Shown: positions 1-64,000 of the stretch, one piece after another
Layout: every line of letters starts with the position of its first letter
How positions within the stretch are numbered: position 1 is the first letter of the stretch
IMG/VR virus record: IMGVR_UViG_3300012642_000011
Coordinates: 96,001-160,000 of that record
Reading direction: 5' to 3' (one strand)
Length of the DNA: 64,000 nt
DNA from: a virus
The notes under the pieces: model-generated
The model's database searches: none
Told to the model about the DNA's origin: nothing
The model's input: the letters and a program-made list of their open reading frames with translations, nothing else
Translations under genes and position numbers: made by a program

Positions 1-14
1 TATCTTATCTTGTC

Positions 15-548
15 ATGCTAAGAAAACAGTACAACACGAATTTCAAGCAGTTCTTCACCGTAACAGGAATCTCTTTAGTCGTCTTCATTGTCATCGCTGC
101 ACTCATTGATATCTTTACTCCCTTTACGCAATTGTTCATGGTATTGAGATCCCTCATGCTCATTCCCGGTTCTCTTCTCTTCTTCAGTCTGTTTTATAAT
201 GTCAGCATCTTCTTAAGCAATGTCATGAAAGCAAGAGACCCACAATGGATTCCCTTTAGGTTCAGATTGTCCTATGCATGGCGTGTACGTATTGCAATCG
301 TGGCTGCTGTGTTCCTTATCGTCTTGATCTATGGTGGCGAGTTTGACGCAGCCTACACGGCGAGATCTGCACTATATGCATCCCTCTTCCTTTCCCTCCT
401 AGCATTCATCAGAATGACAAGCAAAGAAGCGGATTTGAGGAAGTATGGAATACCTGACCCACGAGACATTGAGAACAAGAGAAAAACATATGAAATGAGA
501 AGTTCTCTTTCTGACAGAGGAACAAGAAGGAAAAACAAGAAACGATAA
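15..548 (+). CDS. hypothetical integral membrane protein (may be truncated at window start)
   Basis: 177-aa ORF with several hydrophobic helices and a basic C-terminus. No recognisable motif. Confidence 0.45.
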   Translation: MLRKQYNTNFKQFFTVTGISLVVFIVIAALIDIFTPFTQLFMVLRSLMLIPGSLLFFSLFYNVSIFLSNVMKARDPQWIPFRFRLSYAWRVRIAIVAAVFLIVLIYGGEFDAAYTARSALYASLFLSLLAFIRMTSKEADLRKYGIPDPRDIENKRKTYEMRSSLSDRGTRRKNKKR

Positions 549-667
549 TTAAAAACAATAAAGCACACAGGTCAACTAAAAACCTGTGTGCTTTATTGTT
601 TCATACCAAAATATGATCGTTTGCTATCATAAGAGGTGAACATAGACATCAACATGATTGGACAAGG

Positions 668-1231
668 TTGAAACACATGAAGAAATACACCAAGCCATTG
701 GTCTTTGGAGCAAGTATTGCAATGGTCGTTGCAGCATCTACTACCTCTGCCTACGCTCTGATGAATGAGATAGACAACAATGACGCTTCTACCACAAGCG
801 GAACTGTAGGCTTTAAGAGCATGCATGATAAGTTCACAGAGGCATCCTACATTAAGAACTCTCCCAAGGAAGTATTTGTCAAGACAGCATTGGATAAAGA
901 ACAAGTTCATCTTACATCTGATGGCAGTAGGGTTGCTCTCAGCGGTGAGCAACTGGTCTTCCCCAATAGTTATGAGACTAAAGAAGAGGGAGATTATGAT
1001 TTCGCCCTTGCCACGCTTGACAGCGTAGAAGACTTCATCAAGAAAGATGACGTTGACGTAGAGTACATTGGAGAGAAGACTATCCATGATGTCAAGGTCA
1101 AAGAATACTACATTGACTCACATGGACAAGGATCAACAGGAACAATGTACAAAGATGACAAGGATATCATCAGAGGATACACCTCAAAATCTGGTGAAGT
1201 TGATATCTTCATCACTGAATACAACCAGTGA
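668..1231 (+). CDS. secreted protein with N-terminal signal peptide
   Basis: MKHMKKYTKPLVFGASIAMVVAASTTSAYA signal-peptide-like N-terminus followed by an acidic mature region. Confidence 0.55.
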   Translation: MKHMKKYTKPLVFGASIAMVVAASTTSAYALMNEIDNNDASTTSGTVGFKSMHDKFTEASYIKNSPKEVFVKTALDKEQVHLTSDGSRVALSGEQLVFPNSYETKEEGDYDFALATLDSVEDFIKKDDVDVEYIGEKTIHDVKVKEYYIDSHGQGSTGTMYKDDKDIIRGYTSKSGEVDIFITEYNQ

Positions 1232-1338
1232 TCATTGTCCTATGTTCAAAACTACAACTTCATAGATAACACGAAGAAGGTGGGATAGATTTGATTTCTA
1301 TCCCACCTTCTCTGTTTCAATCAATTGTCAATTCAGCA

Positions 1339-2361
1339 TCATACTGCAGTCAACATCTTCATTTTAGATGTGGATTCAATGGCTGTATAGAACTTTGTCA
1401 CGTTAAAGGACATACGCCCATAGTCATTCCTCAACTTGTCAACTACATTAGCCAATGATTTCAGTGCTCCGTGCCTTTCATTTTCAGATGCTGACTCATC
1501 TGACACCATGTTCAACAATTGCTTTGCTGTTTTCAAAAGTTTCTTCTCTTCCCTAGAGAGAACTCCCCACTTGACTTGCTCCGCGTACTCTTTAGCCGTC
1601 TCCAACTGTGCAGCGAACTCGCTGGAAGCATGTTCTACTTCCTTGATGTCATCTGTAGTCAAAGAATCATCTGGGACATTTTTGATGAAATCGGCTTTAG
1701 AAACAGCAATCTTTTGTTTTCTAGAGAGTTCAATGATCACAGGAGAAGACATGTTAGTAAACTCGGGGTAATCAAAAGTCCATACTGGGTCAAGTTCAAT
1801 TCGTCCTCTTTCTGTGACGGTAGACTCAATAGAAGCAATTGCTCTATTCCTCCTGTCGATGAGATCATTTCTATGATTTCTCTGATTGATCTCCATCTGT
1901 TTCCTCTGGTCTCTTGCAGACATCATCTTAGGAAGATAATGAGCCATCACAAAGAAGGCAGCAACAACTGCAATCAATACAATAGCAATGCCAACAAACC
2001 ATGGAAGGAATGACCAATCTACAGGATCAGGTATAGATTCTGCTGGTGGCGGTGTTGTCTCTACTGCCGTGGCTGGTTCTTGTGTGTCTGTTTCAATGAC
2101 GCCCCCAGCAGGGTTAGCAGATTGTTTATCTTCAAGGTTTCGTACAAAAAAGAAAATAGGTAAAATTAAAAACGAGGATAATACTAAGTAAAGCATAGCA
2201 GATGCTACTTTTCCTTTGAGGACCAAATTCAAAATCATTAAAAGCCAAATAACAAGAAGTATGATGCATGTTAACCATATTAATGAACTGCCTGTTAAAA
2301 TTGCTAATAATGGTACATAGTTTGACAATGTTTCCATGGCTATGGACTTTCTGATGATCAT
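1339..2361 (-). CDS. hypothetical membrane protein
   Basis: 340-aa ORF on the minus strand with multiple TM helices and a charged coiled C-terminal half. Convergent with the upstream gene across a shared hairpin at 1275-1308. Confidence 0.5.
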   Translation of the reverse strand: MIIRKSIAMETLSNYVPLLAILTGSSLIWLTCIILLVIWLLMILNLVLKGKVASAMLYLVLSSFLILPIFFFVRNLEDKQSANPAGGVIETDTQEPATAVETTPPPAESIPDPVDWSFLPWFVGIAIVLIAVVAAFFVMAHYLPKMMSARDQRKQMEINQRNHRNDLIDRRNRAIASIESTVTERGRIELDPVWTFDYPEFTNMSSPVIIELSRKQKIAVSKADFIKNVPDDSLTTDDIKEVEHASSEFAAQLETAKEYAEQVKWGVLSREEKKLLKTAKQLLNMVSDESASENERHGALKSLANVVDKLRNDYGRMSFNVTKFYTAIESTSKMKMLTAV

Positions 2362-2789
2362 GATTTTCCCTATTTTACCAAATGCCTATTTTAACTGTTC
2401 CTATCGGGCGAAAACCTCAACACCATAGTATTTGACAACCCCATCCTACCGTGATACAATAACGAAGTATTACATCAACGATATGAGTGTATGAAAAGAG
2501 GTGGGTGTCATGTCTGCAATGCTTATAAGAGTGAACAGCACATTGCTCTCATTGACGACGCTCTCTTCTAGAAGCCTTGATTCTGGCATCATGCCATGCT
2601 CATTGCCATGCTTGGAAAAAATTGGTAAGACAATTGTAGCCACGCATAGCAATACATGGGGAACATGGGCCAAAACAAGAACAAAATTAAATACAAAAAA
2701 CAAAATAGAAAAGCATCACAGAGATAAGAAGAAAATATCTCCTGTGGTGCTTTTCTACATCCGAAAGAAAGAAAACAAGGAGAATCCTC

Positions 2790-3182
2790 GTGAAAAGAAC
2801 ATCCCTCATCAACGCATTCGGCAATATCCTTCCAACATCTGTGGCAGAGACAACCGAAACTTTTGAACACCTAATCAATGCCAGCAGAGGACATGATCTG
2901 TCCTCTATTGACCCGAAGCAATTATTCGACTTGGCTGAAACCCAAGAAGTTGAATCATCATGGGTGACCAAGAGTTCTATTACTAACGCACATGAAGTAC
3001 ATACAGAAATCTTAGACAGAGCAAACAACACGATTGAATATAGGATTTATACAGGCTTTAGTAATGAAACTGTAGCAGATGAAGATAATAATTTCACTTA
3101 CTATGATCCAAGTGAATGTAGGTTCACCCACAAAGAAGCGACCAAAGTCAACGAAGAGATCAAGAAACTCGTTGCTTTTTGA
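2790..3182 (+). CDS. hypothetical protein (GTG start)
   Basis: GTG start with AAGGAG 7 nt upstream. 130 aa. Confidence 0.4.
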   Translation: MKRTSLINAFGNILPTSVAETTETFEHLINASRGHDLSSIDPKQLFDLAETQEVESSWVTKSSITNAHEVHTEILDRANNTIEYRIYTGFSNETVADEDNNFTYYDPSECRFTHKEATKVNEEIKKLVAF

Positions 3183-3199
3183 GAAAGAGAGATATATCA

Positions 3200-3547
3200 A
3201 TGCCTACCGATACAAGGTGCGGGGACACGTTATGCGAATGCTGTTACCCAGAAAACATTGAAGAACCAGAAGGATGCCTCAAGATCATCCCTGTAAGCAA
3301 AGAAGAAACAATGTTAGCAATGATGACATCAGTATACTTGTGCATTCATATTGAAGCAAACGGGAATACACACATTAAAGGAAAGATCTGTTTAAAGAAT
3401 GGAAAATCAGGATTTGACAAAGAAGACTTTGTTTTCATTCACTCCAACAATAGACGATATCCTGACAACATCACAATGAGCGAATCAGCAATCGATATCG
3501 TGAAGTACGTGGCAGCATATAGGACAAGGAAAAAACTATCAGTTTGA
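3200..3547 (+). CDS. hypothetical Cys-rich protein
   Basis: ATG-start ORF MPTDTRCGDTLCECC... inside the 3179-3547 track ORF. Confidence 0.35.
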   Translation: MPTDTRCGDTLCECCYPENIEEPEGCLKIIPVSKEETMLAMMTSVYLCIHIEANGNTHIKGKICLKNGKSGFDKEDFVFIHSNNRRYPDNITMSESAIDIVKYVAAYRTRKKLSV

Positions 3548-3688
3548 TAAGATAATAAAACTGTTTCTTAGAGATACGAAAAAGAAATAATATACATACT
3601 TCAATCCGTTGAGAGTAGAGAGGGTATGTATTGTAATCATGTATGCAAACATACGAGTTTATTTTAAATTGAGCATAACAGGAGATAG

Positions 3689-4663
<975 letters not shown>

Positions 4664-4680
4664 TTGATAGAAATTGGTAA

Positions 4681-4722
4681 GATCCTGTGAACATGGTCAA
4701 CTCATGTTCACAGGATCTTACT
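4681..4722 (+). terminator. rho-independent terminator-like hairpin after nrdF
   Basis: Inverted repeat aagatcctgtgaacatg...catgttcacaggatctt followed by acttttgct. Confidence 0.5.
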
Positions 4723-4745
4723 TTTGCTCAAGGAGACATTATAGA

Positions 4746-6407
4746 ATGAGAATCAGGAATACAGAGGACTTCATTCAAAGAGCAAAAAGTATTCATGGGG
4801 ACAGGTTTGACTACTCTCCAACGCAGTACACTAAACTCAAAGAAAAAGTGATCATCATCTGTCCTGATCATGGTGAATTCTCTACTTACCCTAACACACA
4901 TTTGGGAAGCAAAGGTGGTACAGGGTGCAAAGAATGCGCTATGGCAACAAGAAGAATGTCTCCTGAAGAGTATATTCAAAAGGCAAAAGAAATCCATGGG
5001 GATAAATTTGATTACTCCCAGACGAGATTTACCAAAATGGCTGACCAGATCACTGTTCTTTGCAGAGAACATGGCGAGTTCACCCAGAATGCTCAAAATC
5101 ATTTACGAGGAATGAACGGTTGCTCTGAATGCAATGGGCAAAGTGTGATCTCTGTACAAGAATATGTCACAAGAGCAAAAGAGAAACATGGAGATCGATT
5201 TGATTACTCCAAAGTGATGCAATTCAAGAACCTTCATGAGAAAATCACTGTCATCTGTAATGAGCACCGTGAATCCTATAGGATTGAAGCCAACTCTCAC
5301 TTAAGAGGAAACAACGGCTGTAGAAAATGTAATAAATATGCCCCATATGATACTGCCAAGTTTGACAACAAGATACAATCTCATGGATCTGGCAGGTATG
5401 ATTACTCCAAGGTTGACTTGAGTTCCTTCAATGTTAAAACATCTTCTCCTATCATCTGCACAATAGATGATCATGGCACATTCTATCAGTCCTTTGATGC
5501 TCACTTTGCTGGCAAGGAAGGGTGTCGTAAATGTGATGAAGCAGGGACATCTAAGCGGGAGAAGGAATTCATTGAATTCATTATGGATGTCTATGATGGC
5601 AGAATCATCACTAATGATAGGAAAGTTCTCAACGGAAAGGAACTTGACATCTATCTTCCAGAGATCAATGTAGCCATTGAATTTAATGGTATTTATTGGC
5701 ATCAGGAAAAATTCTCGGGGAAGAAAAAGCACTCTGAAAAATATTGGGCATGCCATGATCAAGGGATCAGATTGTTAACTGTGTGGGAGGATGATTGGAA
5801 TAATAAGAAAGAGATTGTCAAGAAGCATGTTCAGCATGTGATGGGAATTAATAATCAGAGAAGAATTTATGCAAGGAATACGAATGTCAGCATAGTGGAC
5901 AGGTGGGAAGCATCAGCATTCCATGAGAGTAATCACATTCAAGGATCAGTGAGTGCTTCTGAACATTGGGGTCTGAAAGACAAGGGATCAGGCGTTCTTG
6001 TAGCAATTGCATCCTTCAAGAAGGCAAAGAATGGTTACATATTGGAGAGGTATTCTACGTCTGAACATGTCATTGGTGGTCATTCTAAAATAGTCAAAGC
6101 ATTCATGAAAGAGCATCCGAATTCTATGCTAACGACGTTTGCTGATTTATCTTTTTCTGATGGTGGTTTGTATGAGAAAACAGGATGGATTCAGGATAAG
6201 ATATTGCCTCCTGATTATTACTACATCTTCAGGAATGAGAGGAAGCATAAGTTCGGTTTCAGGAAGAAGAGGTTTAAGAATGATCCTTCGCTTTTTTATG
6301 ATGAATCTTTAACTGAATCACAGTTGGCTCATATCAATGGGATTCAGAGAGTTTATGATTGTGGTAAGATACGTTTTACGTTTCCTTTTCATCAAGACAG
6401 ACCCTGA
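4746..6407 (+). CDS. homing-endonuclease-like protein: N-terminal tandem zinc-ribbon repeats plus Vsr/DUF559-like PD-(D/E)XK core (paralog 1 of 4)
   Basis: Four repeats of the HGD(R/K)FDYS...C..HGEF...H..G..GC..C module. Then ELDIYLPEINVAIEFNGIYWH...GIRLLTVWEDDW, and a C-terminal domain shared with 44348, 47917 and 52738. SD caaggag precedes the ATG at 4746. Inserted between nrdF and nrdE. Confidence 0.7.
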   Translation: MRIRNTEDFIQRAKSIHGDRFDYSPTQYTKLKEKVIIICPDHGEFSTYPNTHLGSKGGTGCKECAMATRRMSPEEYIQKAKEIHGDKFDYSQTRFTKMADQITVLCREHGEFTQNAQNHLRGMNGCSECNGQSVISVQEYVTRAKEKHGDRFDYSKVMQFKNLHEKITVICNEHRESYRIEANSHLRGNNGCRKCNKYAPYDTAKFDNKIQSHGSGRYDYSKVDLSSFNVKTSSPIICTIDDHGTFYQSFDAHFAGKEGCRKCDEAGTSKREKEFIEFIMDVYDGRIITNDRKVLNGKELDIYLPEINVAIEFNGIYWHQEKFSGKKKHSEKYWACHDQGIRLLTVWEDDWNNKKEIVKKHVQHVMGINNQRRIYARNTNVSIVDRWEASAFHESNHIQGSVSASEHWGLKDKGSGVLVAIASFKKAKNGYILERYSTSEHVIGGHSKIVKAFMKEHPNSMLTTFADLSFSDGGLYEKTGWIQDKILPPDYYYIFRNERKHKFGFRKKRFKNDPSLFYDESLTESQLAHINGIQRVYDCGKIRFTFPFHQDRP

Positions 6408-6717
6408 ATTTTAATTGTTCGTTGAGAGAAAATTCATGTGTATTATCTCACATCGAAATTATCCATGATGGAAGAACAGCATGAAATCAATGGTTGCTTA
6501 ACAGGTAATGGTGATATAGGAAGTTATGAGAGGAATATTTTTAAACTACTCTTGTTAGAATATACTCCGACAACAAAATAAAAAGAAAAAGTACGGCATC
6601 ATGTCGATGATGCTCATGTGTGACCTACGTAAGTGCTGTTTTCGTGGGTCATTTTTTACCCCAAGCATTGATTACCAATGCCCATAGACTTTAAAACACG
6701 ACACAAGGAGGACAAGT

Positions 6718-9700
6718 ATGTCTGAATTCAATGGAACAACCCACGACAAAGAAGAGAACGTGGATTACCATGAGTTGAACGCCCAGGTGAAACTGATGGG
6801 TGAAGATGGAAAACTTCAGTTGCATAAGGACAAAGAGGCAGCCAGAGCATTCTTCCTCCACCATGTCAATGAGAACACAGTGTTCTTCCACGATCTTGAA
6901 GAGAAACTGGATTACCTCTTCAAGAATGACTACTACGAGAAGGAACTCTTCGACAAGTATGACTTCGATTTCGTGAAGTCACTTTACAAGAAGGCATACG
7001 CTTACAAGTTCCGTTTCCCATCCTTCATGGGAGCATTCAAGTACTACACATCCTATACTCTGAAGACATTCGACGGCAAGAGATATCTTGAACGCTATGA
7101 GGATAGGGTTGTCGTTGTTGCTCTTTACCTTGCTGATGGTGACGAGGATGCTGCAGAGCACTTGCTTGATGAGATGATGGGCGGACGTTTCCAGCCTGCC
7201 ACTCCAACCTTCTTGAATGCAGGAAAGAAGCAGCGTGGTGAGATGGTGTCGTGTTTCGAAGGCGATACACCAATTTCTACACCCCATGGTGAAATTACAA
7301 TCTCCAACATTGTTGAGGGGGATTCAGTTTACACACACGATGGCAGCGTGCAAAAGGTAACAGGAGTTATGTCTCGTGAGGAAAGTGACGGAATAGTTTC
7401 TCTTACTGTTATTGGACAAAAAGAAAAGTTCTCTTCTACTAAAGAGCACCCTGTCCTTGTTTACAGAAAAAACTCATCTCAAGACACCTTAATTGATGGT
7501 GATGGAAGTACTGAGAATGTAAAGTGGATTGCAGCGGGAGAAGTTCTTCCTGGTGATTTCATTGCTCTGTCTGTTCCAAGAAGAAGTTCCGAATCTGTTT
7601 CAGAACTGAAGATTTCAGATTACGTTAAAACGCCATCTACATGGGGTAGGACTCTTGATGTTGATGTAGAAAACGATCTTGTTTACATTGGATCAATCGA
7701 CAAGAAAAACAATAAAAAGAAGGGGTCTAATGTTTTAAAGAACTCATATTCTTTGAAAAACACCATCTCTGTGAACGAAGATTTCGGACGACTTGTAGGA
7801 TACTACATTTCTGAGGGATATGCTCATTACACGAATGGGGTAAATAAGGGAATTCGATTCACTTTCGGATCAAAAGAAGATATCTTTATCAAGGATACCG
7901 TCAATCTGATTGAAAGAATCTTCGGCTTTACGCCTACTGTGAGAGAAAACGTAGATGGCTCAACGAATGTGGCTGCTTGGTCTCAAATTATGGGAGAATT
8001 CTTTGTTTCCCTTATCGGAACTGGATTTAATAAGAAGAGGTTGAACACTCTTCTACTTGATGCTTCTGATGAATTCCTCAAAGGTATGCTTGTAGGATGC
8101 TTCAGAGGGGATGGAACAGTCCTTGACAGAAGCGCAGAAGTCTCTTTGTCCAACCCTGAGATTATTTCTCAATTAAGAACTGCTGCTTTGAGGATTGGAC
8201 TTCTTCCGTATGAGAGAACCTTCTTCAGTGCTTCAGGGTCACCTACATCCACCTTGAAGATTCCTGCTATCAGCGAAAACAATGTTGACTTCATTAAATA
8301 CATTGATAAAAATGCAGATAGATTTGATGGTGTACTTGCCTCTGATCAGTTTAGATTTGCAAGGATCATTGATGGATACGTAATGTATAAAGTAAAGGCA
8401 TCTTCATTCGAAGAAAAAACTACTACTGTTTACAATCTTGAAGTAGAGAACAATCATACCTATGTAGCAAGAGGGTACATTGCTCACAACTGCTTCCTCT
8501 TGAGAACAGAAGACAACCTTGAATCCATTGCAAGAAACATTACCAACGCTTTGCAGTTGTCTAAGCGTGGTGGCGGTGTTGCTTTGAACCTCACCAACGT
8601 TCGTGAGCAGGGTGCTCCTATTAAGAACATTGAGGGACAGTCCTCTGGAATCATTCCTGTCATGAAACTTCTTGAGGATTCATTCTCCTATGCTAACCAG
8701 TTGGGAGCACGTCAGGGAGCAGGTGCAGTGTACTTGAACGCACACCACCCTGACATCATGAGATTCCTTGACACTAAGCGTGAGAACGCAGATGAGAAGA
8801 TCAGGATTAAGACACTTTCCATTGGTATTGTCATTCCTGACATCACTTTTGAACTTGCTAAGCGCAATGATGACATGTATCTGTTCTCACCTTATGATGT
8901 TGAGAAATTCTACGGTAAGCCTTTCAGTGACATCGATATCACGGAAGAGTACTACGATATGGTAGATAACCCCAAGATCCGTAAGCAAAAGATTAAAGCA
9001 CGTTCACTCTTCCAGACCATTGCTGAGCTACAGTTTGAGTCAGGATACCCCTACCTCATGTTTGAGGACAACGTAAACGCGCAGTCACAGTTGGATGGAA
9101 AGGTTACACATTCCAACCTCTGCGTCACAGCAGAGACACAGTTGCTTACAGATTCAGGAAACGTCCGTGCAGGAGACCTCTTTGAATCACAAAATTCCTT
9201 CAACGTCATCGTTGATGAGAGAGCACGTACTATGGATCTTGATGCAGACGGAGTAGCCAGTGTTACATCAACCAAGATGTTCAAGACAGCAGAGAATACT
9301 CCTGTGTTCAAAATGTCCACTATTGAGGGGTATGAGTTAAGAGCAACAGAGTACCATAAGATCTACGTGGAGCGTAAGGACGAGAATGATGATCCTATCC
9401 TTGTGAAGATCCCCTTGGGTGAGGTCAAGCCAGGTGACAAAGTTCTCATTCAACCATCAGAGGGTGCATACGGACACGTTCACAAGCCTGATCTTGCATT
9501 CATTGCAGGATTCATTGCAGGTGAGGGTTCTCTTGTAGAGGACAAGGACTCTAAGTACTCACCATCTGCAAGACTGACAATCAAGCCAAAGAATAAGTCA
9601 GAGATCAGCAAGATCAATAAGATCGTGGAGAACATCTTCTACAGTGATGATGCCATTGGTCTCGTTGATGAGTCCACACGTATTCCTACTTTCACTGAAA

Positions 9701-11298
9701 GCGAGAAGTACAATAAATGGACGCTTTCTTCTACAATCCTTGCGGAAATCCTTAAAAACAATGATTTCACTAAGGATAATAAGGAGATTGTCCCTGACTT
9801 CGTACTCAGAGGAGACAGGTCAACACAGGTTGGCTACCTTTCGGGTCTCTATCAGGCAGATGGTTGCATTACAGGAACATCAAAGTCTGCAACCATTGAA
9901 CTGACTTCCACAAATAGGGAACTTCTCCTTGAAGTTCAGAGGATGCTATTGAACATGAACGTGTTCACTAGGCTGTACCTCTCCCGCAAGGCAGGTAAGG
10001 ATACCCTTCCTGATAGCAAGGGCGGAGAGAAGGAGTATGATGTAGCAGAAGTGTGGAATCTGAAGGCATCTGCACAGGCTGAAGTCGTTGCTCTCTATGA
10101 ACTTCTGAACTGGACAGACAGGCAGCAGAAAGCATGGCAGGAAAAGTCATTGGTATGGGATAAGAACAGAACACCATACAGCACACACCGCTACAAGGCT
10201 GTTGTCAGAGACATTGTTCCTGACGGTGTAGAGGATGTATATGATGTCACTGTAGAAGATGGTCACTCCATTATCTTCAATGGCATTGTCACAGGAAACT
10301 GTTCTGAAATTCTTCAGGTCTCAACTCCGTCAACATTTAATGAAGATGGAAACTATGACCACGTTGGAAGAGACATCTCCTGTAACCTCGCCTCTCTCAA
10401 TGTTGCCAACATGTTTGATTCACCTGATTTTGGTCAGTCAGTGGAAACAGCAGTACGTGCGCTCACAGTAGTGTCAGAACTGTCCAACATCTCATCTGCT
10501 CCATCCATTGAGCGTGGAAACCAGTTGAGTCATGCTATTGGTCTGGGTGCAATGAACCTTCACGGATTCTTTGCACGTGAGCACATCTATTACGCATCTG
10601 AGGAAGCAGTAGACTTCACCAACTTGTACTTCATGTCAGTACGTTACTACGCTATGAAGGCATCCAACAAGATGGCAAAGGAGAAGGGAAAGACATTCTT
10701 CGAGTTTGAGAAGTCAAAGTATGCTACAGGTGAGTTCTTCGACATGTACACAAACGGTCAGTACTCAGAAGTCAAGACTGAGAAGGTCAAAGAACTTCTG
10801 AAGAAGACAAGTATGCATGTGCCTACTGCTGAAGACTGGAAGCAGTTGAAGGAAGATGTGATGAGAGATGGTCTATATAATGCGTACCTGATCGCTGTTG
10901 CGCCAACAGGAAGCATCAGTTACATTTCTTATTCTACTTCTTCTATCCATCCTGTTGCTCAGAACATTGAGGCAAGGAAGGAAGGAAAGATTGGTAGAGT
11001 CTTCTACCCACAGCCATACTTGAGTGAGGAAACTCTGCCTTACTACGCTGATGCATACAAGGTAGGAACTGAAGCCATCATTGATGTGTATGCTGCTGCT
11101 ACACCTCACATTGATCAGGGTGCTTCTTTGACTCTCTTTGTGACTGATGAGGCCACAACCAGAGATCTCAATAAGGCATACATTTATGCATGGAGGAAGG
11201 GTATCAAGACGATTTACTACGTCCGTGTACGTCCTTCCACACTTGCAGGAACAGAGGTTGAGGATGCAAACTCTTACTGTGAGTCATGTCAGGTCTGA
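6718..11298 (+). CDS. nrdE: ribonucleotide reductase class Ib large subunit (NrdE) carrying two inteins
   Basis: NrdE N-terminus. Conserved PTFLNAGKKQRGEMVS | intein | CFLLRTEDN and HSNL | intein | CSEILQV junctions. SD aaggagg upstream. Roughly 720-aa extein after excision. Confidence 0.92.
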   Translation: MSEFNGTTHDKEENVDYHELNAQVKLMGEDGKLQLHKDKEAARAFFLHHVNENTVFFHDLEEKLDYLFKNDYYEKELFDKYDFDFVKSLYKKAYAYKFRFPSFMGAFKYYTSYTLKTFDGKRYLERYEDRVVVVALYLADGDEDAAEHLLDEMMGGRFQPATPTFLNAGKKQRGEMVSCFEGDTPISTPHGEITISNIVEGDSVYTHDGSVQKVTGVMSREESDGIVSLTVIGQKEKFSSTKEHPVLVYRKNSSQDTLIDGDGSTENVKWIAAGEVLPGDFIALSVPRRSSESVSELKISDYVKTPSTWGRTLDVDVENDLVYIGSIDKKNNKKKGSNVLKNSYSLKNTISVNEDFGRLVGYYISEGYAHYTNGVNKGIRFTFGSKEDIFIKDTVNLIERIFGFTPTVRENVDGSTNVAAWSQIMGEFFVSLIGTGFNKKRLNTLLLDASDEFLKGMLVGCFRGDGTVLDRSAEVSLSNPEIISQLRTAALRIGLLPYERTFFSASGSPTSTLKIPAISENNVDFIKYIDKNADRFDGVLASDQFRFARIIDGYVMYKVKASSFEEKTTTVYNLEVENNHTYVARGYIAHNCFLLRTEDNLESIARNITNALQLSKRGGGVALNLTNVREQGAPIKNIEGQSSGIIPVMKLLEDSFSYANQLGARQGAGAVYLNAHHPDIMRFLDTKRENADEKIRIKTLSIGIVIPDITFELAKRNDDMYLFSPYDVEKFYGKPFSDIDITEEYYDMVDNPKIRKQKIKARSLFQTIAELQFESGYPYLMFEDNVNAQSQLDGKVTHSNLCVTAETQLLTDSGNVRAGDLFESQNSFNVIVDERARTMDLDADGVASVTSTKMFKTAENTPVFKMSTIEGYELRATEYHKIYVERKDENDDPILVKIPLGEVKPGDKVLIQPSEGAYGHVHKPDLAFIAGFIAGEGSLVEDKDSKYSPSARLTIKPKNKSEISKINKIVENIFYSDDAIGLVDESTRIPTFTESEKYNKWTLSSTILAEILKNNDFTKDNKEIVPDFVLRGDRSTQVGYLSGLYQADGCITGTSKSATIELTSTNRELLLEVQRMLLNMNVFTRLYLSRKAGKDTLPDSKGGEKEYDVAEVWNLKASAQAEVVALYELLNWTDRQQKAWQEKSLVWDKNRTPYSTHRYKAVVRDIVPDGVEDVYDVTVEDGHSIIFNGIVTGNCSEILQVSTPSTFNEDGNYDHVGRDISCNLASLNVANMFDSPDFGQSVETAVRALTVVSELSNISSAPSIERGNQLSHAIGLGAMNLHGFFAREHIYYASEEAVDFTNLYFMSVRYYAMKASNKMAKEKGKTFFEFEKSKYATGEFFDMYTNGQYSEVKTEKVKELLKKTSMHVPTAEDWKQLKEDVMRDGLYNAYLIAVAPTGSISYISYSTSSIHPVAQNIEARKEGKIGRVFYPQPYLSEETLPYYADAYKVGTEAIIDVYAAATPHIDQGASLTLFVTDEATTRDLNKAYIYAWRKGIKTIYYVRVRPSTLAGTEVEDANSYCESCQV
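7252..8490 (+). mobile_element. intein 1 in NrdE (413 aa, with LAGLIDADG homing endonuclease)
   Basis: Starts CFEGDTPI and ends YIAHN before extein CFLL. Internal LAGLIDADG-like motifs LVGYYISEGYA and LVGCFRGDGTV. Confidence 0.8.
9121..10299 (+). mobile_element. intein 2 in NrdE (393 aa, with LAGLIDADG homing endonuclease)
   Basis: Starts CVTAETQLLTDSG and ends IVTGN before extein CSEILQV. Motifs IAGFIAGEGSL and YLSGLYQADGCI. Confidence 0.75.
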
Positions 11299-11348
11299 TC
11301 TATTTTAAATAGATAGATGTAAACTTGATGACAATTGAATAATAAGGT

Positions 11349-11390
11349 GAAAGAGGGTGAGAATCTAATTCTCACCCTCTTTTGCGTATA
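11349..11390 (+). terminator. terminator after nrdE
   Basis: aagagggtgagaatctaattctcaccctctt hairpin followed by a T-rich tail. Confidence 0.6.
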
Positions 11391-11524
11391 CACAACTTCG
11401 CTTCTTTTGCAGAAATGATTTCCTAGTCCATGCTGGATCGGGGTTGATTGGCATCAATAGTTTAGATCGTGTGTGAGATTAGAGAATCATCATGTGTGTT
11501 CATCTGAAAACATGGGGAGGGATA

Positions 11525-12271
11525 ATGGTCAAGTATCACGTGAGCAGCAAAACTGGCGAGATGAACAGATGCAGGGCAGATAAGATTGAATGCCCCTTGG
11601 GTTCAGTACAGCATTTTGAGAACATGAAGGAGGCACATTCTTTTTCTGAGGAAGTTTTGGAGAGATCATTCTCTTCTGTGTCGTCCTTGTCTTCTACAAA
11701 TCATTCTTCTCTTGTATCAACATGGAGAAATTCTCTTTCTGATGATGAGAGGGATGCTTGGGAATCGTATGGTTCCTTTGAGCATGGTGAGATCAATGAT
11801 GCTTTGAGACGTGATGATGTGGGCAGTTTATCTGATGATCAAAGAAAAGTGATTGATAACATGGATAAAGCGTTGGCGAGGTGCCCTCGTAGAAAATCAA
11901 ATCATACTCTTTTTCGTGGGGTGAAGACAGCAAATTCCGATCTTCCTCGCAAGACTGACATGAATCCTGTAGAATGGGTGAAGAAGCATATCGGGGAGGC
12001 TGGTAACGAGGTTGTCTTCAATGAGTTCGTGTCTACTTCTACATCTGAAGACATATCTCATGAGTTCTCTGGTATGAATGCTCCTGATTATATCTCTGGT
12101 GTTCTGATGAAGATTGATACTACTCAATCAGCGAAGTGGAATGAGGATGGATCTTATGAGGAAGAGGTTACCCTTGCCAGAGGAACAAAGTTCAGGGTTA
12201 TCAGTGTTGATATGGATCACAAGGTAGAGGGATATTCAAGACCATTGATCCATCTCGAAGAGATCTCTTAA
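11525..12271 (+). CDS. putative mono-ADP-ribosyltransferase fused to the shared N-terminal His/Cys motif domain
   Basis: R-S-E type ART signature: HTLFRGV (Arg), FVSTSTSE (STS) and YEEEVTLARGTKFRVISV (ExE ARTT loop). N-terminus MVKYHVSSKTGEMNRCRADKIECP...HFENMKEAHSF matches the 7-member family motif. SD ggggaggg upstream. Confidence 0.6.
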   Translation: MVKYHVSSKTGEMNRCRADKIECPLGSVQHFENMKEAHSFSEEVLERSFSSVSSLSSTNHSSLVSTWRNSLSDDERDAWESYGSFEHGEINDALRRDDVGSLSDDQRKVIDNMDKALARCPRRKSNHTLFRGVKTANSDLPRKTDMNPVEWVKKHIGEAGNEVVFNEFVSTSTSEDISHEFSGMNAPDYISGVLMKIDTTQSAKWNEDGSYEEEVTLARGTKFRVISVDMDHKVEGYSRPLIHLEEIS

Positions 12272-12378
12272 TATGAGATCGTTAATTCCAAAAACGCTTG
12301 ATGTTTTCATTGATACCGTTACACGAAAGCGCGTAAAGCGGCGAGGTCTTCAGCCTCGCTGATGTAAGCGCAAGTGTA

Positions 12379-12780
12379 TTATTTCCAGTGGCCTTGCTTT
12401 TTCAGGTACTTATCAACATGATCAGCACTCACATCGCCAATAGTAGCAGCATAATAACCACCACTCCACAAATAATGACGACCACCCCAATAAAATCTTC
12501 TCAAATGATCCCCCTGCATCTCCCACAAATGATGAGAACTCAAAGACTTCAAACGGTTCACTAAACCAGAAACAGAATAAGTCCCAGACATCCTCACTAC
12601 CAAATGAACATGATCCCCATCTTCAACAGCAACACGCTCTAACTTGCATGAAGACTTCGACACAGCATACTCAATCGCCCTCACCACATCACCCTCAATA
12701 CCACTAAAACACCCCCTACGAAACTTCGTAGCAAAAACAAAATGATAACGCAAATTCTGAACAGCACCCATCACAACCAA
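12379..12780 (-). CDS. tnpA: IS200/IS605 family transposase TnpA (Y1 HUH)
   Basis: HVHLVV HUH motif and the catalytic-Tyr region YWGGRHYLWSGGYYAATIG. 133 aa. Confidence 0.85.
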   Translation of the reverse strand: MVVMGAVQNLRYHFVFATKFRRGCFSGIEGDVVRAIEYAVSKSSCKLERVAVEDGDHVHLVVRMSGTYSVSGLVNRLKSLSSHHLWEMQGDHLRRFYWGGRHYLWSGGYYAATIGDVSADHVDKYLKKQGHWK

Positions 12781-12823
12781 CCTTTTGATATAATAAGATA
12801 AGATAGCCTATTATATCAAGGAG

Positions 12824-14125
12824 GTGACAATCATGGCACAACGCACAAGCGCACCAAAAACCCTCACAGAAGAAGCCAGACTTGCCAAAAACAAGAGAAT
12901 CAAAGAAGCAGGAAAAGCAACTCGTGAACGCAGAAAAACCATGATTGTCAAAGTGTATGACCTAAAAATCGTACAATCTTCCATGAATAAACAGCAAAAA
13001 GAGGCTATTAAAAGTATTTTCCATGAGGCTAAATGGATTCGCAATGCTGCCCTTGCAGCAGAACGTTTTGATCTTGACTACATCAAAGAACTCAAAGGTG
13101 AAGTTGAGGTAAAAGTCCCCAACGGAGATACTGAGAAAAGAGCAATCAAACATCTTGGAAGCCAAATGCAGCAAAGCGTGATAACTCAATTGAGCAATGA
13201 TCGCAAATCATTATCTGCATTGAAGAAGAATGGTCGCAAGATTGGAAAACTAAAGTTTGTTCGCAATGTCGATTCTATCAATCTCAAACAATATGGCGTG
13301 ACTTATGATCTGATTCCTAATTCAAAAGGGATGATGACTAAAATCCGTGTTCAGAACATTCCCGGCAGATTACGTGTTCGCGGTTATGAGCAATTGTGTG
13401 CTGATAGTCTTGAGTTTGCGAATGCTAAATTAGTGTATCGTGCTGATGGTTATCATTTAGTAGTGACCACTTATCAGCCACGAGCAGTTAAGGTTGCACC
13501 TACGAATAAAATCGGTGTGGACATGGGTGTAAAGAATGCTTTAACTCTTGATAATGGTGAGGTTGTTAACGCGATTATTACTGGCAAACAGGAGAGGATG
13601 GCGAGATTGCAGAGAAAACTGTCTCGTCAGGTAAAGAACTCCAACAGTTATCGCAAGACTTTGGCTAAGATCAAGAGAGAGTATCAGAATACTGATCATT
13701 TGAAGAATGAGTTTGCTAATCAATTAGTAAGCAGGTTAACTAAGGATAGTGTAGTGTTCTTCCAAGATGAAATGTTAGTATCGTGGAAGAACAAGAATTC
13801 GAAAGCACGTGGTTCTAAGAAGATCCATCATGGTGTGCTTGGTCGTGTTAAAGCGCGCTTGAAAAATCATGAGAATGCGGTAATGCTGCCTAAGTGGGTG
13901 GCTACTACTGCGTGGTGTTCTCCTTGTGGTGTCTTGACGAAGCATGATGTTAATATGAGTGTTTTCTTGTGTTCTTCTTGTGGTTTTAGTGAGGATCGTG
14001 ATTCTCATGCTGCGAGGAATATGGTTATTCTTGGTGAAAGGTACTTGAGTTTGGTCACCTCTGGAACGGAGGGTTGTGCTGGTGGAGGGATTGTTAGACT
14101 TAAGAATGATCTGTATAAGGTCTGA
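12824..14125 (+). CDS. tnpB: TnpB (IS605 OrfB family RNA-guided nuclease)
   Basis: 433 aa. C-terminal zinc finger CSPCGV...CSSCGF and RuvC-like DRDSHAARN. SD aaggagg upstream. Confidence 0.85.
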   Translation: MTIMAQRTSAPKTLTEEARLAKNKRIKEAGKATRERRKTMIVKVYDLKIVQSSMNKQQKEAIKSIFHEAKWIRNAALAAERFDLDYIKELKGEVEVKVPNGDTEKRAIKHLGSQMQQSVITQLSNDRKSLSALKKNGRKIGKLKFVRNVDSINLKQYGVTYDLIPNSKGMMTKIRVQNIPGRLRVRGYEQLCADSLEFANAKLVYRADGYHLVVTTYQPRAVKVAPTNKIGVDMGVKNALTLDNGEVVNAIITGKQERMARLQRKLSRQVKNSNSYRKTLAKIKREYQNTDHLKNEFANQLVSRLTKDSVVFFQDEMLVSWKNKNSKARGSKKIHHGVLGRVKARLKNHENAVMLPKWVATTAWCSPCGVLTKHDVNMSVFLCSSCGFSEDRDSHAARNMVILGERYLSLVTSGTEGCAGGGIVRLKNDLYKV

Positions 14126-14201
14126 TTAAGCATATTCCTGTGAAGCCAGAAACGGCGTTGTCTTTAGCATCGCCGTAGTTCATTTCTGTGTTTGATAAGA
14201 T

Positions 14202-15872
14202 ATGTTCGATTCCATTCCGTGTCGAGAAAGAGTGAGTATGATTATCATCCCTGTGCCAGTGATATTGCGGGTTTCTGATAGGCACCCTCTATTGCGATCA
14301 ATCTCTGAAACAATCGAAGTAAATAGATACGACGTTCCTTCCTATAATATCGAATATGATGACATTGATAGGGATATACTGAATATTTTACTTGAAAGTG
14401 CTGAAGAGTTAAACATCAAGTATCTGATCAAATCATTGAAGTATGCATTGAGAACTTTGGATGGTGAAGAGTTAGCAATCCCTCATCCTTGTGTATCGTT
14501 GTTCATGATCATGCACTACATTTTAAAGAACTCACATCATGGATGGGTCTATCATAAAAAAGGTTCTGACGACACTGCATACTATCAGCCTTATGCTATT
14601 GATGGAATAGGCAGGTCTTTTTCTTCAGGCGATGATATGAGTATTAATTTTGTTTCTTTTTCGATTAAAGAAGGAGCACATGTGCATTCTAAAGTGCAGC
14701 TTCTTAGATCTCGTGGATTCCCAAAGAATATCCTTCAAGAGAATGATCTCTATATTGGCAACGACGAATTGATTCAAAAGTATTATGATACTTTAGATCT
14801 CCTTTTTAATGATCAAAATGGTTTGATGCGTCAAGGGTATGGTCAGCAGATCATTGTGAACGGTGTTGAGTATGAAGAAGATATCAGAGCTGAGTATAGG
14901 TCTTCAGAGAAGTATAGTGCGCGTGTAAAGAACAGGAAGGCAGTGTTGGAATCTATTGTTACAGATAAGATTGCAAAGAATCCTTCGATTTACAAAGAGT
15001 CATATGAGAACAGCCTATATAAAAACCCGCAGAAAATAGAAGATGTGGTTGATATCCCAGCATTGCTGGATGTGAAAGTCTTTGATCTTACAGCGGAAGA
15101 ATTTCTCATATGTAGTGCTTTCAACATACAAAGATACATTTATGATGATTCTATTAAAGATAAACTCATCTTGCCTTCTGCACATAAAATGTTGATTGAT
15201 GTACTAACAAGCCAGGATTCACAAGGGATTAGTGACATCATCTATGGAAAAGGTCAAGGAACATTAATCCTTTGCAAAGGTGAACCCGGTATAGGAAAGA
15301 CATTGACTGCTCAAGTTGTCTCAGAAGTCTTACACAAGCCTTTGTACACCATGGATTCTTCTTCCATTATTTCATCATGGGACATTCGTAAAAAATTGGC
15401 TAAGTCTTATGATTTGGTTTACAAATGGAATGGAATTCTCCTCTTTGATGAAGTAGATACACTCATCAGTCGCCGTGGCACTGATCTTGAAAAGAACAGA
15501 GTAACTGCTGAACTACTTAGATCCCTCGAAGAATTCAAAGGAATCGCTTTCTTGACAACGAACAGGCCACAGGATATTGATGATGCTTTTCTATCCCGTT
15601 GCATTGCCATCATTGATTATGGCGTGCCTGTAGGTGATGATGCTATTAAGGCATGGAAATCTATCGGATTGCAGGTGATGGGAGAAGAAATCATTGATGA
15701 TGCTTTAGCAGAGGCTTTGGAGCGTGATTATCACGATATGCCCCCAAGAGACATGAGGCAGTTGTTAAGACTATCATTCCAGCTGGCAACTTATCAAGGC
15801 GAACGTGTTACAAAGGAAATCATTGATTCCTGTGCTGTCTTCAGAGGATATGCCCCACATCCTACTCTTTGA
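14202..15872 (+). CDS. AAA+ ATPase domain protein (start uncertain; may be 14238)
   Basis: Walker A GEPGIGKT, Walker B ILLFDEVD, sensor-1 TTN. Unknown N-terminal 330 aa. Lies immediately downstream of the IS right end. Confidence 0.65.
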   Translation: MFDSIPCRERVSMIIIPVPVILRVSDRHPLLRSISETIEVNRYDVPSYNIEYDDIDRDILNILLESAEELNIKYLIKSLKYALRTLDGEELAIPHPCVSLFMIMHYILKNSHHGWVYHKKGSDDTAYYQPYAIDGIGRSFSSGDDMSINFVSFSIKEGAHVHSKVQLLRSRGFPKNILQENDLYIGNDELIQKYYDTLDLLFNDQNGLMRQGYGQQIIVNGVEYEEDIRAEYRSSEKYSARVKNRKAVLESIVTDKIAKNPSIYKESYENSLYKNPQKIEDVVDIPALLDVKVFDLTAEEFLICSAFNIQRYIYDDSIKDKLILPSAHKMLIDVLTSQDSQGISDIIYGKGQGTLILCKGEPGIGKTLTAQVVSEVLHKPLYTMDSSSIISSWDIRKKLAKSYDLVYKWNGILLFDEVDTLISRRGTDLEKNRVTAELLRSLEEFKGIAFLTTNRPQDIDDAFLSRCIAIIDYGVPVGDDAIKAWKSIGLQVMGEEIIDDALAEALERDYHDMPPRDMRQLLRLSFQLATYQGERVTKEIIDSCAVFRGYAPHPTL

Positions 15873-15913
15873 TAAACTTTAGAAGAGGTATTTTGATCAA
15901 GGAGTGAATACCA

Positions 15914-16327
15914 ATGGAATTAAACGATAGCGCTATGCCTGTACCTTTGGCTCAATATGAGGATTTCTATGCCATTAGCGAGAACCATATTGACTATGAG
16001 GACATGGAAAGCATAAATAAGTCAATTTATAATGCAAGAATGTCTTTGTTTAAGATCACCAACATTATCAACCAGTTGGAAAGAAAAGAAGCATTGGCTA
16101 AGAATACTTACGATAAGGCAATGAGGAAGGAAATCCTTTTGTCTGATAAGAAGACGGCTTCAGATCGAAAGATCCATGCTGAAATCAAGTGTGAGCATTT
16201 GGAAGAAGATTATTTCTACACTGGTCAGGCTAAGAAAGAGTATGAACGCCTTGCGCATACTTTGAGGACAGAATTGCAAGCACTTACTGTTGTCTCCAAT
16301 AACGTTCGTCAACAGATGAGGGTGTGA
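15914..16327 (+). CDS. hypothetical coiled-coil protein
   Basis: 137 aa. SD aaggag upstream. Confidence 0.5.
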   Translation: MELNDSAMPVPLAQYEDFYAISENHIDYEDMESINKSIYNARMSLFKITNIINQLERKEALAKNTYDKAMRKEILLSDKKTASDRKIHAEIKCEHLEEDYFYTGQAKKEYERLAHTLRTELQALTVVSNNVRQQMRV

Positions 16328-16333
16328 TCTATT

Positions 16334-17086
16334 TTGTCACAGGATAAGAATGTAGATAATGATCGCAATGATGACATGATTGCTGATGATAGTAGTATGG
16401 CAGAGCAGTCTTCTGAAGTTAGCGGTGAAGGTTCAACGGCTATCAGTGCTGAAACAAATCCAGAGGATGAATTTGATCCTGATGCGAGAGATTACTCTTC
16501 ATCAAAGAAAACAGGGGATAGTTCCAAGAAATCTTTGTTAAAGAGGGTTGTTTTCTTCTTTGTTTCAGTACTTCTTTTTACTATTCTCACAGGTGTTGGC
16601 ATTGCTATCTTGAGTGCTTCTCAGGGGATTTCTTTGATGAAGATCAGTGGTTCTTCCATGGAGCCTTCTTTGAGTGATGGCGATTGGGTCATCTTTGATG
16701 CAGACCCTGATGAAAAGGCAGGGCAAATTGTTTTCTTCCACAAGCCTTCCGAATGGGACAAGTACATTGACAGAGACACATACTTGGTGAAGAGAGTTGT
16801 TGGCCTTCCCAATGATGTCATTGAAGTCAAAGATAACGCTCTTTATGTATCTGGACAAAAGAAATACGATTTGAACACATCAGATTATAAATGCAATGCT
16901 CCTGATGGGTATTCACATACGGTAGGATGGAAAGAGATGTTTGTTGTAGGCGACAATTACACACAAAGTCTTGATTCGTTGCGTATTCTGTGTGATGGAA
17001 ATGCTGATAATGCTTACGTTCATCCCGATGATTACTTATTCTCAGGTCATGTAGCGAAAAAACTGAAAGGGGCTTTCTTAGGATGA
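16334..17086 (+). CDS. type I signal peptidase (S26) homolog, membrane-anchored
   Basis: Acidic N-terminal region, then a TM helix, then the SPase I boxes GSSMEPSLSDGD and KRVVGLPNDVIE. TTG start close to the stop of the upstream ORF. Confidence 0.6.
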   Translation: MSQDKNVDNDRNDDMIADDSSMAEQSSEVSGEGSTAISAETNPEDEFDPDARDYSSSKKTGDSSKKSLLKRVVFFFVSVLLFTILTGVGIAILSASQGISLMKISGSSMEPSLSDGDWVIFDADPDEKAGQIVFFHKPSEWDKYIDRDTYLVKRVVGLPNDVIEVKDNALYVSGQKKYDLNTSDYKCNAPDGYSHTVGWKEMFVVGDNYTQSLDSLRILCDGNADNAYVHPDDYLFSGHVAKKLKGAFLG

Positions 17087-18030
17087 GTTTTCATGTAGTC
17101 GTTGATGCTTCTGATGCATGGGTGGACAACAGAGTGACTGAAGTCTCCAATGCTCTGGTTGAAACTTTAGGAACAGACAAGAAGTATATTTCTTCTTTGC
17201 AGGATGCAGGCATGGAGTCTTTGTTTGGTGATGTTCCTGTCAGCGTTGTGCAATTAAATGATGCTTCTAGTGTAAAGTCTTTTGTTGATCAGTGGGAGAA
17301 GATGAAGGATGATGATCGTGAGGAGATTATTTCTTATGGTCTTGTTGTGGCATCCACTGTCAACAGAAACTCAACACGTAAACTTGAGTCGATAGCGAAG
17401 AAATGGGGAAGTCTTCATTTATCTAGAGAGAATTCAAAGGATAAGGTTTCTCCTGCTGAAAAGATGCTTGCGGAGACAAAACTTTCTTCCGATGTAAAGA
17501 AGTATATTCTCCAAAGAGTTGGGGATGATTATGCTCAGGCTGTTTCAGTTCTCAAGGACATTTCTTCAATTCCTCCTAAACTTCAACCTAAAGTGAGCGT
17601 TGAGGACATTGCGTTGAGAATGCCATTGCCACCAGGGTCTATTCCCCCTTGGGAGATTGAGAAACCATTAATGGATGGAGATGTCACAGAGGCAATCACT
17701 ACTTGGCGAAGGATCAGTCAGAATTCTCATCCTTTGGTTGTTACTTCATTGATGAAGAAAAAGATCTCATTGTTATTGCGAATATCCACTGTGCTTAAAA
17801 TTGAGGGGAACATCAGTAAATCTGACATGGCAGATAGACTGGGAGAAAACGATAACTATCCATTCAAGATCTCTTATGATGCTGCGAGAGCACGTCAATA
17901 TGATAAGATAGTGAAAGCATCAGAAGTCATGTTCTCTCTTGAAAAGAATCTTAAGGGAGAATCAAAGGCAGATCAGGACATTCTCATGGAGAATGCAATA
18001 ATAAATCTGTGCAGATACTTGAGGAAGTGA
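17083..18030 (+). CDS. hypothetical protein (ATGA overlap with the upstream gene)
   Basis: 315 aa, no recognisable motif. Start overlaps the preceding stop. Confidence 0.5.
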   Translation: MSFHVVVDASDAWVDNRVTEVSNALVETLGTDKKYISSLQDAGMESLFGDVPVSVVQLNDASSVKSFVDQWEKMKDDDREEIISYGLVVASTVNRNSTRKLESIAKKWGSLHLSRENSKDKVSPAEKMLAETKLSSDVKKYILQRVGDDYAQAVSVLKDISSIPPKLQPKVSVEDIALRMPLPPGSIPPWEIEKPLMDGDVTEAITTWRRISQNSHPLVVTSLMKKKISLLLRISTVLKIEGNISKSDMADRLGENDNYPFKISYDAARARQYDKIVKASEVMFSLEKNLKGESKADQDILMENAIINLCRYLRK

Positions 18031-18056
18031 GAATTAACGTGGAAAAAGAGATAGCA

Positions 18057-19631
18057 ATGGATACTGAATTATATGATCATGACGCTACAGGAGCATATGG
18101 AAGGTTCTTGAAAGACCCTTTCCTTGGTTATGATACACTGGAAAAAGCAATTGAAGATTGCAAAGCGACTTCTCAGGCAGAGGTAGTTGCGCGTATTCTT
18201 AACGGGGAGAATGTTTTCGTCTCTGGTCCTGCTGGTTCTGGTAAGTCTACTGTTGTTGCCTTGGTGAACAGTATTCTTGAGGATAAGTTCAAGAATCATT
18301 TCATTGTCGCTATTACAGCATCTACAGGTCTTGCTGCTTCTAACATTGGAGGAAAGACGATTCATTCATGGAGTGGTCTTGGCATCTATGACGGGCAGTT
18401 GAGCCAAAGAGGAAAGATGGACAATGAGGCATTGGGCATTTATAGGGCTGAGTCGAATCTCAAATATGCTGATCTCCTTGTAGTAGATGAGGTATCCATG
18501 TTGCACGCTTACTATCTTGACAACGTTGATACTGCCTTGAAAAGAATCAGAAAGAATGATCGTCCTTTTGGCGGTGTTCAGGTAATCCTCATGGGTGATT
18601 TCATGCAGTTGCCCCCTATAAATCCTCCTTCCCATAAGAAAAAGGATGGATTGAATTATGGTTTTGCCATCACATCACGAGCATGGAAAGAAGCAGATAT
18701 CAAAATCTGCTATCTTGATAAGGTGCATCGTGCATCTGATCCTGATTTGAAGCACATGCTGTGGAAGATCTCTGTAGGAAAGCCCGATGAGAAAACTATG
18801 CAGATGATCGGTAAGGCGGAAGCCAGAGAAAGAGATCCCGACAAGGTATATTCTGTTCTTTTCACGACAAATAAGAACGTGGATGCTTACAACAAGGAAA
18901 AACTGGATGAGAATCCCAATGATTCTGTCTATCTTTACCCTGAAGTGTACGGTGCCAAGAAAGATTATGAAGAACTGATGAAACAGCATGCTGTTCCTCA
19001 TGAGTTGGAGATGAAAGAAGGCGCTGTTGTCATTGTCACAGCAAACAATAACGAGGTTGGAGTTTTCAATGGAACAGTGGCTAAGTTTGTTAGGTATAAC
19101 AAGTCATCAGATGAAGTTGTCCTTGCATTGAATGATGGTAGGATTGTCAACTTGCCTAAAGTCTCAAGGGATAAAGAGGTCAAGAGAACAAAGTCTGGGG
19201 CACATGTTGCCGAAGAGACGCTGTTGGATGAAGTGGTCTTCAAAGATGTTGTCGCAGCAGTATCTTACTTCCCTATTAAATTGGGATATGCGATCACTGT
19301 TCACAAATCACAGGGACAGACTTTTGATGCTGTTGAAGTTGATTTGTCCAAGTGCTTCATTCCTGGTTTAGGATATGTTGCTTTGTCCCGTGTGCGCAAC
19401 GCTAATGACTTGATTATTTCAGGGTTTAGCCAGAAAGCACTGGAAGTTGACACTGATTCTTTGAAGTACAGTAGATACGTCAAAAAGAAGGCTCTTGAGA
19501 ATAGGGCGATATTCATTGAGAACATTGAACACTATAGGGAAGTTCTCACTAGCCCAGAAAAACTTGAAACTCTATGGAAGATTGAAGATTCAGGAATTTC
19601 AAGATCACTCAAAGACTTGAATAAAAAGTAA
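18057..19631 (+). CDS. Pif1/RecD/Dda-family superfamily-1 DNA helicase
   Basis: Walker A GPAGSGKST, Walker B LLVVDEVSM, and the C-terminal motif TVHKSQGQTFD. The ATG at 18057 is preferred over the GTG at 18009. Confidence 0.8.
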   Translation: MDTELYDHDATGAYGRFLKDPFLGYDTLEKAIEDCKATSQAEVVARILNGENVFVSGPAGSGKSTVVALVNSILEDKFKNHFIVAITASTGLAASNIGGKTIHSWSGLGIYDGQLSQRGKMDNEALGIYRAESNLKYADLLVVDEVSMLHAYYLDNVDTALKRIRKNDRPFGGVQVILMGDFMQLPPINPPSHKKKDGLNYGFAITSRAWKEADIKICYLDKVHRASDPDLKHMLWKISVGKPDEKTMQMIGKAEARERDPDKVYSVLFTTNKNVDAYNKEKLDENPNDSVYLYPEVYGAKKDYEELMKQHAVPHELEMKEGAVVIVTANNNEVGVFNGTVAKFVRYNKSSDEVVLALNDGRIVNLPKVSRDKEVKRTKSGAHVAEETLLDEVVFKDVVAAVSYFPIKLGYAITVHKSQGQTFDAVEVDLSKCFIPGLGYVALSRVRNANDLIISGFSQKALEVDTDSLKYSRYVKKKALENRAIFIENIEHYREVLTSPEKLETLWKIEDSGISRSLKDLNKK

Positions 19632-19648
19632 GGGAGAACATATTAATC

Positions 19649-20791
19649 ATGGATAATAATTATGAATTCAATGAGGATGACACACGTCCGATACATACAG
19701 GTTCCTCTGTAGACAGTACACAGGTTGAAACCACTACTGAGCCAGAGCCAGTAGAAGACAATCAAACACCATGGGGAAAGATCATTGCAGGAGCATTGAT
19801 TGCTCTGGGTCTTCTTGCACTTCTTGCTTGGTTCCTCTTCCAAGGAATGAACAAGGGCGACAGGATTGTTCCTACCGCATCCAACGAGTTGCTTAAAGAC
19901 GCTCAGACTACTTGTGAGCCATTTGAGCAGAATGATTTGAAATGTTCTGTTGATCTTGTCTTTGATGACGAAGTTTCAAGGGATTCATTGATCTCTCAAT
20001 CTGTTGCTCCCAATGAAAAAGTTCCCGCTGGAACAAAGATCGATCTTGCTTATTCTCGTGGGCCTGAAACATCTAAGTTCCCTGACATCACTGGGATGAC
20101 TGTTGAGGAAGCACAGAAGACACTCTACTCTATTGGTGTTGACATTGAAACTGTCAACATTGTAGATGACCCAGAAGTTGAAAGAGATCACATTGTTTCT
20201 GCTTCAACTGAAACTGGTGCTACAGTGAAGAATGGCGACACTGTGACTGTAAATGTTTCCAGTGGATCTGTAGAATTGCCTAATTGGGTAGGCAAGCAAG
20301 CAGATGAGGCTACTCAGGAAGCACAGGATCTTGGGCTTGACGTGAAAATCACAGAAGAAGAGTCAGACAAGGAAGAAGGAACTGTGATTGCACAGACACC
20401 TCAGCCAGGTGAAGTTGATTCTTCCTCTACTGTTGAACTCACTATTGCTGTCCCCTTTGAGGCTAAGTCAGCAAACGTTCCTAACGTGATCGGAATGTCT
20501 CCTGATGCTGCCAACGCTGCATTGGCTTCTGCTGGCTTCAGGAACATCTCTGTGATCGAGCAATCCAGTGAGAAGGTTTCTGAACCATCTGTGACTCAGA
20601 TCATTCCTGGTGTTAACGATAGCGTCAAGACAGACACTTCCATTGTGATCGTTGTGTCTTACCCAACCGAGGAAGCGCCTTCAAGCGCCCCTCAGGAGAC
20701 GGAAAACGCTAGAGGTACTGATAGTGCATCTACTGCCCCATCATCCTCTCCTGAGGCCATAGAGGGCGCTGAGGCATCACCTACATCATGA
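19649..20791 (+). CDS. membrane-anchored protein with three PASTA-like repeats
   Basis: N-terminal TM helix, then three repeats of the PASTA pattern (FPDITGMTVEEAQKTL..., LPNWVGKQADEATQEAQDLGL..., VPNVIGMSPDAANAALASAGF...). Acidic, S/P-rich C-terminus. Confidence 0.55.
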   Translation: MDNNYEFNEDDTRPIHTGSSVDSTQVETTTEPEPVEDNQTPWGKIIAGALIALGLLALLAWFLFQGMNKGDRIVPTASNELLKDAQTTCEPFEQNDLKCSVDLVFDDEVSRDSLISQSVAPNEKVPAGTKIDLAYSRGPETSKFPDITGMTVEEAQKTLYSIGVDIETVNIVDDPEVERDHIVSASTETGATVKNGDTVTVNVSSGSVELPNWVGKQADEATQEAQDLGLDVKITEEESDKEEGTVIAQTPQPGEVDSSSTVELTIAVPFEAKSANVPNVIGMSPDAANAALASAGFRNISVIEQSSEKVSEPSVTQIIPGVNDSVKTDTSIVIVVSYPTEEAPSSAPQETENARGTDSASTAPSSSPEAIEGAEASPTS

Positions 20792-20807
20792 TATGATCCC
20801 CTTATAG

Positions 20808-20845
20808 AACAGGGTGGGTAGAAATTTCTACCCACCCTGTTTCTG
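20808..20845 (+). terminator. terminator
   Basis: acagggtgggtagaaatttctacccaccctgt hairpin followed by ttctg. Confidence 0.6.
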
Positions 20846-20870
20846 TCTGAACTTGCAATAGAGCATTCAT

Positions 20871-21530
20871 GTGTGTTATCCTTTCAGCATGAACAACGAG
20901 ACTAACACGACCAACGCCCTTTCTGACGACAATGCTCCTTTTGGGATCAATCGTATTCCTCTGATCACTTTCGAGGATCATACTGAGAACCTTGAGTTGC
21001 GTAACGTCAAGGATGAGTATCGCGCCATGTTCAATGATGAGATCTCTGCCGACATCGATACCAAGCGTGTGCCTATGGTTTCCGTCTGCATGAACCTGAC
21101 CAGCGATTTCAACAAGGCATCTATTATTCGTGCAAACAATGCTTTTGCAGGCAGTGATGTAATTATTGCAGGTAAGAAGAAGTTTGATCGTCGTGGTACT
21201 GTAGGGTCTCATCATTATGAGCATCTTCGTCACCATAATGATGTCAATGTGATCATTGATGCTCTCAAGGAGGATGGTTACACGCTTTTTGCTGTTGACA
21301 ATACTCCTGAGTTTAACCCTGAGGTTATCTATGATTTCAAGTTCCCTGAGAAGAGCGCCTTCTTCTATGGAGAAGAGCAGAAAGGGCTTGACACTGACGT
21401 AGTGGCACAGTGTGATCATTGTGTCTACATCCCTCAGTTTGGATCTGTGCGCTCCATCAATGTGGCACAGGCTGCTTCTGTTGTCATGAGTGAGTACTCT
21501 CGACAGATGAGGTTCGCTGATAACTCCTGA
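20871..21530 (+). CDS. SpoU/TrmH-family (SPOUT) RNA 2'-O-methyltransferase
   Basis: C-terminal SPOUT motif YIPQFGSVRSINVAQAASVVMSEY and the upstream AGSDVIIAGKKK glycine-rich region. The start may be the ATG at 20889. Confidence 0.6.
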   Translation: MCYPFSMNNETNTTNALSDDNAPFGINRIPLITFEDHTENLELRNVKDEYRAMFNDEISADIDTKRVPMVSVCMNLTSDFNKASIIRANNAFAGSDVIIAGKKKFDRRGTVGSHHYEHLRHHNDVNVIIDALKEDGYTLFAVDNTPEFNPEVIYDFKFPEKSAFFYGEEQKGLDTDVVAQCDHCVYIPQFGSVRSINVAQAASVVMSEYSRQMRFADNS

Positions 21531-21539
21531 TTTAAACGC

Positions 21540-21600
21540 ACAGCAATATGGTGTGCAGTGATAAGATCAATCACTGCACACCATTGCTGATTTTGTTAAG
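21540..21600 (+). terminator. terminator
   Basis: Long inverted repeat cagcaatatggtgtgcagtgat / atcactgcacaccattgctg, then attttgtt. Confidence 0.6.
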
Positions 21601-21636
21601 ATACTCTTATCAGAAGACATCGATAGGAGAGACTTA

Positions 21637-22908
21637 ATGAGTACTGCTTTAAAGATTGCGCACTTGTCAGACATTCACAATGGGTACAGGACAGATACTC
21701 GAAGACATGAAAGTGGAGTTAACTTAAGAGAACATGACGGTGATGTTGCTCTCTCTGCTATGGTTACAGACATCATTGACAATGAGGTTGATATCGTACT
21801 GATTGCAGGTGATCTCTTTCATAGCCCATTCCCTACCCCACGAAATATCTTCTTTGTACAGAATCAGTTGAGAAGATTCTATGATGCAGGTATCAAAGTC
21901 TACACACTTGCAGGAAACCATGATACTAACGATATCGCTTCTGACATTGCTGCATCTAAATTAATTGATGATCCATTGCGCGGAATCTATTCTTATGCAA
22001 CACCTTATGAGCGTATTGAGGTTGCTGATGGAATCCATCTTCATATGATCTCTCATCACATGTATAGTCAGCAGTCGGAGACAATGAAGGACGTGAAAAC
22101 CGTTGACGGAGAAGTGAATATTCTCTCTACTCATGGCTCTGTCATTGATCCTATCCTCCACATGCGCTTGAGTGCCAATGAATCTCCTCGTGAAGTTGTC
22201 ATCCCTGATCCCATCATCAAGGACCAGAACTGGTCTTACACGCTTTTGGGACATATCCATGAAAGAGGATGGGTTGGCTCTATGAACGGCAAAGAAGATA
22301 CTGCTGAAACAAGAATCTACTATAATGGGTCTTTGATCAGAAGAGGATTCAGCGATGCTGAGACGCCTTTAGGAAGAGGATGGACATTGTGGACAGTGGA
22401 TTCTGATGGAAATTTCTCCCATGAGATGAAACAGATTGCACAAAGACCACAGTATGATTTCCCCATTATCAACGCTCTTGACCTGACACCTAAAGAGATC
22501 ACAGAGAAGATGATCTCCAATCTTCAGTCTACTCAGATTGATGGTACAACCTTCAATCCTGAAATTGCACCAATTCTTAGACAGAAGATCCAAAACATCA
22601 CGCCTGCTAAGAAGGCAGCATTGGATTTCAAGTCGATTGACACAGAGAAACAGCACGCTTTCAGTTACAAGTATGAGATTGAAAAATTGATCACAGAGAA
22701 GAATTCTGACAAGTCTGATAATGGCAAGAAAACTGATCACTTGGAAAACATTCGAGGCAAAGACATCCTTGAAGGCTATGACCTCTGGAAAGATAATTCC
22801 GTCCAGTTGTCTCAGGTATCTGAAGTTAACAGAGATGCTGTAGCAAAGGCGTCAAGAGCGTTCATCAAAATGGGACATGACGAGGTGCTTAATAGTGAAG
22901 GAAACTGA
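21637..22908 (+). CDS. sbcD: SbcD/Mre11-family nuclease (calcineurin-like phosphoesterase)
   Basis: IAHLSDIHNG, DIVLIAGDLFH, LAGNHD and GHIHER metallophosphatase motifs. 423 aa. Confidence 0.8.
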   Translation: MSTALKIAHLSDIHNGYRTDTRRHESGVNLREHDGDVALSAMVTDIIDNEVDIVLIAGDLFHSPFPTPRNIFFVQNQLRRFYDAGIKVYTLAGNHDTNDIASDIAASKLIDDPLRGIYSYATPYERIEVADGIHLHMISHHMYSQQSETMKDVKTVDGEVNILSTHGSVIDPILHMRLSANESPREVVIPDPIIKDQNWSYTLLGHIHERGWVGSMNGKEDTAETRIYYNGSLIRRGFSDAETPLGRGWTLWTVDSDGNFSHEMKQIAQRPQYDFPIINALDLTPKEITEKMISNLQSTQIDGTTFNPEIAPILRQKIQNITPAKKAALDFKSIDTEKQHAFSYKYEIEKLITEKNSDKSDNGKKTDHLENIRGKDILEGYDLWKDNSVQLSQVSEVNRDAVAKASRAFIKMGHDEVLNSEGN

Positions 22909-22912
22909 TAAC

Positions 22913-23824
22913 ATGGATAATGAGAACAATTCCACTCTTAACGGCTCTAAATCTTCGGAAGAATTGATTCAAGAGAGTAACAATCTTTCAGATGATACTG
23001 AGATCACAGAGGAGGACAAGGGCCATAAGTTCCTTAATAGAAGATCTCTTCTGATGGGGGCTGTCACTGTGGGGGCTATGGCAGTAAGTTATCCCTTGAT
23101 GAACTATGCTCTTGATGAGTATGATAATAAGAAAGCCAAGGATCAATTGAATGGCATCAAATCTCTCAGGGGTGAAGTATTCGCTATGAACACAGAGAAG
23201 GTGGTGTTCGAGGGTCAACGGGCAGAAGTAGCGTCATCTGATCAGAAAGCATTGGCTACTCCCGGTGGTAGTCATGAGAATTCTGCTGTCTGGTCTTTCT
23301 CCAACAAAAAGGAGAATGAAAATAGAAAAATTGTAGACCTCTTCCTTGACTTTAACTCCCCATCGTCTCGTGATATGTTATTGATTAATGCTGGAATGCT
23401 TCATGGCATGGTTTCCAATGCAACCATCGATTTAAATGTGCATCCATTGCCGTCAGGTGAGATCCTTTCCATGTATTCTTATACTGCTCTGTGTGAGACA
23501 TTCGTCACATCACCTTCTTTGGGTTGGGACGCGATGTTGGAGATGGCGAAGGTGAATGCCGAAAAGAAAGATGAGAGAACAAGGGAAGAATTCGCCAATC
23601 TGGTTGTGAAAAAACTCACAGATCTGGGAGTTGAAAAAATTTATAACGATTTGATATACTTAGGGGAGTTCACAAGCTGGATCATTGCATCTGGCAATAA
23701 CGACATGGTTAAAAATGCGGCAACTTCGGCCCCAATTTTGTATGTCAATGGAACAATGATCAACCTAAATAATATCAACGCCAATAACACGGAAGAAGTA
23801 CGAAAGTCTATCATAGAGCAGTGA
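22913..23824 (+). CDS. hypothetical membrane protein
   Basis: ATG with SD gaagga. One TM helix (LLMGAVTVGAMAVSYPL). Confidence 0.45.
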   Translation: MDNENNSTLNGSKSSEELIQESNNLSDDTEITEEDKGHKFLNRRSLLMGAVTVGAMAVSYPLMNYALDEYDNKKAKDQLNGIKSLRGEVFAMNTEKVVFEGQRAEVASSDQKALATPGGSHENSAVWSFSNKKENENRKIVDLFLDFNSPSSRDMLLINAGMLHGMVSNATIDLNVHPLPSGEILSMYSYTALCETFVTSPSLGWDAMLEMAKVNAEKKDERTREEFANLVVKKLTDLGVEKIYNDLIYLGEFTSWIIASGNNDMVKNAATSAPILYVNGTMINLNNINANNTEEVRKSIIEQ

Positions 23825-23865
23825 ACAGTTGTGTTTCTTTTGTATTGGTGCAATATGGAGGAAAC

Positions 23866-25134
23866 ATGAAAACCAAAAATAAAAAGATGCTTTCAACACT
23901 TGTTCTTTTGCCTATGGCATATGGACTTGTTGCTCCAAGCGCTGCTTTTGCACAAGAAGTTCCGTCATCAGCACAGTATCAAGAAAACATTGACAATGTG
24001 ACTATTGACTTGGAGAAAACAATGGAGAAGAAGACCGTTGTGTCTTCAGAGTCTGTTCCATTCCAGACAAGAGTCATTATGGACACCTCTCTTCCTGAAG
24101 GGACAGAGATTGTAGAACAAGAAGGAACAGAAGGCATTAAAGAGCAGTATCTCTCCACTTCACCTACCATCAAATCCGATGGATCACCTTCTACAATCAA
24201 AGTTAATCACGAGAAAGTGACAACTCTCCCTAAAGATAGGGTCATCAGAAAAGGTGCTGCTGACAATGTGGTAAAGAGCGTTGATTCTGACGTTATTGCG
24301 CTTGAAACTCAAAAGAAGATCGATGCTAGAAAGGCTGCTGAAGCAGAGAAGAAGCGTGAGGAAGAAGTCAGAAAGGCAGAGATCGCTAAGAAAGAGGCTG
24401 AAATAAAAGCAGCGAAGGAAAAGAGAGAGAAGGAGAAAGCCGCTAAGAAGGCAGAAGCACAAAGAAAGGTTGAGGAACAGTTGGCAAAGGAAGCCGCTGA
24501 AGCCAAGGCCAAGGAAGAGCAGGAGCGCAAAGAAGAACAGAAGAGTGCCGAATCCGCTCCTGTTGAATCTGCAGATCCAACACCTTCAGTATCTGCAACA
24601 CCTACACCAACACCTACACCAACTCCTACACCAACTCCTTCCAAGACTTCGGCCCCTAAGCCTGCTGCCGTAGAGAGAACATCTGAGTCTTCAACAACAC
24701 AAAAAACCGCAGCACCTAAGAAGACAGTGAAGCCTACACCTAAGGCGTCTAAGAAAAGCGTCTCCAAACCAAAGGCAACATATTCTGCTCCTGTGGCATC
24801 AGGAAATGCTATGAGTCCTTCACAGGCTAAAGCATATGCGAAAAAGTACATCCTCGATACATATGGCTGGGGAGAAAGAGACTATCAAGCATTGGTAAAG
24901 TTGTGGAATAGGGAATCAGGCTGGAACTACAAGGCTGCTAACCCTGCTTCTTCTGCAAGGGGAATTCCACAGGCTATGGTGACTATTCATTTTGGCGGAT
25001 ATAACACTCCTGCTGCTAGAGAGTACATGAATTCTGTTCCTGTTCAGGTTGCATGGGGAACAAAATACATCAAGGGAAGGTACGGATCTCCATCTGCTGC
25101 CCTTGCTCACAGCGATGCTGTAGGATGGTACTGA
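23866..25134 (+). CDS. secreted peptidoglycan-hydrolase-like protein (lysozyme-like/transglycosylase-like C-terminal domain)
   Basis: Signal peptide MKTKNKKMLSTLVLLPMAYGLVAPSAAFA. K/E/A-rich coiled coil. TPTPTPTPTPTPTP linker. C-terminal LWNRESGWNYKAANPASSARGIPQA motif typical of Gram-positive lysozyme-like surface proteins. Confidence 0.55.
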   Translation: MKTKNKKMLSTLVLLPMAYGLVAPSAAFAQEVPSSAQYQENIDNVTIDLEKTMEKKTVVSSESVPFQTRVIMDTSLPEGTEIVEQEGTEGIKEQYLSTSPTIKSDGSPSTIKVNHEKVTTLPKDRVIRKGAADNVVKSVDSDVIALETQKKIDARKAAEAEKKREEEVRKAEIAKKEAEIKAAKEKREKEKAAKKAEAQRKVEEQLAKEAAEAKAKEEQERKEEQKSAESAPVESADPTPSVSATPTPTPTPTPTPTPSKTSAPKPAAVERTSESSTTQKTAAPKKTVKPTPKASKKSVSKPKATYSAPVASGNAMSPSQAKAYAKKYILDTYGWGERDYQALVKLWNRESGWNYKAANPASSARGIPQAMVTIHFGGYNTPAAREYMNSVPVQVAWGTKYIKGRYGSPSAALAHSDAVGWY

Positions 25135-25246
25135 TACCGATTGTGTCCTTTGGGAACATCAATCATCATAAAATAAAGTTTACCCCCTGTTGAACTCTTC
25201 TTTTTTCGATATGATTATAAAGGAAGTTCAGACAGGGGGTAACCTT

Positions 25247-25612
25247 ATGATTTTCAAAGTACTGGATGCGTCATACTTTGATGAAGAAGAAATCATGTCT
25301 TCCGAAGTTAAAAAGAGTGACCTAGAAGACATGGAAGTTATCGAATCTGGATTGTCATCAGGAGAGATCAGACAATCCATTCTTGATAGATGTAAGGCAG
25401 AAATGAGAGAAACTCTATCCACATCGCTAATTAATATTTCATTGGAAAAATTTGATTTCTCAATCACACCTGAAAAACTTGAAGACGAAAATGAAGTCAA
25501 TGGAATCTCTGAAGACATTGAAACGCTTCTCTATGAATTAGAAGATGAAGAGATCCTCAATACTTCATGGGTATTCACCCATGAAATCATCACTGTAACA
25601 GAAGATGAGTGA
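25247..25612 (+). CDS. hypothetical acidic protein
   Basis: ATG with a GGGGG SD. Highly acidic, 121 aa. Confidence 0.4.
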   Translation: MIFKVLDASYFDEEEIMSSEVKKSDLEDMEVIESGLSSGEIRQSILDRCKAEMRETLSTSLINISLEKFDFSITPEKLEDENEVNGISEDIETLLYELEDEEILNTSWVFTHEIITVTEDE

Positions 25613-25613
25613 A

Positions 25614-25757
25614 ATGAGCAAAAAGCAATTAATTATCCTGATCATCGTAGCAATCATTGTCATCATTGTTGCAAATATTCTTATGACAGTCAACAATAAA
25701 CCACAGATTATGGCACCTGGCCAAGACACAGCCCCCATTGTCTATGATGTGTCATAA
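25614..25757 (+). CDS. small transmembrane protein (47 aa)
   Basis: MSKKQLIILIIVAIIVIIVANILM... A single TM helix. Absent from the ORF track because it is shorter than 60 aa. Confidence 0.35.
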   Translation: MSKKQLIILIIVAIIVIIVANILMTVNNKPQIMAPGQDTAPIVYDVS

Positions 25758-25786
25758 ATGATACATGTGCCAGAGAAGGAGAGTAA

Positions 25787-27559
25787 ATGATTCACGTTCT
25801 TGAAGACCTGCCATGGGGGTTCAAACACCCTGAGATACAATACTGGAAGAATGAAAAAGTCCATGTCTACAAAGGCACCTTCCTGCCTGATGAACTTCAC
25901 CCTTTCGCCAGCAAAGACTTTTCTTATGCCAGATGGAAAGAAGATGAACTCAACGGTGTAGTACAGACACCTGAGAAGTCTGCCAATAGATTTTCCTTAA
26001 GAGAGCACCAAGCAGAAGGTGTAAAATACATAGTACAGCATTATATTCAAGGATCTTCTGACTTCTTGCTTGCAGATAAGACAGGTATTGGAAAGACTCT
26101 TACAGGTCTTGCATCCATAGCGCTTTGCGCGAAACAAGCCGGATTCTCTACTTCAATGAAGGCAAAGGTTCTCATTGTGTGCCCGAAAACCGCCAGAGCA
26201 CAATGGAGAAACACTATACAGTCTTATCCTCTTGCGACAGGGTTCTGTAGGTTTATGATCATCAATTATCAACAGTTGAACAAACTCCTTGAAGCACCTC
26301 CTAAAGCGAGAGTAGCGAAGAAAAGATCAACAAAAAACAGGCAGACAGCCAGAGAGGGAAAACCCCTCATCAATTGGGATTTCGTCATCTTTGATGAATC
26401 TCAGTATTTGAAGAACTACGGAAAGTCCGCCGTCTCCATGAGTGCTGCCAATGTTGCGCAATTGAATAATACCTACATCAAAGGTAAAACCCCTTATGTG
26501 TTATTTTCCACAGCAACACCGGGGTCAACACCCTTGCATATGGCTGTCCTTAGTCGCATGCTTGCGCCACTGATCACAGACAACGGGAAAGCAACTCCGA
26601 ATACATGGGGAAAATTCCTCAAGGAAAATGGGTTCAATGTTGAACTTGGGAAGTCAGGATGGGTATGGAAAGAGCCATTCTCCATGAATAAAAACTCTTC
26701 TGATGCATCCAAGAGAGCACAGTATGAGTATGACAAGATGAAAAATGATCAAGCAAAGAGAAGGGACACAAGAAGAATTGGATTAGCACTGAAGAAAAAG
26801 AATTCTCCCTTCTTGATGAGGTCACCTAAAGACATTGAAGGATGGCCTGATCAAGTTCCTGTCAAAGTTCCCATTGAAATGAATGCTACACAAATCTCTG
26901 TTTACAAGAAGGAATGGTCTGAATTCAGACGTTTCCTTCTCCTTCCTGCAGCAAAGAAAAACCCCCAAACTGCACTTGTAAAACGTAAGAGGTATCGACA
27001 AAAATCATCTCTGCTCAAAGTTGACAGCATGGTTGATTTCGTCATGGACAGATTAGACGTAGGCGAACAAGTATACATTTCCTGTGAATTCATGGATACT
27101 ATTGACCGCTATAGAGAATTATTGGAGAAGAACAACGTAACAGTGGCAGAAATTACAGGAAGATACACAGGTTCAGAAAGAGAGAACCAAAGATTGATGT
27201 TCCAAAAAGGCAAAGCCAAAGTTGTTCTATGCTCCATTGTAGAGGCTATCTCATTGCATGCAGGTGAATCCCTCAGTGATGGCACGAAAGCCACAGATAA
27301 CATCAGAGCGACAATTATTCATGACATCAGAGAAGACCCCAACAAAGCCGTACAGTCTTTCGGTAGAGCACATAGAGAAGGACAAAACTCAATCTGCTAC
27401 TTCCCCTACCTTGACAAAACTGTAGATGTGAAAATCCTTGACAGTTTCATCGATAAGGATGGAAACATGAAGGCTATGACAGGGGAAGAAGAGAATACTA
27501 TTGAAAGAGTATTCAAGGAAGCATCAGCAAGGACAACACCACCAAAAGAATACAGTTGA
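25787..27559 (+). CDS. SNF2-family helicase
   Basis: Motif I LLADKTGIGKT, motif II VIFDESQYLKN (DExx), and C-terminal helicase motifs. SD gaaggag upstream. Confidence 0.75.
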   Translation: MIHVLEDLPWGFKHPEIQYWKNEKVHVYKGTFLPDELHPFASKDFSYARWKEDELNGVVQTPEKSANRFSLREHQAEGVKYIVQHYIQGSSDFLLADKTGIGKTLTGLASIALCAKQAGFSTSMKAKVLIVCPKTARAQWRNTIQSYPLATGFCRFMIINYQQLNKLLEAPPKARVAKKRSTKNRQTAREGKPLINWDFVIFDESQYLKNYGKSAVSMSAANVAQLNNTYIKGKTPYVLFSTATPGSTPLHMAVLSRMLAPLITDNGKATPNTWGKFLKENGFNVELGKSGWVWKEPFSMNKNSSDASKRAQYEYDKMKNDQAKRRDTRRIGLALKKKNSPFLMRSPKDIEGWPDQVPVKVPIEMNATQISVYKKEWSEFRRFLLLPAAKKNPQTALVKRKRYRQKSSLLKVDSMVDFVMDRLDVGEQVYISCEFMDTIDRYRELLEKNNVTVAEITGRYTGSERENQRLMFQKGKAKVVLCSIVEAISLHAGESLSDGTKATDNIRATIIHDIREDPNKAVQSFGRAHREGQNSICYFPYLDKTVDVKILDSFIDKDGNMKAMTGEEENTIERVFKEASARTTPPKEYS

Positions 27560-27597
27560 TATATATTCATATAGAAGACAAAATTAAGGAGAACAAA

Positions 27598-28299
27598 ATG
27601 ACAGTTAACGCTTTTGACGCCATTGAATTTGCAGACAACCCAGATCCACGATGCCCTGTAGTAGTAACAATCGATTGCTCTGACTCTATGGACATGGTAA
27701 GAGAAGGAGAAGACAGAACACCACTTGAAGCCGTCAACGGAGCCTTGGACACATTGGTTTCTGCTATTAATAGTGATCCATTGTCCAAGAGGAGAGTTGA
27801 ACTTTCATTTGTACCTTATGGGACACATGTTGCTGAACCTACACCCTTTGTAACCATTGAAAACATCCTCAATGGTGGTGCTCCCCTACCAGACCTGAAG
27901 AAAATGGGAGTGACAAGCACAGGCGCGGCTTTAACAAAGGCAATTGATGCCATTGAAGACAGAAAGCAGATCTACAAAAGCCAAGGTGTTCCTTACTACC
28001 AAGGAATTCTCCTGCTTATTAGTGATGGATTGTCAACTGACGATCTCAGTTCCGCATCCCAAAGACTGAAGGAACTTGAAGCAGCAAAGAAGATCAGTTT
28101 CTTTGCCGTAGGTGTTCAAGGTGCAGACATTGACCAGTTAAGTCAAATCGGAGACCCCAATAGAGTAGCATTGCCATTATCAGGTACAAAATTTGATGAA
28201 CTATTCATCTGGCTGAGTCAATCAGCAGCATCTGTATCTGCATCTACGCCTGGTGACAAAGTTGCAGTTCCTTCACCAGCAGGATGGGCAGAAATCTGA
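27598..28299 (+). CDS. von Willebrand factor A (vWA) domain protein
   Basis: MIDAS motif VVVTIDCSDSMD. 233 aa. SD aaggag upstream. Confidence 0.7.
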   Translation: MTVNAFDAIEFADNPDPRCPVVVTIDCSDSMDMVREGEDRTPLEAVNGALDTLVSAINSDPLSKRRVELSFVPYGTHVAEPTPFVTIENILNGGAPLPDLKKMGVTSTGAALTKAIDAIEDRKQIYKSQGVPYYQGILLLISDGLSTDDLSSASQRLKELEAAKKISFFAVGVQGADIDQLSQIGDPNRVALPLSGTKFDELFIWLSQSAASVSASTPGDKVAVPSPAGWAEI

Positions 28300-28308
28300 T
28301 TACCATTG

Positions 28309-28350
28309 AAAATGCCATGATAGAATCATAAATCTATCATGGCATTTTTG
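28309..28350 (+). terminator. terminator
   Basis: aaaatgccatgataga...tctatcatggcatttt hairpin followed by a T-run. Confidence 0.6.
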
Positions 28351-28716
28351 TTAGTATATTCCTCAGCAAGCGATTCCTTAACAAGAAAGAAGAACAACGT
28401 GGCATCTGTACCATCTGAAATCAACAAGGAAGAATCTCACAAAAATCATAACGACGCTTTCACCACAGGCGCGTCTGCATTCTCTGTTGCTATGACTTTT
28501 GTTCCTCTTATTGGACTCCTTTGTAGTATAGGAACGTTCTTCCTATCCAGAAGGCGAGAGAACGCAATAGGCGTCACGCTTTCCATTGTCGCCTTTGTCT
28601 ATAACCTTGTCTTCACATCGATCCTTATCATTGGATACATTCTTACCGATGCTGTAATTCAGCAAATTGCACCAGGATCAAGCATCTCTGATCTTCTAAA
28701 CTCCTTTGCTACTTGA
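28339..28716 (+). CDS. possible small membrane protein (start uncertain)
   Basis: ORF overlaps the upstream terminator. Hydrophobic helices in the C-terminal half. Confidence 0.25.
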   Translation: MAFLLVYSSASDSLTRKKNNVASVPSEINKEESHKNHNDAFTTGASAFSVAMTFVPLIGLLCSIGTFFLSRRRENAIGVTLSIVAFVYNLVFTSILIIGYILTDAVIQQIAPGSSISDLLNSFAT

Positions 28717-28834
28717 TGCAAAAAGTCAAGCATCAGCACACTGTAACGCTAAACACATCATGTTAAGTTTTCGCATGATTGCCGGGATAATCATTCGTCG
28801 GCAACATGATTTCAAAACTTCTCTACTATCGAGT

Positions 28835-29110
28835 TGACAAAGCGATCAACGCTATGGTAGGATGATGACATCATCAACATCACAAGTTAATACGAAGTTA
28901 TTCGGTTCAGGGCGAAAATCGATCTGAAAGATGAATTTCAACAAGGACTTGACAACCGAGAGACACTATGGTATGATGATAACATCATCAACATCACAAG
29001 TGAATACGAAGTTATCTGGTCCAAGTTGAAAAGCGATCTGAAAGATGAATTTCATCAAGGACTTGACAACCGAGAAACAGTGTGTTATGATAGAGACATC
29101 AACAACGCAA
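28835..29110 (+). promoter_or_regulatory. three tandem copies of a roughly 118-bp unit, each with a near-consensus sigma70-type promoter
   Basis: Repeat units start near 28835, 28953 and 29071. The -35/-10 elements are TTGACA-18-TAGGAT, TTGACA-17-TATGAT (extended TGg) and TTGACA-17-TATGAT. Confidence 0.6.
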
Positions 29111-29171
29111 ACGCGAAGTTGAAACAACCAAAAACATTCAGGCAAAAGATCACAGGAAAAGGAGGCACAGA

Positions 29172-29276
29172 ATGTTTAAGAAGCATGAGAACAAGTTTAA
29201 GAATATTCTGCTTGACCTTCGGGATCTTGATTATCTCGATTTTAAGCGAGATATCCTGAATAACCTTCATCACTGA
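29172..29276 (+). CDS. small peptide (34 aa) downstream of the triple promoter
   Basis: AAAGGAGG SD 6 nt before the ATG. MFKKHENKFKNILLDLRDLDYLDFKRDILNNLHH. Confidence 0.4.
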   Translation: MFKKHENKFKNILLDLRDLDYLDFKRDILNNLHH

Positions 29277-29891
29277 TTAGGTGAACTTCCGCCAAATCAT
29301 TGCGAAGGGCGAGATAAGAATAGAAGCAAAAGAATCCAAACACATACACAAATGAATACTTGTCTTGACAGATGCAGACTGGACGTGATAACGTTGATAA
29401 CAGTCACAGCAACATATGTCTTATTGAGGACTTGCCAGAGTAGCAACGAGATGAGATCCAACATATGAAGCACATCATGGACTTGACAAACAAAAATTCA
29501 TGGTGTAGAGTGGTTGGTAACAATTTAAAAATGAGGACGGGGCTAGGCAATCCCGAGGAAGAACGACCCTGAGCAGATCTGGGCTTACCGTAGATAGGGA
29601 AACCAGTGATTGTCATCAGATTATTCACTTCAGAATAATTCTGGACAATAAGAAATAATTATGTTTCAAAGCATGGTGATTTCTTTGAATCATGTAGGCA
29701 TACATGATTTCCATCATCAGATGGTTGTCATAAGCACGTGTACAAGGTGCGAGATGAGGATCGCCGTTGAAACGGAATATAAGAATTACAATGTTGAATC
29801 CTCTCATCACGCATGCAATTGGTGGCAATGAGAACAAGGGTTCTGCATTTCCTTCTCAAGAGTCACCATTTCAGCATACTCTTGAGAATAT

Positions 29892-29965
29892 GCCTCTGTA
29901 GCTCAGTTGGTTAGAGCATCCGCCTCTTAAGCGGCAGGTCGTGGGTTCAAGTCCCACTGGGGGCA
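29892..29965 (+). tRNA. tRNA-Lys (anticodon CTT)
   Basis: Manual cloverleaf. Acceptor gcctctg/tgggggc (3 G-U pairs), D-arm gctc/gagc, anticodon loop ctCTTaa, T-loop ttcaagt. No CCA encoded. Confidence 0.75.
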
Positions 29966-30134
29966 CTGAGAGAAAGTTAGTAAATCTTTCTCTTTTGTAC
30001 CTTGCAAGAACATCTTTATGATGCCATATCATAAGCAACGTGTTCATCAATGCAAGATAGGAGAATTTTACTCAGGAAACATCCTAACAATATTATTCTC
30101 CATAGCCAAAATTTCCTTCTCATGCAGAAGGTAT

Positions 30135-30207
<73 letters not shown>

Positions 30208-30384
30208 CAAAGAATGGCCGAAAACTGGTTCGAAACGGTATGCGGCGTCTTTAAGATCATGGTGTACAACATTGTCTTGAAGGTTTCTTTATTGTTCTTC
30301 TATGGTGTAAATGGAAAGCAAGCGTTCGTAGGAAAGGTGTAGGTTCGAATCCTGCTGGTAGAACAATAAAGACATTCTTTTTAT

Positions 30385-30457
30385 GCTCCTGAAGCTCAAA
30401 TGGATGAGCGTCCGATTGAAGATCGGAAGGTTGTGGGTTCGATACCCACCGGGAGCA
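30385..30457 (+). tRNA. tRNA-Phe (GAA)
   Basis: Acceptor gctcctg/cgggagc. Anticodon stem tccga/tcgga, loop ttGAAga. T-arm gtggg-ttcgata-cccac. Confidence 0.85.
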
Positions 30458-30507
30458 CTGTATCTTCGGATACTCAATAATTCTACGATGTGATGTAGAA
30501 TTATTAT

Positions 30508-30580
30508 GCCTGCGTAGCTCAATCGGGAGAGCGCCTGTCTGTCGAACAGGAGGTAGCCAGATCGAAACTGGTCGTAGGCG
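30508..30580 (+). tRNA. tRNA-Asp (GTC), atypical T-loop ATCGAAA
   Basis: Acceptor gcctgcg/cgtaggc. Anticodon stem cctgt/acagg, loop ctGTCga. T-arm gccag-atcgaaa-ctggt (A at position 54). Confidence 0.65.
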
Positions 30581-30729
30581 CAAAGGTGGTTCGCAGTGAC
30601 ACCCTGTATGCGTAGGAACTGCGTTGGCCTCCATATACCCTCTGGCTACGAACCAGTAGAAAGGTTAATGGATACATGCAGGTTCGAGTCCTGCTGGGGG
30701 CACGAAAGAGATCAATAATCTCTTATCAT

Positions 30730-30810
30730 GCTGGTATGCCAGAGGTCTGGCACCCGGTCTGTAAAACCGGCGTCATAGCGACAAAGTGGGTTCGATACCC
30801 TCTGCCAGCA
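30730..30810 (+). tRNA. tRNA-Tyr (GTA), class II
   Basis: Acceptor gctggta/tgccagc. Anticodon stem ccggt/accgg, loop ctGTAaa. Long variable arm cgtcatagcgacaaa. T-loop ttcgata. Confidence 0.75.
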
Positions 30811-30842
30811 CTGTGCTGACAAAGCACACATCCACAGGATGA

Positions 30843-30908
30843 TCTTCTCTCTTAGATCACTGACAACAAATGGCAAGGTGGCCTGTGATCTGTAACGGGA
30901 AGAGAGAA
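30843..30908 (+). ncRNA. long imperfect hairpin, possible small RNA or processing signal (function unknown)
   Basis: ttctctctt-agatcac ... gtgatct-gtaacggg-aagagagaa nested inverted repeats between tRNA genes. No T-arm. Confidence 0.3.
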
Positions 30909-30989
30909 TTGCCACCATGAGGCTAGTCATGGCGTCTTTTGATGCAAGACGGTCCCGAGGAAACAGGGTGTCTGCTGTAACGCATCATA

Positions 30990-31062
30990 TGCCTCTTTAC
31001 TCCAATGGTAGAGAGAATCGGTTCAGATCCGATACAGTCTGGGTTCGACTCCCAGAAGAGGC
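30990..31062 (+). tRNA. class-I tRNA with anticodon CAG (reads CUG; Leu-decoding anticodon on a short-variable-arm scaffold)
   Basis: Acceptor gcctctt/aagaggc (perfect), 8-9 ta, D-arm ctcc/agag, anticodon stem atcgg/ccgat, loop ttCAGat, variable acagt, T-arm ctggg-ttcgact-cccag, discriminator A. Confidence 0.65.
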
Positions 31063-31236
31063 ACGCATGGACAAAAAGAAACGTTTGTCTCTGTATTTGT
31101 TGACACTTGATGCCAACACCAAGTTAGCGGGAGTGGTCCGTGGGATCACTCCGATGGTTCCATGTGACCTTCCACATGGCATCTTACGAAGACGAGATGA
31201 TCGCGGGGAAGCAGGTTGTTCTTGTAACGTCTTCAT

Positions 31237-31308
31237 GCCTCTCTATTCCAATGTAGAGAAACACGGCTAAGAACCGTGACAGTCTGGGTTCGACTCCCAG
31301 GAGAGGCA
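31237..31308 (+). tRNA. class-I tRNA with anticodon AAG (reads CUU; paralog of the CAG tRNA)
   Basis: Acceptor gcctctc/gagaggc (perfect), anticodon stem cacgg/ccgtg, loop ctAAGaa, variable acagt. T-arm identical to the CAG tRNA. Discriminator A. Confidence 0.65.
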
Positions 31309-31380
31309 CGGAAACATCAGTATGCCATGCTTCTACTATTGATAATATGCGTACAGTACTTTAAATCAAAGGAGCATATT

Positions 31381-31563
31381 ATGGTAGCAGATATCCAAGG
31401 ATGGCAACTGACATTTCTAGTTCTCGTTATTATCGTCAGCATCCTCCTTTTTGCTGGACTCCTTCTCATTATTAGGGGAATGAATCTTGGCAAGTCAGGG
31501 AGAAGATTCAGATCAGGGATGAATAATGAGACAACGCAGAAAACGGAGATGGACTCTCAGTAA
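31381..31563 (+). CDS. small membrane protein (60 aa)
   Basis: AAGGAG SD 8 nt upstream. MVADIQGWQLTFLVLVIIVSILLFAGLLLII... The longer track ORF start overlaps the upstream tRNA and is unlikely. Confidence 0.45.
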   Translation: MVADIQGWQLTFLVLVIIVSILLFAGLLLIIRGMNLGKSGRRFRSGMNNETTQKTEMDSQ

Positions 31564-31630
31564 CCATCAACGTCCGCTGATAAGCCTGATCGCGTTGTAG
31601 AGCACATGATAACACATGGTCGCTTTACAA

Positions 31631-31703
31631 GCCTCCATAGCTCAGTGGATAGAGCGTCTGACTTCGGATCAGAGGGCCGTGGGTTCAAATCCTACTGGGG
31701 GCA
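31631..31703 (+). tRNA. tRNA-Arg (TCG)
   Basis: Acceptor gcctcca/tgggggc. Anticodon stem tctga/tcaga, loop ctTCGga. T-arm gtggg-ttcaaat-cctac. Confidence 0.8.
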
Positions 31704-32026
31704 CGATCTTGGTCAATCCAAGATTTGACTGACCATCACAAAAGTTTCTTTATCATTGCGGATTATCTACCCGCCAAAGAGAAAAGAAACAGAAATGTTG
31801 GATCAGATCAAGGAATAGTTATCTCAATTCTTGGATCTTCACCTGAAGAGATGAGAGATAAGAATACTGTGAGAACAAGCCGTTCTCATAGCATGGTGTG
31901 TGAGATGGATGCTGGTTAGCCATGTCAGGTTGTGACCCTGATGACGAATGTCTGCGCGGGTTCAATCCCCGTCACGCACCCGAGGAGCACTTTCACGTGT
32001 TCGAAGCATACATTAGTATGCTTATG

Positions 32027-32100
32027 GTCCATTGGAGTAGTTGGTTATCTCGCATGGTTCTCAGCCATGAGGTCACGGGTTCGAATCCCGTATGGACTAC
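32027..32100 (+). tRNA. tRNA-Glu (CTC), copy 1
   Basis: Acceptor ggtccat/atggact (G1·U72 as in the other Glu tRNAs here). Anticodon stem catgg/ccatg, loop ttCTCag. T-arm acggg-ttcgaat-cccgt. Confidence 0.7.
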
Positions 32101-32102
32101 GG

Positions 32103-32176
32103 TGATTGTACTTTAATTGGTTAAATGCCTTGACTGTGAATCAAGGAGATGTGGGTTCGAGTCCCATCAATCACAC
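32103..32176 (+). tRNA. tRNA-His (GTG), copy 1 (G-1 present, A73)
   Basis: Acceptor gtgattg/caatcac with an extra 5' G. Anticodon stem cttga/tcaag, loop ctGTGaa. T-arm gtggg-ttcgagt-cccat. Confidence 0.7.
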
Positions 32177-32376
32177 GATAGAGCGAATGGGTCGCTACCG
32201 GACGCTTGAAAAATCTATTTAGATTTTTTGTTGGGAATCCCCAACGGTGGAAGAAACAAATGATTGACCATAATGGGTTCGATTCCCTACTGGGCGAGAG
32301 ATCGCCTGGCGTCAGGTGGTGACTTATGGTGAGACTCACTTCTCTCTTTCTTCACTGCGCTTCAAGCGCTTTCATG

Positions 32377-32462
32377 CTCGATTGGTGGAATGCAGGTAGA
32401 CACGCTGGCTTGAGGGGTCAGTTCACGTAAGTGAATACGGGTTCGAGTCCCGTATCGAGCAC
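32377..32462 (+). tRNA. tRNA-Leu (GAG), class II
   Basis: Acceptor gctcgat/atcgagc. D-arm gtgg...acac. Anticodon stem ctggc/gtcag, loop ttGAGgg. Long variable arm ttcacgtaagtgaat. T-arm acggg-ttcgagt-cccgt. Confidence 0.8.
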
Positions 32463-32547
32463 AAAGCAAACGCTTTTGACAAGACGATTTGCTTTCAAGA
32501 GATGATTGTGGTATAGTAATATTACTGCATGACATTCTTGAATATGC

Positions 32548-32630
32548 GCCGGATTGGTGGAATTGGTAGACACGCTGGTTTTAGGTACCAGTGCCCATAA
32601 GGTGTAAGGGTTCGAGTCCCTTATCCGGCA
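32548..32630 (+). tRNA. tRNA-Leu (TAG), class II
   Basis: Acceptor gccggat/atccggc. Anticodon stem ctggt/accag, loop ttTAGgt. Long variable arm. T-arm aaggg-ttcgagt-ccctt. Confidence 0.8.
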
Positions 32631-32865
32631 CTGATAACAATGAATATTGTTGTCAAAATGGTTGCTATAGAGAACAAGTTTTGATATAGTAATCATGTCT
32701 TCTTGATTATATGAATTCCGAGGTCAAGAAGATATTTCCTGCATATCGGGCTTTACTGATGATGAATCAGTAAGAGCAGAATCTGGGATAATAGAAATAT
32801 TGTCGGTAGAATGCTGCAAGTACGCTTCGGCGCGAAACGCCGTGGTGAGTACTATTCATCATTAT

Positions 32866-32939
32866 GGTCTTGTAGCTCAGTTGGTTAGAGCATCGTCCTG
32901 ATAAGACGGGGGTCGGTGGTTCAAGTCCACTCAAGACCA
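32866..32939 (+). tRNA. tRNA-Ile (GAT)
   Basis: Acceptor ggtcttg/caagacc. Anticodon stem tcgtc/gacgg, loop ctGATaa. T-loop ttcaagt. Confidence 0.8.
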
Positions 32940-32941
32940 CT

Positions 32942-33017
32942 CGCGGTGTGGGGGAGTTCGGTTGTCCCCGCTGGCCTCATAAGCCAGAGATCGTGGGTTC
33001 AAATCCCACCTCCGCAA
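32942..33017 (+). tRNA. tRNA-Met (CAT), initiator-like (C1·A72 mismatch)
   Basis: Scaffold resembles the bacterial initiator tRNA: cgcggtg..ctccgca-a, D-arm gggg/cccc, anticodon stem ctggc/gccag, loop ctCATaa, T-arm gtggg-ttcaaat-cccac. Confidence 0.7.
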
Positions 33018-33019
33018 CT

Positions 33020-33056
33020 AAAACATCATACTCATCGAGATTGATGTTTTTCTCAC
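33020..33056 (+). terminator. terminator after tRNA-Met
   Basis: aaacatcatactcatcgagattgatgttttt hairpin plus a T-run. Confidence 0.5.
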
Positions 33057-33152
33057 TTGACATCTTCGCTGATGTTTGAGAGCATTGTTCTTGTCATCAA
33101 GGGATACCTCGAAAGACAAGCATCTTGATAACTTCACAGAGATGTTTTTCAT

Positions 33153-33224
33153 GCCTCTATAGCTGAGATGGATTAGCACCTGGCTCTTAACCAGAAGAGG
33201 TAGGATCGTTACCTACTGGGGGCA
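33153..33224 (+). tRNA. tRNA-Lys (CTT)-like, copy 2, with non-canonical T-loop ATCGTTA
   Basis: Acceptor gcctcta/tgggggc. Anticodon stem cctgg/ccaga with one mismatch, loop ctCTTaa. T-arm gtagg-atcgtta-cctac (A54, T58). Confidence 0.5.
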
Positions 33225-33336
33225 CTGTAGTCATTATTGATTACTACAACGATAAATACTTTTGTAGACCAGATGAAGATGGATGAAGCAAAAAAGTGCC
33301 AAGGCACTTCATCAACCATCTACGAAAGGATACATC

Positions 33337-33765
33337 ATGATCAACAGCAACATCGATACTGTTCTCCTGAATGCTCTTCAGGGGAAGAAAATTGATCGAG
33401 TGGAATCACGAGGTCATCGCAAGAGTACCCTCGTCTTAGACGATGGTACTGAATTGGAACTCTTTGAGTCTGAGCAAGATTGTTGTGCAAGCGCGGCTGG
33501 CAAATGGGAGATCCTTGATCCCTCACAGCTAGAGGCAATGATCACAAATGTGCGACTTGCGTGTTCTTCTTGGGATGATGGGGATTCATATGGAGTAGAG
33601 GGAGTCATTACGATCCTTCACAACCAAAACCCTATCGCCCTTGCAAACCTGCACGCAGACGCTGGAAACGGCGGATATTACTATTCGATCTTAAGCCTTC
33701 GGGTGAAGATTCCGTCAGAGGATATCCGCGATTACAAAGTCATCTCTTCGAGTGACTTCTCGTAA
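33337..33765 (+). CDS. hypothetical protein
   Basis: ATG with SD aaagga. 142 aa. Confidence 0.45.
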   Translation: MINSNIDTVLLNALQGKKIDRVESRGHRKSTLVLDDGTELELFESEQDCCASAAGKWEILDPSQLEAMITNVRLACSSWDDGDSYGVEGVITILHNQNPIALANLHADAGNGGYYYSILSLRVKIPSEDIRDYKVISSSDFS

Positions 33766-33828
33766 TGTTTCCTTATTCACCCCGAGACAGATTCATGTCT
33801 CTATGACCAGAGTCATCTGGTCACCTTT

Positions 33829-33914
33829 GCCCTTGTGGTGGAATTGGAAGACACGCAAGACTAAGGATCTTGTTTCTGTAAAAGGAAGTGCGAGTTCAAG
33901 TCTCGCCAAGGGCA
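33829..33914 (+). tRNA. tRNA-Leu (AAG), class II, A at wobble position 34
   Basis: Acceptor gcccttg/caagggc (perfect). D-arm gtgg aattggaag acac (Leu-type). Anticodon stem caaga/tcttg, loop ctAAGga. Long variable arm tttctgtaaaaggaagt. T-arm gcgag-ttcaagt-ctcgc. Confidence 0.7.
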
Positions 33915-34330
33915 CTGCGCATTGTGCGCAACAACCACCTCACGTCATGGCACGAAGGTTAATTAGGCCGCCATGTGTGAAACGATTAACGGAGTATAAC
34001 CCGTTGTGGTTGCTTTCCTTCTATTCCGTAGAGGAAGAATTCTTGGCCCATAAGCCAAAAGGTTTGTCAGTATGCAAGAGGCTAAAGCACAACTTCGAGA
34101 AGAGGTCGCTCTCACGAGTTCGCATGTTCCAAGGTAGCGAGTCACTGTGAAGAGTTTGATTCTCTTTGATTCCAATGTCTCCTGTTTCTGATAGGCTTGT
34201 TCATATCTATGTCAAAGAAAATGCAATTAAAACCTTATTCAACTCCAAGAAAAGGAGCAATAATGGAGAACTTTAACAACACCTCCTGACCTTCTGTTGA
34301 CACTTTATCAACAGAAGGAGGTGAATCCTT

Positions 34331-34522
34331 ATGAAAAATACATCTACGTTCCGTTATAGCGGAAAAGATGTCACACCGTGGGAGGTTGTAGATAGAACTG
34401 GTAAAGTCCTGACCTACGAAAAGGACAAAAAGAAAAAGATTGCGCGCGGTTTTGATGGTTTTAAGACAGCCAATGAGATGGCGCGAGTACTGGGCGGTGT
34501 GGCGAGAAGGTCACGTCGTTGA
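34331..34522 (+). CDS. small basic protein (63 aa)
   Basis: Strong SD gaaggagg. K/R-rich C-terminus. Confidence 0.5.
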   Translation: MKNTSTFRYSGKDVTPWEVVDRTGKVLTYEKDKKKKIARGFDGFKTANEMARVLGGVARRSRR

Positions 34523-34826
34523 GGACGTTGTATTTTCTTCGATAGTCACTGACTAACGAAAAAAGAATTCGGAAAAATGGTCTATAGTATTAATGGCAAA
34601 ATACTCACTCTTTAGTGGGAGATCGCGGTTCGAATCCGCGTAGACCTTCGATTAATAATAACGTGAACACTGATACCATGAATTCTTATATTTCATCAAA
34701 CTATAGCGGGGACACAATTATATTATTTATGCGCCATCTTCACCCAAAGCCCCCATCTCTGATATCACGCCGTGGATTATTATGCTAATTGTTATTCCAT
34801 TTGCATCTTAATTTAGAGAAGTCAGA

Positions 34827-35648
34827 ATGGAAAAGTATCACATCACAGACAAGGGTGAAGTCAAGACCTGCACTGCACATGTGCGTAAATGCCCCATCAA
34901 TGATGCCCCTATGCACTTTTCAAACAAAGAGGATGCCTACGAACACATTGCCAACACAGTCAATAATAGTGCAATCTTGACAAAAAAGAATGAAAGCATG
35001 ATCTCTCAGAGAGACAAGAAGAAGAAAATTCAGGCTTTTGTTGAACTAAACAAAATATTGGAGAAGTCATCTCGGGGTTTTGGATACCACGTCAGCAATG
35101 ACGGTCTGGAAGAAATCAACCCTGATAAAAGGACAGAGAACACTGACTTCACCTACCTTGGAGGAGGAATGGTCAGAGATGCTTACTATCACCAGAAGAC
35201 CAATCTTGTCTATAAGGTAAATCGTTTCTTCACAGATGAAGAATCCAGAAAATTTTCGCTTCACGAGAAGAGGGCCTATGACTCCTTGAATCATGAAGAA
35301 CTATGGAAGAAGAAAGTCCGCTATGCTGACACTGACTTCATTGAAACCCCTGATGGACGAATTTTCGTTACACAGGAAGCTATTTTGGCTGAAAATCTAG
35401 GATACCATCCCACCAAGTTCAGCAGCGCCCATGATGAGATGATGTCTCATTCATCAGGAAAAATAGGTGAGATAATGGGATTCTTGAAGGACAATGGGAT
35501 CACTGATCTTCAGATGGGGAATGTGGTCTATGACAAGAATAAAGATGAGATCATTCTCATTGACTGCCTCCCTATTGAAGATGACCTGTTGAAAAAAGTT
35601 CGAAAAGAGAATGACAAGGCGTGGGAGGATTCAGGAATGGATTATTGA
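34827..35648 (+). CDS. protein with the shared N-terminal His/Cys motif (family member; C-terminal domain unknown)
   Basis: N-terminus MEKYHITDKGEVKTCTAHVRKCPINDAPMHFSNKEDAYEHI matches the family consensus. Confidence 0.55.
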   Translation: MEKYHITDKGEVKTCTAHVRKCPINDAPMHFSNKEDAYEHIANTVNNSAILTKKNESMISQRDKKKKIQAFVELNKILEKSSRGFGYHVSNDGLEEINPDKRTENTDFTYLGGGMVRDAYYHQKTNLVYKVNRFFTDEESRKFSLHEKRAYDSLNHEELWKKKVRYADTDFIETPDGRIFVTQEAILAENLGYHPTKFSSAHDEMMSHSSGKIGEIMGFLKDNGITDLQMGNVVYDKNKDEIILIDCLPIEDDLLKKVRKENDKAWEDSGMDY

Positions 35649-35751
35649 TTTGATGTCACAGAACAACTCAATGATCCACCTTCAAGCAAGCGACTTGACA
35701 ACAGTGCAAGCATGGTGTAAAATAGAAGATGTCAGAAACGATATCAATAAT

Positions 35752-35836
35752 GGATGGTTGTCCGAGCGGCCTATGGAGCTGGTCTTGAAAACCAGTAGGT
35801 GTAACAGCCACGAGGGTTCAAATCCCTCACCATCCG
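35752..35836 (+). tRNA. tRNA-Ser (TGA), class II, copy 1 (CCA encoded)
   Basis: Acceptor ggatggt/accatcc, discriminator G, then cca. Anticodon stem ctggt/accag, loop ctTGAaa. Long variable arm. Confidence 0.8.
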
Positions 35837-35910
35837 CCAGAGTTGACATAGTAATCACAATATGCTATACTAACTCTACAAACAGCGACAGTTGTGAGAT
35901 TGACGCTTAT

Positions 35911-35983
35911 GCTCCCATCGTCTAGTGGCTTAGGACATCGCCCTTTCACGGCGACGACACGGGTTCGAATCCCGTTGGGAGTA
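35911..35983 (+). tRNA. tRNA-Glu (TTC)
   Basis: Glu-type scaffold gctccca tc gtct ag. Anticodon stem tcgcc/ggcga, loop ctTTCac. T-arm acggg-ttcgaat-cccgt. G1·U72. Confidence 0.8.
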
Positions 35984-36004
35984 CGATAAAAATCATCGAC
36001 ATTC

Positions 36005-36048
36005 CAACAAGACCCCTTTTTGAATTAATTCAAAAAGGGGTCTTGTTG
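36005..36048 (+). terminator. bidirectional terminator (perfect 44-nt palindrome)
   Basis: caacaagacccctttttgaatt / aattcaaaaaggggtcttgttg. Confidence 0.65.
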
Positions 36049-36176
36049 TAGAATAAAAGTGATAGGTGATAATGGACAAGATGAAAATAGTGACTCTACA
36101 ACAGTCCCACCCATTATCATGACCCCATTGACACCTCTTACTCTCGTTGTAATCAGATTGACTTTACGCTTCAGAC

Positions 36177-36692
36177 ATGATAGGTTCAAGACAGATAACT
36201 AATCAGTCAATACGAGAAAGAGGTCTAAAGATGCAGTCGAGAGTCATGGAAATCAACTTGGGTGACCACTATGGAGACGGTCACGGACGTTACGAAACCT
36301 TCAAGGTTACCATCAGTGGTGACGATGTTTCCAATGAGAAACTGAAGTCGTCCTATGACTCCATGTGCAAGAAGATGGGAGTAGATCTCGATTCCATCCT
36401 TTACACCAAGGATGAGAGTTACTACAGTACCTTCATGTCAAAGAGTAGCCTTCAGAATGCCCTTGACAATGGCTTCGATGGAGACATTGACTTCAGTGAT
36501 GATGAGGTGCCCGGAATTTATGTGGATAAGGACTCTGAGAAGAGAACAATTAGTTCCCTTGACCTTCTCATGTTCTATGTTGGCTCAGAAATTGAAAATT
36601 TCTCTTGGAACCTTCACGAAAAGGAGAAGGAGCCAGATCTTCTCAATGTCATCGGAGCCGTCTATGGGTATGAGTTCTACATGCACGTGTGA
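36177..36692 (+). CDS. hypothetical acidic protein (start may be an internal Met)
   Basis: 171-aa ORF with an acidic C-terminal half. Confidence 0.45.
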   Translation: MIGSRQITNQSIRERGLKMQSRVMEINLGDHYGDGHGRYETFKVTISGDDVSNEKLKSSYDSMCKKMGVDLDSILYTKDESYYSTFMSKSSLQNALDNGFDGDIDFSDDEVPGIYVDKDSEKRTISSLDLLMFYVGSEIENFSWNLHEKEKEPDLLNVIGAVYGYEFYMHV

Positions 36693-36933
36693 TTTTGGGC
36701 AAAATTGGCTTTTATGAGAGATCTTCAATCTACAAGGCAGATGGGGGTTATTCCTATCTCTTTGGCAGCATATTGGCATCACTAAGATGAAAAATGACAT
36801 TCCTATGATGACTAAGCATTGAGATAAAAATAGAATGTAGTCAAGAGTAATGAGGATAAAATCATTTAATTATGATATTCAGATCATCATATTAATTCAT
36901 TAAAATTCTCTTCATAAAGGATAAAGATGCTCT

Positions 36934-39648
36934 GTGTCAAGGAACCTCAAAGCCAAGAAATTTCCTCCTAAAATTAGTCGTTCTTTTCAATCGGCTCTGA
37001 AGTATGCACAAGCAAACAAAGATGTTGAGAAAGCAGTAGAGAAAGCAACCTGCAACCTTCTTGAAGAGGGATTGACAGTATATGCGGGCAACGTTGCTCA
37101 TACTCACTACCCTCACAAGACAGACGGTGTTGTCACTGTCTCCAATGGACTCTTTGGCGACATGAGTATTCTGGTGGAAGCAAAGAGGGATTCAGGAGAC
37201 CTTTCTCAGCCCAAGTCCCGCGCTGTTGTAATCGCCCAGTCTGTCTTCTACCTCAAGAGGTTCAAGGATGCAGGAGACCTGATACCGTCTGTTCTGGTCT
37301 TTGCTGACATGGATCAGGTCTTTGCTCTCCCCACCTCTTTGGTCATCAACTACCTTGACGGAGTATGGGGTGAGGTCAGTGAGGGATGGAATTGGTCTCT
37401 GTCCCCTTCTGGGGTCTCCAAGCACTCTGTGAGTCTCGTGGAGGCACTATCTACAGACTCCAACCTCAGACCCTTCGTGCGTCCCGTTGATGACTCCTTT
37501 GACGCTGAGGCTTTCATCTCCTCTGTCTATGATATGGCAAGCACAGGAGAACCCATCAAGATCCCTGTGACAGCATTGACATTGGAGAGGCTGTTCTTGA
37601 AGTTCAATCAAAACGTCTTCGGTGGCATCCTCAACGCCAAGACGCAAGGGGACACAGTATCCAATCAAGATCAGATCTCCATCTTCATCGCTTCCCTGAA
37701 GGGTTCTGACTCCACTTACCTTCACCCTAAGCAGCCCAATGTGCTGGTGCATGGAAAGAAGAGTGTGCGCTTGAATTCAGATGCTTATGAAGCCTTCTGG
37801 AATCACTATGACTCAGCATCTTATACTCTGGATGAACTCAAGGCTATCACTGAAATCGCTGACACTCTCATCAACGATGTTGACAGAAGATTCCATGGTG
37901 ACTTTTGGACTCCTGTGATCTGGGTGAATAAGGCTCATGAGATGATCACTGAATCTCTTGGTGAGGATTGGAAGGATAATTATACTGTCTGGGACCCGGC
38001 TTGTGGCTCCAAGAACTTGACTCGTGACTACTATTTCAACAACCTCTACCTCTCCACTTTGCATGAAGAAGAGTTGGAGATCTCCTCTGACTACAACCCT
38101 GAAGCCTCAGGAGAGCATACCTTCGCCTATGATTTTCTCAATGATGATGTTGATGTCATGCATGGTGAGAATGCTTACACAAGAGATCAAATGGAGGCCA
38201 TGAGTGATGAAGAATTGAGCAGGACATTCAAGATGCCTGTGTCTTTGATTCGTGATTTGTTGGCAAAGAAGCCTTTTGTGTTCATTGGCAATCCGCCGTA
38301 TGGATCGGATGGAAATATGCAATCAGTTAACGAGTCAAAAAAATCAATTGCTGATACAAAGATTAGATCACTCATGCTGAAAAATAAAAAGGGTGGTCAT
38401 GCTGCGAGGGAACTTTATACTCAATTTATCTATAGGGTTAAAATAATATCTGATAAATTCAATTACAGCCATGAAGATGAGTTCCACTTCTTCTTCTTCA
38501 ATAAGGGCTTCTTGACATCTCCTAACTTTAGCGAATTTGTTTTTGACTTAACAGCAAAGTTTCACTTTAATAGAGGTTTTATGATCAATGCTGGTGAATT
38601 TAATGGTACATCTTCCTCATGGGGAATTATTTTCTCTCATTGGTCACTATTGGGTTTGAAAAATCAAAATGTTTTTAATTTTAATGTTCTTGAAAATAAA
38701 AAAGGAATTATAAAAGATATAGGGCATTGGTCAGGAGAAATTACTGGCAAATATAATACTATATCTTCATGGCTTTCCGAGGTGGAAATTCCCAAAAATA
38801 AAACTTATGAAAATGTACCTTTGACTAAAAATGGACTAGAAAAGAATACTTCAGCAAATCTTTATTCTAAAATGTCAAATGATTGGATTGGGTATATTGC
38901 TAATCATGCAAACAACGTCCATAAATCAGATAAGTATGTAGGAATGTATTCTATGGGTGCAGGGTCTCAAGTGGGATGGTGTATCACCCCTAACAACCTT
39001 ACCCGCGCCGCAATGACCTTCTCCATCCGCCGTTCAGTCCAAGAAGATATTGCTGAACACAAACTCCTCTGGGTGCGTGATAAAGACATCTTCACTGCCC
39101 CTTCTGAGGAACTTTCTGAAGACAAAGTATTCACTGCTGACTGCATGGTGTATTCACTCTTTGATCGCCAATCCAATCAGACTTCATTGCGCAACTTTGA
39201 ATACAATGGCAATAGTTATCGTATCATCAATGAATTCTTTCCGTTCTCAAGAGACTTCATTAAAGACTTGGCTGTTCAGCACAGGAATCTGAAGGTTCAG
39301 CAAGATGTCAGTGTAGAGACCAAAGAGCGCATTGTCTACAATTGGCTGCAGGAGAACGAAGAATACTTGAGTGATGAAGCAAGGGATCTCTTGAGAATCG
39401 TGAAGAACATCTATGAAGTCTCCTTTGCTTCCCGTGCTGACTATGATCACATGCACCCACGCTACCAAGTGCAATCATGGGATGCAGGATGGATGCAAAT
39501 CAACAGAATGGTCTTTGGCAACGATAGAATCAGTGATGAGTATCTTCACCTCAAGCCTGATTTCATTGCTGCCAGAAAAGTCTTGGGCAAAAAGATTGCT
39601 CAAGCCGCCTATGATGACGGCATCATAGCGGGGATTGAAAAAACTTAG
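36934..39648 (+). CDS. Type IIG restriction-modification enzyme (N-terminal PD-(D/E)XK nuclease fused to gamma-class N6-adenine methyltransferase)
   Basis: GTG start. N-terminal GDMSILVEAKRD nuclease motif. Methyltransferase motif I VWDPACGSKNL and motif IV FIGNPPYGSD. C-terminal roughly 400 aa is a putative target-recognition domain. 904 aa. Confidence 0.7.
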   Translation: MSRNLKAKKFPPKISRSFQSALKYAQANKDVEKAVEKATCNLLEEGLTVYAGNVAHTHYPHKTDGVVTVSNGLFGDMSILVEAKRDSGDLSQPKSRAVVIAQSVFYLKRFKDAGDLIPSVLVFADMDQVFALPTSLVINYLDGVWGEVSEGWNWSLSPSGVSKHSVSLVEALSTDSNLRPFVRPVDDSFDAEAFISSVYDMASTGEPIKIPVTALTLERLFLKFNQNVFGGILNAKTQGDTVSNQDQISIFIASLKGSDSTYLHPKQPNVLVHGKKSVRLNSDAYEAFWNHYDSASYTLDELKAITEIADTLINDVDRRFHGDFWTPVIWVNKAHEMITESLGEDWKDNYTVWDPACGSKNLTRDYYFNNLYLSTLHEEELEISSDYNPEASGEHTFAYDFLNDDVDVMHGENAYTRDQMEAMSDEELSRTFKMPVSLIRDLLAKKPFVFIGNPPYGSDGNMQSVNESKKSIADTKIRSLMLKNKKGGHAARELYTQFIYRVKIISDKFNYSHEDEFHFFFFNKGFLTSPNFSEFVFDLTAKFHFNRGFMINAGEFNGTSSSWGIIFSHWSLLGLKNQNVFNFNVLENKKGIIKDIGHWSGEITGKYNTISSWLSEVEIPKNKTYENVPLTKNGLEKNTSANLYSKMSNDWIGYIANHANNVHKSDKYVGMYSMGAGSQVGWCITPNNLTRAAMTFSIRRSVQEDIAEHKLLWVRDKDIFTAPSEELSEDKVFTADCMVYSLFDRQSNQTSLRNFEYNGNSYRIINEFFPFSRDFIKDLAVQHRNLKVQQDVSVETKERIVYNWLQENEEYLSDEARDLLRIVKNIYEVSFASRADYDHMHPRYQVQSWDAGWMQINRMVFGNDRISDEYLHLKPDFIAARKVLGKKIAQAAYDDGIIAGIEKT

Positions 39649-39658
39649 GAGATTGAAA

Positions 39659-40024
39659 ATGACCTATAGTTCAAGCGGAAAAATTTTACTTAATGTGAAT
39701 ACTATATCTGAAAGAGAAATTGAAGATCTTTTTTCTAATGGTGTATCAGAAAGAAGTTGTATAATAATTAGAATCAACAGAGCAAATATTATTATCGATA
39801 AAGTTCATGATAAGTTCAAGCAAGTAGCCTTATCTTTAAGCAAATCAGTTCAAGACAAAGACAAAGAAATTATTATAGATAATTCAAATCTTATGAGTGA
39901 ATTCACGGTTTTTGGTGGAGACGTAATAAGAGACACTGTTTCTTCTGAAGATAGATATCTTTTAGACTACATCAGAGAACAAGGATTTAAAAATTCCAGA
40001 ATTAAAGATATGGATGCAAGATAA
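39659..40024 (+). CDS. hypothetical protein downstream of the RM gene
   Basis: ATG with SD taggag. 121 aa. Confidence 0.4.
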   Translation: MTYSSSGKILLNVNTISEREIEDLFSNGVSERSCIIIRINRANIIIDKVHDKFKQVALSLSKSVQDKDKEIIIDNSNLMSEFTVFGGDVIRDTVSSEDRYLLDYIREQGFKNSRIKDMDAR

Positions 40025-40030
40025 TTATTG

Positions 40031-40106
40031 AGTCTCTAACCGGATTTGAATCGGCGACCTTTCCACTATGAGCGGAACACGTTCTAGCCAACTGAGTTAT
40101 GGAGGC
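40031..40106 (-). pseudogene. degenerate tRNA (CAT anticodon, Met/Ile2-like) on the minus strand
   Basis: Reverse complement reads gcctccata actc agttggctag ... ttccg-ctCATag-tggaa ... gattcaaatcc ... tagagac. Acceptor has two C·A mismatches and the D and T stems are degenerate. Confidence 0.4.
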
Positions 40107-40108
40107 AT

Positions 40109-40152
40109 CGCCCACCTGTGATCAAGTGGCACCACTTGATCACAGGTGGGCG
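40109..40152 (+). terminator. perfect 21-bp-stem palindrome (bidirectional terminator or protein-binding site)
   Basis: cgcccacctgtgatcaagtgg ca ccacttgatcacaggtgggcg followed by ctttcttg. Confidence 0.6.
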
Positions 40153-40591
40153 CTTTCTTGTCAAATTCTACCACTTATTAGATGAGATCAAAGATCTTCA
40201 TGAGTAAGATCAATATAATCGAGGTAATCAACTAAATAAAAAGGATGATTGGTCAGCATTGCGCCTTATCGGGAAGATTACTCCCTGCGCACGTGGGTGA
40301 GACTATCAAATAAAAATAGAATACCCACTTGTTAACAATGCGATTATCCTCAACAAATGAGTATTTGTTCTCACCCCACCCTCACCACTATCGTCAGGTG
40401 GGGGTTGTGCTGTCTCCACCCCCTCAACATTGTCGCCACATCAGCAATACAATACTATATAAGGAGTTGCCATATCAGGTATCCCTTGATATACTGATCA
40501 AGCAACTGAAGGATCTACAAACCCCTTAGTCATTATCGATTGACAAGAGGACATTGAAGATAATAGGTGAGAAGAAACCATAGGAGTTTTC

Positions 40592-40849
40592 ATGTTAGGA
40601 TTCAACATCACAGTTTCAGGGGATAGTGGCTCTGTCACCAGAAGTTCATCAGCACAGTGCAAGATTCCGTCATCATGGGTTACACCTGATCCCAGTGTTG
40701 TCACTGTCATCTCCAATGGTGGCTACCCCACCCAATTCAGAGATGTTTTCAGTGATACAAAGGAAGATCTGACTACTGTCTTCAAATCAGAACGTCTTCC
40801 TTTTGAGGAATCAGAAGTTGTCACTGTCACCCTGTGGGATCAATCCTGA
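40592..40849 (+). CDS. hypothetical protein
   Basis: SD aggag 5 nt upstream. 85 aa. Confidence 0.4.
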   Translation: MLGFNITVSGDSGSVTRSSSAQCKIPSSWVTPDPSVVTVISNGGYPTQFRDVFSDTKEDLTTVFKSERLPFEESEVVTVTLWDQS

Positions 40850-40937
40850 CTATGCTCTGATCTCTCCTCTCGTTTTAGATTTACTCCGACAGAATCTGAA
40901 TTTTTCTGATAATTAGCTAGAGCGAGAAGGAGAGACC

Positions 40938-41432
40938 ATGAAGATCACCAAGGACACATACCGCTACATCGAAGACCTAATCGCCGCTGAAGACATCGAG
41001 TGGGCATGGAAGAGCACACTGAAGACCCATGCCCACCATCAGGGGTTCATCAACATCACAGAATCTGCAGAGTTCAGTGAAGCCACTGTCTTCAATGAGG
41101 ACACCCTTGATGACCTTGGCTACAACGGTGTCGGTGTCCTCTATCAGTATGCCCTTTCCATCTCCAGCAATGCATCCAAGAAGGAGACAGGGGCCTTCTA
41201 CACCCCTGAGGACATCGCTGACATCATGGCAGCACGGGCTTCCAGTGGAATCCATGAGCAGGGAAGATGGACTTCACCTTTGTTGAGGTGGAATTCCTCA
41301 GAGCGTTCAGAACTTCTTGAACACATTGACACCACCCTCAGCATTGCTACCATGACATCAACAACCCAATGTCGCTTGAGACCAAGACCACATTGGAATT
41401 GGATCAAGTTGACTTGCAAGATGTCAACATGA
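40938..41432 (+). CDS. hypothetical protein
   Basis: SD gaaggag upstream. 164 aa. Confidence 0.45.
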   Translation: MKITKDTYRYIEDLIAAEDIEWAWKSTLKTHAHHQGFINITESAEFSEATVFNEDTLDDLGYNGVGVLYQYALSISSNASKKETGAFYTPEDIADIMAARASSGIHEQGRWTSPLLRWNSSERSELLEHIDTTLSIATMTSTTQCRLRPRPHWNWIKLTCKMST

Positions 41433-41476
41433 TATGCTATGATAGACAAGCAACAACAGAATAGAGAACTTCATAT

Positions 41477-41564
41477 GGATGGTTGTCCGAGCGGCCGAAG
41501 GATCTGGTCTTGAAAACCAGTGTGCAGTAACCCTGCACCGTGGGTTCAAATCCCACACCATCCG
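41477..41564 (+). tRNA. tRNA-Ser (TGA), class II, copy 2 (CCA encoded)
   Basis: Same acceptor ggatggt/accatcc and anticodon arm as copy 1. The variable arm sequence differs. Confidence 0.8.
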
Positions 41565-41743
41565 CCAGAGTGTTCATGTTTGATATACTCTAAAGAAGGC
41601 ACACGAAACGCTCTGTATCAAAAGATATAGTCGCCGTGGTGAGAAAAGTAGCGCTGCTAATCTCACTTCTATGAATTTATCCATAGAATGCAATTGTCCG
41701 TAAAAAGGCAATTTGATAGGTGTAAGATTTTACACCTATCCTC

Positions 41744-41815
41744 GCCTCTTTAGCTCAGCGGCAGAGCACCTGTCTTGTAAACAGGGGGTCGGGGTCTCGG
41801 AATCCCCAAGAGGCT
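41744..41815 (+). tRNA. tRNA-Thr (TGT) with aberrant T-loop (CTCGGAA)
   Basis: Acceptor gcctctt/aagaggc (perfect). Anticodon stem cctgt/acagg, loop ctTGTaa. T-arm ggggt-ctcggaa-tcccc (C54, G58). Confidence 0.55.
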
Positions 41816-41836
41816 CAACAACAATTTAATACACAC

Positions 41837-41908
41837 GCTTCTGTAGGTTAACGGTAAACCAGATGACTCTAAATCATTGACATGCGGGTTCGACTCCCGT
41901 CAGAAGCA
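41837..41908 (+). tRNA. tRNA with anticodon CTA (amber/UAG suppressor candidate)
   Basis: Acceptor gcttctg/cagaagc (perfect). D-arm ggtt-aacggta-aacc. Anticodon stem gatga/tcatt, loop ctCTAaa (U33, A37). T-arm gcggg-ttcgact-cccgt. Discriminator A. Confidence 0.65.
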
Positions 41909-42010
41909 CGAAGATAAAGTAAATCTCTTAAGTTGAGTTTACTCTTTCTTCTGTCTACTTGACAACACAAGAAGTATAGTGTACAATAGAAGACAACAAC
42001 AACAAAATAT

Positions 42011-42098
42011 GGAGATGTGGCTGAGCGGCCTAAAGCGGCACCCTGCTAAGGTGTTAGTCGGTAATCCCGGCTCGCAGGTTCAAATCCTGTCATCTCCG
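42011..42098 (+). tRNA. tRNA-Ser (GCT), class II
   Basis: Acceptor ggagatg/catctcc. Anticodon stem gcacc/ggtgt, loop ctGCTaa. Long variable arm. T-arm gcagg-ttcaaat-cctgt. Confidence 0.8.
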
Positions 42099-42139
42099 CG
42101 ATCATTGAAAGCACTGCTGGCAATGAGACAATTGAATAT

Positions 42140-42215
42140 AGGGGTGTAGCTCAGTTGGTCAGAGCGGTGGTCTCCAAAACCTCGTCAGTCGCAGGTTCGA
42201 ATCCTGTCACCCCTG
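42140..42215 (+). tRNA. tRNA-Trp (CCA)
   Basis: Trp-type acceptor aggggtg/cacccct plus G. Anticodon loop ctCCAaa. 7-nt variable region. Confidence 0.75.
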
Positions 42216-42231
42216 CTTATAACTTAATCAA

Positions 42232-42305
42232 GGCCCATTGGAGAAACTGGTTATCTCGCCACCCTCTCAAGGTGGAGGCTACGGGTTCGAGTCCCGTATG
42301 GGTCA
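42232..42305 (+). tRNA. tRNA-Glu (CTC), copy 2
   Basis: Acceptor ggcccat/atgggtc. D-arm gaga/tctc. Anticodon stem ccacc/ggtgg, loop ctCTCaa. T-arm acggg-ttcgagt-cccgt. Confidence 0.75.
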
Positions 42306-42691
42306 CAGGAGAGGCAGCGGTAATGATTCCGAGCGCATCAACATGATGAACAATCAAGCGGATGCGAAAAGGAATTATATCTCGTAGTCAAGACTCCACT
42401 AACCCCCGAAACGCTTTGGCGGGTAATTCAAAGCGACATGGGTATAAATTGTTGAATCCATGGACTAGCGGGCAATTCAACGTTGGCTTCCATAAGAAGT
42501 TTTGTCTGCATTACTGCCACCATGTTGGTATGTCATTGGGGGCACCTGACTTATGGCGAAAGGTGCCCGACAACTCAATATGTGATGTAAAGAGTGTTGA
42601 CAAGCATATGAAGATATACGATCATTACATTATATAAGGAATCAAGAGGATTGAAAGATTTCAATCTGATAGCATTCTTCACATAATTATG

Positions 42692-42765
42692 GTGACTATA
42701 GCTCAATTGGTTAGAGCGCCGGTTTGTGGTACCGGAGGTTGCGAGTTCGAGGCTCGTTAGTCACC
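42692..42765 (+). tRNA. tRNA-His (GTG), copy 2, canonical G-1:C73 and CCA encoded
   Basis: G at -1, acceptor gtgacta/tagtcac, discriminator C, then cca. Anticodon stem ccggt/accgg, loop ttGTGgt. Confidence 0.8.
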
Positions 42766-42771
42766 CCAACT

Positions 42772-42816
42772 AAAGAGATCAGGGATGTAATCCATCCCTG
42801 ATCTCTTTTCTTGTTT
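42772..42816 (+). terminator. strong rho-independent terminator
   Basis: aaagagatcagggatg taa tccatccctgatctcttt followed by ttcttgttt. Confidence 0.7.
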
Positions 42817-42949
42817 AGGCAATTTTATGTCAGCAAGAATCATGTTGACATTGCCTTCTTTCTCTCTGTCAGAGAGCAATATGCTATAATCACGAAGAGT
42901 GTAACACAACGGAGAATCATGGTTAGCAAGAAACGAAAGGTAACCCCTC

Positions 42950-43360
42950 ATGAGTGAAGTAGAACTCCATATAGGAAAACTTACTTTGTATCACGATGCA
43001 ATGGCATCATCCAAGACAATGGACGATGCTATCAAGGAGATCCTTGGAGAAACAGTGCATTCTGAAGATTATAATTCATGGTTAGAACGTTTCTACGAAG
43101 TAGAATATAATAAGCCCAACAGGGAGTATATCGTTGATGAGGCCAGAAGCCGAATCTATAAGACAGAAAATAAAGAAGTCTTCCTGCCAGTCAATAAGAG
43201 TTATAATATGAGCAGCAATGCAGATGGAACTATTGACTACGTTGCTTACTTCTACAACGGGGTAACTCATCTTGATGCGGAATTGCAGAACGGATTAAAA
43301 GAGATCAACGATCAAGAAATAAAAACATCTTTTGAAAAAGGAGAATTGTATTCAATATGA
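42950..43360 (+). CDS. hypothetical protein (tandem paralog A)
   Basis: 136 aa. Shares the ...TLDEAIxELLG...DGT(I/V)...FY(N/D)G(V/G)T(H/N)L pattern with the next ORF. Confidence 0.5.
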   Translation: MSEVELHIGKLTLYHDAMASSKTMDDAIKEILGETVHSEDYNSWLERFYEVEYNKPNREYIVDEARSRIYKTENKEVFLPVNKSYNMSSNADGTIDYVAYFYNGVTHLDAELQNGLKEINDQEIKTSFEKGELYSI

Positions 43361-43746
43361 GCGACATACAGACACATAATGCCAAGGTATCAGTATACTT
43401 TGACTCCAACACATCTGAAAAAACTTTAGATGAAGCAATTCAGGAACTCTTAGGAAAGAGCGAACTGCCTGATTACTGCCGTACATGGTCAGAGTATCTG
43501 GATTGGGAAGAATTTGAATTTGAAGATGGTGCGCAATGCCTTGTTGATAAAAACGAGGGGATCATCTACAAGATAAAAACAGAAAAACTAGAAATGGGTG
43601 ATGGCTTCGTCTTCATGAAAAGAAACGCTGATGGAACTGTCAACGTTCTAACTCAATTCTACGATGGTGGAACGAATCTTCAAGAAGTGGTCTCAGAAGG
43701 ACTTGCAGATCTTGGAAGTAAAGATGAGTATTTCAGTACTTTCTGA
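43357..43746 (+). CDS. hypothetical protein (tandem paralog B)
   Basis: 129 aa. ATGA overlap with paralog A. Confidence 0.5.
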   Translation: MSDIQTHNAKVSVYFDSNTSEKTLDEAIQELLGKSELPDYCRTWSEYLDWEEFEFEDGAQCLVDKNEGIIYKIKTEKLEMGDGFVFMKRNADGTVNVLTQFYDGGTNLQEVVSEGLADLGSKDEYFSTF

Positions 43747-44148
43747 ACACTTAATTGTGATCAAGGAAAAATACTAACGCATAAGATTGCAAAGGCACTT
43801 TCAAAGAGGATTCATATTTTAATCATATGCAAGTGTCAGTAGGGAAAGAAGTCTCATCATCTTCCCCTACACCTTACAGGAATAACTCAATGGTAGAGTG
43901 CTCAGAGTTCTGTCCACGAAGGTTCGATTCCTTCTGAAGCCAAGGTGGCATGGTTAACAGGTAACGTTCAAAAGAAGACTCATGAGAAGATGAAGGTTCA
44001 AATCCTTCTTCCTGTACACAACAAAGATCACATGATCATGCTTGAAGATCGCATAATAGTGACAATCAGCACATTGAGTAGACAAGAAGCAATAACTTTG
44101 ATATAGTAACCTATAGCAAGACCACAAAGGCATCTTCAGATTCCTTCT

Positions 44149-44222
44149 GGCCCTGTAGCGCAGTTGGTTAGCGCGCCGCCCTGTCACGGCGGAGGTCGCG
44201 GGTTCAAGTCCCGTCAGGGTCG
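44149..44222 (+). tRNA. tRNA-Asp (GTC), canonical copy
   Basis: Anticodon loop ctGTCac. gaggtcgcgggttcaagtcccgtc closely resembles the bacterial Asp scaffold. Discriminator G. Confidence 0.85.
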
Positions 44223-44347
44223 CAACTTTTATCGTAGACTCTCTTGAAAAACTGGATACGGTATATTCCTTGAAATCACGAAATCAATTCCACTGGACTA
44301 AAAACTTCCACGAATTGTAAAGATCATGAAAAGCAGAGGTCATAAGG

Positions 44348-45838
44348 ATGAATTTCTTAGAAGCACATCCAGAAGTTTCATCATCATGGTCTGAAAATAA
44401 TGCATTCTCTCCTGACTCAATCTCCAAAGCATCAAGGAAAAAAGTCATCATCATCTGTGATAAACATGGTGACTATGAAATCAGGGCAGATTCTTACCAC
44501 AATGGCAACAGATGCAAACAATGTGCAGCAGAAGTCAAAGCACAGAGCAAGATCACGAAAGCAATTGCTCAACATGGAAGCGGTCTAGAAAAGTACCCCT
44601 CGCTAAAAAAGTATGCAGTAAGAGATTTCCACGCTAAAGATGATCACAAGATACCATTCCGCTGTCCCGATTGCGCACACGAATGGACGCTATCGCCCTA
44701 TAGTCAAATGATTATCAACGGCTGCCCACAATGTGACCCACAGGCAAAGATAAGAATGAAGAATCACATTCCTACTATGAAGTCTTTGACACATGGAAAC
44801 ATAGCAGACCAGAAACCAGAGATAGTTGCACAATGGTCGCCAAAAAATGATCTAACAACAGAACAAGTCAGTTGCGGTTCTGGTTATCGCGCTACATGGA
44901 TATGTGAGATCAATCCGAACCATGAATGGGAATCCTTTGTTTACCAGAGAGCAGGAAAGAAGGAAACAGGATGCCCACAATGCAATATATCTGGAATAGA
45001 ATCAGAAATTGGTCAACTCCTATCCGATCACCATGTTGACTTCATTCGTTCCAATCGAAAAATTATTGCACCCTATGAACTGGACATATACATTCCAGAG
45101 AAAAATGTAGCCATAGAAGCCAATGGTGTCTATTGGCATACAGAAAAACAAGGAAAAGATAGGAACTATCACTACAACAAGTGGAAACAATGCCATGATC
45201 AAGGAATCCAACTGATCACCATCTGGGAAGATGACTGGATGATGAAAAAAGAACTCATTAAAAAGATGATTCTTCACAAGATTGGACTATCCCATCAGAA
45301 AAGTATCTACGCACGTACATGTTCAGTCAAAGATGTTCCCACTATAGAATCCAATAGATTCTTGAATACTTACCATATTCAAGGAGAAGCAAGAGGAAGT
45401 GTGAAGATTGGACTTCACCATGAAGGAGAACTGGTTGCTATCTCCGTATGGAAGAAACTTAAAGAAGATGAATGGGAATTATCTCGCTATGCAACAAGCA
45501 TGAACGTTGTTGGTGGAGCAAGCAAAGTCATCAAAGCATTCATTCGTCAACACTCGCCAAGCAAGATTGTCACATTCGCTGACCATGAAGTATCTGATGG
45601 TGGACTATATGAAAAATTAGGGTTCACTGCCGACAAGGAGATCAAGCCTGATTACAAGTATGTTATAGACAACAAAAGAATACACAAGTTTAATTATAGA
45701 TTGAAGAGGTTCAAGAGCGATCCCACACTCATCTACGAAGAAGGATTGAGTGAATCACAGTTGGCTCAACTGAATAACATTGATAGAGCATGGGATTGCG
45801 GTAAAACACGATATATTCTGCAGTTACCCTTGATTTGA
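44348..45838 (+). CDS. homing-endonuclease-like protein (paralog 2 of 4)
   Basis: Zinc-ribbon repeats (C..C ... C..C) plus ELDIYIPEKNVAIEANGVYWH...GIQLITIWEDDW and the shared C-terminal domain (IVTFADHEVSDGGLYEKLGF...HKFNYRLKRFK...WDCGKTRY). Confidence 0.7.
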   Translation: MNFLEAHPEVSSSWSENNAFSPDSISKASRKKVIIICDKHGDYEIRADSYHNGNRCKQCAAEVKAQSKITKAIAQHGSGLEKYPSLKKYAVRDFHAKDDHKIPFRCPDCAHEWTLSPYSQMIINGCPQCDPQAKIRMKNHIPTMKSLTHGNIADQKPEIVAQWSPKNDLTTEQVSCGSGYRATWICEINPNHEWESFVYQRAGKKETGCPQCNISGIESEIGQLLSDHHVDFIRSNRKIIAPYELDIYIPEKNVAIEANGVYWHTEKQGKDRNYHYNKWKQCHDQGIQLITIWEDDWMMKKELIKKMILHKIGLSHQKSIYARTCSVKDVPTIESNRFLNTYHIQGEARGSVKIGLHHEGELVAISVWKKLKEDEWELSRYATSMNVVGGASKVIKAFIRQHSPSKIVTFADHEVSDGGLYEKLGFTADKEIKPDYKYVIDNKRIHKFNYRLKRFKSDPTLIYEEGLSESQLAQLNNIDRAWDCGKTRYILQLPLI

Positions 45839-46132
45839 ACTCTGAGTTGACAAAACAACCACGATGCTATAAGATACGAGTATCGTTTCATATGAAGAAT
45901 ACAGACCAACTTCTACGAATAAGTGATTCAAGTCTCTTGTTAACTGAGTTGACATGGTAATCTTGATATGCTATGATAGTAACATCAACCAAGGGAAACC
46001 GAGGAAGATACAACAACTGAAGAAGTTCTAAGAAAACTTGGAAAACGAGTTGACATCGAGAACAAGATGTGTTAGAATAGATTCATCGCCTCAGGGCAAC
46101 AGATACTTGATAACAGAATAGTGGACAAACTT

Positions 46133-46206
46133 GCGGGTGTAGTGTTCAACGGTTAGCACATCAGTCTTCCAAACTGAGAGTAGGAGTTCGAATCTCCTTA
46201 TCCGCT
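46133..46206 (+). tRNA. tRNA-Gly (TCC), copy 1
   Basis: Acceptor gcgggtg/tatccgc. Anticodon stem tcagt/actga, loop ctTCCaa. T-arm aggag-ttcgaat-ctcct. Confidence 0.75.
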
Positions 46207-46323
46207 CAAGTCGAACAAAGACATGGTTTCATTGTGAACATGCTTTGGTAGACTCCAACTGTACGCTAGTGAAATAGTGTTACAGCGAACAATGACGATG
46301 ATTGCTTATCAGTCATTGACCAT

Positions 46324-46396
46324 GGGGGATTAGCTCAATGGGTAGAGCGTCTGCTTTGCAAGCAGAAGGTAAGGGGATCGTAGCCCCTATCCTCCA
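46324..46396 (+). tRNA. tRNA-Ala (TGC) with G3·U70; T-loop ATCGTAG
   Basis: Acceptor gggggat/atcctcc including the G3·U70 Ala identity pair. Anticodon stem tctgc/gcaga, loop ttTGCaa. T-arm agggg-atcgtag-cccct. Confidence 0.7.
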
Positions 46397-46663
46397 CGTA
46401 GGGCAGGTTTCCAGACCTGTAATTGTTTCCCGTCGTGACCAGTATTACTGGTCACGTAAGAAGATTCACTTTCCCTACACATAGTGTTTCTTCGCCGCGA
46501 TTTCTACATTGCTGGAACAGTGTGCGGTAGGAGTTTATAGTTGCAATCAGAACAAAGGAAATCAACTGTGAGCAACGCCAGACTTGTTTTCATGTGGTCT
46601 CTTCAGCAGTCACATGAGGACAAGATTAGCCCTCCGGTCTTCAGGGAAGTAAAGAGGGCATAT

Positions 46664-46737
46664 GCGGAAGTAACTCAGTTGGCTAGAGTTCCTGCCTTCC
46701 AAGCAGGCTGTCGCGGGTTCGAGTCCCGTCTTCCGCT
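46664..46737 (+). tRNA. tRNA-Gly (TCC), copy 2
   Basis: Acceptor gcggaag/cttccgc. Anticodon stem cctgc/gcagg, loop ctTCCaa. T-arm gcggg-ttcgagt-cccgt. Confidence 0.75.
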
Positions 46738-46963
46738 CTCAAGCCAAAGGCAACAGTATTGCCAATGGTAAGAATTGATGTCATGTTCACTCAATGTTGA
46801 AAACATTGGCAGTGGCATCTTGTTCACAGTAAAGTAAGGCTTAATAGTCTCCCCTGTGAACCAACGAACAATACAGTGGCAAGACTTTCTCACAATGTGA
46901 AGAATGTTTTCGCTATTATACAGTGGTCATCATGCTTACACAGTGTGTTGAGGTGATGACTAT

Positions 46964-47034
46964 GCGGATATAGTTTAATGGTAAAACTCGTCCTTGCCAT
47001 GGACGTAATGGGAGTTCGATTCTCCCTATCCGCT
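46964..47034 (+). tRNA. tRNA-Gly (GCC)
   Basis: Acceptor gcggata/tatccgc. D-arm gttt/aaac. Anticodon stem cgtcc/ggacg, loop ttGCCat. T-arm gggag-ttcgatt-ctccc. Confidence 0.8.
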
Positions 47035-47208
47035 CTGTGTTTTCACTGAAAGCATTGTCTTGAGGTGTTAACGCTCCATTTACGATCTGAGATTGCCCGG
47101 CCATGGAATCGGGATGAGTCTGCACAGCCAAAGAGGTAGATTAGGTGCCATTGCCTATCAGATCATGGACAATGGAAGTCATGCTGTGCGCACAGTATGG
47201 CGTTTTAA

Positions 47209-47283
47209 CAGGCGGTAGGGAAGTTTGGTCATCCCGCCTTCCTTGGGAGAAGGAGATCGGTGGTTCGAATCCACCTCGCTTGA
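47209..47283 (+). tRNA. tRNA-Pro (TGG), copy 1 (C1-G72)
   Basis: Acceptor caggcgg/tcgcttg. Anticodon stem ccttc/gaagg, loop ctTGGga. T-arm ggtgg-ttcgaat-ccacc. Confidence 0.7.
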
Positions 47284-47320
47284 CTGATTGCTTATTGATA
47301 CTCTCAATAAGTAATATTGA

Positions 47321-47369
47321 GGGGGCGGTTACGTAACCCTTAGAACTGGCTCGATACCAGTTGCCTCCA
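47321..47369 (+). ncRNA. tRNA-like minihelix A (acceptor stem plus T-arm only, 49 nt)
   Basis: gggggcg gt TTACGTAA cccttagaa ctgg-ctcgata-ccag tgcctcc a. Canonical acceptor pairing and T-arm, but no D or anticodon arms. Confidence 0.35.
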
Positions 47370-47472
47370 CTGTTGTCCACTATTCTGACAATGAAGATTC
47401 TTGAAGAAATTTGAGATGATGAGTTGACAATAAGTTATCAGTATGCTATGATGGTAACATCAATTGAATATG

Positions 47473-47519
47473 GGGGTAGTCACGTGACTCATGAATTGGT
47501 TCGATACCAGTTACCTCCA
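47473..47519 (+). ncRNA. tRNA-like minihelix B (paralog of A), about 25 nt downstream of a consensus promoter
   Basis: gggggta gt CACGTGAC tcatgaa ttgg-ttcgata-ccag tacctcc a. Confidence 0.35.
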
Positions 47520-47707
47520 CGATGAAAACTACGATTAGTATTCGCATTCTATAGTAGTGAGTAATTACTGAAAACTCAATATAGTTCGTGCCGAGTACTC
47601 TGACTCATAATCAGAGGAAGCCTACAGGGCCTGCTTAGGCAGGTACACTGAGCGCGTTATGCGTGGATTGAGGCAATGCGAAAAGAGAACATTGGGTTTT
47701 CTTTTAT

Positions 47708-47782
47708 CGGGATATAGGAAAGTTTGGCTAATCCGCCTGCTTTGGGAGCAGGAGACCGACAGTTCAAATCTGTCTATCCCGA
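47708..47782 (+). tRNA. tRNA-Pro (TGG), copy 2 (C1-G72)
   Basis: Acceptor cgggata/tatcccg. Anticodon stem cctgc/gcagg, loop ttTGGga. T-arm gacag-ttcaaat-ctgtc. Confidence 0.8.
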
Positions 47783-47791
47783 CAGTGTATG

Positions 47792-47830
47792 AAATAGACC
47801 AGTAAATTACTGGTCTATTTTTGTTTTTGA
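47792..47830 (+). terminator. strong terminator
   Basis: aaatagaccagtaaattactggtctattt followed by ttgtttttg. Confidence 0.7.
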
Positions 47831-47916
47831 TGGTCGTTTTTATCTTACTTCTCACCATACTTGTATACTTCTCCCAAATGGTGTGCTCTAAGCATAGATC
47901 TTGTTATCATATATGT

Positions 47917-49665
47917 ATGAAGCCCCAACTGTATGAGTATTTTTTAGATCATCCCGAAATGAAAGCAATGTGGTCACGTCGCAATAGTGACGAACTGTTG
48001 TCTAAAACGGCTGGAAGCAATGTGAAGGCACTATGGTCTTGCTCTACTTGTGGGCAAGAATCATTAATCCCTATTTACCGCAAGGTCAACAATCCTCTTA
48101 CATGTTCTACATGCAATGGGAGCAAGGTGGTTCAAGGGGTGAATGATTTGGAAACAATGTATCCCGAAATAGCGTCTGAATGGTCGTCGAGGAATGAGAA
48201 GAAACCTTCAGAAGTAAAATATAGTTCTGCAATCACTGCTGAATGGGATTGTAAAAATGGGCACTCTTTTACTATGTATCTTCCTGAAAGGACGAGATCG
48301 ACCAGGAAATCTCGGGGGTGCCCTGAGTGTAGAAGACAAGAAATCCAGGAAGACAAAGAGAATAACCCTAATAAGCGCTCTATTGCATCGGGAAATGGAT
48401 CAGCGGAGATGCAGCAGATGTTTGTGGAATCATTAGGAAAGATCAAATTTCCAGGAGCGAGGTCAGGCACACTTTGCTTATGGAGATGCTCGAAGGGGCA
48501 TGAATGGAGGCAAGTTCCTAAGAGATTTAATGGATGTGAAATCTGCGATCCGCCCCAGTATATTCTACCGCAGTCCAGGAACAAAAACATTTTAAAGGTA
48601 TCCAATTCGATCCTCCACACTCATCCTCATGCTATAGAATTATGGAATGATTCAAGAAGTCCAGAATCAGTAACTAAAGGATCATCCTATCGCGCTCAAT
48701 GGAAGTGTGCTAAAAACCATCAATGGGAACAATCTGTCTACACAGTGCTCCGGTCCCTCGACAAAGGTCACAAAGCATGCCCTCATTGCTCTTCCATGAT
48801 TTCTGCTGCTGAAAAGAAAATCTCTGAGATTGTAAAGGAGGCAATGAATCCATTGGGTTTAACTGTCCTCACTTCCCATCGTAAATTGATTCCTCCCTAT
48901 GAAGTAGACATTTATGTTCCTGAGAAGAAGATTGCTATTGAATACAATGGTCTCTACTGGCATAGTGATGCTAATCGAAAGGGTAAAGACAGGAATTATC
49001 ACTACAACAAGTGGAAGAAATGCAAAGATCAAGGTGTCCAATTGATCACCGTGTGGGAGGATGATTGGCGTGACCATGAGGACATTGTGACATCAATGTT
49101 GTTGACCAAGTTGGGTGTTTCTGATGCTCAGAAAGTCAATGCTCGTGATTGTGTGATCGTAGAATCTTCTTATACCGATTCTTCTGCATTTCTTGATGCT
49201 CACCATATTCAAGGTTCAGCAAGAGGGAGTTTCTATCTTTCCTTATTGCATGATGGTGTCATGGTGGCAACTTCGGTGTGGGTGAAGAGGGGGTCAGACC
49301 TTGTTCTTGAGCGCTACGCAACCTCTGTGAGCGTTCGTGGTGGCATGGGTAAACTGTTGAAGGCTGGGTGCATAGAAGGCCGTCAGAGGGGCGCACAGCG
49401 CGTTGTGACTTTTGCTGATCATGGTGTTTCTGATGGTGGATTGTATGAGCGCCTTGGTTTCGTTGCTGACAAGGTGTTGAAGCCTGATTATGCGTATGTT
49501 GTAGATGGTGATAGGAAGCATAAGTTCAATTACAGGTTGAAGAGGTTCAAGAATGATCCAGTATTGAGATATGTGGACGGTTTATCTGAATCCCAGTTGG
49601 CTGAGTTGAATGAGATTCCTCGTGTATGGGATTGTGGGAAGACGCGGTATGTGATGGGTCTTTGA
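47917..49665 (+). CDS. homing-endonuclease-like protein (paralog 3 of 4; the 47821 start is unlikely because it overlaps the terminator)
   Basis: Zinc-ribbon repeats, then KLIPPYEVDIYVPEKKIAIEYNGLYWHSD...GVQLITVWEDDW, then the shared C-terminal domain. Confidence 0.65.
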   Translation: MKPQLYEYFLDHPEMKAMWSRRNSDELLSKTAGSNVKALWSCSTCGQESLIPIYRKVNNPLTCSTCNGSKVVQGVNDLETMYPEIASEWSSRNEKKPSEVKYSSAITAEWDCKNGHSFTMYLPERTRSTRKSRGCPECRRQEIQEDKENNPNKRSIASGNGSAEMQQMFVESLGKIKFPGARSGTLCLWRCSKGHEWRQVPKRFNGCEICDPPQYILPQSRNKNILKVSNSILHTHPHAIELWNDSRSPESVTKGSSYRAQWKCAKNHQWEQSVYTVLRSLDKGHKACPHCSSMISAAEKKISEIVKEAMNPLGLTVLTSHRKLIPPYEVDIYVPEKKIAIEYNGLYWHSDANRKGKDRNYHYNKWKKCKDQGVQLITVWEDDWRDHEDIVTSMLLTKLGVSDAQKVNARDCVIVESSYTDSSAFLDAHHIQGSARGSFYLSLLHDGVMVATSVWVKRGSDLVLERYATSVSVRGGMGKLLKAGCIEGRQRGAQRVVTFADHGVSDGGLYERLGFVADKVLKPDYAYVVDGDRKHKFNYRLKRFKNDPVLRYVDGLSESQLAELNEIPRVWDCGKTRYVMGL

Positions 49666-49734
49666 TTGATTTTAATGATACCTCCTTCTATAGAGAATTC
49701 TTCATAATATTCTTGTTAAGAAGGAGGCATCATA

Positions 49735-50793
49735 ATGTCGGCTAAGTATGCTTTAAACACGGCAACAGGTGAAATCACGCTTTGTCGTAGCACTGGTCAA
49801 CGTCCTTGCCCACATGCCTCTGCAGATCATTACTCTTCGAAAGATGAAGCCCAGAATGCTTTTGAATCACTCATGAAAAAACAAGAAACGTTGTCATTGC
49901 AGAGAAAAAGCACAACATCACCATCTTATGACAATCTTCCATGGTTATCTCATGTAGGCGATCATTTTGATCAGATTGATGCTCACTATGAGATCACGGA
50001 TAGGTTTGAACACAATGGTCAAGGAATGGTTCTTCTACACAGTGACAAATCACCCTATAGCAATAGAGACATCTCGGCGTTCACAGAAGATGGCGCTGAA
50101 GTTAGCACCAGTGAAGTCAGGGATGAGGAAACAGGTGAGAGAATAGGGTTCTTGAAGACAGTCCAGTACTCTGATGCTGCTTTAGAAGCATCCTTTGGGA
50201 AAGAGGATGATTACATGACATATTTAAAATATGGTGAACGGTATCATTCTCTGTTCTATGATTTTGACGATGATCCAAAAGAGAGCATAGAGAACATGAA
50301 AAAATTGTGGAAGTCTGTGGCATCCTCTTCTGTCGTTAGATCCCATCCCCAGTACAGTGTCACATCTATGGGAATGAAACATAGACATGCAAATGGTAGA
50401 AGTCTTAATCCGCCTGAAAGCATGGAAGAGATAGAATCTGACCTTAAAGAGTCATCTAAATTCTTCCAAGAGGAATATATGAAACGATTTGATCCCTCCA
50501 CGAGATCATATGCTTTCATTGAATACTCCGAAATCAATGAAAGCCATAGAGGAACAGGGCTTGGCAAAAAGATGTACCTATCATCTGCGCGTGCTTTAGG
50601 AGCAAGGGGCCGTATTCTTGCGTCTTCAACCTTACAAACAGACAATGCTCAAGGTCTATGGAAATCATTGCTGAAAGACGACAATGACCACATTAGAATC
50701 CACTCCTATGACTATAAGGGAGAAAAGAAAAACAATTACTTGCTTGATTATAGAGATAAGAGTATTGATCAAGTCAAGGATGGTGAAGAATAA
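49735..50793 (+). CDS. shared N-terminal motif domain fused to a GNAT-like acetyltransferase domain (tandem paralog 1)
   Basis: N-terminus MSAKYALNTATGEITLCRSTGQRPCPHASADHYSSKDEAQNAFE. C-terminal GNAT motif A HRGTGLGKKMY. SD aaggagg upstream. Confidence 0.6.
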   Translation: MSAKYALNTATGEITLCRSTGQRPCPHASADHYSSKDEAQNAFESLMKKQETLSLQRKSTTSPSYDNLPWLSHVGDHFDQIDAHYEITDRFEHNGQGMVLLHSDKSPYSNRDISAFTEDGAEVSTSEVRDEETGERIGFLKTVQYSDAALEASFGKEDDYMTYLKYGERYHSLFYDFDDDPKESIENMKKLWKSVASSSVVRSHPQYSVTSMGMKHRHANGRSLNPPESMEEIESDLKESSKFFQEEYMKRFDPSTRSYAFIEYSEINESHRGTGLGKKMYLSSARALGARGRILASSTLQTDNAQGLWKSLLKDDNDHIRIHSYDYKGEKKNNYLLDYRDKSIDQVKDGEE

Positions 50794-51821
50794 TGCCTCA
50801 ATACGCTTTGAACACGCAAACAGGTGAGATCACGCTTTGTCGTAGCACTGGTCAGCGTCCTTGTCCACATGCTGACAATGATCACTATGCATCCAAAGAT
50901 GATGCTCAGAAATCTTTTGAGAGCATGAATGAGAACAATCAGATTGCCACATTGTCCAAGGCAAAAAAGGCACCAGAGGAATCATCCCTGCCCTTTCCTT
51001 CATGGGCAGAAGAACACAAGAAAGCAGTGGAAGCAGTAGGCGGAGAGTACAGTATTGTCAATAGGATCATACATCAAGGGAAGCCTATGGTCATCACACA
51101 TTCTACATTGTCTTCTCGTGATCACGATAAATTCGTCCAAGAGAAAAGCGGAATGAACATCTCAGAGACGATTGTTCATGATGAGGAAACAGGAGAAAAG
51201 ATTGGTTTCATCAATGTATGCTTTGTCAATGATGAGTCAGTGAGAAGATGCTTTGGTGATGAAGATGACTACATGACTCCTATCAGGTATGCCAAAAGGT
51301 ACATATCTTCAATTCAAGGCGCGAAGATGAAGGTCAATGAAGACCCTCGTGGCAATGATAAAAAGATGAGGGAATTGTGGCTTGATGTGATGAATGTTGA
51401 TTCATCTCATATAAGGGATTTCAAAGTTCCCTCTGGTGCCAAGATGAGCGGATGGTCATGGACAGCAGATGATGTTCCTGAAGACCCTAAGGCAGTAGAA
51501 AAGGATATCGAGTCACTATCTGGTCAATTCAAGGAACAACTCAGAGAGTTCAAGAGATCTTTTAGCGTTCCTTTTGTTGAATTTGCTGAAATAGAAGATG
51601 AGTACAAGGGAACAGGTTTAGGCAAGAAGATGTATGTGGAAGCAGCCAAGGCAATGGGAAAGCGTGGTATGGTAATCAGATCATCAGCAATTCAATCTGA
51701 AGATGCAGAAAGGCTATGGTCATCATTACGTAAAGATGAGAATATTGTTGTCAAAGAAGGTAATCTAGCCGTCAAGGGAGACACATACGATTACCTCTAT
51801 CTTGACTACAGGGATCAATGA
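50793..51821 (+). CDS. shared N-terminal motif domain fused to a GNAT-like acetyltransferase domain (tandem paralog 2)
   Basis: N-terminus MPQYALNTQTGEITLCRSTGQRPCPHADNDHYASKDDAQKSFE. C-terminal YKGTGLGKKMY. TAATG overlap with paralog 1. Confidence 0.6.
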   Translation: MPQYALNTQTGEITLCRSTGQRPCPHADNDHYASKDDAQKSFESMNENNQIATLSKAKKAPEESSLPFPSWAEEHKKAVEAVGGEYSIVNRIIHQGKPMVITHSTLSSRDHDKFVQEKSGMNISETIVHDEETGEKIGFINVCFVNDESVRRCFGDEDDYMTPIRYAKRYISSIQGAKMKVNEDPRGNDKKMRELWLDVMNVDSSHIRDFKVPSGAKMSGWSWTADDVPEDPKAVEKDIESLSGQFKEQLREFKRSFSVPFVEFAEIEDEYKGTGLGKKMYVEAAKAMGKRGMVIRSSAIQSEDAERLWSSLRKDENIVVKEGNLAVKGDTYDYLYLDYRDQ

Positions 51822-52149
51822 TACTAAGATTTGGCCTGCCCTTATGATAGTTGAAACGGGTATCAGTGCGTACATTCGTCCACATTGGTGATCGATACTG
51901 AATTTTCTTCTGATCGATTTGCATACAAGATCATCATATGCTATACTATGAAGAGTTGATCAGGAGATCACACAAGATAAAAATTGAAAACTAAAGAGCA
52001 ATCTGAAGTTGACAACGAAGAATCCATGTGATAGAATGATGGACATCAAGTGGTTACGAGAGTGATCACGAGAACAACAGAAAAACATGCAGGGATTAGA
52101 ACTTGACAAGAGAGCAAGTACCTGATATACTGGATGTAGCAATTGAATA

Positions 52150-52220
52150 TTGGGCCATGGTGTAATGGCAGCACGGGGGTCTTTGGAACCTTCGGTCCCG
52201 GTTCGAATCCGTGTGGCCCA
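52150..52220 (+). tRNA. tRNA-Gln (TTG) (U1-A72, G73)
   Basis: Acceptor tgggcca/tggccca. Anticodon stem ggggt/acctt, loop ctTTGga. T-arm cccgg-ttcgaat-ccgtg. Confidence 0.65.
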
Positions 52221-52408
52221 GCGAGATCGGAAGTGAGAGATATGAGTTTCTTCAAAAAGAAAAATCGATACATCTGTCACTTTTGTGATCAACTTGTTGA
52301 CTTAGATCGTATGCGTATGCATCAGTTAGGACATGATCTAAGCGAGGAGAGAAGGTACATCGTATTTCCTCGGCATACAAGAACAAAACAATAGAATAGT
52401 GTACTCAT

Positions 52409-52479
52409 TGGGATATAGTTTAATGGCAAAACGTTCGGCTCTGACCCGAGTAATCTTGGTTCGAATCCAGGTATCCCAG
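52409..52479 (+). tRNA. tRNA-Gln (CTG) (U1-A72, G73)
   Basis: Acceptor tgggata/tatccca. D-arm gttt/aaac. Anticodon stem ttcgg/ccgag, loop ctCTGac. T-arm cttgg-ttcgaat-ccagg. Confidence 0.75.
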
Positions 52480-52593
52480 CGATAGCGACAATCAAGCCTC
52501 TTCCGTCAGGAATGCTCAAATGCATTGGAGTCACTGAGAAGAGAAGACGTTCTTTGATCACACTTGTCCTCTTATGAGGATTCGCTTATTTAA

Positions 52594-52667
52594 CGGGATG
52601 TAGCTCAGTTTGGTAGAGCGCTTGTCTGGGGGACAAGTGGCCGCTGGTTCAAATCCAGTCATTCCGA
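52594..52667 (+). tRNA. tRNA-Pro (GGG) (C1-G72)
   Basis: Acceptor cgggatg/cattccg. Anticodon stem cttgt/acaag, loop ctGGGgg. T-arm gctgg-ttcaaat-ccagt. Confidence 0.8.
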
Positions 52668-52737
52668 CAGATTTTTGTTATAATACATCAGTAGAGTAAA
52701 CGCTGACAACAGTATTATAACCATAGGACAGATCATT

Positions 52738-54675
52738 ATGAAACTCTGTGATAAGTATCCCCAGCTTAAAAATAAGTATTCACAACTTAATAATACTATT
52801 TTTGAGGAAAAAGAGTATCGATACGATGAGTATCTTTTTTGGGATTGTCCTCAAGGGCATCATATTTATAAGCCTGCTAGAGAAATCAATAGATATCAAA
52901 ATTGCAATTCCTGTGAAAACATCAAAAAGACTGGGATTGAGTTCTTTGAAAGCTTGGAATACCTCTATCCCTCTATCGTAGAAAAATATAGTGTCAAAAA
53001 TATTCTTTCTGCAAACAGTGTTCGACCAGACTCACTTTTTAATGCAATCTGGGAAGATCGAGATGAGAAAATAAAAATATACGATAGGGTTCTGGAAGAA
53101 ATATCTTCAGGAAATGTGAAAAGAAATCATGTAACGAAGAGAAACGTAAAAAATAGAAAAAAGAAAGACAATGTTTCTGCGGAAAGTATATCCAAGCCGC
53201 AAGAAAAAGAGGATTCACCTCTTTTAAAAGATGCCTACCCAGACCTTTATGAAATGCGATTAAACGATTGTGAAGATCTTAATATTTGGTCTAATAAAAA
53301 ACTTTTGTGGAAGTGCGACAAAGGGCATGAGTTCACTTCAAGTATACGAAACCTCATTAAAAGATCAACTAAGTGCAATGTCTGTAGTGGAGTTGCCTTG
53401 CAAAAGGGAGTCAATGATATTTCGACCCTGGCTCCTGACCTTGCCTCATGCATTGTATCTCCTGACCCTTCAGAAATTACATTAGCATATAATAAACCTA
53501 TCACTTTTAAATGTTTCACTTGCATGCATCAGTGGGTTTCAAATTTGGATAAAAGAAAAGACAGATCTTTAAGATGTCCTGGATGCAGCGGAAAAACTGT
53601 AATTCATGGATTCAATGACATTGAAACTATTATGCCGCACATCAAAAATTCATGGGCAAAGAATAATAAATACATGCCTTCTGAAATGACAACAAAAAGC
53701 GAAAAAGAAGTATACCTTTATTGTTCGAATGGAATATCGCATGATCTGGTTAAGACTTATGCATATGTAATTTCTCGAACACCTAATAGGAGAACTTATT
53801 TATGTAATCACTGTTCTGGATCTGCTGGTGAAATCGATATGGCAAATTTCATTGCTTCGCTCGGATTTACCACAATCAGAAAAGACAGGAAAATTATAAG
53901 GCCAAAAGAACTGGATGTATATCTTCCTGATCTCAAGGTGGCTTTTGAATACAATGGTCTCTATTGGCATTCAGATAAGGCAGGCAAATCCGACACCTAC
54001 CATTACGACAAGTGGAAGCGCTGTGCTGACAAGGGTATCCAGTTGATCTCTATCTGGGAGGATGATTGGAACTATCGTGAGGACATTGTCAAGAGGATGA
54101 TTGCTCACAAGTTGGGCGTCAGCAATGATCGCAAAGTCTACGCTCGGCAAACCGATGTCGTCATTGTAGACAAGGATGATGCCCGAGCGTTCTGCAATGC
54201 CCACCACATTCAAGGCTATGTATCTGGTAGCGTCTACTATGGTCTCAAAGATCGCAGGACGGATTCTTTGGTGGCTGTGAGCGTCTGGAAGCGTTCAGGT
54301 GACCAATTGCGCCTTGAGAGGTATTGCACGTCTGAGAACGTGATTGGTGGCATGGGAAAGATGTTGAAAGCGGGAGTCCAGTATGCCAAGGACAATGGGT
54401 TGAGCAAGATCGTCACTTTCTCTGATCATGATGTCTCTGATGGTGGACTGTATCGAAGACTTGGATTCATTCCTGACAAGGAGTTGAAGCCTGATTACAA
54501 GTATATCGTCGGCGGTACCAGGGTTCATAAATTCAACTATCGCATCAAGAGGTTCAGGGATGATCCGAACTTGAAGTATGCTGATGGTCTCACTGAATCC
54601 GAGTTGGCGCAGTTGAACAGTCTTCCTCGTGTTTACGATGCCGGCAAGACGCGTTGGGCGATCAATGTATCCTAA
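52738..54675 (+). CDS. homing-endonuclease-like protein (paralog 4 of 4)
   Basis: Zinc-ribbon repeats, then KELDVYLPDLKVAFEYNGLYWHSD...GIQLISIWEDDW, then the shared C-terminal domain. Confidence 0.7.
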   Translation: MKLCDKYPQLKNKYSQLNNTIFEEKEYRYDEYLFWDCPQGHHIYKPAREINRYQNCNSCENIKKTGIEFFESLEYLYPSIVEKYSVKNILSANSVRPDSLFNAIWEDRDEKIKIYDRVLEEISSGNVKRNHVTKRNVKNRKKKDNVSAESISKPQEKEDSPLLKDAYPDLYEMRLNDCEDLNIWSNKKLLWKCDKGHEFTSSIRNLIKRSTKCNVCSGVALQKGVNDISTLAPDLASCIVSPDPSEITLAYNKPITFKCFTCMHQWVSNLDKRKDRSLRCPGCSGKTVIHGFNDIETIMPHIKNSWAKNNKYMPSEMTTKSEKEVYLYCSNGISHDLVKTYAYVISRTPNRRTYLCNHCSGSAGEIDMANFIASLGFTTIRKDRKIIRPKELDVYLPDLKVAFEYNGLYWHSDKAGKSDTYHYDKWKRCADKGIQLISIWEDDWNYREDIVKRMIAHKLGVSNDRKVYARQTDVVIVDKDDARAFCNAHHIQGYVSGSVYYGLKDRRTDSLVAVSVWKRSGDQLRLERYCTSENVIGGMGKMLKAGVQYAKDNGLSKIVTFSDHDVSDGGLYRRLGFIPDKELKPDYKYIVGGTRVHKFNYRIKRFRDDPNLKYADGLTESELAQLNSLPRVYDAGKTRWAINVS

Positions 54676-54745
54676 GTCATATTGATTTTCTCTTTCTCTT
54701 ATGTTAGAGTAAGAATGTCAAGATCAAAAGACAAGGAGAAATGAT

Positions 54746-54892
54746 ATGGGTTATCTTTCAGATTACTACGCAGCAAAAGACGCCGAGAACGAGCGCGGAG
54801 AGGTTGACTGGTCTCAGGTTCCCGCTCGCAATGGTGGATACTTGATCACGGACCATCCTGAAGATACCGAGTGGTGGAATGGTGAAGACTGA
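54746..54892 (+). CDS. small acidic protein (48 aa)
   Basis: AAGGAG SD 8 nt upstream. Not in the ORF track because it is shorter than 60 aa. Confidence 0.3.
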   Translation: MGYLSDYYAAKDAENERGEVDWSQVPARNGGYLITDHPEDTEWWNGED

Positions 54893-54968
54893 TTTTTAAG
54901 CAATATGGCATTTTTGCTTATGTTTTCCATCACGTTTCAGAACTACTCTTTTGATAGAATAGAAGAGA

Positions 54969-55310
54969 ATGAAATCAAAGAAAGGTATCAATGTGAGCAA
55001 TCAAGATTTTCTTCGCATGAACAAGGATGATGCTATCAAGTCATTGATCCATAGTGATAACCTGGAAGAGAGAGTTTTCAATGCTCTTGACTATGCGTAC
55101 TGTTACTCAGGGATTGATGGAGGACATCATAAGGAATGGGTTATCGATACGATGGTCAAATCTCTTTTGGGAGAGGATGCTTACAAAAAACTCGTTGAGC
55201 ATTATGAAGTTCCTAGAGACAAAGATGACAACATGGTTTCTGAAGGTGACGACGCCTACGACAGTGGTGACTATTACGAATGCGAATGGGGTAAAGGCAT
55301 TGCTCCGTGA
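54969..55310 (+). CDS. hypothetical protein
   Basis: 113-aa acidic ORF. Confidence 0.4.
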   Translation: MKSKKGINVSNQDFLRMNKDDAIKSLIHSDNLEERVFNALDYAYCYSGIDGGHHKEWVIDTMVKSLLGEDAYKKLVEHYEVPRDKDDNMVSEGDDAYDSGDYYECEWGKGIAP

Positions 55311-55497
55311 GCGATCAAGGTCTGACACATAATCTTACACAAGAGAACACACTTGTCGCCTGAGAAAAACTCAAATGTTAATACTCATGATGAAATGATT
55401 GAATATCCCTAAAAACGATAGTGATCAATTCAATCCTCTATAAACATGTTAGAAAAGTGTTCATACATGTTTTCAAACAATACTATAGAGGTACATC

Positions 55498-57360
55498 ATG
55501 AGTAAGATGCATATTTCAGAAGATGGCAACGCAAGGCCATGTCATGCTTCAACCCCAGAGAAATGTACGTTAAAACCAAACCCAAATGACATCTACGGTA
55601 TCACAGGCAGGCACTTCGATTCTCAAGAAGAAGTAGAGAAGTTCTATGAGAGTATCCATAATGGTGGACTTGCATCCTTGAATAAGGAAAAAGAAAAGAA
55701 AGATCATATTCACCAATCAGACTCTCATGGAACATCTTCTCATCAACAAGAAACGTCAGACAACAGTGCTACAAGTCAGGACGACGATTCAGAAGAAAAT
55801 CATGCTTTCAATCCTACATATACCATTAACCCAGATGATTTAGACAAATTCAAGAAGAAGATTGACAAGGCCAACCAAAGGCTCAAGGACAATGGTATCG
55901 ATGACGAATTCACATATGATGTTGAGTATGAGGAAAGAAAGAAGAAAATTGGTCCAAACCTCTATGCTTATGAGCAATTTGCCAAAGTTACACTGAATAA
56001 ACCTGTCATCAAGCAAGAAGGATACACCTTTGAAGCGTCCGTGACCCAAGAAGAGGGCGGTATGCTGGTCAGGGGAACAAGAGAATCAGACCTTGAGGGC
56101 TGGCGTCCTTCTGACATGAGTTGTGAACACTGTGGTCAGAACAGGGACAGAAAGAAGGTCTATATCCTCAAAGATGAGGAAGGTAAAAAACATCAGGTAG
56201 GTTCCTCTTGTGTATCTGATTACTTGGGCGTCAAGCCTGAAGGATTGTGGGCACTTGATGTAGACCACGAAACATTTGCCCCCAGTGACAAAACACCTAG
56301 GTTCAAACCTATGTATGAACCTAAAACTCTTGCTGCTGTAGCAATGGCATTGAGTGATAGTGGAGAGAATTATATTGGTTCACAATCTCAAGGGGTTTCC
56401 ACTGCTTCTGAAGTCGATGCTTACTTCAATCCTCCTTCTCCTCAAGGAAGAGGCTACGAGGCTAGACGAAAAGCCCAAGAAGAAAACGAGAGACGAGCAC
56501 AAAAGGTAGAAAAATACTTGGCTGATCCTGAGAACACTAAGAAAATAGATGATGCCATGAATGCTGTAAAAAACATGAATAGGGGTGACTATGCTGAAAA
56601 CATGAAGACCATTTTTAATTCTTCTAAAGTCAGTGGAAAGTCCTTCAACTATGCCGTTTCTGCAGCAGCTGTTTACAATAGGGCGCAAAGAGATGCCCAA
56701 AGGACGCAACAGTGGGCAGAGGAGAAGAAATCAAGAGAAGAGAAGAGGGCACAAGAAGTAAAACAGTACGCCACTGGCTATTTAGGTAATGAAGGTGATT
56801 CTGTCAAAGGAACTTCAGCTACTTTTGTAGGCATGAGGAATACAAGCATGACAGATATGCGTGGTAACCCTGTGAAAGCAATCACGATGAAGAGCGCAGA
56901 TAATAAACAGGTGGTCTGGTTCACTGCTACTCCTGATAATGATTTTAAAGAAGGCGATGAGATTGAGATCACAGCGGGCAGTGTCAAGAGGCAGGGGCAT
57001 TACAACGGCATTGACCAAACTATCATCACCAGAGCAAAGATTACTGATAAGCATACATTGAACACATCTAATAATGTTCGTGAAGCAATGAAGAAGTCTA
57101 GGTTGACGAAGAACTTCAAAAATGGTCGTGGACAGAATGACAAGGATTACGTCATCACTCCTGCAAGTACTGAAGATGGATATGCAATGAGTTTCTCAAA
57201 GAACAAGGAGACTGGCGAATTCTCTATTCTCAAGTACCACATTCATGATAAGTTTGATAATGGATTAGTATTCAAAGGCAGCGAATCAGATGGCTATGAT
57301 TTCATGAAAAATGCTATCAAAAACAACGAATCAGTGTCTAACATGAAATCTATTGATTGA
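55498..57360 (+). CDS. shared N-terminal motif domain protein (620 aa; C-terminal region unknown, includes a CxxC...C zinc-binding-like segment)
   Basis: N-terminus MSKMHISEDGNARPCHASTPEKC...HFDSQEEVEKFYE. Internal MSCEHCGQNRDRKK...SSCVSDY. Confidence 0.55.
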   Translation: MSKMHISEDGNARPCHASTPEKCTLKPNPNDIYGITGRHFDSQEEVEKFYESIHNGGLASLNKEKEKKDHIHQSDSHGTSSHQQETSDNSATSQDDDSEENHAFNPTYTINPDDLDKFKKKIDKANQRLKDNGIDDEFTYDVEYEERKKKIGPNLYAYEQFAKVTLNKPVIKQEGYTFEASVTQEEGGMLVRGTRESDLEGWRPSDMSCEHCGQNRDRKKVYILKDEEGKKHQVGSSCVSDYLGVKPEGLWALDVDHETFAPSDKTPRFKPMYEPKTLAAVAMALSDSGENYIGSQSQGVSTASEVDAYFNPPSPQGRGYEARRKAQEENERRAQKVEKYLADPENTKKIDDAMNAVKNMNRGDYAENMKTIFNSSKVSGKSFNYAVSAAAVYNRAQRDAQRTQQWAEEKKSREEKRAQEVKQYATGYLGNEGDSVKGTSATFVGMRNTSMTDMRGNPVKAITMKSADNKQVVWFTATPDNDFKEGDEIEITAGSVKRQGHYNGIDQTIITRAKITDKHTLNTSNNVREAMKKSRLTKNFKNGRGQNDKDYVITPASTEDGYAMSFSKNKETGEFSILKYHIHDKFDNGLVFKGSESDGYDFMKNAIKNNESVSNMKSID

Positions 57361-57384
57361 TCCATATATCTGTTTTAAAAATAA

Positions 57385-57432
57385 ACACCTTTCTTTTAGA
57401 AGATTAGTTCTACAACAAAAGAAAGGTATTTA
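57385..57432 (+). terminator. bidirectional terminator hairpin (copy 1 of a repeated element)
   Basis: acctttcttttagaagattagttctacaacaaaagaaaggt between convergent genes. A near-identical copy lies at 62893-62940. Confidence 0.55.
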
Positions 57433-57485
57433 TAAAAGGTGAGTAAATCGTAGAGAATGAAAACCTCGACGTAGTTCACTTAGGA

Positions 57486-58787
57486 TTACTCGTCATCGAT
57501 ATCAAAATGTAAATCCAGATCTTTCAAGATCTCTTCATCTGTCTTCTTTTTTAGCGGATTTTCACCTGTCTGTTTCTCGACAAACTCAGCAAAGCCAGGA
57601 ATCATTTTGGCTATGCGGGCAGTATAATCTACTCTTGAGGCGTTTCTTGCAAGAGTTTGATCGTCCTTCAGCCTTCCCTCCTGTGCTTCCTTCATGAAAA
57701 ACGCCAAGTTTTTGGCGGCACGAGTATAATCCTTGTGCTCACTTTCGTCATAGAAACTTTCCTTGTGATCTCCTGAATATGGTAATCCCTCACCATCCCA
57801 GTTCTGCTTTCCGTTGATGACGATACTGTCTTTATTCCTGTGCTCATAGACGACAAAAGTTCTCGTGGAAGCATCAGGAGCCATGACCGTATAAGTAAGA
57901 CCGTTCTCTCTGCCGTTCTCCATGAAAGAGACGAATACATTGCCAATTCCTTGTTTGTCCATCTCTTCCTTTAGTTCCTTATGAGGAAAGCCGAAAGCAA
58001 GATATGCCTGTTGATTATCCTTTGTTTCTGCGACGATGCGATCTCGTGGCTGTAGATAAAAGATGCTTTCATAATGTTCTCCATTATCCATTCCTTCTGG
58101 GTGCATCTGATAATCATCATTCTCACCATTGACAATTCTCCCAATGGATTCCTGTACATATTTTTTCTCTTCGAGTTCTTTAACCTTCTTCTCCCCAAAG
58201 CCATAAGAGAAGAACTTTTCTACCGCTGCATCTGTTGAATGATCGAATCCAACCAATTTTTCATTCTTTTCGTATTCTGAAGAAAATCGTTGTGGAGTAT
58301 GGGATTTTCCCCATTGGGACATGATTTCCGTGCCAGCAATGTCTTTAATCTCTCGACTTCTTACACCAGGATCAGATGAACGCCAACTGTGTTGCCGAAT
58401 AGGAGGCTTCTGTTCAATTTGATTGTATTCCTTAATTGCTGTATCAAGGTCGCCTTTTCTTGCTGCTAGTACTGACTTTTCTGCGCGGAGAAGAGCAGCA
58501 TTGTCAAAAGAATCCCATTTCGTTGGATCTTTTTCAATATACTTCTTTTTAAAGTAGTGCATATCTGGGTTATCGCTTCCTTGTGGACGATCCAGAATCC
58601 TATTGAGAACCCTTTCTCTTGCGTTTTCGCTTAGTGCCTCCACCTCTTGCTTGAATTCAAAGTGTTCGCGTGCTTCCTCTTTTGAATCAAAATGATCTTT
58701 TTCCATGTCACCCATTCTACACTTACGCTTTGCAGGGCATTTTACTGCTGTTCCTTTGGCTGAAATATGGTATCTTTCTTTTTCCAT
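57486..58787 (-). CDS. shared N-terminal motif domain protein (433 aa; minus strand)
   Basis: N-terminus MEKERYHISAKGTAVKCPAKRKCRMGDMEKDHFDSKEEAREHFEF. Confidence 0.55.
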   Translation of the reverse strand: MEKERYHISAKGTAVKCPAKRKCRMGDMEKDHFDSKEEAREHFEFKQEVEALSENARERVLNRILDRPQGSDNPDMHYFKKKYIEKDPTKWDSFDNAALLRAEKSVLAARKGDLDTAIKEYNQIEQKPPIRQHSWRSSDPGVRSREIKDIAGTEIMSQWGKSHTPQRFSSEYEKNEKLVGFDHSTDAAVEKFFSYGFGEKKVKELEEKKYVQESIGRIVNGENDDYQMHPEGMDNGEHYESIFYLQPRDRIVAETKDNQQAYLAFGFPHKELKEEMDKQGIGNVFVSFMENGRENGLTYTVMAPDASTRTFVVYEHRNKDSIVINGKQNWDGEGLPYSGDHKESFYDESEHKDYTRAAKNLAFFMKEAQEGRLKDDQTLARNASRVDYTARIAKMIPGFAEFVEKQTGENPLKKKTDEEILKDLDLHFDIDDE

Positions 58788-58914
58788 CTTGCTCTCCTAT
58801 GTGAGTTCATATAGATACATTTCTCTCTATAAACATAATGGTAAGATATACTTGACATCCTCATCATCGACGTGCTATGATGGTCATATCACGTCAACAC
58901 GAATGATGAAACAA

Positions 58915-58987
58915 GCCCGCATAGTTCAGTTGGTAGAACACTTTCTTGGTAAGAAAGAGGTCGTCGGTTCAATCCCGACTGCGGGAC
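58915..58987 (+). tRNA. tRNA-Thr (GGT) (G1·A72 mismatch)
   Basis: Acceptor gcccgca/tgcggga. D-arm gttc/gaac. Anticodon stem ctttc/gaaag, loop ttGGTaa. T-arm gtcgg-ttcaatc-ccgac. Consensus promoter TTGACA-18-TATGAT about 50 nt upstream. Confidence 0.7.
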
Positions 58988-59020
58988 CAAAAGATATCTG
59001 ATCAACTTTGAGAGGTTATA

Positions 59021-59383
59021 ATGCGCGATTCACAGGAACCGTTGATGTCAGATGGGTGGAAGACCGCTTCACGAAAGAAAAAGAACACAAAGAAATGGTG
59101 CAAGGGCAAGGTCGGCGTAGAACATAAGCCAGTAGTAAAGATCAACGAAAAGATCCTTCTTGGCCGTCGCTCAAACTGCGAGTTCTTTGTAGACAACGAT
59201 TACGTGCAGAGCTTCTTAGATTGTGATCACCACGTTGTCTGTGAGGTGTGCAACAAGGAGTTGCAATGGCATCCTGATGTCTGCCCGATTACACAGAAGC
59301 CAATTTCAAATGAAATCACCGATCACAAGGAAAGACTTCTAACTCAAGGGATATCTAAAGTTCTCCACTATAGAGAAGTTTAA
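59021..59383 (+). CDS. hypothetical Cys/His-rich (zinc-finger-like) protein
   Basis: SD agagg upstream. C..C and CDHH...C..C patterns. 120 aa. Confidence 0.45.
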   Translation: MRDSQEPLMSDGWKTASRKKKNTKKWCKGKVGVEHKPVVKINEKILLGRRSNCEFFVDNDYVQSFLDCDHHVVCEVCNKELQWHPDVCPITQKPISNEITDHKERLLTQGISKVLHYREV

Positions 59384-59527
59384 GTACTAAACAATAAGAT
59401 CATCAGTTCAAATCTAGTCACCCTGCTATCGTTCTCATAAGATACAAGTGTCATCTCTACATTGATTAACCTATTACGATGGTAATTTTTAGAGAAGAGT
59501 GATGAGAAAACAGCAGGTGATAAGAAC

Positions 59528-60541
59528 ATGAAATACCATATTGATGATAATGGGACACCAAAAGTATGTGATGCTTCTTATGATAACTGTCCTTATGGGG
59601 CTGATGCTCCACACTTTGACAATAAGGCAGATGCTCACCAATACTATGAGAAGATCAATACGTCAGAGGAGATTCCTTCTGGACTGTCAAAGAAAAAGTC
59701 AAAGTCTCCTATGATGGTCTCTGTTTACAGAGCAGGCAGAATGAGTCCAGCCAGTGCTGAAGAGAGTTTTGAAGATCTAGAAAGGGTCAAGAAACTCTTT
59801 GATGATCGTGCCCCAGAAGGGAGGCAGAAAAGATCAGGAGCACTTTTCGCCAGTCCTGATTTAAAATCACATTCCAGATGGGTCGGCAGTTCTGGCCCTG
59901 CATCATTGACCAGTCATGAGTTTAAAGTAGATGCGAATAATGTATATATTTACAATGTCAATCTTTACGAGAATGCGTCTTATACGGATGAATCGGAAAG
60001 CATTGAAACTGTAAATAAAATGATTGATGATTATTGGAATTCTGGAATGACTCTTGCCCAATGGCATCAGATGTCCGAAGAGGAAAAGGGTGATTATGGC
60101 TCATGGGAGATTCTTCTTCCTTCAGATCGGGAATACAAAACTAAGAAAGTTCCTAATAAAACAGTAATCACTGAATCTGATCCTTCCCTATCAAATCAAC
60201 TCAATTGGTCTTTAGAGAGAAAACGAGCCAGAAATGGACTTATATGGAGAAAATCTCACCTATCAGAAGATGATTATCAGCAGGTAAAACAATCTCTTTC
60301 ATCAGAGAATATTGATGAAGAATTCATTGAAGACATGGAGAGCATTCATAGATCAAATGCTTACAGGGTTGAGGATTTGTATTCCGCAAGAATGGAAATC
60401 TACAACAAGTACAAGAACATCAGAAAGAAAAAAGATGACATAATACCCAATTACAGTCAGATCAATGACGGACAGAAGGAGGAGTTCTTCAATAAGGTTG
60501 AGGTCTATTTCAAGAAAACTGATGATTTTTCACATACATGA
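59528..60541 (+). CDS. shared N-terminal motif domain protein (337 aa)
   Basis: N-terminus MKYHIDDNGTPKVCDASYDNCPYGADAPHFDNKADAHQYYEKI. Confidence 0.55.
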   Translation: MKYHIDDNGTPKVCDASYDNCPYGADAPHFDNKADAHQYYEKINTSEEIPSGLSKKKSKSPMMVSVYRAGRMSPASAEESFEDLERVKKLFDDRAPEGRQKRSGALFASPDLKSHSRWVGSSGPASLTSHEFKVDANNVYIYNVNLYENASYTDESESIETVNKMIDDYWNSGMTLAQWHQMSEEEKGDYGSWEILLPSDREYKTKKVPNKTVITESDPSLSNQLNWSLERKRARNGLIWRKSHLSEDDYQQVKQSLSSENIDEEFIEDMESIHRSNAYRVEDLYSARMEIYNKYKNIRKKKDDIIPNYSQINDGQKEEFFNKVEVYFKKTDDFSHT

Positions 60542-60641
60542 GTAAGAATTATCGGATTATATTAAATCTTTTTATTTCATATAATCCAATAGCCTCCGAT
60601 ATTCCTTAATGCCATCTTAGTTTATCATAGGAGAATATGAT

Positions 60642-62567
60642 ATGAAAAACATAAAACTCAAAAAGATATCTGCTGCTGTAGTAATCTCATTTGCATCAGC
60701 AGGATTTTTGACTACTGCCAACGCCCCTGGCGCTTTCGCTCTTCCTGATTCTCAAGACAATGTTAATTCCAGCAATATCGTTGATACTGGTGGTCACGTT
60801 GATGTCACAGGAATCAACGCTACAGTTAACGACAATGATACTGTAACATATAAGTATCAAGTTTCTGTTCTTCCTATGATGTCTTCAGATCATGGTCAGA
60901 CTTCATCTGTTTTCAAGATGAGTGTCCCCCAATTTGTAGAGCAAGATCAGGTGAAGTTCACTCTGGTCGGAACATATGACTCTTCTGTTCACATTGACAA
61001 TGTAGATGGAATTAGTGTGCCTGCTACGGAAATCACAAGAGTCAACAGACCTCTTGATGTCTTCAGCGATCGTAATCTACTTTCCTACTATGATGATAAA
61101 ACTGGTAGTAGTAAAGCTAGTCATCAAATCCCCACTACTGATCAAATTCAACTTGAACTCGATAGTGGTTTAACGTCCATGCCGAATGCTGTCTTCTACA
61201 CACCTGCTGGCATTTTATATGAATCTTCAGAGGGACCAACTGAACCAACAGATAGCATGAACCGTTACTATATAGCAAGCAGCTTCGTTAAGCCAGTTGT
61301 CATGGAAGTAGAGATTACTGTTCCTCTAGATGCCGCTCAAACATATAAGACCGTCCCACTTCGAGTAGAGAATTTTACTAGGGCTTTTGAAACAGGCAGC
61401 GCAGAGACTGCCGAAGGAGCACAAAGATTCGATATCGCTCCATATCGATTCTGGGATGACTCAATTAAACAACTGGTCGAAGATTTCCCTGACCAATATG
61501 CAAATCTCCCCTATGTTGATGACTGGATGAGTCCTTTAACCCATCCTGAATTGATTGATGCTGCTTCTGTTCTTCCATCAGGGCTGATGGGAGTCTCTAC
61601 GTGTACTCCTACTAAACCATCTGCGTTCGGTACTATCGGCTATGACATTGCTGCCAGTGCATTCAGCTATGTTAATACCTTCGCCCTTGAAACACATCCA
61701 TATGCTAGTTTTTTGACCACTAAGAATGAAGACATGTGTGATCAGGATGCTATCATAAGCACCCAACTGTTCACTCCTGAAGCCACTGATGATTCATCAA
61801 CTGCTCCACAGGGTCAGTCTGTTGATATAGATGTTCTTAGCAATGACACTCCATCAAATGTAGACCTTGATCCTACTACTCTCAAATTGGTAGATGCAAA
61901 TGATGACCCTGTAGATACCTTGGTTGTTGATGGAGAAGGAACATGGACAGTCGTAGATGGTCGTTTGAATTTTACTCCACTCGCTGATTTCACAGGAGAA
62001 ACTACACCTGTTTCATACATTGTGAAAGATATGAACGGAAATTCAACTACTGCTAACGTTATGGTTACTGTAACTCCTGCGGTAACACCAGAGCCAACTC
62101 CAACACCAGAACCTACAAATCCTGTAGTAACACCAGAGCCAACTCCAACACCAGAACCAACAAATCCTGTAGTAACACCAGAACCAACACCCACACCAGA
62201 ACCAACAGACCCTGTAGTAACACCAGAACCAACACCAACACCAGAACCAACAAATCCTGTAGTAACACCAGAACCAACACCCACACCAGAACCAACAAAT
62301 CCTGTAGTAACACCAGAACCAACACCCACACCAGAACCAACAGACCCTGTAGTAACACCTACCACATCGGTAGTGGTATCAGATCCTACTACAGAGCCTG
62401 TGAAAACAGAAACTCCTCAGTCTGACAGCGTTCTGATTAAGACCGGAGAATCTGTAAAGAACGATAATCAGAATCTTCTTATGGCTGGTGTTCTTTCAGG
62501 TCTGGGAGTTTTGGGATTTATTGGATCTACTCTCGGAATCAGTCGTTTCAGGAAGAATAAGGCATGA
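60642..62567 (+). CDS. cell-wall-anchored surface protein (signal peptide, PT-rich tandem repeats, LPXTG-like LIKTG sorting signal)
   Basis: Signal peptide [28 protein letters not shown]. Six or more repeats of [16 protein letters not shown]-terminal LIKTGE, then a hydrophobic segment, then RFRKNKA. Confidence 0.65.
62086..62365 (+). repeat. 42-nt in-frame tandem repeats (about 6.5 copies) encoding the PT-rich linker
   Basis: gtaacaccagaaccaacacc(a/c)acaccagaaccaaca(a/g)a(t/c)cct repeated. Confidence 0.8.
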
Positions 62568-62606
62568 AATAATCGATTATTTAGTTCTTAATCCTGAATA
62601 ATTAGA

Positions 62607-62660
62607 ACAACTGGTGGTAGCAGAAGATCAATTTGTTACCACCAGTTGTTTTTCATCAAG
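62607..62660 (+). terminator. terminator
   Basis: aacaactggtggtagca...tgttaccaccagttgtt plus tttt. Confidence 0.6.
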
Positions 62661-62948
62661 TACTTTGTAAATATTTGATCTCTTGAATACAGTACTTGAC
62701 ATCGATGAAAAGAAAAGATCTTTAGGTCTATTTCAAGAAAAATGATGATTTTTCACATACATGAAGTGATTTTACTTAATATGGAATCTATCGATTTTTA
62801 GTTCACCAAATATGGCAAGGATGCTCCATGCTGAAGCACGGAGCAGGATGTCAACCAACAATTTCCAACAACTTGTTTTAACTGTTGCTACCAGTATAAA
62901 AACCTTTCTTTTGATAGATTAGTTCTATGACAAAAGAAAGGTGTTCTC

Positions 62949-63662
62949 ATGCGTGTAGTCCATGGCCTCTGTGAAGCAAGGTATTCAGGAAGAGGAGACA
63001 CTGTTCTTCCGCTTTTTGAGAGAATGATTCTTTTAAAACAAGATGGAACTGTTGCTATTCATAGTAATACCAGTCTCAAGCCATTGAATTACATGAACGG
63101 TGGTGCCAAAGGCAGCATGGTGGAAACAATGGATGCTTTTGGCAGAAAAGTATGGATCTTTGAGAACTCTAAAGAAAACTTGACTATTACTTTTGACAGA
63201 ATTTTTTCTGACATGAGCATGGACATTCCTGAAGGAGACCCTGGCCTTGAGTATGATGGCACAGAAGATCAGATTCAAGAATTTTTGAGCAATAACATTA
63301 ATATTCTTAATGAAAACTTCGATTTTGTCCAACGTGAATACAGGACAGACAACGGCCCTGTTGACTTGCTTGCTTTCGATAGGGCAACTGGCAAGCATGT
63401 TCTCATTGAAGTCAAAAGAGTTGCCACTATGTCTGCACTTCATCAATTGAAGAGATATTGTGATGGTGTGACGGATTTTGAAGAGTTTGATTCTCTGTTG
63501 GTTGCTTTAGATGTTAGGCCAAAGACTAGAGAGAAAGCACTGAAGATGGGAACACCATGGATACAGTTGAGAAAAGACGATGTTCATATTGGTTGCTTCA
63601 TTGTTGATGAGACATCAGAAGACAGTATGAATGTAGAAGATAATCCCACTTTGCCATTATGA
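62949..63662 (+). CDS. NucS/EndoMS-like endonuclease (N-terminal DNA-binding domain plus C-terminal RecB-like PD-(D/E)XK domain)
   Basis: N-terminus MRVVHGLCEARYSGRGDTVLP...KQDGTVAIHS. C-terminal DLLAFD...HVLIEVKR nuclease motif. 237 aa. Confidence 0.5.
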   Translation: MRVVHGLCEARYSGRGDTVLPLFERMILLKQDGTVAIHSNTSLKPLNYMNGGAKGSMVETMDAFGRKVWIFENSKENLTITFDRIFSDMSMDIPEGDPGLEYDGTEDQIQEFLSNNINILNENFDFVQREYRTDNGPVDLLAFDRATGKHVLIEVKRVATMSALHQLKRYCDGVTDFEEFDSLLVALDVRPKTREKALKMGTPWIQLRKDDVHIGCFIVDETSEDSMNVEDNPTLPL

Positions 63663-63753
63663 AGACTGATTGATGCAGAGTAACTCTCCAATACCCTCAT
63701 CTTTGCTATGATCTCATCAGAGCATATAAAGCCAAATGATCAGGAAGAAAACA

Positions 63754-64000
63754 ATGATTCAGAACTCCTTAAGGTATATTTCAAACAACGCCAACTATGA
63801 TCCCCCTGTTATCACACCTGTGACGATTTCTGAATTGACTCATGGAAAACTGAATAGGTCCAAAGAAGGAATAAATGTCATCTGCAAGGACATTAACACA
63901 GACATCTTATGTAACTCTGTAGAAGCATACAAAGCACACGTATCAAGGAAAGCAAAAGGGATGAAACCAAGAAACCTCTACAATGTTGGAGGTCAGCCGG
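63754..64000 (+). CDS. hypothetical protein, 3' truncated at the window end
   Basis: ATG with SD aggaag. The ORF runs to the window edge. Confidence 0.3.
   Translation, partial: MIQNSLRYISNNANYDPPVITPVTISELTHGKLNRSKEGINVICKDINTDILCNSVEAYKAHVSRKAKGMKPRNLYNVGGQP

Follow-up and report, generated by a model that had tools for sequence, protein, structure and literature searches.

The window, by which we mean the whole 64,000-nt stretch of viral DNA analysed here, carries two neighbouring tRNA genes with the leucine anticodons CAG and AAG and a variable loop of 5 nt, against the more than 10 nt of a class II arm. Judged from sequence, both are very probably type I tRNA-Leu isoacceptors, predicted to be charged with leucine and to decode leucine codons. 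The pair is new; the kind, type I tRNA-Leu, is already described and is common in phages and actinobacteria. These odd-looking genes would be ordinary leucine decoders on a rare scaffold, and ordinary leucine decoding makes codon reassignment or deliberate miscoding needless.

Position and fold of the two genes

ARAGORN called both genes on the plus strand (tRNA-Leu(cag) at 30991-31064, tRNA-Leu(aag) at 31237-31309), and both gave full-length matches to the Rfam tRNA covariance model, with E values of 9e-11 and 3e-9 respectively (Table 1). The AAG copy was absent from the list of a whole-window Rfam run with default filters and stood well over the gathering threshold in a permissive run. The anticodon was placed identically by ARAGORN, the Rfam model and the family model R1 (see below), in a 7-nt loop with U33. 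A preliminary description had named two tRNA genes about 250 nt apart with these anticodons, anticodon loops UUCAGAU and CUAAGAA, variable loop ACAGU and A73. ARAGORN and Rfam agree on the genes, the covariance-model check puts the anticodon where it had been read, loops and discriminator are as noted, and the distance comes to 246 nt from start to start with a spacer of 173 nt.

The CAG copy has the acceptor strands GCCUCUU/AAGAGGC, U8 A9 and A73. Its D arm, in the Rfam alignment, consists of a 3-bp stem CUC/GAG (C10-G25, U11-A24, C12-G23) and a C13·A22 mismatch, and its D loop is AAUGGUAGA, the Rfam alignment giving the 8-nt loop AAUGGUAG. The anticodon arm AUCGG-UUCAGAU-CCGAU, the variable loop ACAGU and the T arm CUGGG-UUCGACU-CCCAG complete the molecule; C74 is encoded, CCA is not. 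A14, A15-U48, G18G19, A20a, U54-A58 and A73 are all present in this gene, the sole tRNA of the window with a CAG anticodon. The AAG copy has the same architecture, with D stem UUC/GAA, anticodon arm CACGG-CUAAGAA-CCGUG, variable loop ACAGU and A73, but its D loop AAUG-UAGA holds a single G: one of G18G19 is gone, whereas the CAG copy has both.

Thus both copies combine a 3-bp D stem, C13·A22, U8, A14 and A15-U48 with a short variable loop. The D-arm design is of the class II kind in both, with a loop as in bacterial tRNA-Leu (GAAUUGGUAGA in the class II copies of the window). U8, A14, A15-U48, the 3-bp D stem with C13·A22 and a AAUGGUAGA-type D loop are the marks of type I tRNA-Leu. A 117-aa ORF overlaps both tRNA genes; some public assemblies annotate it as a gene of 113 aa (L003, 6103-6444). 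No Pfam hit is recorded for it, and the call is most likely spurious.

Table 1. Positions of the two genes and of other features in the window and in related megaphages
Feature	Position	Strand	Basis or remark
Predicted type I tRNA-Leu(CAG)	30991..31063	+	ARAGORN; Rfam tRNA, 54.5 bits; R1, 81.8 bits; anticodon-masked HMMs
Predicted type I tRNA-Leu(AAG), paralogue of the CAG copy	31237..31308	+	ARAGORN; Rfam, 48.9 bits; R1, 75.8 bits; comparison with L140
Spacer between CAG and AAG copies	31064..31236	+	No gene supported
ORF overlapping both genes	30917-31270		Most likely spurious
Class II tRNA-Leu(GAG)	32376..32461	+	ARAGORN, Rfam
Class II tRNA-Leu(UAG)	32548..32630	+	ARAGORN, Rfam
Class II tRNA-Leu(AAG), anticodon as type I copy at 31237	33829..33914	+	ARAGORN, Rfam
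Sup-CUA tRNA	41837-41908		T loop TTCGACT, 4-bp D stem
tRNA-like sequences with good T arms	30296-30363; 30627-30702; 32229-32297; 43879-43942; 43957-44016		R1, 13.8-29.9 bits
86-nt 'tRNA-His' with long insertion	31896-31981		R1, 8.2 bits
tRNA with undefined two-base anticodon call	34578-34649		
Ribonucleotide reductase large subunit	6718-11298		1526 aa
HNH or homing endonucleases	4674-6407; 44348-45838; 47821-49665; 52738-54675		
TnpB	12824-14125		
ADP-ribosyltransferase	11492-12271		
tRNA genes with A34	Window 31237-31308, 33829-33914; L140 16342, 17362; L142 14881, 16896; L143 17798, 19321		Megaphage clade

Assignment to the type I tRNA-Leu family

To examine membership we took 53 type I tRNA-Leu of cellular and metagenomic origin, none of them from the window, masked their anticodons and built from them the covariance model R1, which was run with filters off. 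Over the whole window R1 ranked the CAG copy first and the AAG copy second; the best other tRNAs were Asn (59.2 bits) and Sup-CUA (57.8 bits). Members in related megaphages and cultured phages scored between 68.7 and 88.7 bits, the best non-member reached 63.9 and reverse-strand readings were weak (12-13 bits). The body of the family was found in both genes: U8 A9, the 3-bp D stem, pyrimidine13·A22, A26, the variable loop NCAGU and A73. The D loop of the family, AAYGGYAGA, appears with G18G19 in the CAG copy and with a single G in the AAG copy.

Isotype HMMs, anticodon-masked and loop-free, gave the same answer with margins smaller than those of R1: short Leu scored 34.9 bits on the CAG copy against 22.8 for the best other isotype, and 27.1 against 22.1 on the AAG copy. 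The viral short-Leu profile also gives high scores to the class II Leu-AAG and Leu-UAG of the window. Descent from class II tRNA-Leu by plain loss of the arm finds no support, as a sequence-only class II profile with arm removed and anticodon masked ranks neither gene high.

The identity of E. coli tRNA-Leu resides in A73, A14, A15-U48, G18G19 and A20a, not in the long arm (PMC9976931). The leucine identity set reported for E. coli and Aquifex, the long arm being dispensable, matches the features of the CAG copy (PMC9976931, PMC2377443). Alone, A15-U48 with A73 is unspecific: for most of the other isotypes, 5-37% of the tRNAs in phage arrays have it too.

Mistranslating tRNAs carry the body of one isotype under the anticodon of another, as do tRNAProX and the nematode nev-tRNAs. 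The two genes do not belong to this kind: short Leu exceeds the best non-Leu profile on both copies, and their identity set is that of leucine.

Distribution of type I tRNA-Leu in phages and bacteria

A first scan of IMG/VR used an anticodon-free pattern in which nothing was fixed but the D and T loops, spaced as in type I. It returned many short tRNAs with leucine anticodons and A73, and the matched contigs also hold short tRNA-Leu outside the pattern. Leucine anticodons were present in all 119 tRNAs called in the anticodon-free scan of metagenome contigs (UAA 61, CAA 33, UAG 18, GAG 6, CAG 1) and, among the matches listed from bacterial genomes taken one per species, in 121 of 123. The genome matches listed are mostly single-tRNA loci on Actinomycetota chromosomes, and the type I body occurs in at least 120 bacterial genomes, mostly of that phylum. 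The body is thus tied to both leucine codon boxes and to almost nothing else, as expected of a LeuRS that is blind to the anticodon. Type I tRNA-Leu has been described as a Streptomyces rarity; here it extends to these genomes and to many phage arrays, those of E. coli and Salmonella phages included.

An alignment of 54 viral type I tRNA-Leu had 97.8% of its cells paired, and compensatory change was seen in 19 of 20 pairs, all three D-stem pairs among them. U8, A73 and one G of G18G19 are invariant in it; A14, A15, U48 and the other G are each conserved to at least 90%, the AAG copy of the window being the sole sequence gapped at that G. Half of the 54 sequences (27) carry a G1·U72 wobble atop the acceptor stem; the window pair has G1-C72. 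A separate, near-identical 73-nt tRNA (TGCTGCTTAGTTCAATGGTAGAACGTCCGCCCAAATCGG...) recurs on 38 viral contigs (L020, L022, L030 and about 35 further IMG/VR loci); ARAGORN calls it Leu(caa), although its D stem is 4 bp long and its anticodon stem poor.

Phage arrays often contain type I tRNA-Leu beside class II copies, and phages are known to use tRNAs against tRNA-targeting defences; such defence-evading tRNAs differ from those of the host in the anticodon loop, at positions that nucleases recognize (PMC10264068). The two tRNAs might be leucylated as we propose, but have kept the armless design to escape defences or toxins that grip the long class II arm, serving as a defence-resistant spare tRNA-Leu. 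We regard this as rather unlikely: the design is native to actinobacterial chromosomes, where it is apparently essential, so that acquisition from hosts suffices to explain the phage copies, and the toxin MenT3 favours tRNA-Ser over tRNA-Leu.

Divergence of the two copies

The paralogues differ at 11 bases and one deletion. Eight of these differences form four compensatory pairs (7:66, 10:25, 27:43 and 28:42), the other three lie in the anticodon loop (positions 32, 34 and 38), and none breaks a stem. Four compensatory pairs with no disrupted stem argue, from sequence comparison, that both copies are maintained as folded tRNAs. The common acceptor and D arms of the preliminary description therefore hold as architecture and not as identity: 7:66 and 10:25 differ, both compensated, and the AAG copy lacks one G of its D loop.

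Megaphages with a helicase 52-54% identical to that of the window carry tRNA arrays at the same position, again with type I tRNA-Leu (UAG in L140; UAA and CAA in L143). The UAG copy of L140 (15810-15883) is a near twin of the AAG copy: its D arm reads UA-UUC-CAACGGCAGA-GAA-A, its anticodon loop CUUAGAA and its variable loop ACAGU, with GG intact. The AAG anticodon is one substitution from UAG. Considering the UAG copy and the UAA/CAA pair of these relatives, the window pair looks like the product of a duplication followed by anticodon change. A 97%-identical relative (L139) is represented by a contig that stops just short of the tRNA array, and a close orthologue with sequence differences did not come to light.

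An alternative, improbable though not negligible, is that only the CAG copy works and the AAG copy is a weak or decaying duplicate that derives from a UAG tRNA by mutation of U34 to A34 and has a damaged elbow. The missing G, the L140 homologue with its UAG anticodon and intact GG, the lower scores of the AAG copy with both Rfam and R1, and the class II tRNA-Leu(AAG), which already supplies the same anticodon, would fit such a decay; moreover, AAG was found on none of about 300 other type I tRNA-Leu retrieved. Against it, all 20 stem pairs of the AAG copy are intact, with four compensatory double changes relative to the CAG copy, and R1 places it 16 bits over any non-Leu tRNA of the window. 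Deletion of G18/G19 spares leucylation in the type I tRNA-Leu of S. coelicolor, and the functional bldA tRNA has no G19 (PMC6614811). Finally, A34 tRNAs (Leu-AAG, Pro-AGG, Thr-AGT) recur across the phage clade to which the AAG copy belongs. We thus retain the reading of both copies as probable leucine isoacceptors.

A34 anticodons of the megaphage clade comprise Leu-AAG, Pro-AGG, Thr-AGU and Arg-ACG (loci in Table 1), and this recurrence hints at expanded A34/inosine decoding. The window loop CUAAGAA differs at position 35 alone from what we take to be the loop of tRNA-Arg(ACG)-type tRNAs.

Meaning of CTG and CTT in the phage genes

In 40 long ORFs of the phage, CTT was the commonest leucine codon (30%) and CTG made up 10%. 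We then asked which residues stand opposite these codons in two phage proteins, aligned with 116 and 104 homologues of less than 80% identity. Leucine occupied 63% of the homologous positions at CTG (16 columns) and 53% at CTT (29 columns), compared with 63% at CTC (25 columns) and 68% at TTG (29 columns). By this comparison CTG and CTT in the phage genes appear intended to mean leucine, and a tRNA inserting another residue there would harm the phage itself.

The preliminary description had allowed that the tRNAs might carry another amino acid and so miscode CUN codons, with codon usage as a check; CTT being the most used leucine codon, usage lends this no support. That both tRNAs take a non-leucine amino acid and miscode CUG and CUU, be it as host sabotage or phage recoding, might be suggested by a class I scaffold under leucine anticodons, an acceptor stem GCCUCUU shared with the tRNA-Thr(UGU) of the window and a suppressor tRNA in the same array, but it is most improbable for a body that carries UUR and CUN leucine anticodons and almost nothing else (a distribution that fits an anticodon-blind LeuRS, not an anticodon-reading synthetase), that fits no other isotype profile, that has a validated member charged with leucine (PMC6614811), and whose codons CTG and CTT align with leucine, CTT among them being so heavily used by the phage. 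Its other suggestion, leucine decoding on a non-canonical scaffold, is supported as to the decoding; the scaffold is the known type I tRNA-Leu and not a new one. Its premise that bacterial tRNA-Leu is class II proved too strong, as type I tRNA-Leu is known in S. coelicolor (PMC6614811) and widespread in Actinomycetota and phages.

The tRNA array and its phage

The window has 42% G+C and holds 38 tRNA genes, all on the plus strand (29892-58988). The class II Leu tRNAs reported earlier were recovered with the anticodons GAG, TAG and AAG, 1.1-2.6 kb downstream of the pair, with variable arms of 14-17 nt. A likeness of the Sup-CUA tRNA to the pair had also been noted; the T loop TTCGACT is indeed common to them and nothing further, Sup-CUA having a 4-bp D stem and its lower R1 score. 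TAG terminates 1 of 40 long ORFs, TGA 30 and TAA 9.

Further features of the array deserve mention. C74 is encoded after the discriminator in 38 of 38 window tRNAs and the full CCA in only three; this may point to a rule by which the phage or its host processes tRNAs or completes CCA. Five tRNA-like sequences missed by ARAGORN (Table 1) could be degenerate or unusual tRNAs. The 86-nt 'tRNA-His' is not among the Rfam matches over the gathering threshold. About 3.2 kb beyond the end of the window (L384, 13874-13950) lies a tRNA-like sequence with an 8-nt anticodon loop, for which ARAGORN gives the four-base anticodon 'caag'.

The genes around the array encode helicases, several homing endonucleases, TnpB, PASTA, G5 and NucS proteins and a ribonucleotide reductase interrupted by intein-like insertions. 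The insertions in the large subunit of the reductase are intein- or endonuclease-like, and the tRNA clusters alternate with four large genes for HNH or homing endonucleases; TnpB and an ADP-ribosyltransferase are also present (Table 1). Several metagenome assemblies contain this sequence, on contigs that reach 332 kb, or 437 kb in the case of the cluster of a 904-aa protein, and helicase homologues lie on contigs of up to 828 kb. The contigs of 332-437 kb are ERZ27289831 k141_11150 and JGI 3300012313. Six public contigs include the tRNA region, and they are 100% identical across it, without population-level variation.

The source is a megaphage without a close GenBank relative. Searches of GenBank phages with the region and the tRNA by megablast and blastn gave generic tRNA matches or none, and these phages had no detectable nucleotide match to the two genes. 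The exact 22-mer of T arm and variable loop was found in IMG/VR only on an unrelated high-GC contig (L001), and a stricter D-arm pattern gave zero matches. The VWA protein had zero relatives in IMG/VR. Around the homologues of the 904-aa protein (L012-L017) tRNAs are absent, and synteny is thus not conserved at these loci. As to the host, the PASTA, G5 and NucS genes and the actinophage matches of the tRNAs point weakly to a Gram-positive bacterium or an actinobacterium.

Proposed function

We propose that the pair would be transcribed within the plus-strand tRNA array of the phage and processed, with the rest of CCA added to the encoded C74. Charging of both with leucine would fall to a LeuRS able to use armless tRNA-Leu, probably that of the host; a search of the window ORFs for LeuRS, TadA and further tRNA enzymes found none. 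CUG would be decoded by the CAG tRNA. The AAG tRNA would decode CUU, the commonest leucine codon of the phage, and, should its A34 be deaminated to inosine, CUC and CUA as well. E. coli LeuRS rejects the type I tRNA-Leu of S. coelicolor, so the function of the pair would depend on the host.

More speculatively, and with little confidence, phages, this megaphage clade and Felix-O1-like coliphages among them, may keep armless tRNA-Leu because it stays chargeable yet goes unseen by defences or toxins recognizing the long arm, or it may follow an unexpected charging route in hosts whose LeuRS, as in E. coli, rejects the type I tRNA-Leu of S. coelicolor, and the AAG copy with the Pro-AGG and Thr-AGT of the relatives could mark expanded A34-to-inosine decoding. 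The wide distribution of the design raises the question of which LeuRS take armless tRNA-Leu, and why phages carry such tRNAs beside class II copies.

Comparison with known systems

The nearest characterized system is the type I tRNA-Leu(CAA) of S. coelicolor, with the variable loop A44C45A46G47C48, which is leucylated by the single LeuRS of that organism (Fan et al. 2019, NAR, PMC6614811). Attempts to delete its gene failed, and it is apparently essential; 5 nt is the shortest variable loop for efficient leucylation, a ΔG18/ΔG19 mutant retains 113% catalytic efficiency, and bldA tRNA is naturally without G19 (PMC6614811). E. coli LeuRS fails to charge this tRNA, and S. coelicolor LeuRS fails to charge human mitochondrial tRNA-Leu (PMC6614811). 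Like it, the window genes have a leucine anticodon, a variable loop of 5 nt (ACAGU, against ACAGC in S. coelicolor), U8-A14 and A73, and coexist with class II tRNA-Leu in the same system. Unlike it, they stand in a phage tRNA array and not on a chromosome, read the CUN box with CAG and AAG instead of CAA, and have U at position 48 instead of C, and one copy has a single D-loop G. A 2023 review has the long arm in tRNA-Leu everywhere but in animal mitochondria (PMC9976931). In Mycobacterium tuberculosis, long loops occur only in tRNA-Leu-2, -3 and -5 (PMC11541572), and with the S. coelicolor report this makes the scaffold an already known one.

Our literature searches brought up no paper that deals with type I tRNA-Leu in phages. 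Cultured phages carry the same architecture inside tRNA arrays: Escherichia phage wV8 and other Felix-O1-like phages, Streptomyces phages of the group of Genie2 and Yaboi, Rhodococcus phage Trina and others. Their copies are annotated as tRNA-Leu in GenBank and score 68.7-83.6 bits with R1; the wV8 example reads GCACCUA-UA-GCC-CAACUGGUAGA-GGC...UCAGU...A73. They differ from the window genes in having UAG, CAA or UAA anticodons and, in many, an encoded CCA. The genome of wV8 (L137) holds two type I tRNA-Leu, UAG and CAA, both with CCA (28645-28721 and 29223-29300). Such coliphage copies raise a charging puzzle, given that E. coli LeuRS rejects the type I tRNA-Leu of S. coelicolor.

With class II tRNA-Leu the window genes have in common A73, A14, A15-U48, G18G19 in the CAG copy, A20a, a D stem of 3 bp, a 13·22 mismatch and leucine anticodons; they differ in a variable region of 5 nt, as against an arm of 14-17 nt, and in U8 A9 with C13, where U8 G9 with G13 is usual. 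Animal mitochondrial tRNA-Leu shares with them the short variable region and the determinants A14 and A73 (PMC9976931), but has degenerate elbows and a dedicated LeuRS.

Follow-up and report, generated by a model that had tools for sequence, protein, structure and literature searches.

A recurrent N-terminal Cys/His module joined to differing C-terminal domains in an uncultivated jumbo phage

The locus considered here raises the question of why a virus would place the same small domain at the start of several otherwise different proteins. The window analyzed is a stretch of 64,000 nucleotides (IMG/VR record IMGVR_UViG_3300012642_000011, positions 96,001 to 160,000), in which an earlier note, made from the sequence alone, had described seven ORFs that begin with a common module of about 45 residues and end in different domains. 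Profile tests bore out that all seven open with one homologous module. The proposed modular build was also confirmed: a shared N-terminal Cys/His domain is followed by a low-complexity linker and then by differing C-terminal domains. The members, referred to below by their lower coordinate, are as follows.

11525..12271, plus strand: member 1, 248 aa; module at about 11525-11656, Ser-rich linker, ADP-ribosyltransferase (ART) domain at residues 63-230
34827..35648, plus strand: member 2, 273 aa; module at about 34827-34961, Lys-rich helical linker, kinase-like region at residues ~105-250
49735..50793, plus strand: member 3, 352 aa; module at about 49735-49872, probable GNAT acetyltransferase C terminus
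50793..51821, plus strand: member 4, 342 aa; module at about 50793-50927, probable GNAT C terminus
55498..57360, plus strand: member 5, 620 aa; module with a 9-aa insertion at about 55498-55656
57486..58787, minus strand: member 6, 433 aa; module at about 58650-58787; the sole minus-strand member
59528..60541, plus strand: member 7, 337 aa; module at about 59528-59656, then a C-terminal domain common to other module proteins

The mechanical ORF start of member 1 lies at 11492; the start at 11525 has a ribosome-binding site, GGGGAGGG, upstream and places the module at residue 1. Members 3 and 4 are tandem paralogues, with the stop of 49735 overlapping the start of 50793.

Homology among the modules was assessed with leave-one-out HMMs, each built from six N termini and searched against all 659 six-frame segments of the window. 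The omitted member was the next-best match every time, with E values of 1.8e-10 (11525), 1.3e-12 (34827), 2.9e-15 (49735), 7.6e-18 (50793), 2.8e-10 (57486), and 3.5e-12 (59528). The earlier note had set an E value of 1e-3 as the limit of statistical support; these six fell far below it, but 55498, which carries the insertion, reached 1.5e-3. With a 147-sequence profile, the E value of 55498 was 2.6e-12, and a profile built from outside sequences alone recovered all seven window members (E values of 1e-12 to 1e-19). The six-frame translation of the window held no eighth copy of the module, the best unrelated segment having an E value above 1. The count of seven holds for the window but not for the genome, which has at least eight members; the eighth lies about 5 kb past the window end.

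Next, the module itself was characterized. The family consensus is M-x-K-Y-H-I-x3-G-x-P-x2-C-x-A-x4-C-P-x-G-x4-H-F-x-S-K-E-E-A-x4-E. Two His and two Cys had been called invariant; in the seven proteins this is true of C15, C22, and H30 (and also of G10), but the first His varies. It is replaced by Ala in 49735 and 50793, both of which instead gain a His directly after the CP dipeptide (CPH). The same exchange is seen more widely: among the best 150 of 4,001 database matches, C15, C22, and H30 are invariant and M1, H5, G10, A17, P23, and A37 are each kept in 90% or more. In all three sequences that lack H5, a His immediately follows CP, versus 6 of 147 overall. On this pattern, H5, C15, C22, and H30 most likely form the site of a single zinc ion. 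The module lacks the two CxxC (or CPxCG) knuckles of zinc ribbon, treble-clef, or rubredoxin-like fingers. An AlphaFold2 (AF2) prediction, which the earlier note had proposed, was run on an alignment of 42 sequences (pLDDT of 82) and placed strands at residues 4 to 6 and 12 to 14 and a helix at residues 34 to 49; the predicted fold runs from a beta-hairpin through a Cys/His loop to an acidic helix. Net charge averages +2.4 over the N-terminal half and −2.7 over the C-terminal half, which holds the acidic conserved helix, leaving the whole module approximately neutral. We speculate that the [A/S]-[F/Y]-E at the module end could be an S/A/G-x-E maturation cleavage site; four of the seven members fit this very short motif.

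The earlier note did not recognize the module as a described family, and our searches agree: no sequence or fold counterpart was found in Pfam, NCBIfam, PHROGs, PADLOC, or the PDB. No Pfam, NCBIfam, PHROGs, or PADLOC model spans the module in the seven proteins or in 150 relatives; library matches to it were at chance level (DUF7552, E value of 0.2; NUMOD4, 0.12; Lustrin, 0.06; DUF2188, 0.17), as was the sequence-profile search of the PDB (eukaryotic uL5, E value of 0.6). Full-text literature searches found no description of the module, and no comparable Cys/His module is described in the polyvalent-protein paper (PMC5512222). Two candidates were considered and rejected. DUF2188 (PF09954) resembles the module in its small beta-hairpin plus helix and in an 'H/F-x-T/S-x-x-E-A' helix start, and it gave weak matches (the Pfam match above and a BFVD probability of 0.23); however, it is without the Cys/His ligands and ends in a DPxPPKG motif, and hhalign with a small alignment from phage records gave a probability of 5.6% over 17 columns. 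A zinc ribbon that has undergone lineage-specific expansion in Bacillus phage G reaches about 35 copies (Iyer et al. 2021, PMC7824862); like the module, it is a small metal-binding domain (putatively so in our case) multiplied within one jumbo phage. The phage G proteins are small and single-domain, with CPxC...C...C knuckles and a C-terminal KENDRYL motif, and differ from the module in motif, and we do not regard them as its homologues; the best E value of the module HMM was 1.2 in phage G 1-50 kb, the stretch searched, where several of the ribbon proteins are located.

The database profile search that the earlier note had called for showed the module to be widespread. Among 1.84 billion representatives of clusters defined at 50% identity, 4,001 clusters matched at E values of 1e-3 or below and 93 at 1e-10 or below. 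Of the best 150 among the 4,001 matches, proteins of 49 to 649 aa, about 145 have a module that begins no later than residue 7. Some proteins carry tandem or C-terminal copies (P0007, P0070, P0051, and P0080), and there are genuine stand-alone modules of 58 and 65 aa located inside their contigs. These arrangements suggest that the module is more than a leader tag and may act alone, for example as an inhibitor; a pure cargo tag would account less well for the stand-alone forms than would a binding domain that has its own role. Carrier contigs were sought with degenerate DNA patterns, and the 25 viral contigs obtained are mostly 100 to 325 kb long (17 of at least 100 kb and 8 of at least 200 kb). 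Large phages carry 8 to 11 or more copies per genome: 'Siphoviridae sp. ctHip2' encodes 11 module proteins, and clusters of six genes in 12 kb (contig L020) and four in 3.5 kb (contig L002) were found. In 185,579 species genomes, the pattern for one common module variant hardly occurred. With two module sequences as queries, tblastn found nothing in 50,697 GenBank phage records, even at E values up to 10, and nothing real in 72,556 plasmids. A word-indexed protein search with module alignments, which is too insensitive for so short a domain, gave zero and then four matches.

The C-terminal domains were then examined. The ART assigned to 11525 was upheld by PF03496 (ADPrib_exo_Tox) at 48.7 bits against a cut-off of 23.4 (E value of 7.4e-13, residues 63 to 230) and by a PHROG Alt-like ART match (E value of 8.8e-9); the match to phrog_595 is limited to the ART region (residues 50 to 235). 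The two GNAT assignments were less secure, since both matches fall below the Pfam threshold: Acetyltransf_1 in 49735 (E value of 0.032, 15.0 bits; motif A HRGTGLGKK) and Acetyltransf_CG in 50793 (E value of 0.078, 13.6 bits; motif A YKGTGLG). Their homologue P0015 (blastp E values of 7e-18 and 1e-22, respectively) does pass the GNAT cut-off (21.5 versus 20.7), and both C termini are probably GNAT acetyltransferases. These two also depart from the statement that the C-terminal parts are unrelated, which holds otherwise; the tandem pair aligns at 35% identity (E value of 9e-53).

Four C-terminal domains had been listed as unknowns, and three of these (55498, 57486, and 59528) remain without an assigned function, but 34827 is protein-kinase-like. 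Its motifs LGGG..AY, VYK, E139, DLQMGN, and IDC, comprising L111-G112-x-G114, K130, E139, D227/N232, and D246, are invariant in homologues of 28 to 33% identity. For the AF2 model (pLDDT of 55), all of the top 50 Foldseek matches in the PDB were protein kinases, with TM-scores of just 0.18 to 0.33, led by OspG (E value of 3e-4, probability of 0.99) and followed by NleH and RIO; a faint PHROG match to the T7 gp0.7-type kinase was also seen (E value of 0.05). As in OspG, NleH, and T7 gp0.7, a Gly-rich loop, a Lys, a D..N catalytic loop, and a metal-binding Asp would be set in a minimal kinase fold of about 170 aa; identity to these proteins is 14 to 18%, and the model is of low confidence. In 55498, an acidic Ser-rich linker precedes a large domain that matches phrog_2319 (E value of 2.5e-49, residues 106 to 516). 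Since positions 4 to 397 of the 399 in that profile align to the C-terminal domain alone, the phrog_2319 family is without the module. Residues 285 to 371 of 57486 match phrog_11149 (E value of 6e-9). The C terminus of 59528 has no Pfam match and is homologous to those of P0075, P0029, P0140, and P0042 (E values of 4e-62 to 9e-13), all module carriers. Relatives elsewhere end in Zeta toxin, RNA ligase, 2H phosphoesterase, GmrSD-type nuclease, YqaJ, and pentapeptide repeat domains, and BFVD annotates one module member as a Zeta-toxin fusion. Sub-threshold matches to crAss cargo protein 2 (E value of 0.003) and, in 49735, to LPD11 (E value of 0.007) were also noted. A C-terminal repertoire of host-modifying or conflict type is thus supported.

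The genes also share an upstream signal. A WWTAGAGR motif precedes all eight, at the following window positions for the seven members.

11478..11485, plus strand: ATTAGAGA, 47 nt before the start of member 1
34812..34819, plus strand: TTTAGAGA, 15 nt before the start of member 2
49689..49696, plus strand: TATAGAGA, 46 nt before the start of member 3
50749..50756, plus strand: TATAGAGA, 44 nt before the start of member 4, within the end of member 3
55484..55491, plus strand: TATAGAGG, 14 nt before the start of member 5; may also serve as its ribosome-binding site
58824..58831, minus strand: TATAGAGA, 44 nt before the start of member 6
59488..59495, plus strand: TTTAGAGA, 40 nt before the start of member 7

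All seven family genes have the motif within 70 nt upstream, versus 3 of 35 other genes with the mere 5-mer TAGAG, and none of 5,000 random sets reached the observed sharing. The eighth member, left out of the motif derivation, carries TTTAGAGA at −43, directly after a terminator-like hairpin. TWTAGAGR is not enriched across the whole window (13 observed versus 9.7 expected); what stands out is where it lies, ahead of family genes, rather than how often it occurs. A motif before every member suggests that the members are transcribed as one class. The family genes sit in an island of 38 tRNAs and mobile elements, and no recognizable structural (head) gene lies beside them in the part of the window scanned.

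The best explanation overall, to which we give a probability of about 0.5, is that an uncultivated jumbo phage of 332 kb carries the eight as paralogous accessory genes and that their module is a previously undescribed adaptor domain tagging co-regulated, host-modifying enzymes. The module would dock very different enzymes onto one shared partner, and the phage could thereby deploy changeable host-modifying and counter-defense activities at the same place and time. In the window these would be the ADP-ribosyltransferase, the minimal protein kinase, and the two probable acetyltransferases; in relatives they would include the Zeta-toxin kinase, RNA ligase, 2H phosphoesterase, nucleases, and repeat proteins. 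The docking partner may lie in the virion interior, with co-injection, or be a host hub, RNA polymerase and the ribosome being examples. Because the C-terminal activities act on proteins, RNA, and DNA alike, a single host target is not obvious.

Known systems offer partial parallels. The T4 capsid-targeting sequence (of Alt and IPI-III) is an N-terminal peptide of about 10 aa that the prohead protease cuts at L/I-x-E; the module, in contrast, is a domain of about 45 aa that is predicted to fold and is no short leader. MuF-fused effectors and T4 Alt/internal proteins combine a constant N-terminal part with interchangeable C-terminal enzymes or toxins, including Alt/VIP2-type ADP-ribosyltransferases, and are deployed against the host early in infection (PMC9503650, PMC5512222). 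The module family likewise pairs a constant N terminus with swappable C termini, an ART among them; unlike those systems, it also occurs stand-alone, and its genes lie outside any head-gene cluster in the scanned part of the window. None of the seven proteins matches the MuF (Phage_Mu_F) head domain. Polyvalent proteins of phages and conjugative elements string 2 to 15 domains together in one giant protein (Iyer et al. 2017, PMC5512222). The effectors overlap (ART, Zeta-like kinases, 2H, nucleotidyltransferases, and GNAT), 49735 has its weak LPD11 match, and both kinds of protein presumably act early in host conflict. Polyvalent proteins carry at least two effector domains, often with zincin peptidases, whereas the window proteins have at most one recognizable C-terminal domain and no peptidase; the module family places one effector per polypeptide behind a common tag and is spread over many separate genes.

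A specific form of the adaptor idea, which we regard as possible though rather unlikely, is that the module is a virion address tag, analogous to the T4 sequence or to MuF-fused toxins: it would bind a scaffold, inner-body, or portal component, so that the large capsid takes up the tagged enzymes, which are injected with the DNA. The N-terminal placement in about 145 of the best 150 matches, the very large size of most carriers, the crAss cargo protein 2 and LPD11 matches, and a repertoire shared in part with effectors of the head-packaged and polyvalent kinds (ART, 2H, Zeta, nucleotidyltransferase, and GNAT; PMC9503650, PMC5512222) are consistent with this, but the seven proteins hold neither a MuF domain nor a short protease-cleaved peptide, no head gene was recognized near the family in the part scanned, modules occur without cargo, and the carriers are uncultivated phages only. 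A nucleic acid-binding zinc finger, tethering the enzymes to DNA or RNA (the host nucleoid, the phage genome, tRNA, or the ribosome), with the stand-alone copies as small DNA- or RNA-binding regulators, strikes us as improbable. The near-neutral charge imposed by the acidic helix and the many protein-modifying fusion partners argue against it, even with a putative Cys/His metal site, a basic N-terminal half, tandem repeats of the module in some proteins, fusions to RNA ligase, 2H phosphoesterase, and YqaJ and GmrSD nucleases, and a setting among 38 tRNAs.

The N-terminal position could instead reflect gene origin. A portable 5' cassette of promoter-like motif, ribosome-binding site, and module would then capture new 3' coding segments by recombination, and the module would serve mainly in stability, dimerization, or regulation (e.g., auto-inhibition) and not in targeting. 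The upstream motif common to all eight members, the tandem module arrays found elsewhere, and the existence of C-terminal domains without the module, as in phrog_2319, whose profile begins at the C-terminal domain, accord with such capture. In the 49735/50793 pair, identical codons are used at 18 of 24 identical module residues versus 45 of 102 C-terminal ones, a hint of gene conversion. Outside this tandem pair, however, the modules show no detectable similarity at the DNA level, and none is apparent from the motif to the start codon. The motif stands at two spacings (−14/−15 and −40 to −47), which argues for selection on function over recent copying, and conservation of the module at the protein level across thousands of clusters argues that it has a selected function of its own. 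We consider the cassette very unlikely.

The adaptor reading places the family within a known design of phage and bacterial conflict, a constant N-terminal handle with swappable enzymatic heads, of which this handle appears to be undescribed. The module offers a guilt-by-association flag for accessory and host-takeover proteins of uncultivated phages, most of the C-terminal domains attached to it having no assigned function, and the motif ahead of these genes could be a promoter in a phage lineage without known transcription signals. The partner of the module, once found, would reveal how these phages organize early host manipulation, and the module might yield a compact targeting tag. As a more doubtful extension, the module may be the universal address tag of a large clade of uncultivated jumbo phages, directing any protein that bears it to a single destination (the capsid interior for co-injection, a phage-built compartment, or a host hub). 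In that case, this 45-residue signature would be enough to catalogue every effector that these phages deploy, thousands of domains that are for the most part unknown, and the module would be usable as a portable tag.

All seven ORFs that the earlier note had united by a shared N-terminal module were present in the window, and the similarity of their N-termini was statistically supported. When a profile from any six N-termini was compared with all 659 segments of the window's six-frame translation, the left-out seventh member was recovered at E values of 1e-10 to 1e-18, except for 55498 (members are named by ORF start), which gave E = 1.5e-3 and has 9 residues inserted after the second Cys, ahead of the His. 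Unrelated segments gave E > 1, and this six-frame profile search revealed no further copy of the module in the window. A profile built from outside sequences alone recovers all seven members (E 1e-12 to 1e-19). The homology of the seven N-termini is far beyond chance. An eighth member was found on the same contig:

L051 (the stretch past the window's end) 15524-16588, about 4.5 to 5.5 kb past the window's end: family protein of 354 aa with the N-terminus MKKYHINLKGNVMPCEADVKPCKFGSADHFESKKAAQQSFE

Alignment of the first 45 to 53 residues of the seven, numbered on 34827, showed that G10, C15, C22, and H30 are invariant. Both Cys and the second His thus remain from the two Cys and two His previously described as invariant, but 49735 and 50793 have Ala in place of the first His. 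The same two ORFs, a tandem pair, limit the claim that the C-terminal parts ("heads") are unrelated, which holds in general but not for this pair (35% identity, E 9e-53). The paralogues are 91% identical in nucleotide sequence across 68 nt of the module (49735-49830 versus 50793-50885). Identical residues have identical codons at 18 of 24 positions in the module versus 45 of 102 in the C-terminus, and this higher synonymous-site conservation may reflect gene conversion.

Outside the window, the seven-member profile matched 4001 clusters at E <= 1e-3 among 1.84 billion representative proteins, with 93 at E <= 1e-10; the best 150 of the 4001 were inspected more closely. In about 145 of these 150, the module start falls among the first seven residues. 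A few proteins contain the module twice or at the C-terminus, and lengths range from 49 to 649 aa. The consensus is MxKYHIxxxGxPxxCRAxxxxCPxGxxxxHFxSKEEAxxxxE; in the best 150, C15, C22, and H30 are invariant, and conservation reaches 90% or more at M1, H5, G10, A17, P23, and A37. In none of the 150 is the module covered by a Pfam model. The C-terminal parts of these proteins match 26 different Pfam families, including GNAT, ART, HEAT, MORN, LRV, 2H phosphoesterase, GmrSD_C, pentapeptide repeats, YqaJ, nucleotidyltransferase, and LysM, and the majority have no match. Fetched loci add fusions to T4 Rnl1-type RNA ligase and Zeta toxin. The module also occurs by itself, as 58- and 65-aa products of genuine genes that are internal to their contigs.

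AlphaFold2 predictions on 42 sequences gave a confident small fold (pLDDT 82), consisting of a beta-hairpin (4-6/12-14), a loop bearing C15, C22-P23, and H30, and a helix (34-49). The spacing H-x9-C-x6-C-x7-H is conserved and the remainder is variable, a pattern that, judged from the sequences, would be expected of a structural metal site. In each of the three sequences without H5, a His directly follows CP, a residue rare elsewhere (6 of 147), which looks like a ligand swap; since the three are mutually related, the swap may be a single event. On average, the first half of the module is basic (mean charge +2.4) and the helix acidic (-2.7).

The proposed ADP-ribosyltransferase head of 11525 was confirmed as Alt/VIP2-type (PF03496, E 7e-13). 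The head of 34827, listed before as unknown, instead has a protein-kinase signature: a Gly-rich loop (LGGG..AY), Lys130, Glu139, a D227-x4-N232 loop, and Asp246 are invariant in homologues of 29 to 33% identity. Its structure model is poor (pLDDT 55), and the best 50 Foldseek matches in the PDB are all protein kinases, led by the minimal effector kinases OspG and NleH (E 3e-4, probability 0.99, TM-scores only 0.18 to 0.33). For 49735 and 50793, the GNAT assignment is probable: they have GNAT motif A and a homologue above the Pfam cut-off (P0015), and their own matches are sub-threshold. The head of 55498 matches phrog_2319 (function unknown; E 2.5e-49), and because the alignment begins at the start of that profile, the phrog_2319 family is without the module. 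The heads of 57486 (minus strand) and 59528 are still without assignment, as in the earlier note, and other phages also have the 59528 head following the module. In total, four or more of the seven heads are predicted to be enzymes that modify proteins.

The family genes share an upstream motif, [TA][AT]TAGAG[AG] (WWTAGAGR), which lies within 70 nt of all seven, at -14/-15 or at -40 to -47:

11478-11485, motif site upstream of 11525
34812-34819, motif site upstream of 34827
49689-49696, motif site upstream of 49735
50749-50756, motif site upstream of 50793
55484-55491, motif site upstream of 55498
58824-58831, minus strand, motif site upstream of 57486
59488-59495, motif site upstream of 59528

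Among other genes, even the 5-mer TAGAG occurs in only 3 of 35 upstream regions of 70 nt, and in none of 5000 random seven-segment sets, nor in any of 5000 sets taken upstream of other genes, was a 6-mer shared so widely. Across the whole window, the motif shows no enrichment (13 observed versus 9.7 expected); six of the 13 sites are upstream of family genes, and the site of the seventh gene, ATTAGAGA, falls outside the pattern used in the enrichment search. The eighth member, found afterwards, has TTTAGAGA at -43 (L051 15481-15488), directly downstream of a terminator-like hairpin, and this is independent confirmation. We interpret the motif as a candidate promoter-like element shared by one transcription class; the copies at -14/-15 may coincide in part with the ribosome-binding site. 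Relatives of different base composition have other upstream sequences, and therefore the motif is specific to the lineage of the window phage. In AT-rich jumbo-phage relatives (L004 4425-4504, L005 786-865, and L009 6111-6190), a conserved TTTGTCAAC, an AT-rich palindrome, and GATATAAC precede the family genes, a signal that differs from that of the window.

The distribution of the module was examined at the DNA and protein levels. A degenerate DNA pattern for MAKYHI..G..C.A..CP, with expected chance matches well below 1, was found in 185,579 species genomes only on three short MAG contigs, one with four family genes in 3.5 kb. In IMG/VR, three DNA patterns, covering three N-terminal variants only, retrieved 25 contigs, several of them multi-copy; 17 are at least 100 kb and 8 at least 200 kb long, with a maximum of 325 kb. 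A 20.9-kb contig akin to the window phage has six family genes within 12 kb, and in BFVD the uncultivated 'Siphoviridae sp. ctHip2' has at least 11 module proteins (30 to 51% identity), ten uncharacterized and one a Zeta toxin by label. Searches by tblastn gave nothing real in 50,697 GenBank phage records with two canonical module sequences and nothing in 72,556 plasmids with one of the two, and PHROGs contains no family that corresponds to the module. These results place the module in large uncultivated phages, with few occurrences in cellular genomes and no detection in the cultivated phages searched (two tblastn queries and PHROGs).

The window belongs to a 332,269-bp metagenomic contig (ena:ERZ27289831:k141_11150), and pieces of the same genome were also assembled from several other samples. 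The contig is phage-like in gene content: it has 38 tRNA genes, an ORF of 1526 aa that resembles ribonucleotide reductase, helicases, an AAA ATPase, and proteins with PASTA and G5 domains. NucS, a surface protein of CshA type, and ORFs that resemble homing endonucleases and bear DUF4379 fingers are also encoded. No close cultivated relative was found: a 12-kb stretch matched a tRNA only, and the PIF1-like helicase showed at most 35% identity. The 38 tRNA genes lie at 29.9 to 59 kb (29892-58988) and include one with anticodon CTA (41837-41909), an amber reader labeled 'Pyl' by ARAGORN; an odd call with a two-base anticodon is at 34578-34649. The family genes are dispersed across this island of tRNA genes and mobile elements, and 11525 adjoins the reductase.

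The reductase-like ORF (6718-11298, plus strand) seems, by eye, to contain two intein-like insertions (Cys after splice junctions, HNC/GNC ends). Transposon-like gene pairs were noted at 12379-14125 and at L011 18699-20875. Directly after 11525, a small minus-strand ORF and a 433-aa ORF with C-terminal CxxC pairs (12379-14125) resemble, by eye, an IS200/IS605-type TnpA-TnpB pair. Just past the window's end is a resolvase and TnpB pair (Pfam), and the related contig L020 has a similar one. Three large paralogous plus-strand ORFs (44348-45838, 47821-49665, and 52738-54675) have repeated DUF4379 treble-clef fingers and a conserved C-terminal region, and two of them show a weak restriction-endonuclease-like match of the MTES_1575 type. 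All three are interleaved with tRNA and family genes and have the appearance of homing-endonuclease-type mobile genes. A fourth ORF (4674-6407) has a DUF723 finger. Between two family genes, a 120-aa ORF (59021-59383, plus strand) matches the C3HC4 RING finger (PF13920, E 2.6e-6, 27.6 bits, cut-off 27), an unusual type of finger for a phage. A 904-aa ORF 1.3 kb downstream of 34827 (36934-39648, plus strand) has GNPPYG, the N6-adenine methyltransferase motif IV, and no Pfam match; in two further contigs, a stand-alone module gene adjoins an Eco57I-type methyltransferase gene (L017 1361-2350 and L018 264-1274). The proximity of module genes to methyltransferases may be coincidence. The 641-aa protein encoded at 60642-62567 (plus strand) starts with a hydrophobic, signal-like segment and contains a CshA-repeat/Big_9 domain (E 3e-17) and six tandem repeats (15 letters); near its C-terminus, 'LIKTG' precedes a hydrophobic stretch and a basic tail. 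Though phage-encoded, it resembles a Gram-positive wall-anchored adhesin, a possible clue to the host.

A constant handle with variable heads is a design in common with known systems. The module did not prove to be a T4 capsid-targeting sequence, a MuF domain, or a CxxC-type zinc ribbon, and the family does not belong to the polyvalent proteins. The expanded zinc ribbon of phage G has a different motif, and the module HMM had no match in the first 50 kb of that phage; DUF2188 gave an hhalign probability of 5.6%. A literature search that included specialist papers found no description of the module. Since the design is known and the handle failed every membership test run, the module represents an undescribed domain family in a known design.

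As an adaptor, the module would allow different enzymes to be docked on one common partner. The capsid-packaging or ejection tag suggested in the earlier note is a special case of this model. Head-packaged ARTs, MuF-fused effectors, and polyvalent proteins are known repertoires for comparison (PMC9503650, PMC5512222); the repertoire here resembles them, and the carriers are very large phages. However, the MuF domain and a T4-type leader are absent, no recognizable structural gene lies near the family genes in the part of the window scanned, and stand-alone modules have no cargo. A packaging tag, though attractive, seems unlikely. That the module is a nucleic-acid-binding finger is improbable, given a domain that is neutral overall and unlike any known finger. 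It is very improbable that the module is a portable 5' cassette, with an N-terminal position that reflects how the genes arise; the signs of exchange at the DNA level that would favor it are confined to the tandem pair 49735/50793 (18/24 versus 45/102 codons).

The module is a homologous, modular, and strictly N-terminal Cys/His domain that is expanded in single genomes. It is tied to very diverse, mostly conflict-type heads and, here, to a common upstream motif. With a probability of about one half, we infer that it binds zinc and acts as a common adaptor that would bring different enzymes to one partner.

Follow-up and report, generated by a model that had tools for sequence, protein, structure and literature searches.

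What does a tRNA with anticodon CUA, the anticodon of an amber suppressor, do in a viral genome whose neighbouring genes look standard-code? This question is raised by a gene at positions 41837-41908 (+) of the window, by which we mean the whole stretch of 64,000 nucleotides of viral DNA analysed here. CUA suppressors are an already known kind of phage device: they are strongly associated with TAG recoding in phages (Borges et al., bioRxiv 10.1101/2021.08.26.457843), and TAG-recoded (code 15) phages carrying them include crAss-like, Lak, Jade/Sapphire/Agate and other phages (bioRxiv 10.1101/2021.08.26.457843; PMC9523058; PMC13037316). In recoded phages the early genes keep the standard code and the structural and lysis genes are recoded (Borges et al., bioRxiv 10.1101/2021.08.26.457843); a survey of jumbo phages from 2026 found recoding confined to the regions of hallmark genes (PMC13037316). 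The documented reassignments of TAG in phages are all to Gln, glutaminylation being cited for TAG suppressors, and the path that has been proposed leads from depletion of a stop codon to the acquisition of its suppressor, in precursor genomes that are low in GC and rich in TAA (Borges et al., bioRxiv 10.1101/2021.08.26.457843). For contigs of 100 kb or more, their criterion of recoding is a gain in coding density above 5 % when TAG is read as sense. Accessory RF2 or aminoacyl-tRNA synthetase genes are optional and occur in only some of the recoded clades.

The window is part of a metagenomic contig of 332,269 bp (ENA ERZ27289831:k141_11150, in which it occupies positions 219,744-283,743 on the reverse strand, the record position being 283,744 minus the window position). 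The sequence read amounts to 82.3 kb, namely the window with 8.7 kb upstream and 9.7 kb downstream, i.e. about a quarter of the contig. Genes in and near the window encode ribonucleotide reductase (RNR) subunits, Dda/PIF1-like, SNF2-like and RecG-like helicases, SbcD, an Alt-like ADP-ribosyltransferase (11492-12271, +), AAA proteases and a SpoU RNA methylase, and they are accompanied by IS200/605 and IS607-type elements and by at least four HNH/DUF4379 homing endonucleases across a tRNA array. The 82 kb contain no capsid, portal or terminase gene and no recognisable structural or lysis gene. Because capsid, portal and terminase genes are absent from this part, it is from the remaining gene content that we infer an uncultivated jumbo phage, which is what the contig looks like. 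Its gene content fits the large phage proposed in a preliminary description of this DNA, and the nucleotide-metabolism, replication and tRNA genes of the window ('early/middle' genes) agree with the early region suspected there. The phage is related neither to crAss nor to Lak phages. Neither by DNA nor by a 904-aa protein discussed below was a close relative found among GenBank phages (the best GenBank phage match of a helicase has 35 % identity), and no relative was found in IMG/VR.

Structure and setting of the tRNA gene

ARAGORN places the tRNA at 41837-41909, with anticodon CTA, and the general tRNA model Rfam RF00005, searched against the whole window, aligns full length to 41837-41908 with 65.5 bits (E = 5.6e-12; gathering score 29), model positions 1-71 all being matched. 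This score ranks 8th among the 34 tRNA matches of the window, i.e. in the top quarter of the array. In the covariance alignment the anticodon loop CUCUAAA (41867-41873) takes model positions 32-38, as C32, U33, C34-U35-A36, A37 and A38; the anticodon CUA (41869-41871) with its flanking U33 and A37, as read previously, is thus put at the same position by alignment, ARAGORN and direct reading. The 72-nt gene specifies a perfect acceptor stem of seven Watson-Crick pairs (GCUUCUG/CAGAAGC) followed by discriminator A73, a D-stem GGUU/AACC with a 7-nt D-loop that contains G18-G19, a 5-bp anticodon stem, a variable loop of 5 nt and a T-arm GCGGG-UUCGACU-CCCGU. Acceptor stem, D-stem and T-arm had been read correctly before, with the single refinement that the outermost pair of the T-stem is a G-U wobble. 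The set of tertiary nucleotides is complete (U8, A14, G18-G19, A21, U33, purine 37, T54-Psi55-C56, A58, G53-C61), a T-loop UUCGA and an A15-U48 Levitt pair are also present, and the gene does not encode a CCA end. Thermodynamic (MFE) folding yields a cloverleaf (-20.2 kcal/mol, z = -2.4), in which the A/U-rich anticodon stem is the sole marginal part. ARAGORN, covariance model and fold agree on the well-formed class-I tRNA that had been described, and it is confirmed, far beyond chance, that the gene specifies an intact canonical class-I elongator tRNA with anticodon CUA.

The ARAGORN label for this gene, 'tRNA-Pyl', is given to any tRNA with anticodon CUA. In genuine pyrrolysine tRNAs the variable loop has 3 nt, the D-loop is short and lacks G18-G19, the anticodon stem has 6 bp and the T-loop is atypical. 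Such an identity, for which the anticodon is the only argument, is rejected with practical certainty, since the present tRNA is canonical in every one of these features (5-nt variable loop, 7-nt D-loop with GG, 5-bp anticodon stem, standard T-loop) and fits the general model end to end; furthermore, neither pylS nor pylBCD was found in the 82 kb.

A sister strain from a different study (L084) is syntenic with positions 38,983-59,690 of the window at 92-98 % nucleotide identity, about 7 % of the aligned positions being different, and retains the gene order Ser-Thr-CUA-Ser-Trp-Glu. The suppressor shows 0/73 differences between the two strains, with the nearest SNPs 10 nt upstream and 6 nt downstream. 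Invariance is common in this array (14 of 18 tRNAs), the spacers diverging about 3-fold faster than the tRNAs, and zero changes in 73 nt have P = 0.27 at the local spacer rate, a test of low power when taken alone. Each of the 7 assemblies that cover the site contains the exact sequence. Little about conservation can be learned from the other assemblies of the phage, which are >= 99.99 % identical to the window, and the sequence of a 94.5 % relative (L007) ends 1.4 kb short of the suppressor site.

Two further tRNA genes, both on the + strand and called by ARAGORN and Rfam, precede the suppressor in what appears to be one transcription unit: tRNA-Ser(UGA) at 41477-41567 is its first gene, and tRNA-Thr(UGU) at 41744-41816, with 0 differences in the sister strain, lies 20 nt 5' of the suppressor. 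A consensus scan found two overlapping sigma-70-like matches with extended -10 (TG) 5' of tRNA-Ser (41409-41443, +), which we take for the putative promoter of the Ser-Thr-CUA unit. Directly 3' of the suppressor, a hairpin followed by a U-rich tract (41906-41954, +; -14.5 kcal/mol, z = -2.86) forms a candidate terminator. The scan also gave a near-consensus promoter TTGACA-17-TACAAT for the next tRNA cluster (41959-41987, +). On the + strand of 40800-42700 there are 10 promoter-like sites, as against 2.7 +/- 1.7 in shuffles. The cluster would be transcribed by the host polymerase from the sigma-70-like promoters, and its transcript would end at the hairpin just 3' of the suppressor.

The array as a whole (29892-58988, +; ARAGORN, Rfam) comprises 38 ARAGORN calls within the window, with HNH/DUF4379 genes interspersed, and six further calls lie past the window end (two for Cys, one each for Val, Thr and Ser, and one whose anticodon has 4 bases). 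Dense arrays of this kind, with at least 44 tRNAs on a single strand, all 20 amino acids covered and homing endonucleases in between, are like those of jumbo and other big phages; the present array differs from them by an additional 21st specificity (UAG), which is matched by a loss of TAG terminators. Several of its members are unusual. Two tRNAs of 72-73 nt, i.e. of class-I size, carry leucine anticodons CAG and AAG but no long variable arm (30991-31063 and 31237-31308, +; Rfam 54.5 and 48.9 bits); A73 and the suppressor's T-arm are common to the two, and normal long-arm Leu tRNAs are also present. A reassignment of sense codons by these short tRNAs may be conceivable. At 34578-34649 (+) ARAGORN reports a tRNA-like gene with a 6-nt anticodon loop ('tt'), which is absent from the Rfam gathering list, and about 2.8 kb past the window end (L002 13874-13950) another with the 4-base anticodon 'caag' in an 8-nt loop; these two genes could be decaying tRNAs or frameshift-type decoders.

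The four HNH/DUF4379 paralogues (4674-6407, 44348-45838, 47821-49665 and 52738-54675, +) are 37-46 % identical to one another, adjoin RNR and stand between tRNA clusters. Their family has > 1,500 members on large viral-like contigs; none of the 1,556 matches of a family profile search is traceable to contig k141_11150. Compared with the sister strain, identity falls to 75 % in the copy at 47821, and the neighbouring tRNA-Pro(UGG) at 47708 differs at 21 positions, a pattern suggestive of turnover of array segments by endonuclease action.

Other mobile and repetitive elements occur in the same region. The RNR large subunit (6718-11298, +; 1,526 aa) contains Hint, intein-splicing and LAGLIDADG domains and hence one or more inteins. 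In an IS200/605 element (12379-14125) the Y1 transposase is encoded on the minus strand and a TnpB of 430 aa starts at 12833; the edge of the element coincides exactly with the break points of several independent assemblies, and the TnpB was found in one genomic context only. Just past the window end there is an IS607-type element (L002 11248-13424), which encodes a serine recombinase and a TnpB of 524 aa. A 114-nt tandem duplication (28840-29067) is situated just 5' of the first tRNA of the array, and eight in-frame copies of a 45-nt-register repeat (62031-62390) are found inside an Ig-like (Big_9/CshA) gene (60642-62567). No abundant phage-specific DNA motif was found. Among the remaining genes, the SpoU/TrmH-family RNA 2'-O-methyltransferase (20871-21530, +) has tRNA as a possible substrate, an S26 signal peptidase is encoded at 16334-17086 (+), and the four PASTA repeats of a protein at 19649-20791 (+) are a hint of a Gram-positive host.

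Genetic code and loss of TAG terminators

The + strand is already densely coding under code 11. When TAG is dropped as a stop, ORF length comes to 19,661 aa, as against 19,664 aa in the control with TAA dropped, and a codon log-odds model trained on long ORFs finds one side of every TAG-spanning ORF extension to be non-coding-like. No in-frame TAG occurs in the 57 confident genes over 82.3 kb, nor in the Ig-like repeat gene (60642-62567) and a transglycosylase-domain gene (23821-25134), both of which are plausibly virion-associated. The coding fraction (code 11, ORFs >= 100 aa) is 0.78 here, compared with 0.42 around the suppressors of a positive control, which consists of 41 IMG/VR loci sharing the suppressor's anticodon arm (36 of them with a CUA tRNA at the match). 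The positive-control phages are recoded; the region read here is standard code, and the absence of in-frame TAG, the lack of extra ORF gain over the TAA control and the high coding fraction all bear out the earlier impression of standard-code genes in the window.

TAG has nevertheless nearly vanished as a stop. The 57 confident genes end in TGA 43 times, in TAA 13 times and in TAG once, in a sequence of 42 % GC with TGA as its main stop. Since TAG makes up 17.8 % of the stop triplets in the raw sequence, this single occurrence represents a real depletion (p = 1.8e-4); TAA stops match the trinucleotide background, and TGA absorbs the share that is missing from TAG. The sister strain has no TAG stop in 15 called genes. 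In more distant relatives 28 of 98 genes end in TAG (Fisher p = 9e-6 against 1/57), a baseline formed by genomes with 45-56 % amino-acid identity in the 904-aa protein together with the short L007, of each of which only 4-23 kb were sampled and whose hosts may differ. No suppressor was found in the sampled loci of these relatives, and a scan of JGI data yielded only relatives at 45-64 % identity, none with a suppressor in the loci sampled.

The only confident gene that ends in TAG (36934-39648, +; stop at 39646-39648) encodes a DNA methyltransferase-like protein of 904 aa. Its DPAAGT and NPPY motifs are invariant, and it is probably an N6-adenine or N4-cytosine DNA methyltransferase. The protein has no Pfam, PHROG or PDB match, and a PDB profile search with the family was also empty; it has no near match in GenBank phages and none in IMG/VR. 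That the protein has > 445 homologues, on metagenomic contigs reaching hundreds of kb, points to a widespread uncultivated clade; some of the homologues carry LAGLIDADG inteins (P0039, P0119). None of the homologues extends past this stop, which makes the TAG a true one. The orthologue in the sister strain ends in TGA, a switch from TAG to TGA between the two strains. Programmed read-through of the gene was considered and rejected: the extension would comprise 6 aa before a second TAG and is not conserved, and homologues end earlier.

Neither a release factor nor an aminoacyl-tRNA synthetase was found in the 82 kb by PHROG, Pfam or precomputed annotations, and the tRNA calls of this sequence include no second suppressor.

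Origin and affinities of the suppressor

The suppressor is not recently derived from another tRNA of the array: its best identity to the other 37 tRNAs of the window is about 50/73, and that to the phage's own tRNA-Trp (42140-42216), which has the acceptor end A1-U72 with G73, is 44/73. Some of its parts are nevertheless Trp-like. Positions 8-27 (the D-arm through position 27) are identical to those of a Bryobacterales tRNA-Trp(CCA) (L073 2420-2493), and one substitution, C35U, separates the loop CUCUAAA from the Trp loop CUCCAAA. The acceptor end, G1-C72/A73, conforms neither to bacterial Trp (A1-U72, G73) nor to Gln (U1-A72, G73), and resembles that of the phage's Lys(CUU) tRNA and of the two short tRNAs with Leu anticodons. 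The alignment by which identity was to be inferred thus gives a divided answer, with a D-arm and loop of Trp type and an acceptor end of neither Trp nor Gln type. A scan with the D-arm retrieved one tRNA-Trp and one odd AUA tRNA. The exact D-arm of the suppressor is present in a long-variable-arm tRNA with anticodon UAU and A73 (L020 1355-1445, IMGVR_UViG_3300007508_000366), which belongs to a phage tRNA array with a tmRNA gene. The body of the suppressor, with any anticodon, was found in no cellular genome searched. Its module of variable loop and T-arm tells nothing about identity, since it recurs in other large phages in tRNAs for Lys, Glu and Gly and in UCA tRNAs.

The identity rules of E. 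coli favour Lys or Gln as the amino acid of a CUA tRNA with A73. Candidates for the amino acid carried by the suppressor would be Gln or Lys by the anticodon, Trp by D-arm and loop, and Leu by A73 and the likeness to the short 'Leu' tRNAs. The G1-C72/A73 end disfavours canonical recognition by GlnRS, although charging by GlnRS via the anticodon would still be possible. A parallel is Su7 of E. coli, a tRNA-Trp in which the anticodon CCA was changed to CUA and which is charged mainly with Gln. The present suppressor has the same kind of loop (Trp with C35U) and a Trp-type D-arm; it differs from Su7 by G1-C72/A73 in place of A1-U72/G73 and in not being a recent derivative of the phage tRNA-Trp.

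The resemblance to code-15 phages is close in some respects. As in these, a canonical CUA tRNA is encoded by a large phage in which TAG is rare as a stop, and the suppressor lies in a standard-code region; moreover, the 17-nt anticodon arm GAUGA-CUCUAAA-UCAUU is identical on 36 IMG/VR contigs. On these contigs (in L025-L065; 95-270 kb long, for the most part from 3300045988) the CUA suppressor is Gln-like; many of them have another suppressor (CUA or UUA) on the opposite strand at a distance of 2-3 kb, and their local code-11 coding fraction of 0.42 indicates recoded genomes. There are also differences. Suppressors of code-15 phages are Gln-like, with U1-A72 and another D-arm, and match ours at 55/73 positions; ours has G1-C72, A73 and a Trp-like D-arm. 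Their surroundings have a coding fraction of 0.42 under code 11, those of our suppressor 0.78, with no in-frame TAG, RF2 or synthetase in 82 kb; GC is 42 % with predominant TGA stops rather than low with TAA, and the phage has no close relative in any of the code-15 clades. As the tRNA bodies differ, the common anticodon arm is best read as convergence or chance. The statement that recoding phages carry such tRNAs holds as far as the literature and the anticodon are concerned; it does not extend to the body of this tRNA, which is unlike the Gln type of crAss-like and other code-15 phages.

The best BLAST match in 50,697 phage records is a tRNA of the Agrobacterium jumbo phage Atu_ph07 (84 % over 50 nt), covering anticodon arm, variable loop and T-arm. 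This tRNA (MF403008.1 430713-430787; L066 2985-3059) is of class I with anticodon UCA, lies unannotated in an intergenic gap and is opal-suppressor-like. It shares with ours G1-C72, A73, an anticodon that reads a stop codon and its presence in a jumbo phage, in this case a cultured one; its anticodon is opal instead of amber, and its acceptor and D-stem sequences differ. A common suppressor lineage of the two was rejected, the shared module being found in Lys, Glu and Gly tRNAs as well. A further parallel is provided by a standard-code phage with an acquired suppressor, as in the Agate-clade example depicted by Borges et al. (Fig. 3A, bioRxiv 10.1101/2021.08.26.457843). In that figure, too, the suppressor is placed in a genome, or part of one, of standard code in which the matching stop is depleted; the example depicted is a gut phage with a TGA suppressor and recoded close relatives, and ours has a TAG suppressor and no recoded relative known.

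Possible roles of the suppressor

The near-elimination of TAG as a stop, together with a tRNA unchanged in a diverged sister strain, favours a functional suppressor; it is probably working, in a phage genome adapted to it. The tRNA would be charged by an aminoacyl-tRNA synthetase of the host and would compete with release factor 1 at UAG, so that termination at this codon would become unreliable during infection.

What such an activity serves can be read in several ways. Tentatively, and with a likelihood that we put somewhat short of even, we favour a genuine suppressor that is kept by selection as a code-change device, the late structural and lysis genes being TAG-recoded. The 82 kb read would then be the standard-code-compatible, TAG-free early/middle part of the genome, and TAG-containing genes, if any, would be situated among the structural and lysis genes in the other three-quarters. 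We count for this reading the intact tRNA, the depletion of TAG, the occurrence in 7/7 assemblies, the promoter- and terminator-like frame, the pattern described by Borges et al. and the anticodon arm shared with recoded phages. Counted against it are 0/57 genes with in-frame TAG, the non-Gln body, the lack of a release factor, synthetase or second suppressor in the 82 kb, and 42 % GC with TGA stops; the same holds for the missing ORF gain relative to TAA, the two TAG-free virion-like genes, the conservation value of P = 0.27 and the distance of the baseline relatives.

All direct observations are also compatible with an active suppressor in a genome that uses the standard code throughout, an alternative which we regard as only slightly less likely. 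TAG would be unassigned, i.e. purged as a stop and not yet a sense codon, and the tRNA might buffer nonsense mutations (the intermediate stage of Borges et al.), allow read-through of a few phage genes or disturb TAG termination in the host. The 82 kb of standard code at high coding density, the purge of TAG stops, the absence of a code-change module nearby and the non-Gln body are all expected on this account; standard-code relatives with an acquired suppressor have been described (Borges et al., bioRxiv 10.1101/2021.08.26.457843), and the suppressor, which belongs to a near-complete set of at least 44 tRNAs, could have come with a wholesale acquisition of tRNAs. However, without TAG codons selection on the tRNA would be weak and the state short-lived, yet it scores high and is unchanged at about 7 % divergence. 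Read-through of the sole TAG-ended gene would moreover be short, run into a second TAG and is not conserved, and the sequence read is only a quarter of the genome.

Two bolder readings of an active suppressor whose body is not of Gln type appear unlikely. Either UAG would be translated as Trp, Lys or Leu in late genes, or it would be stably unassigned in a genome otherwise of standard code, with the suppressor aimed at the host. The G1-C72/A73 end disfavours canonical recognition by GlnRS, and the sequence read offers no TAG sense codon that would show the residue.

Slightly lower still do we rate the chance that the tRNA is a neutral passenger or non-functional, its anticodon having mutated to CUA or the host being unable to charge it, in an array of fast turnover. 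The mixed acceptor end, which fits no bacterial identity set cleanly, would agree with such a fate, as would a conservation that is not significant by itself (P = 0.27), other odd or degenerate tRNA-like genes in the array (e.g. at 34578 and 31896) and the sampled loci of distant relatives, in which there is no suppressor. Yet a decaying gene is hard to reconcile with the high covariance score and the full set of tertiary nucleotides, a near-identical sense paralogue as a recent source is absent, and the suppressor is present in every assembly that spans the site. Above all, a silent tRNA would leave the strong, lineage-specific depletion of TAG stops unexplained.

[quoted passage not shown] Documented cases are, to our knowledge, nearly all gut phages with Gln-type CUA suppressors. 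To these is now added a lineage of uncultivated jumbo phages whose GC is moderate and whose tRNA set is complete, with a suppressor of different structure. Suppression has also left a clean trace in its genome: TAG terminators, common in relatives, have been purged here, and in one gene TAG is replaced by TGA between sister strains. In practical terms, genes on this contig are best called twice, once with TAG as a stop and once with TAG as sense. Should the standard code extend to the rest of the genome, the phage would be a well-defined example of the intermediate stage that has been proposed to precede recoding, and a suppressor directed at the host would mean that TAG-terminated host genes are read through during takeover. 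If, on the other hand, late genes hold TAG, the residues aligned with it would reveal whether reassignment to an amino acid other than Gln exists in phages; translation of UAG as Trp, Lys or Leu in these genes would be a stop-codon reassignment of a kind undocumented in phages.
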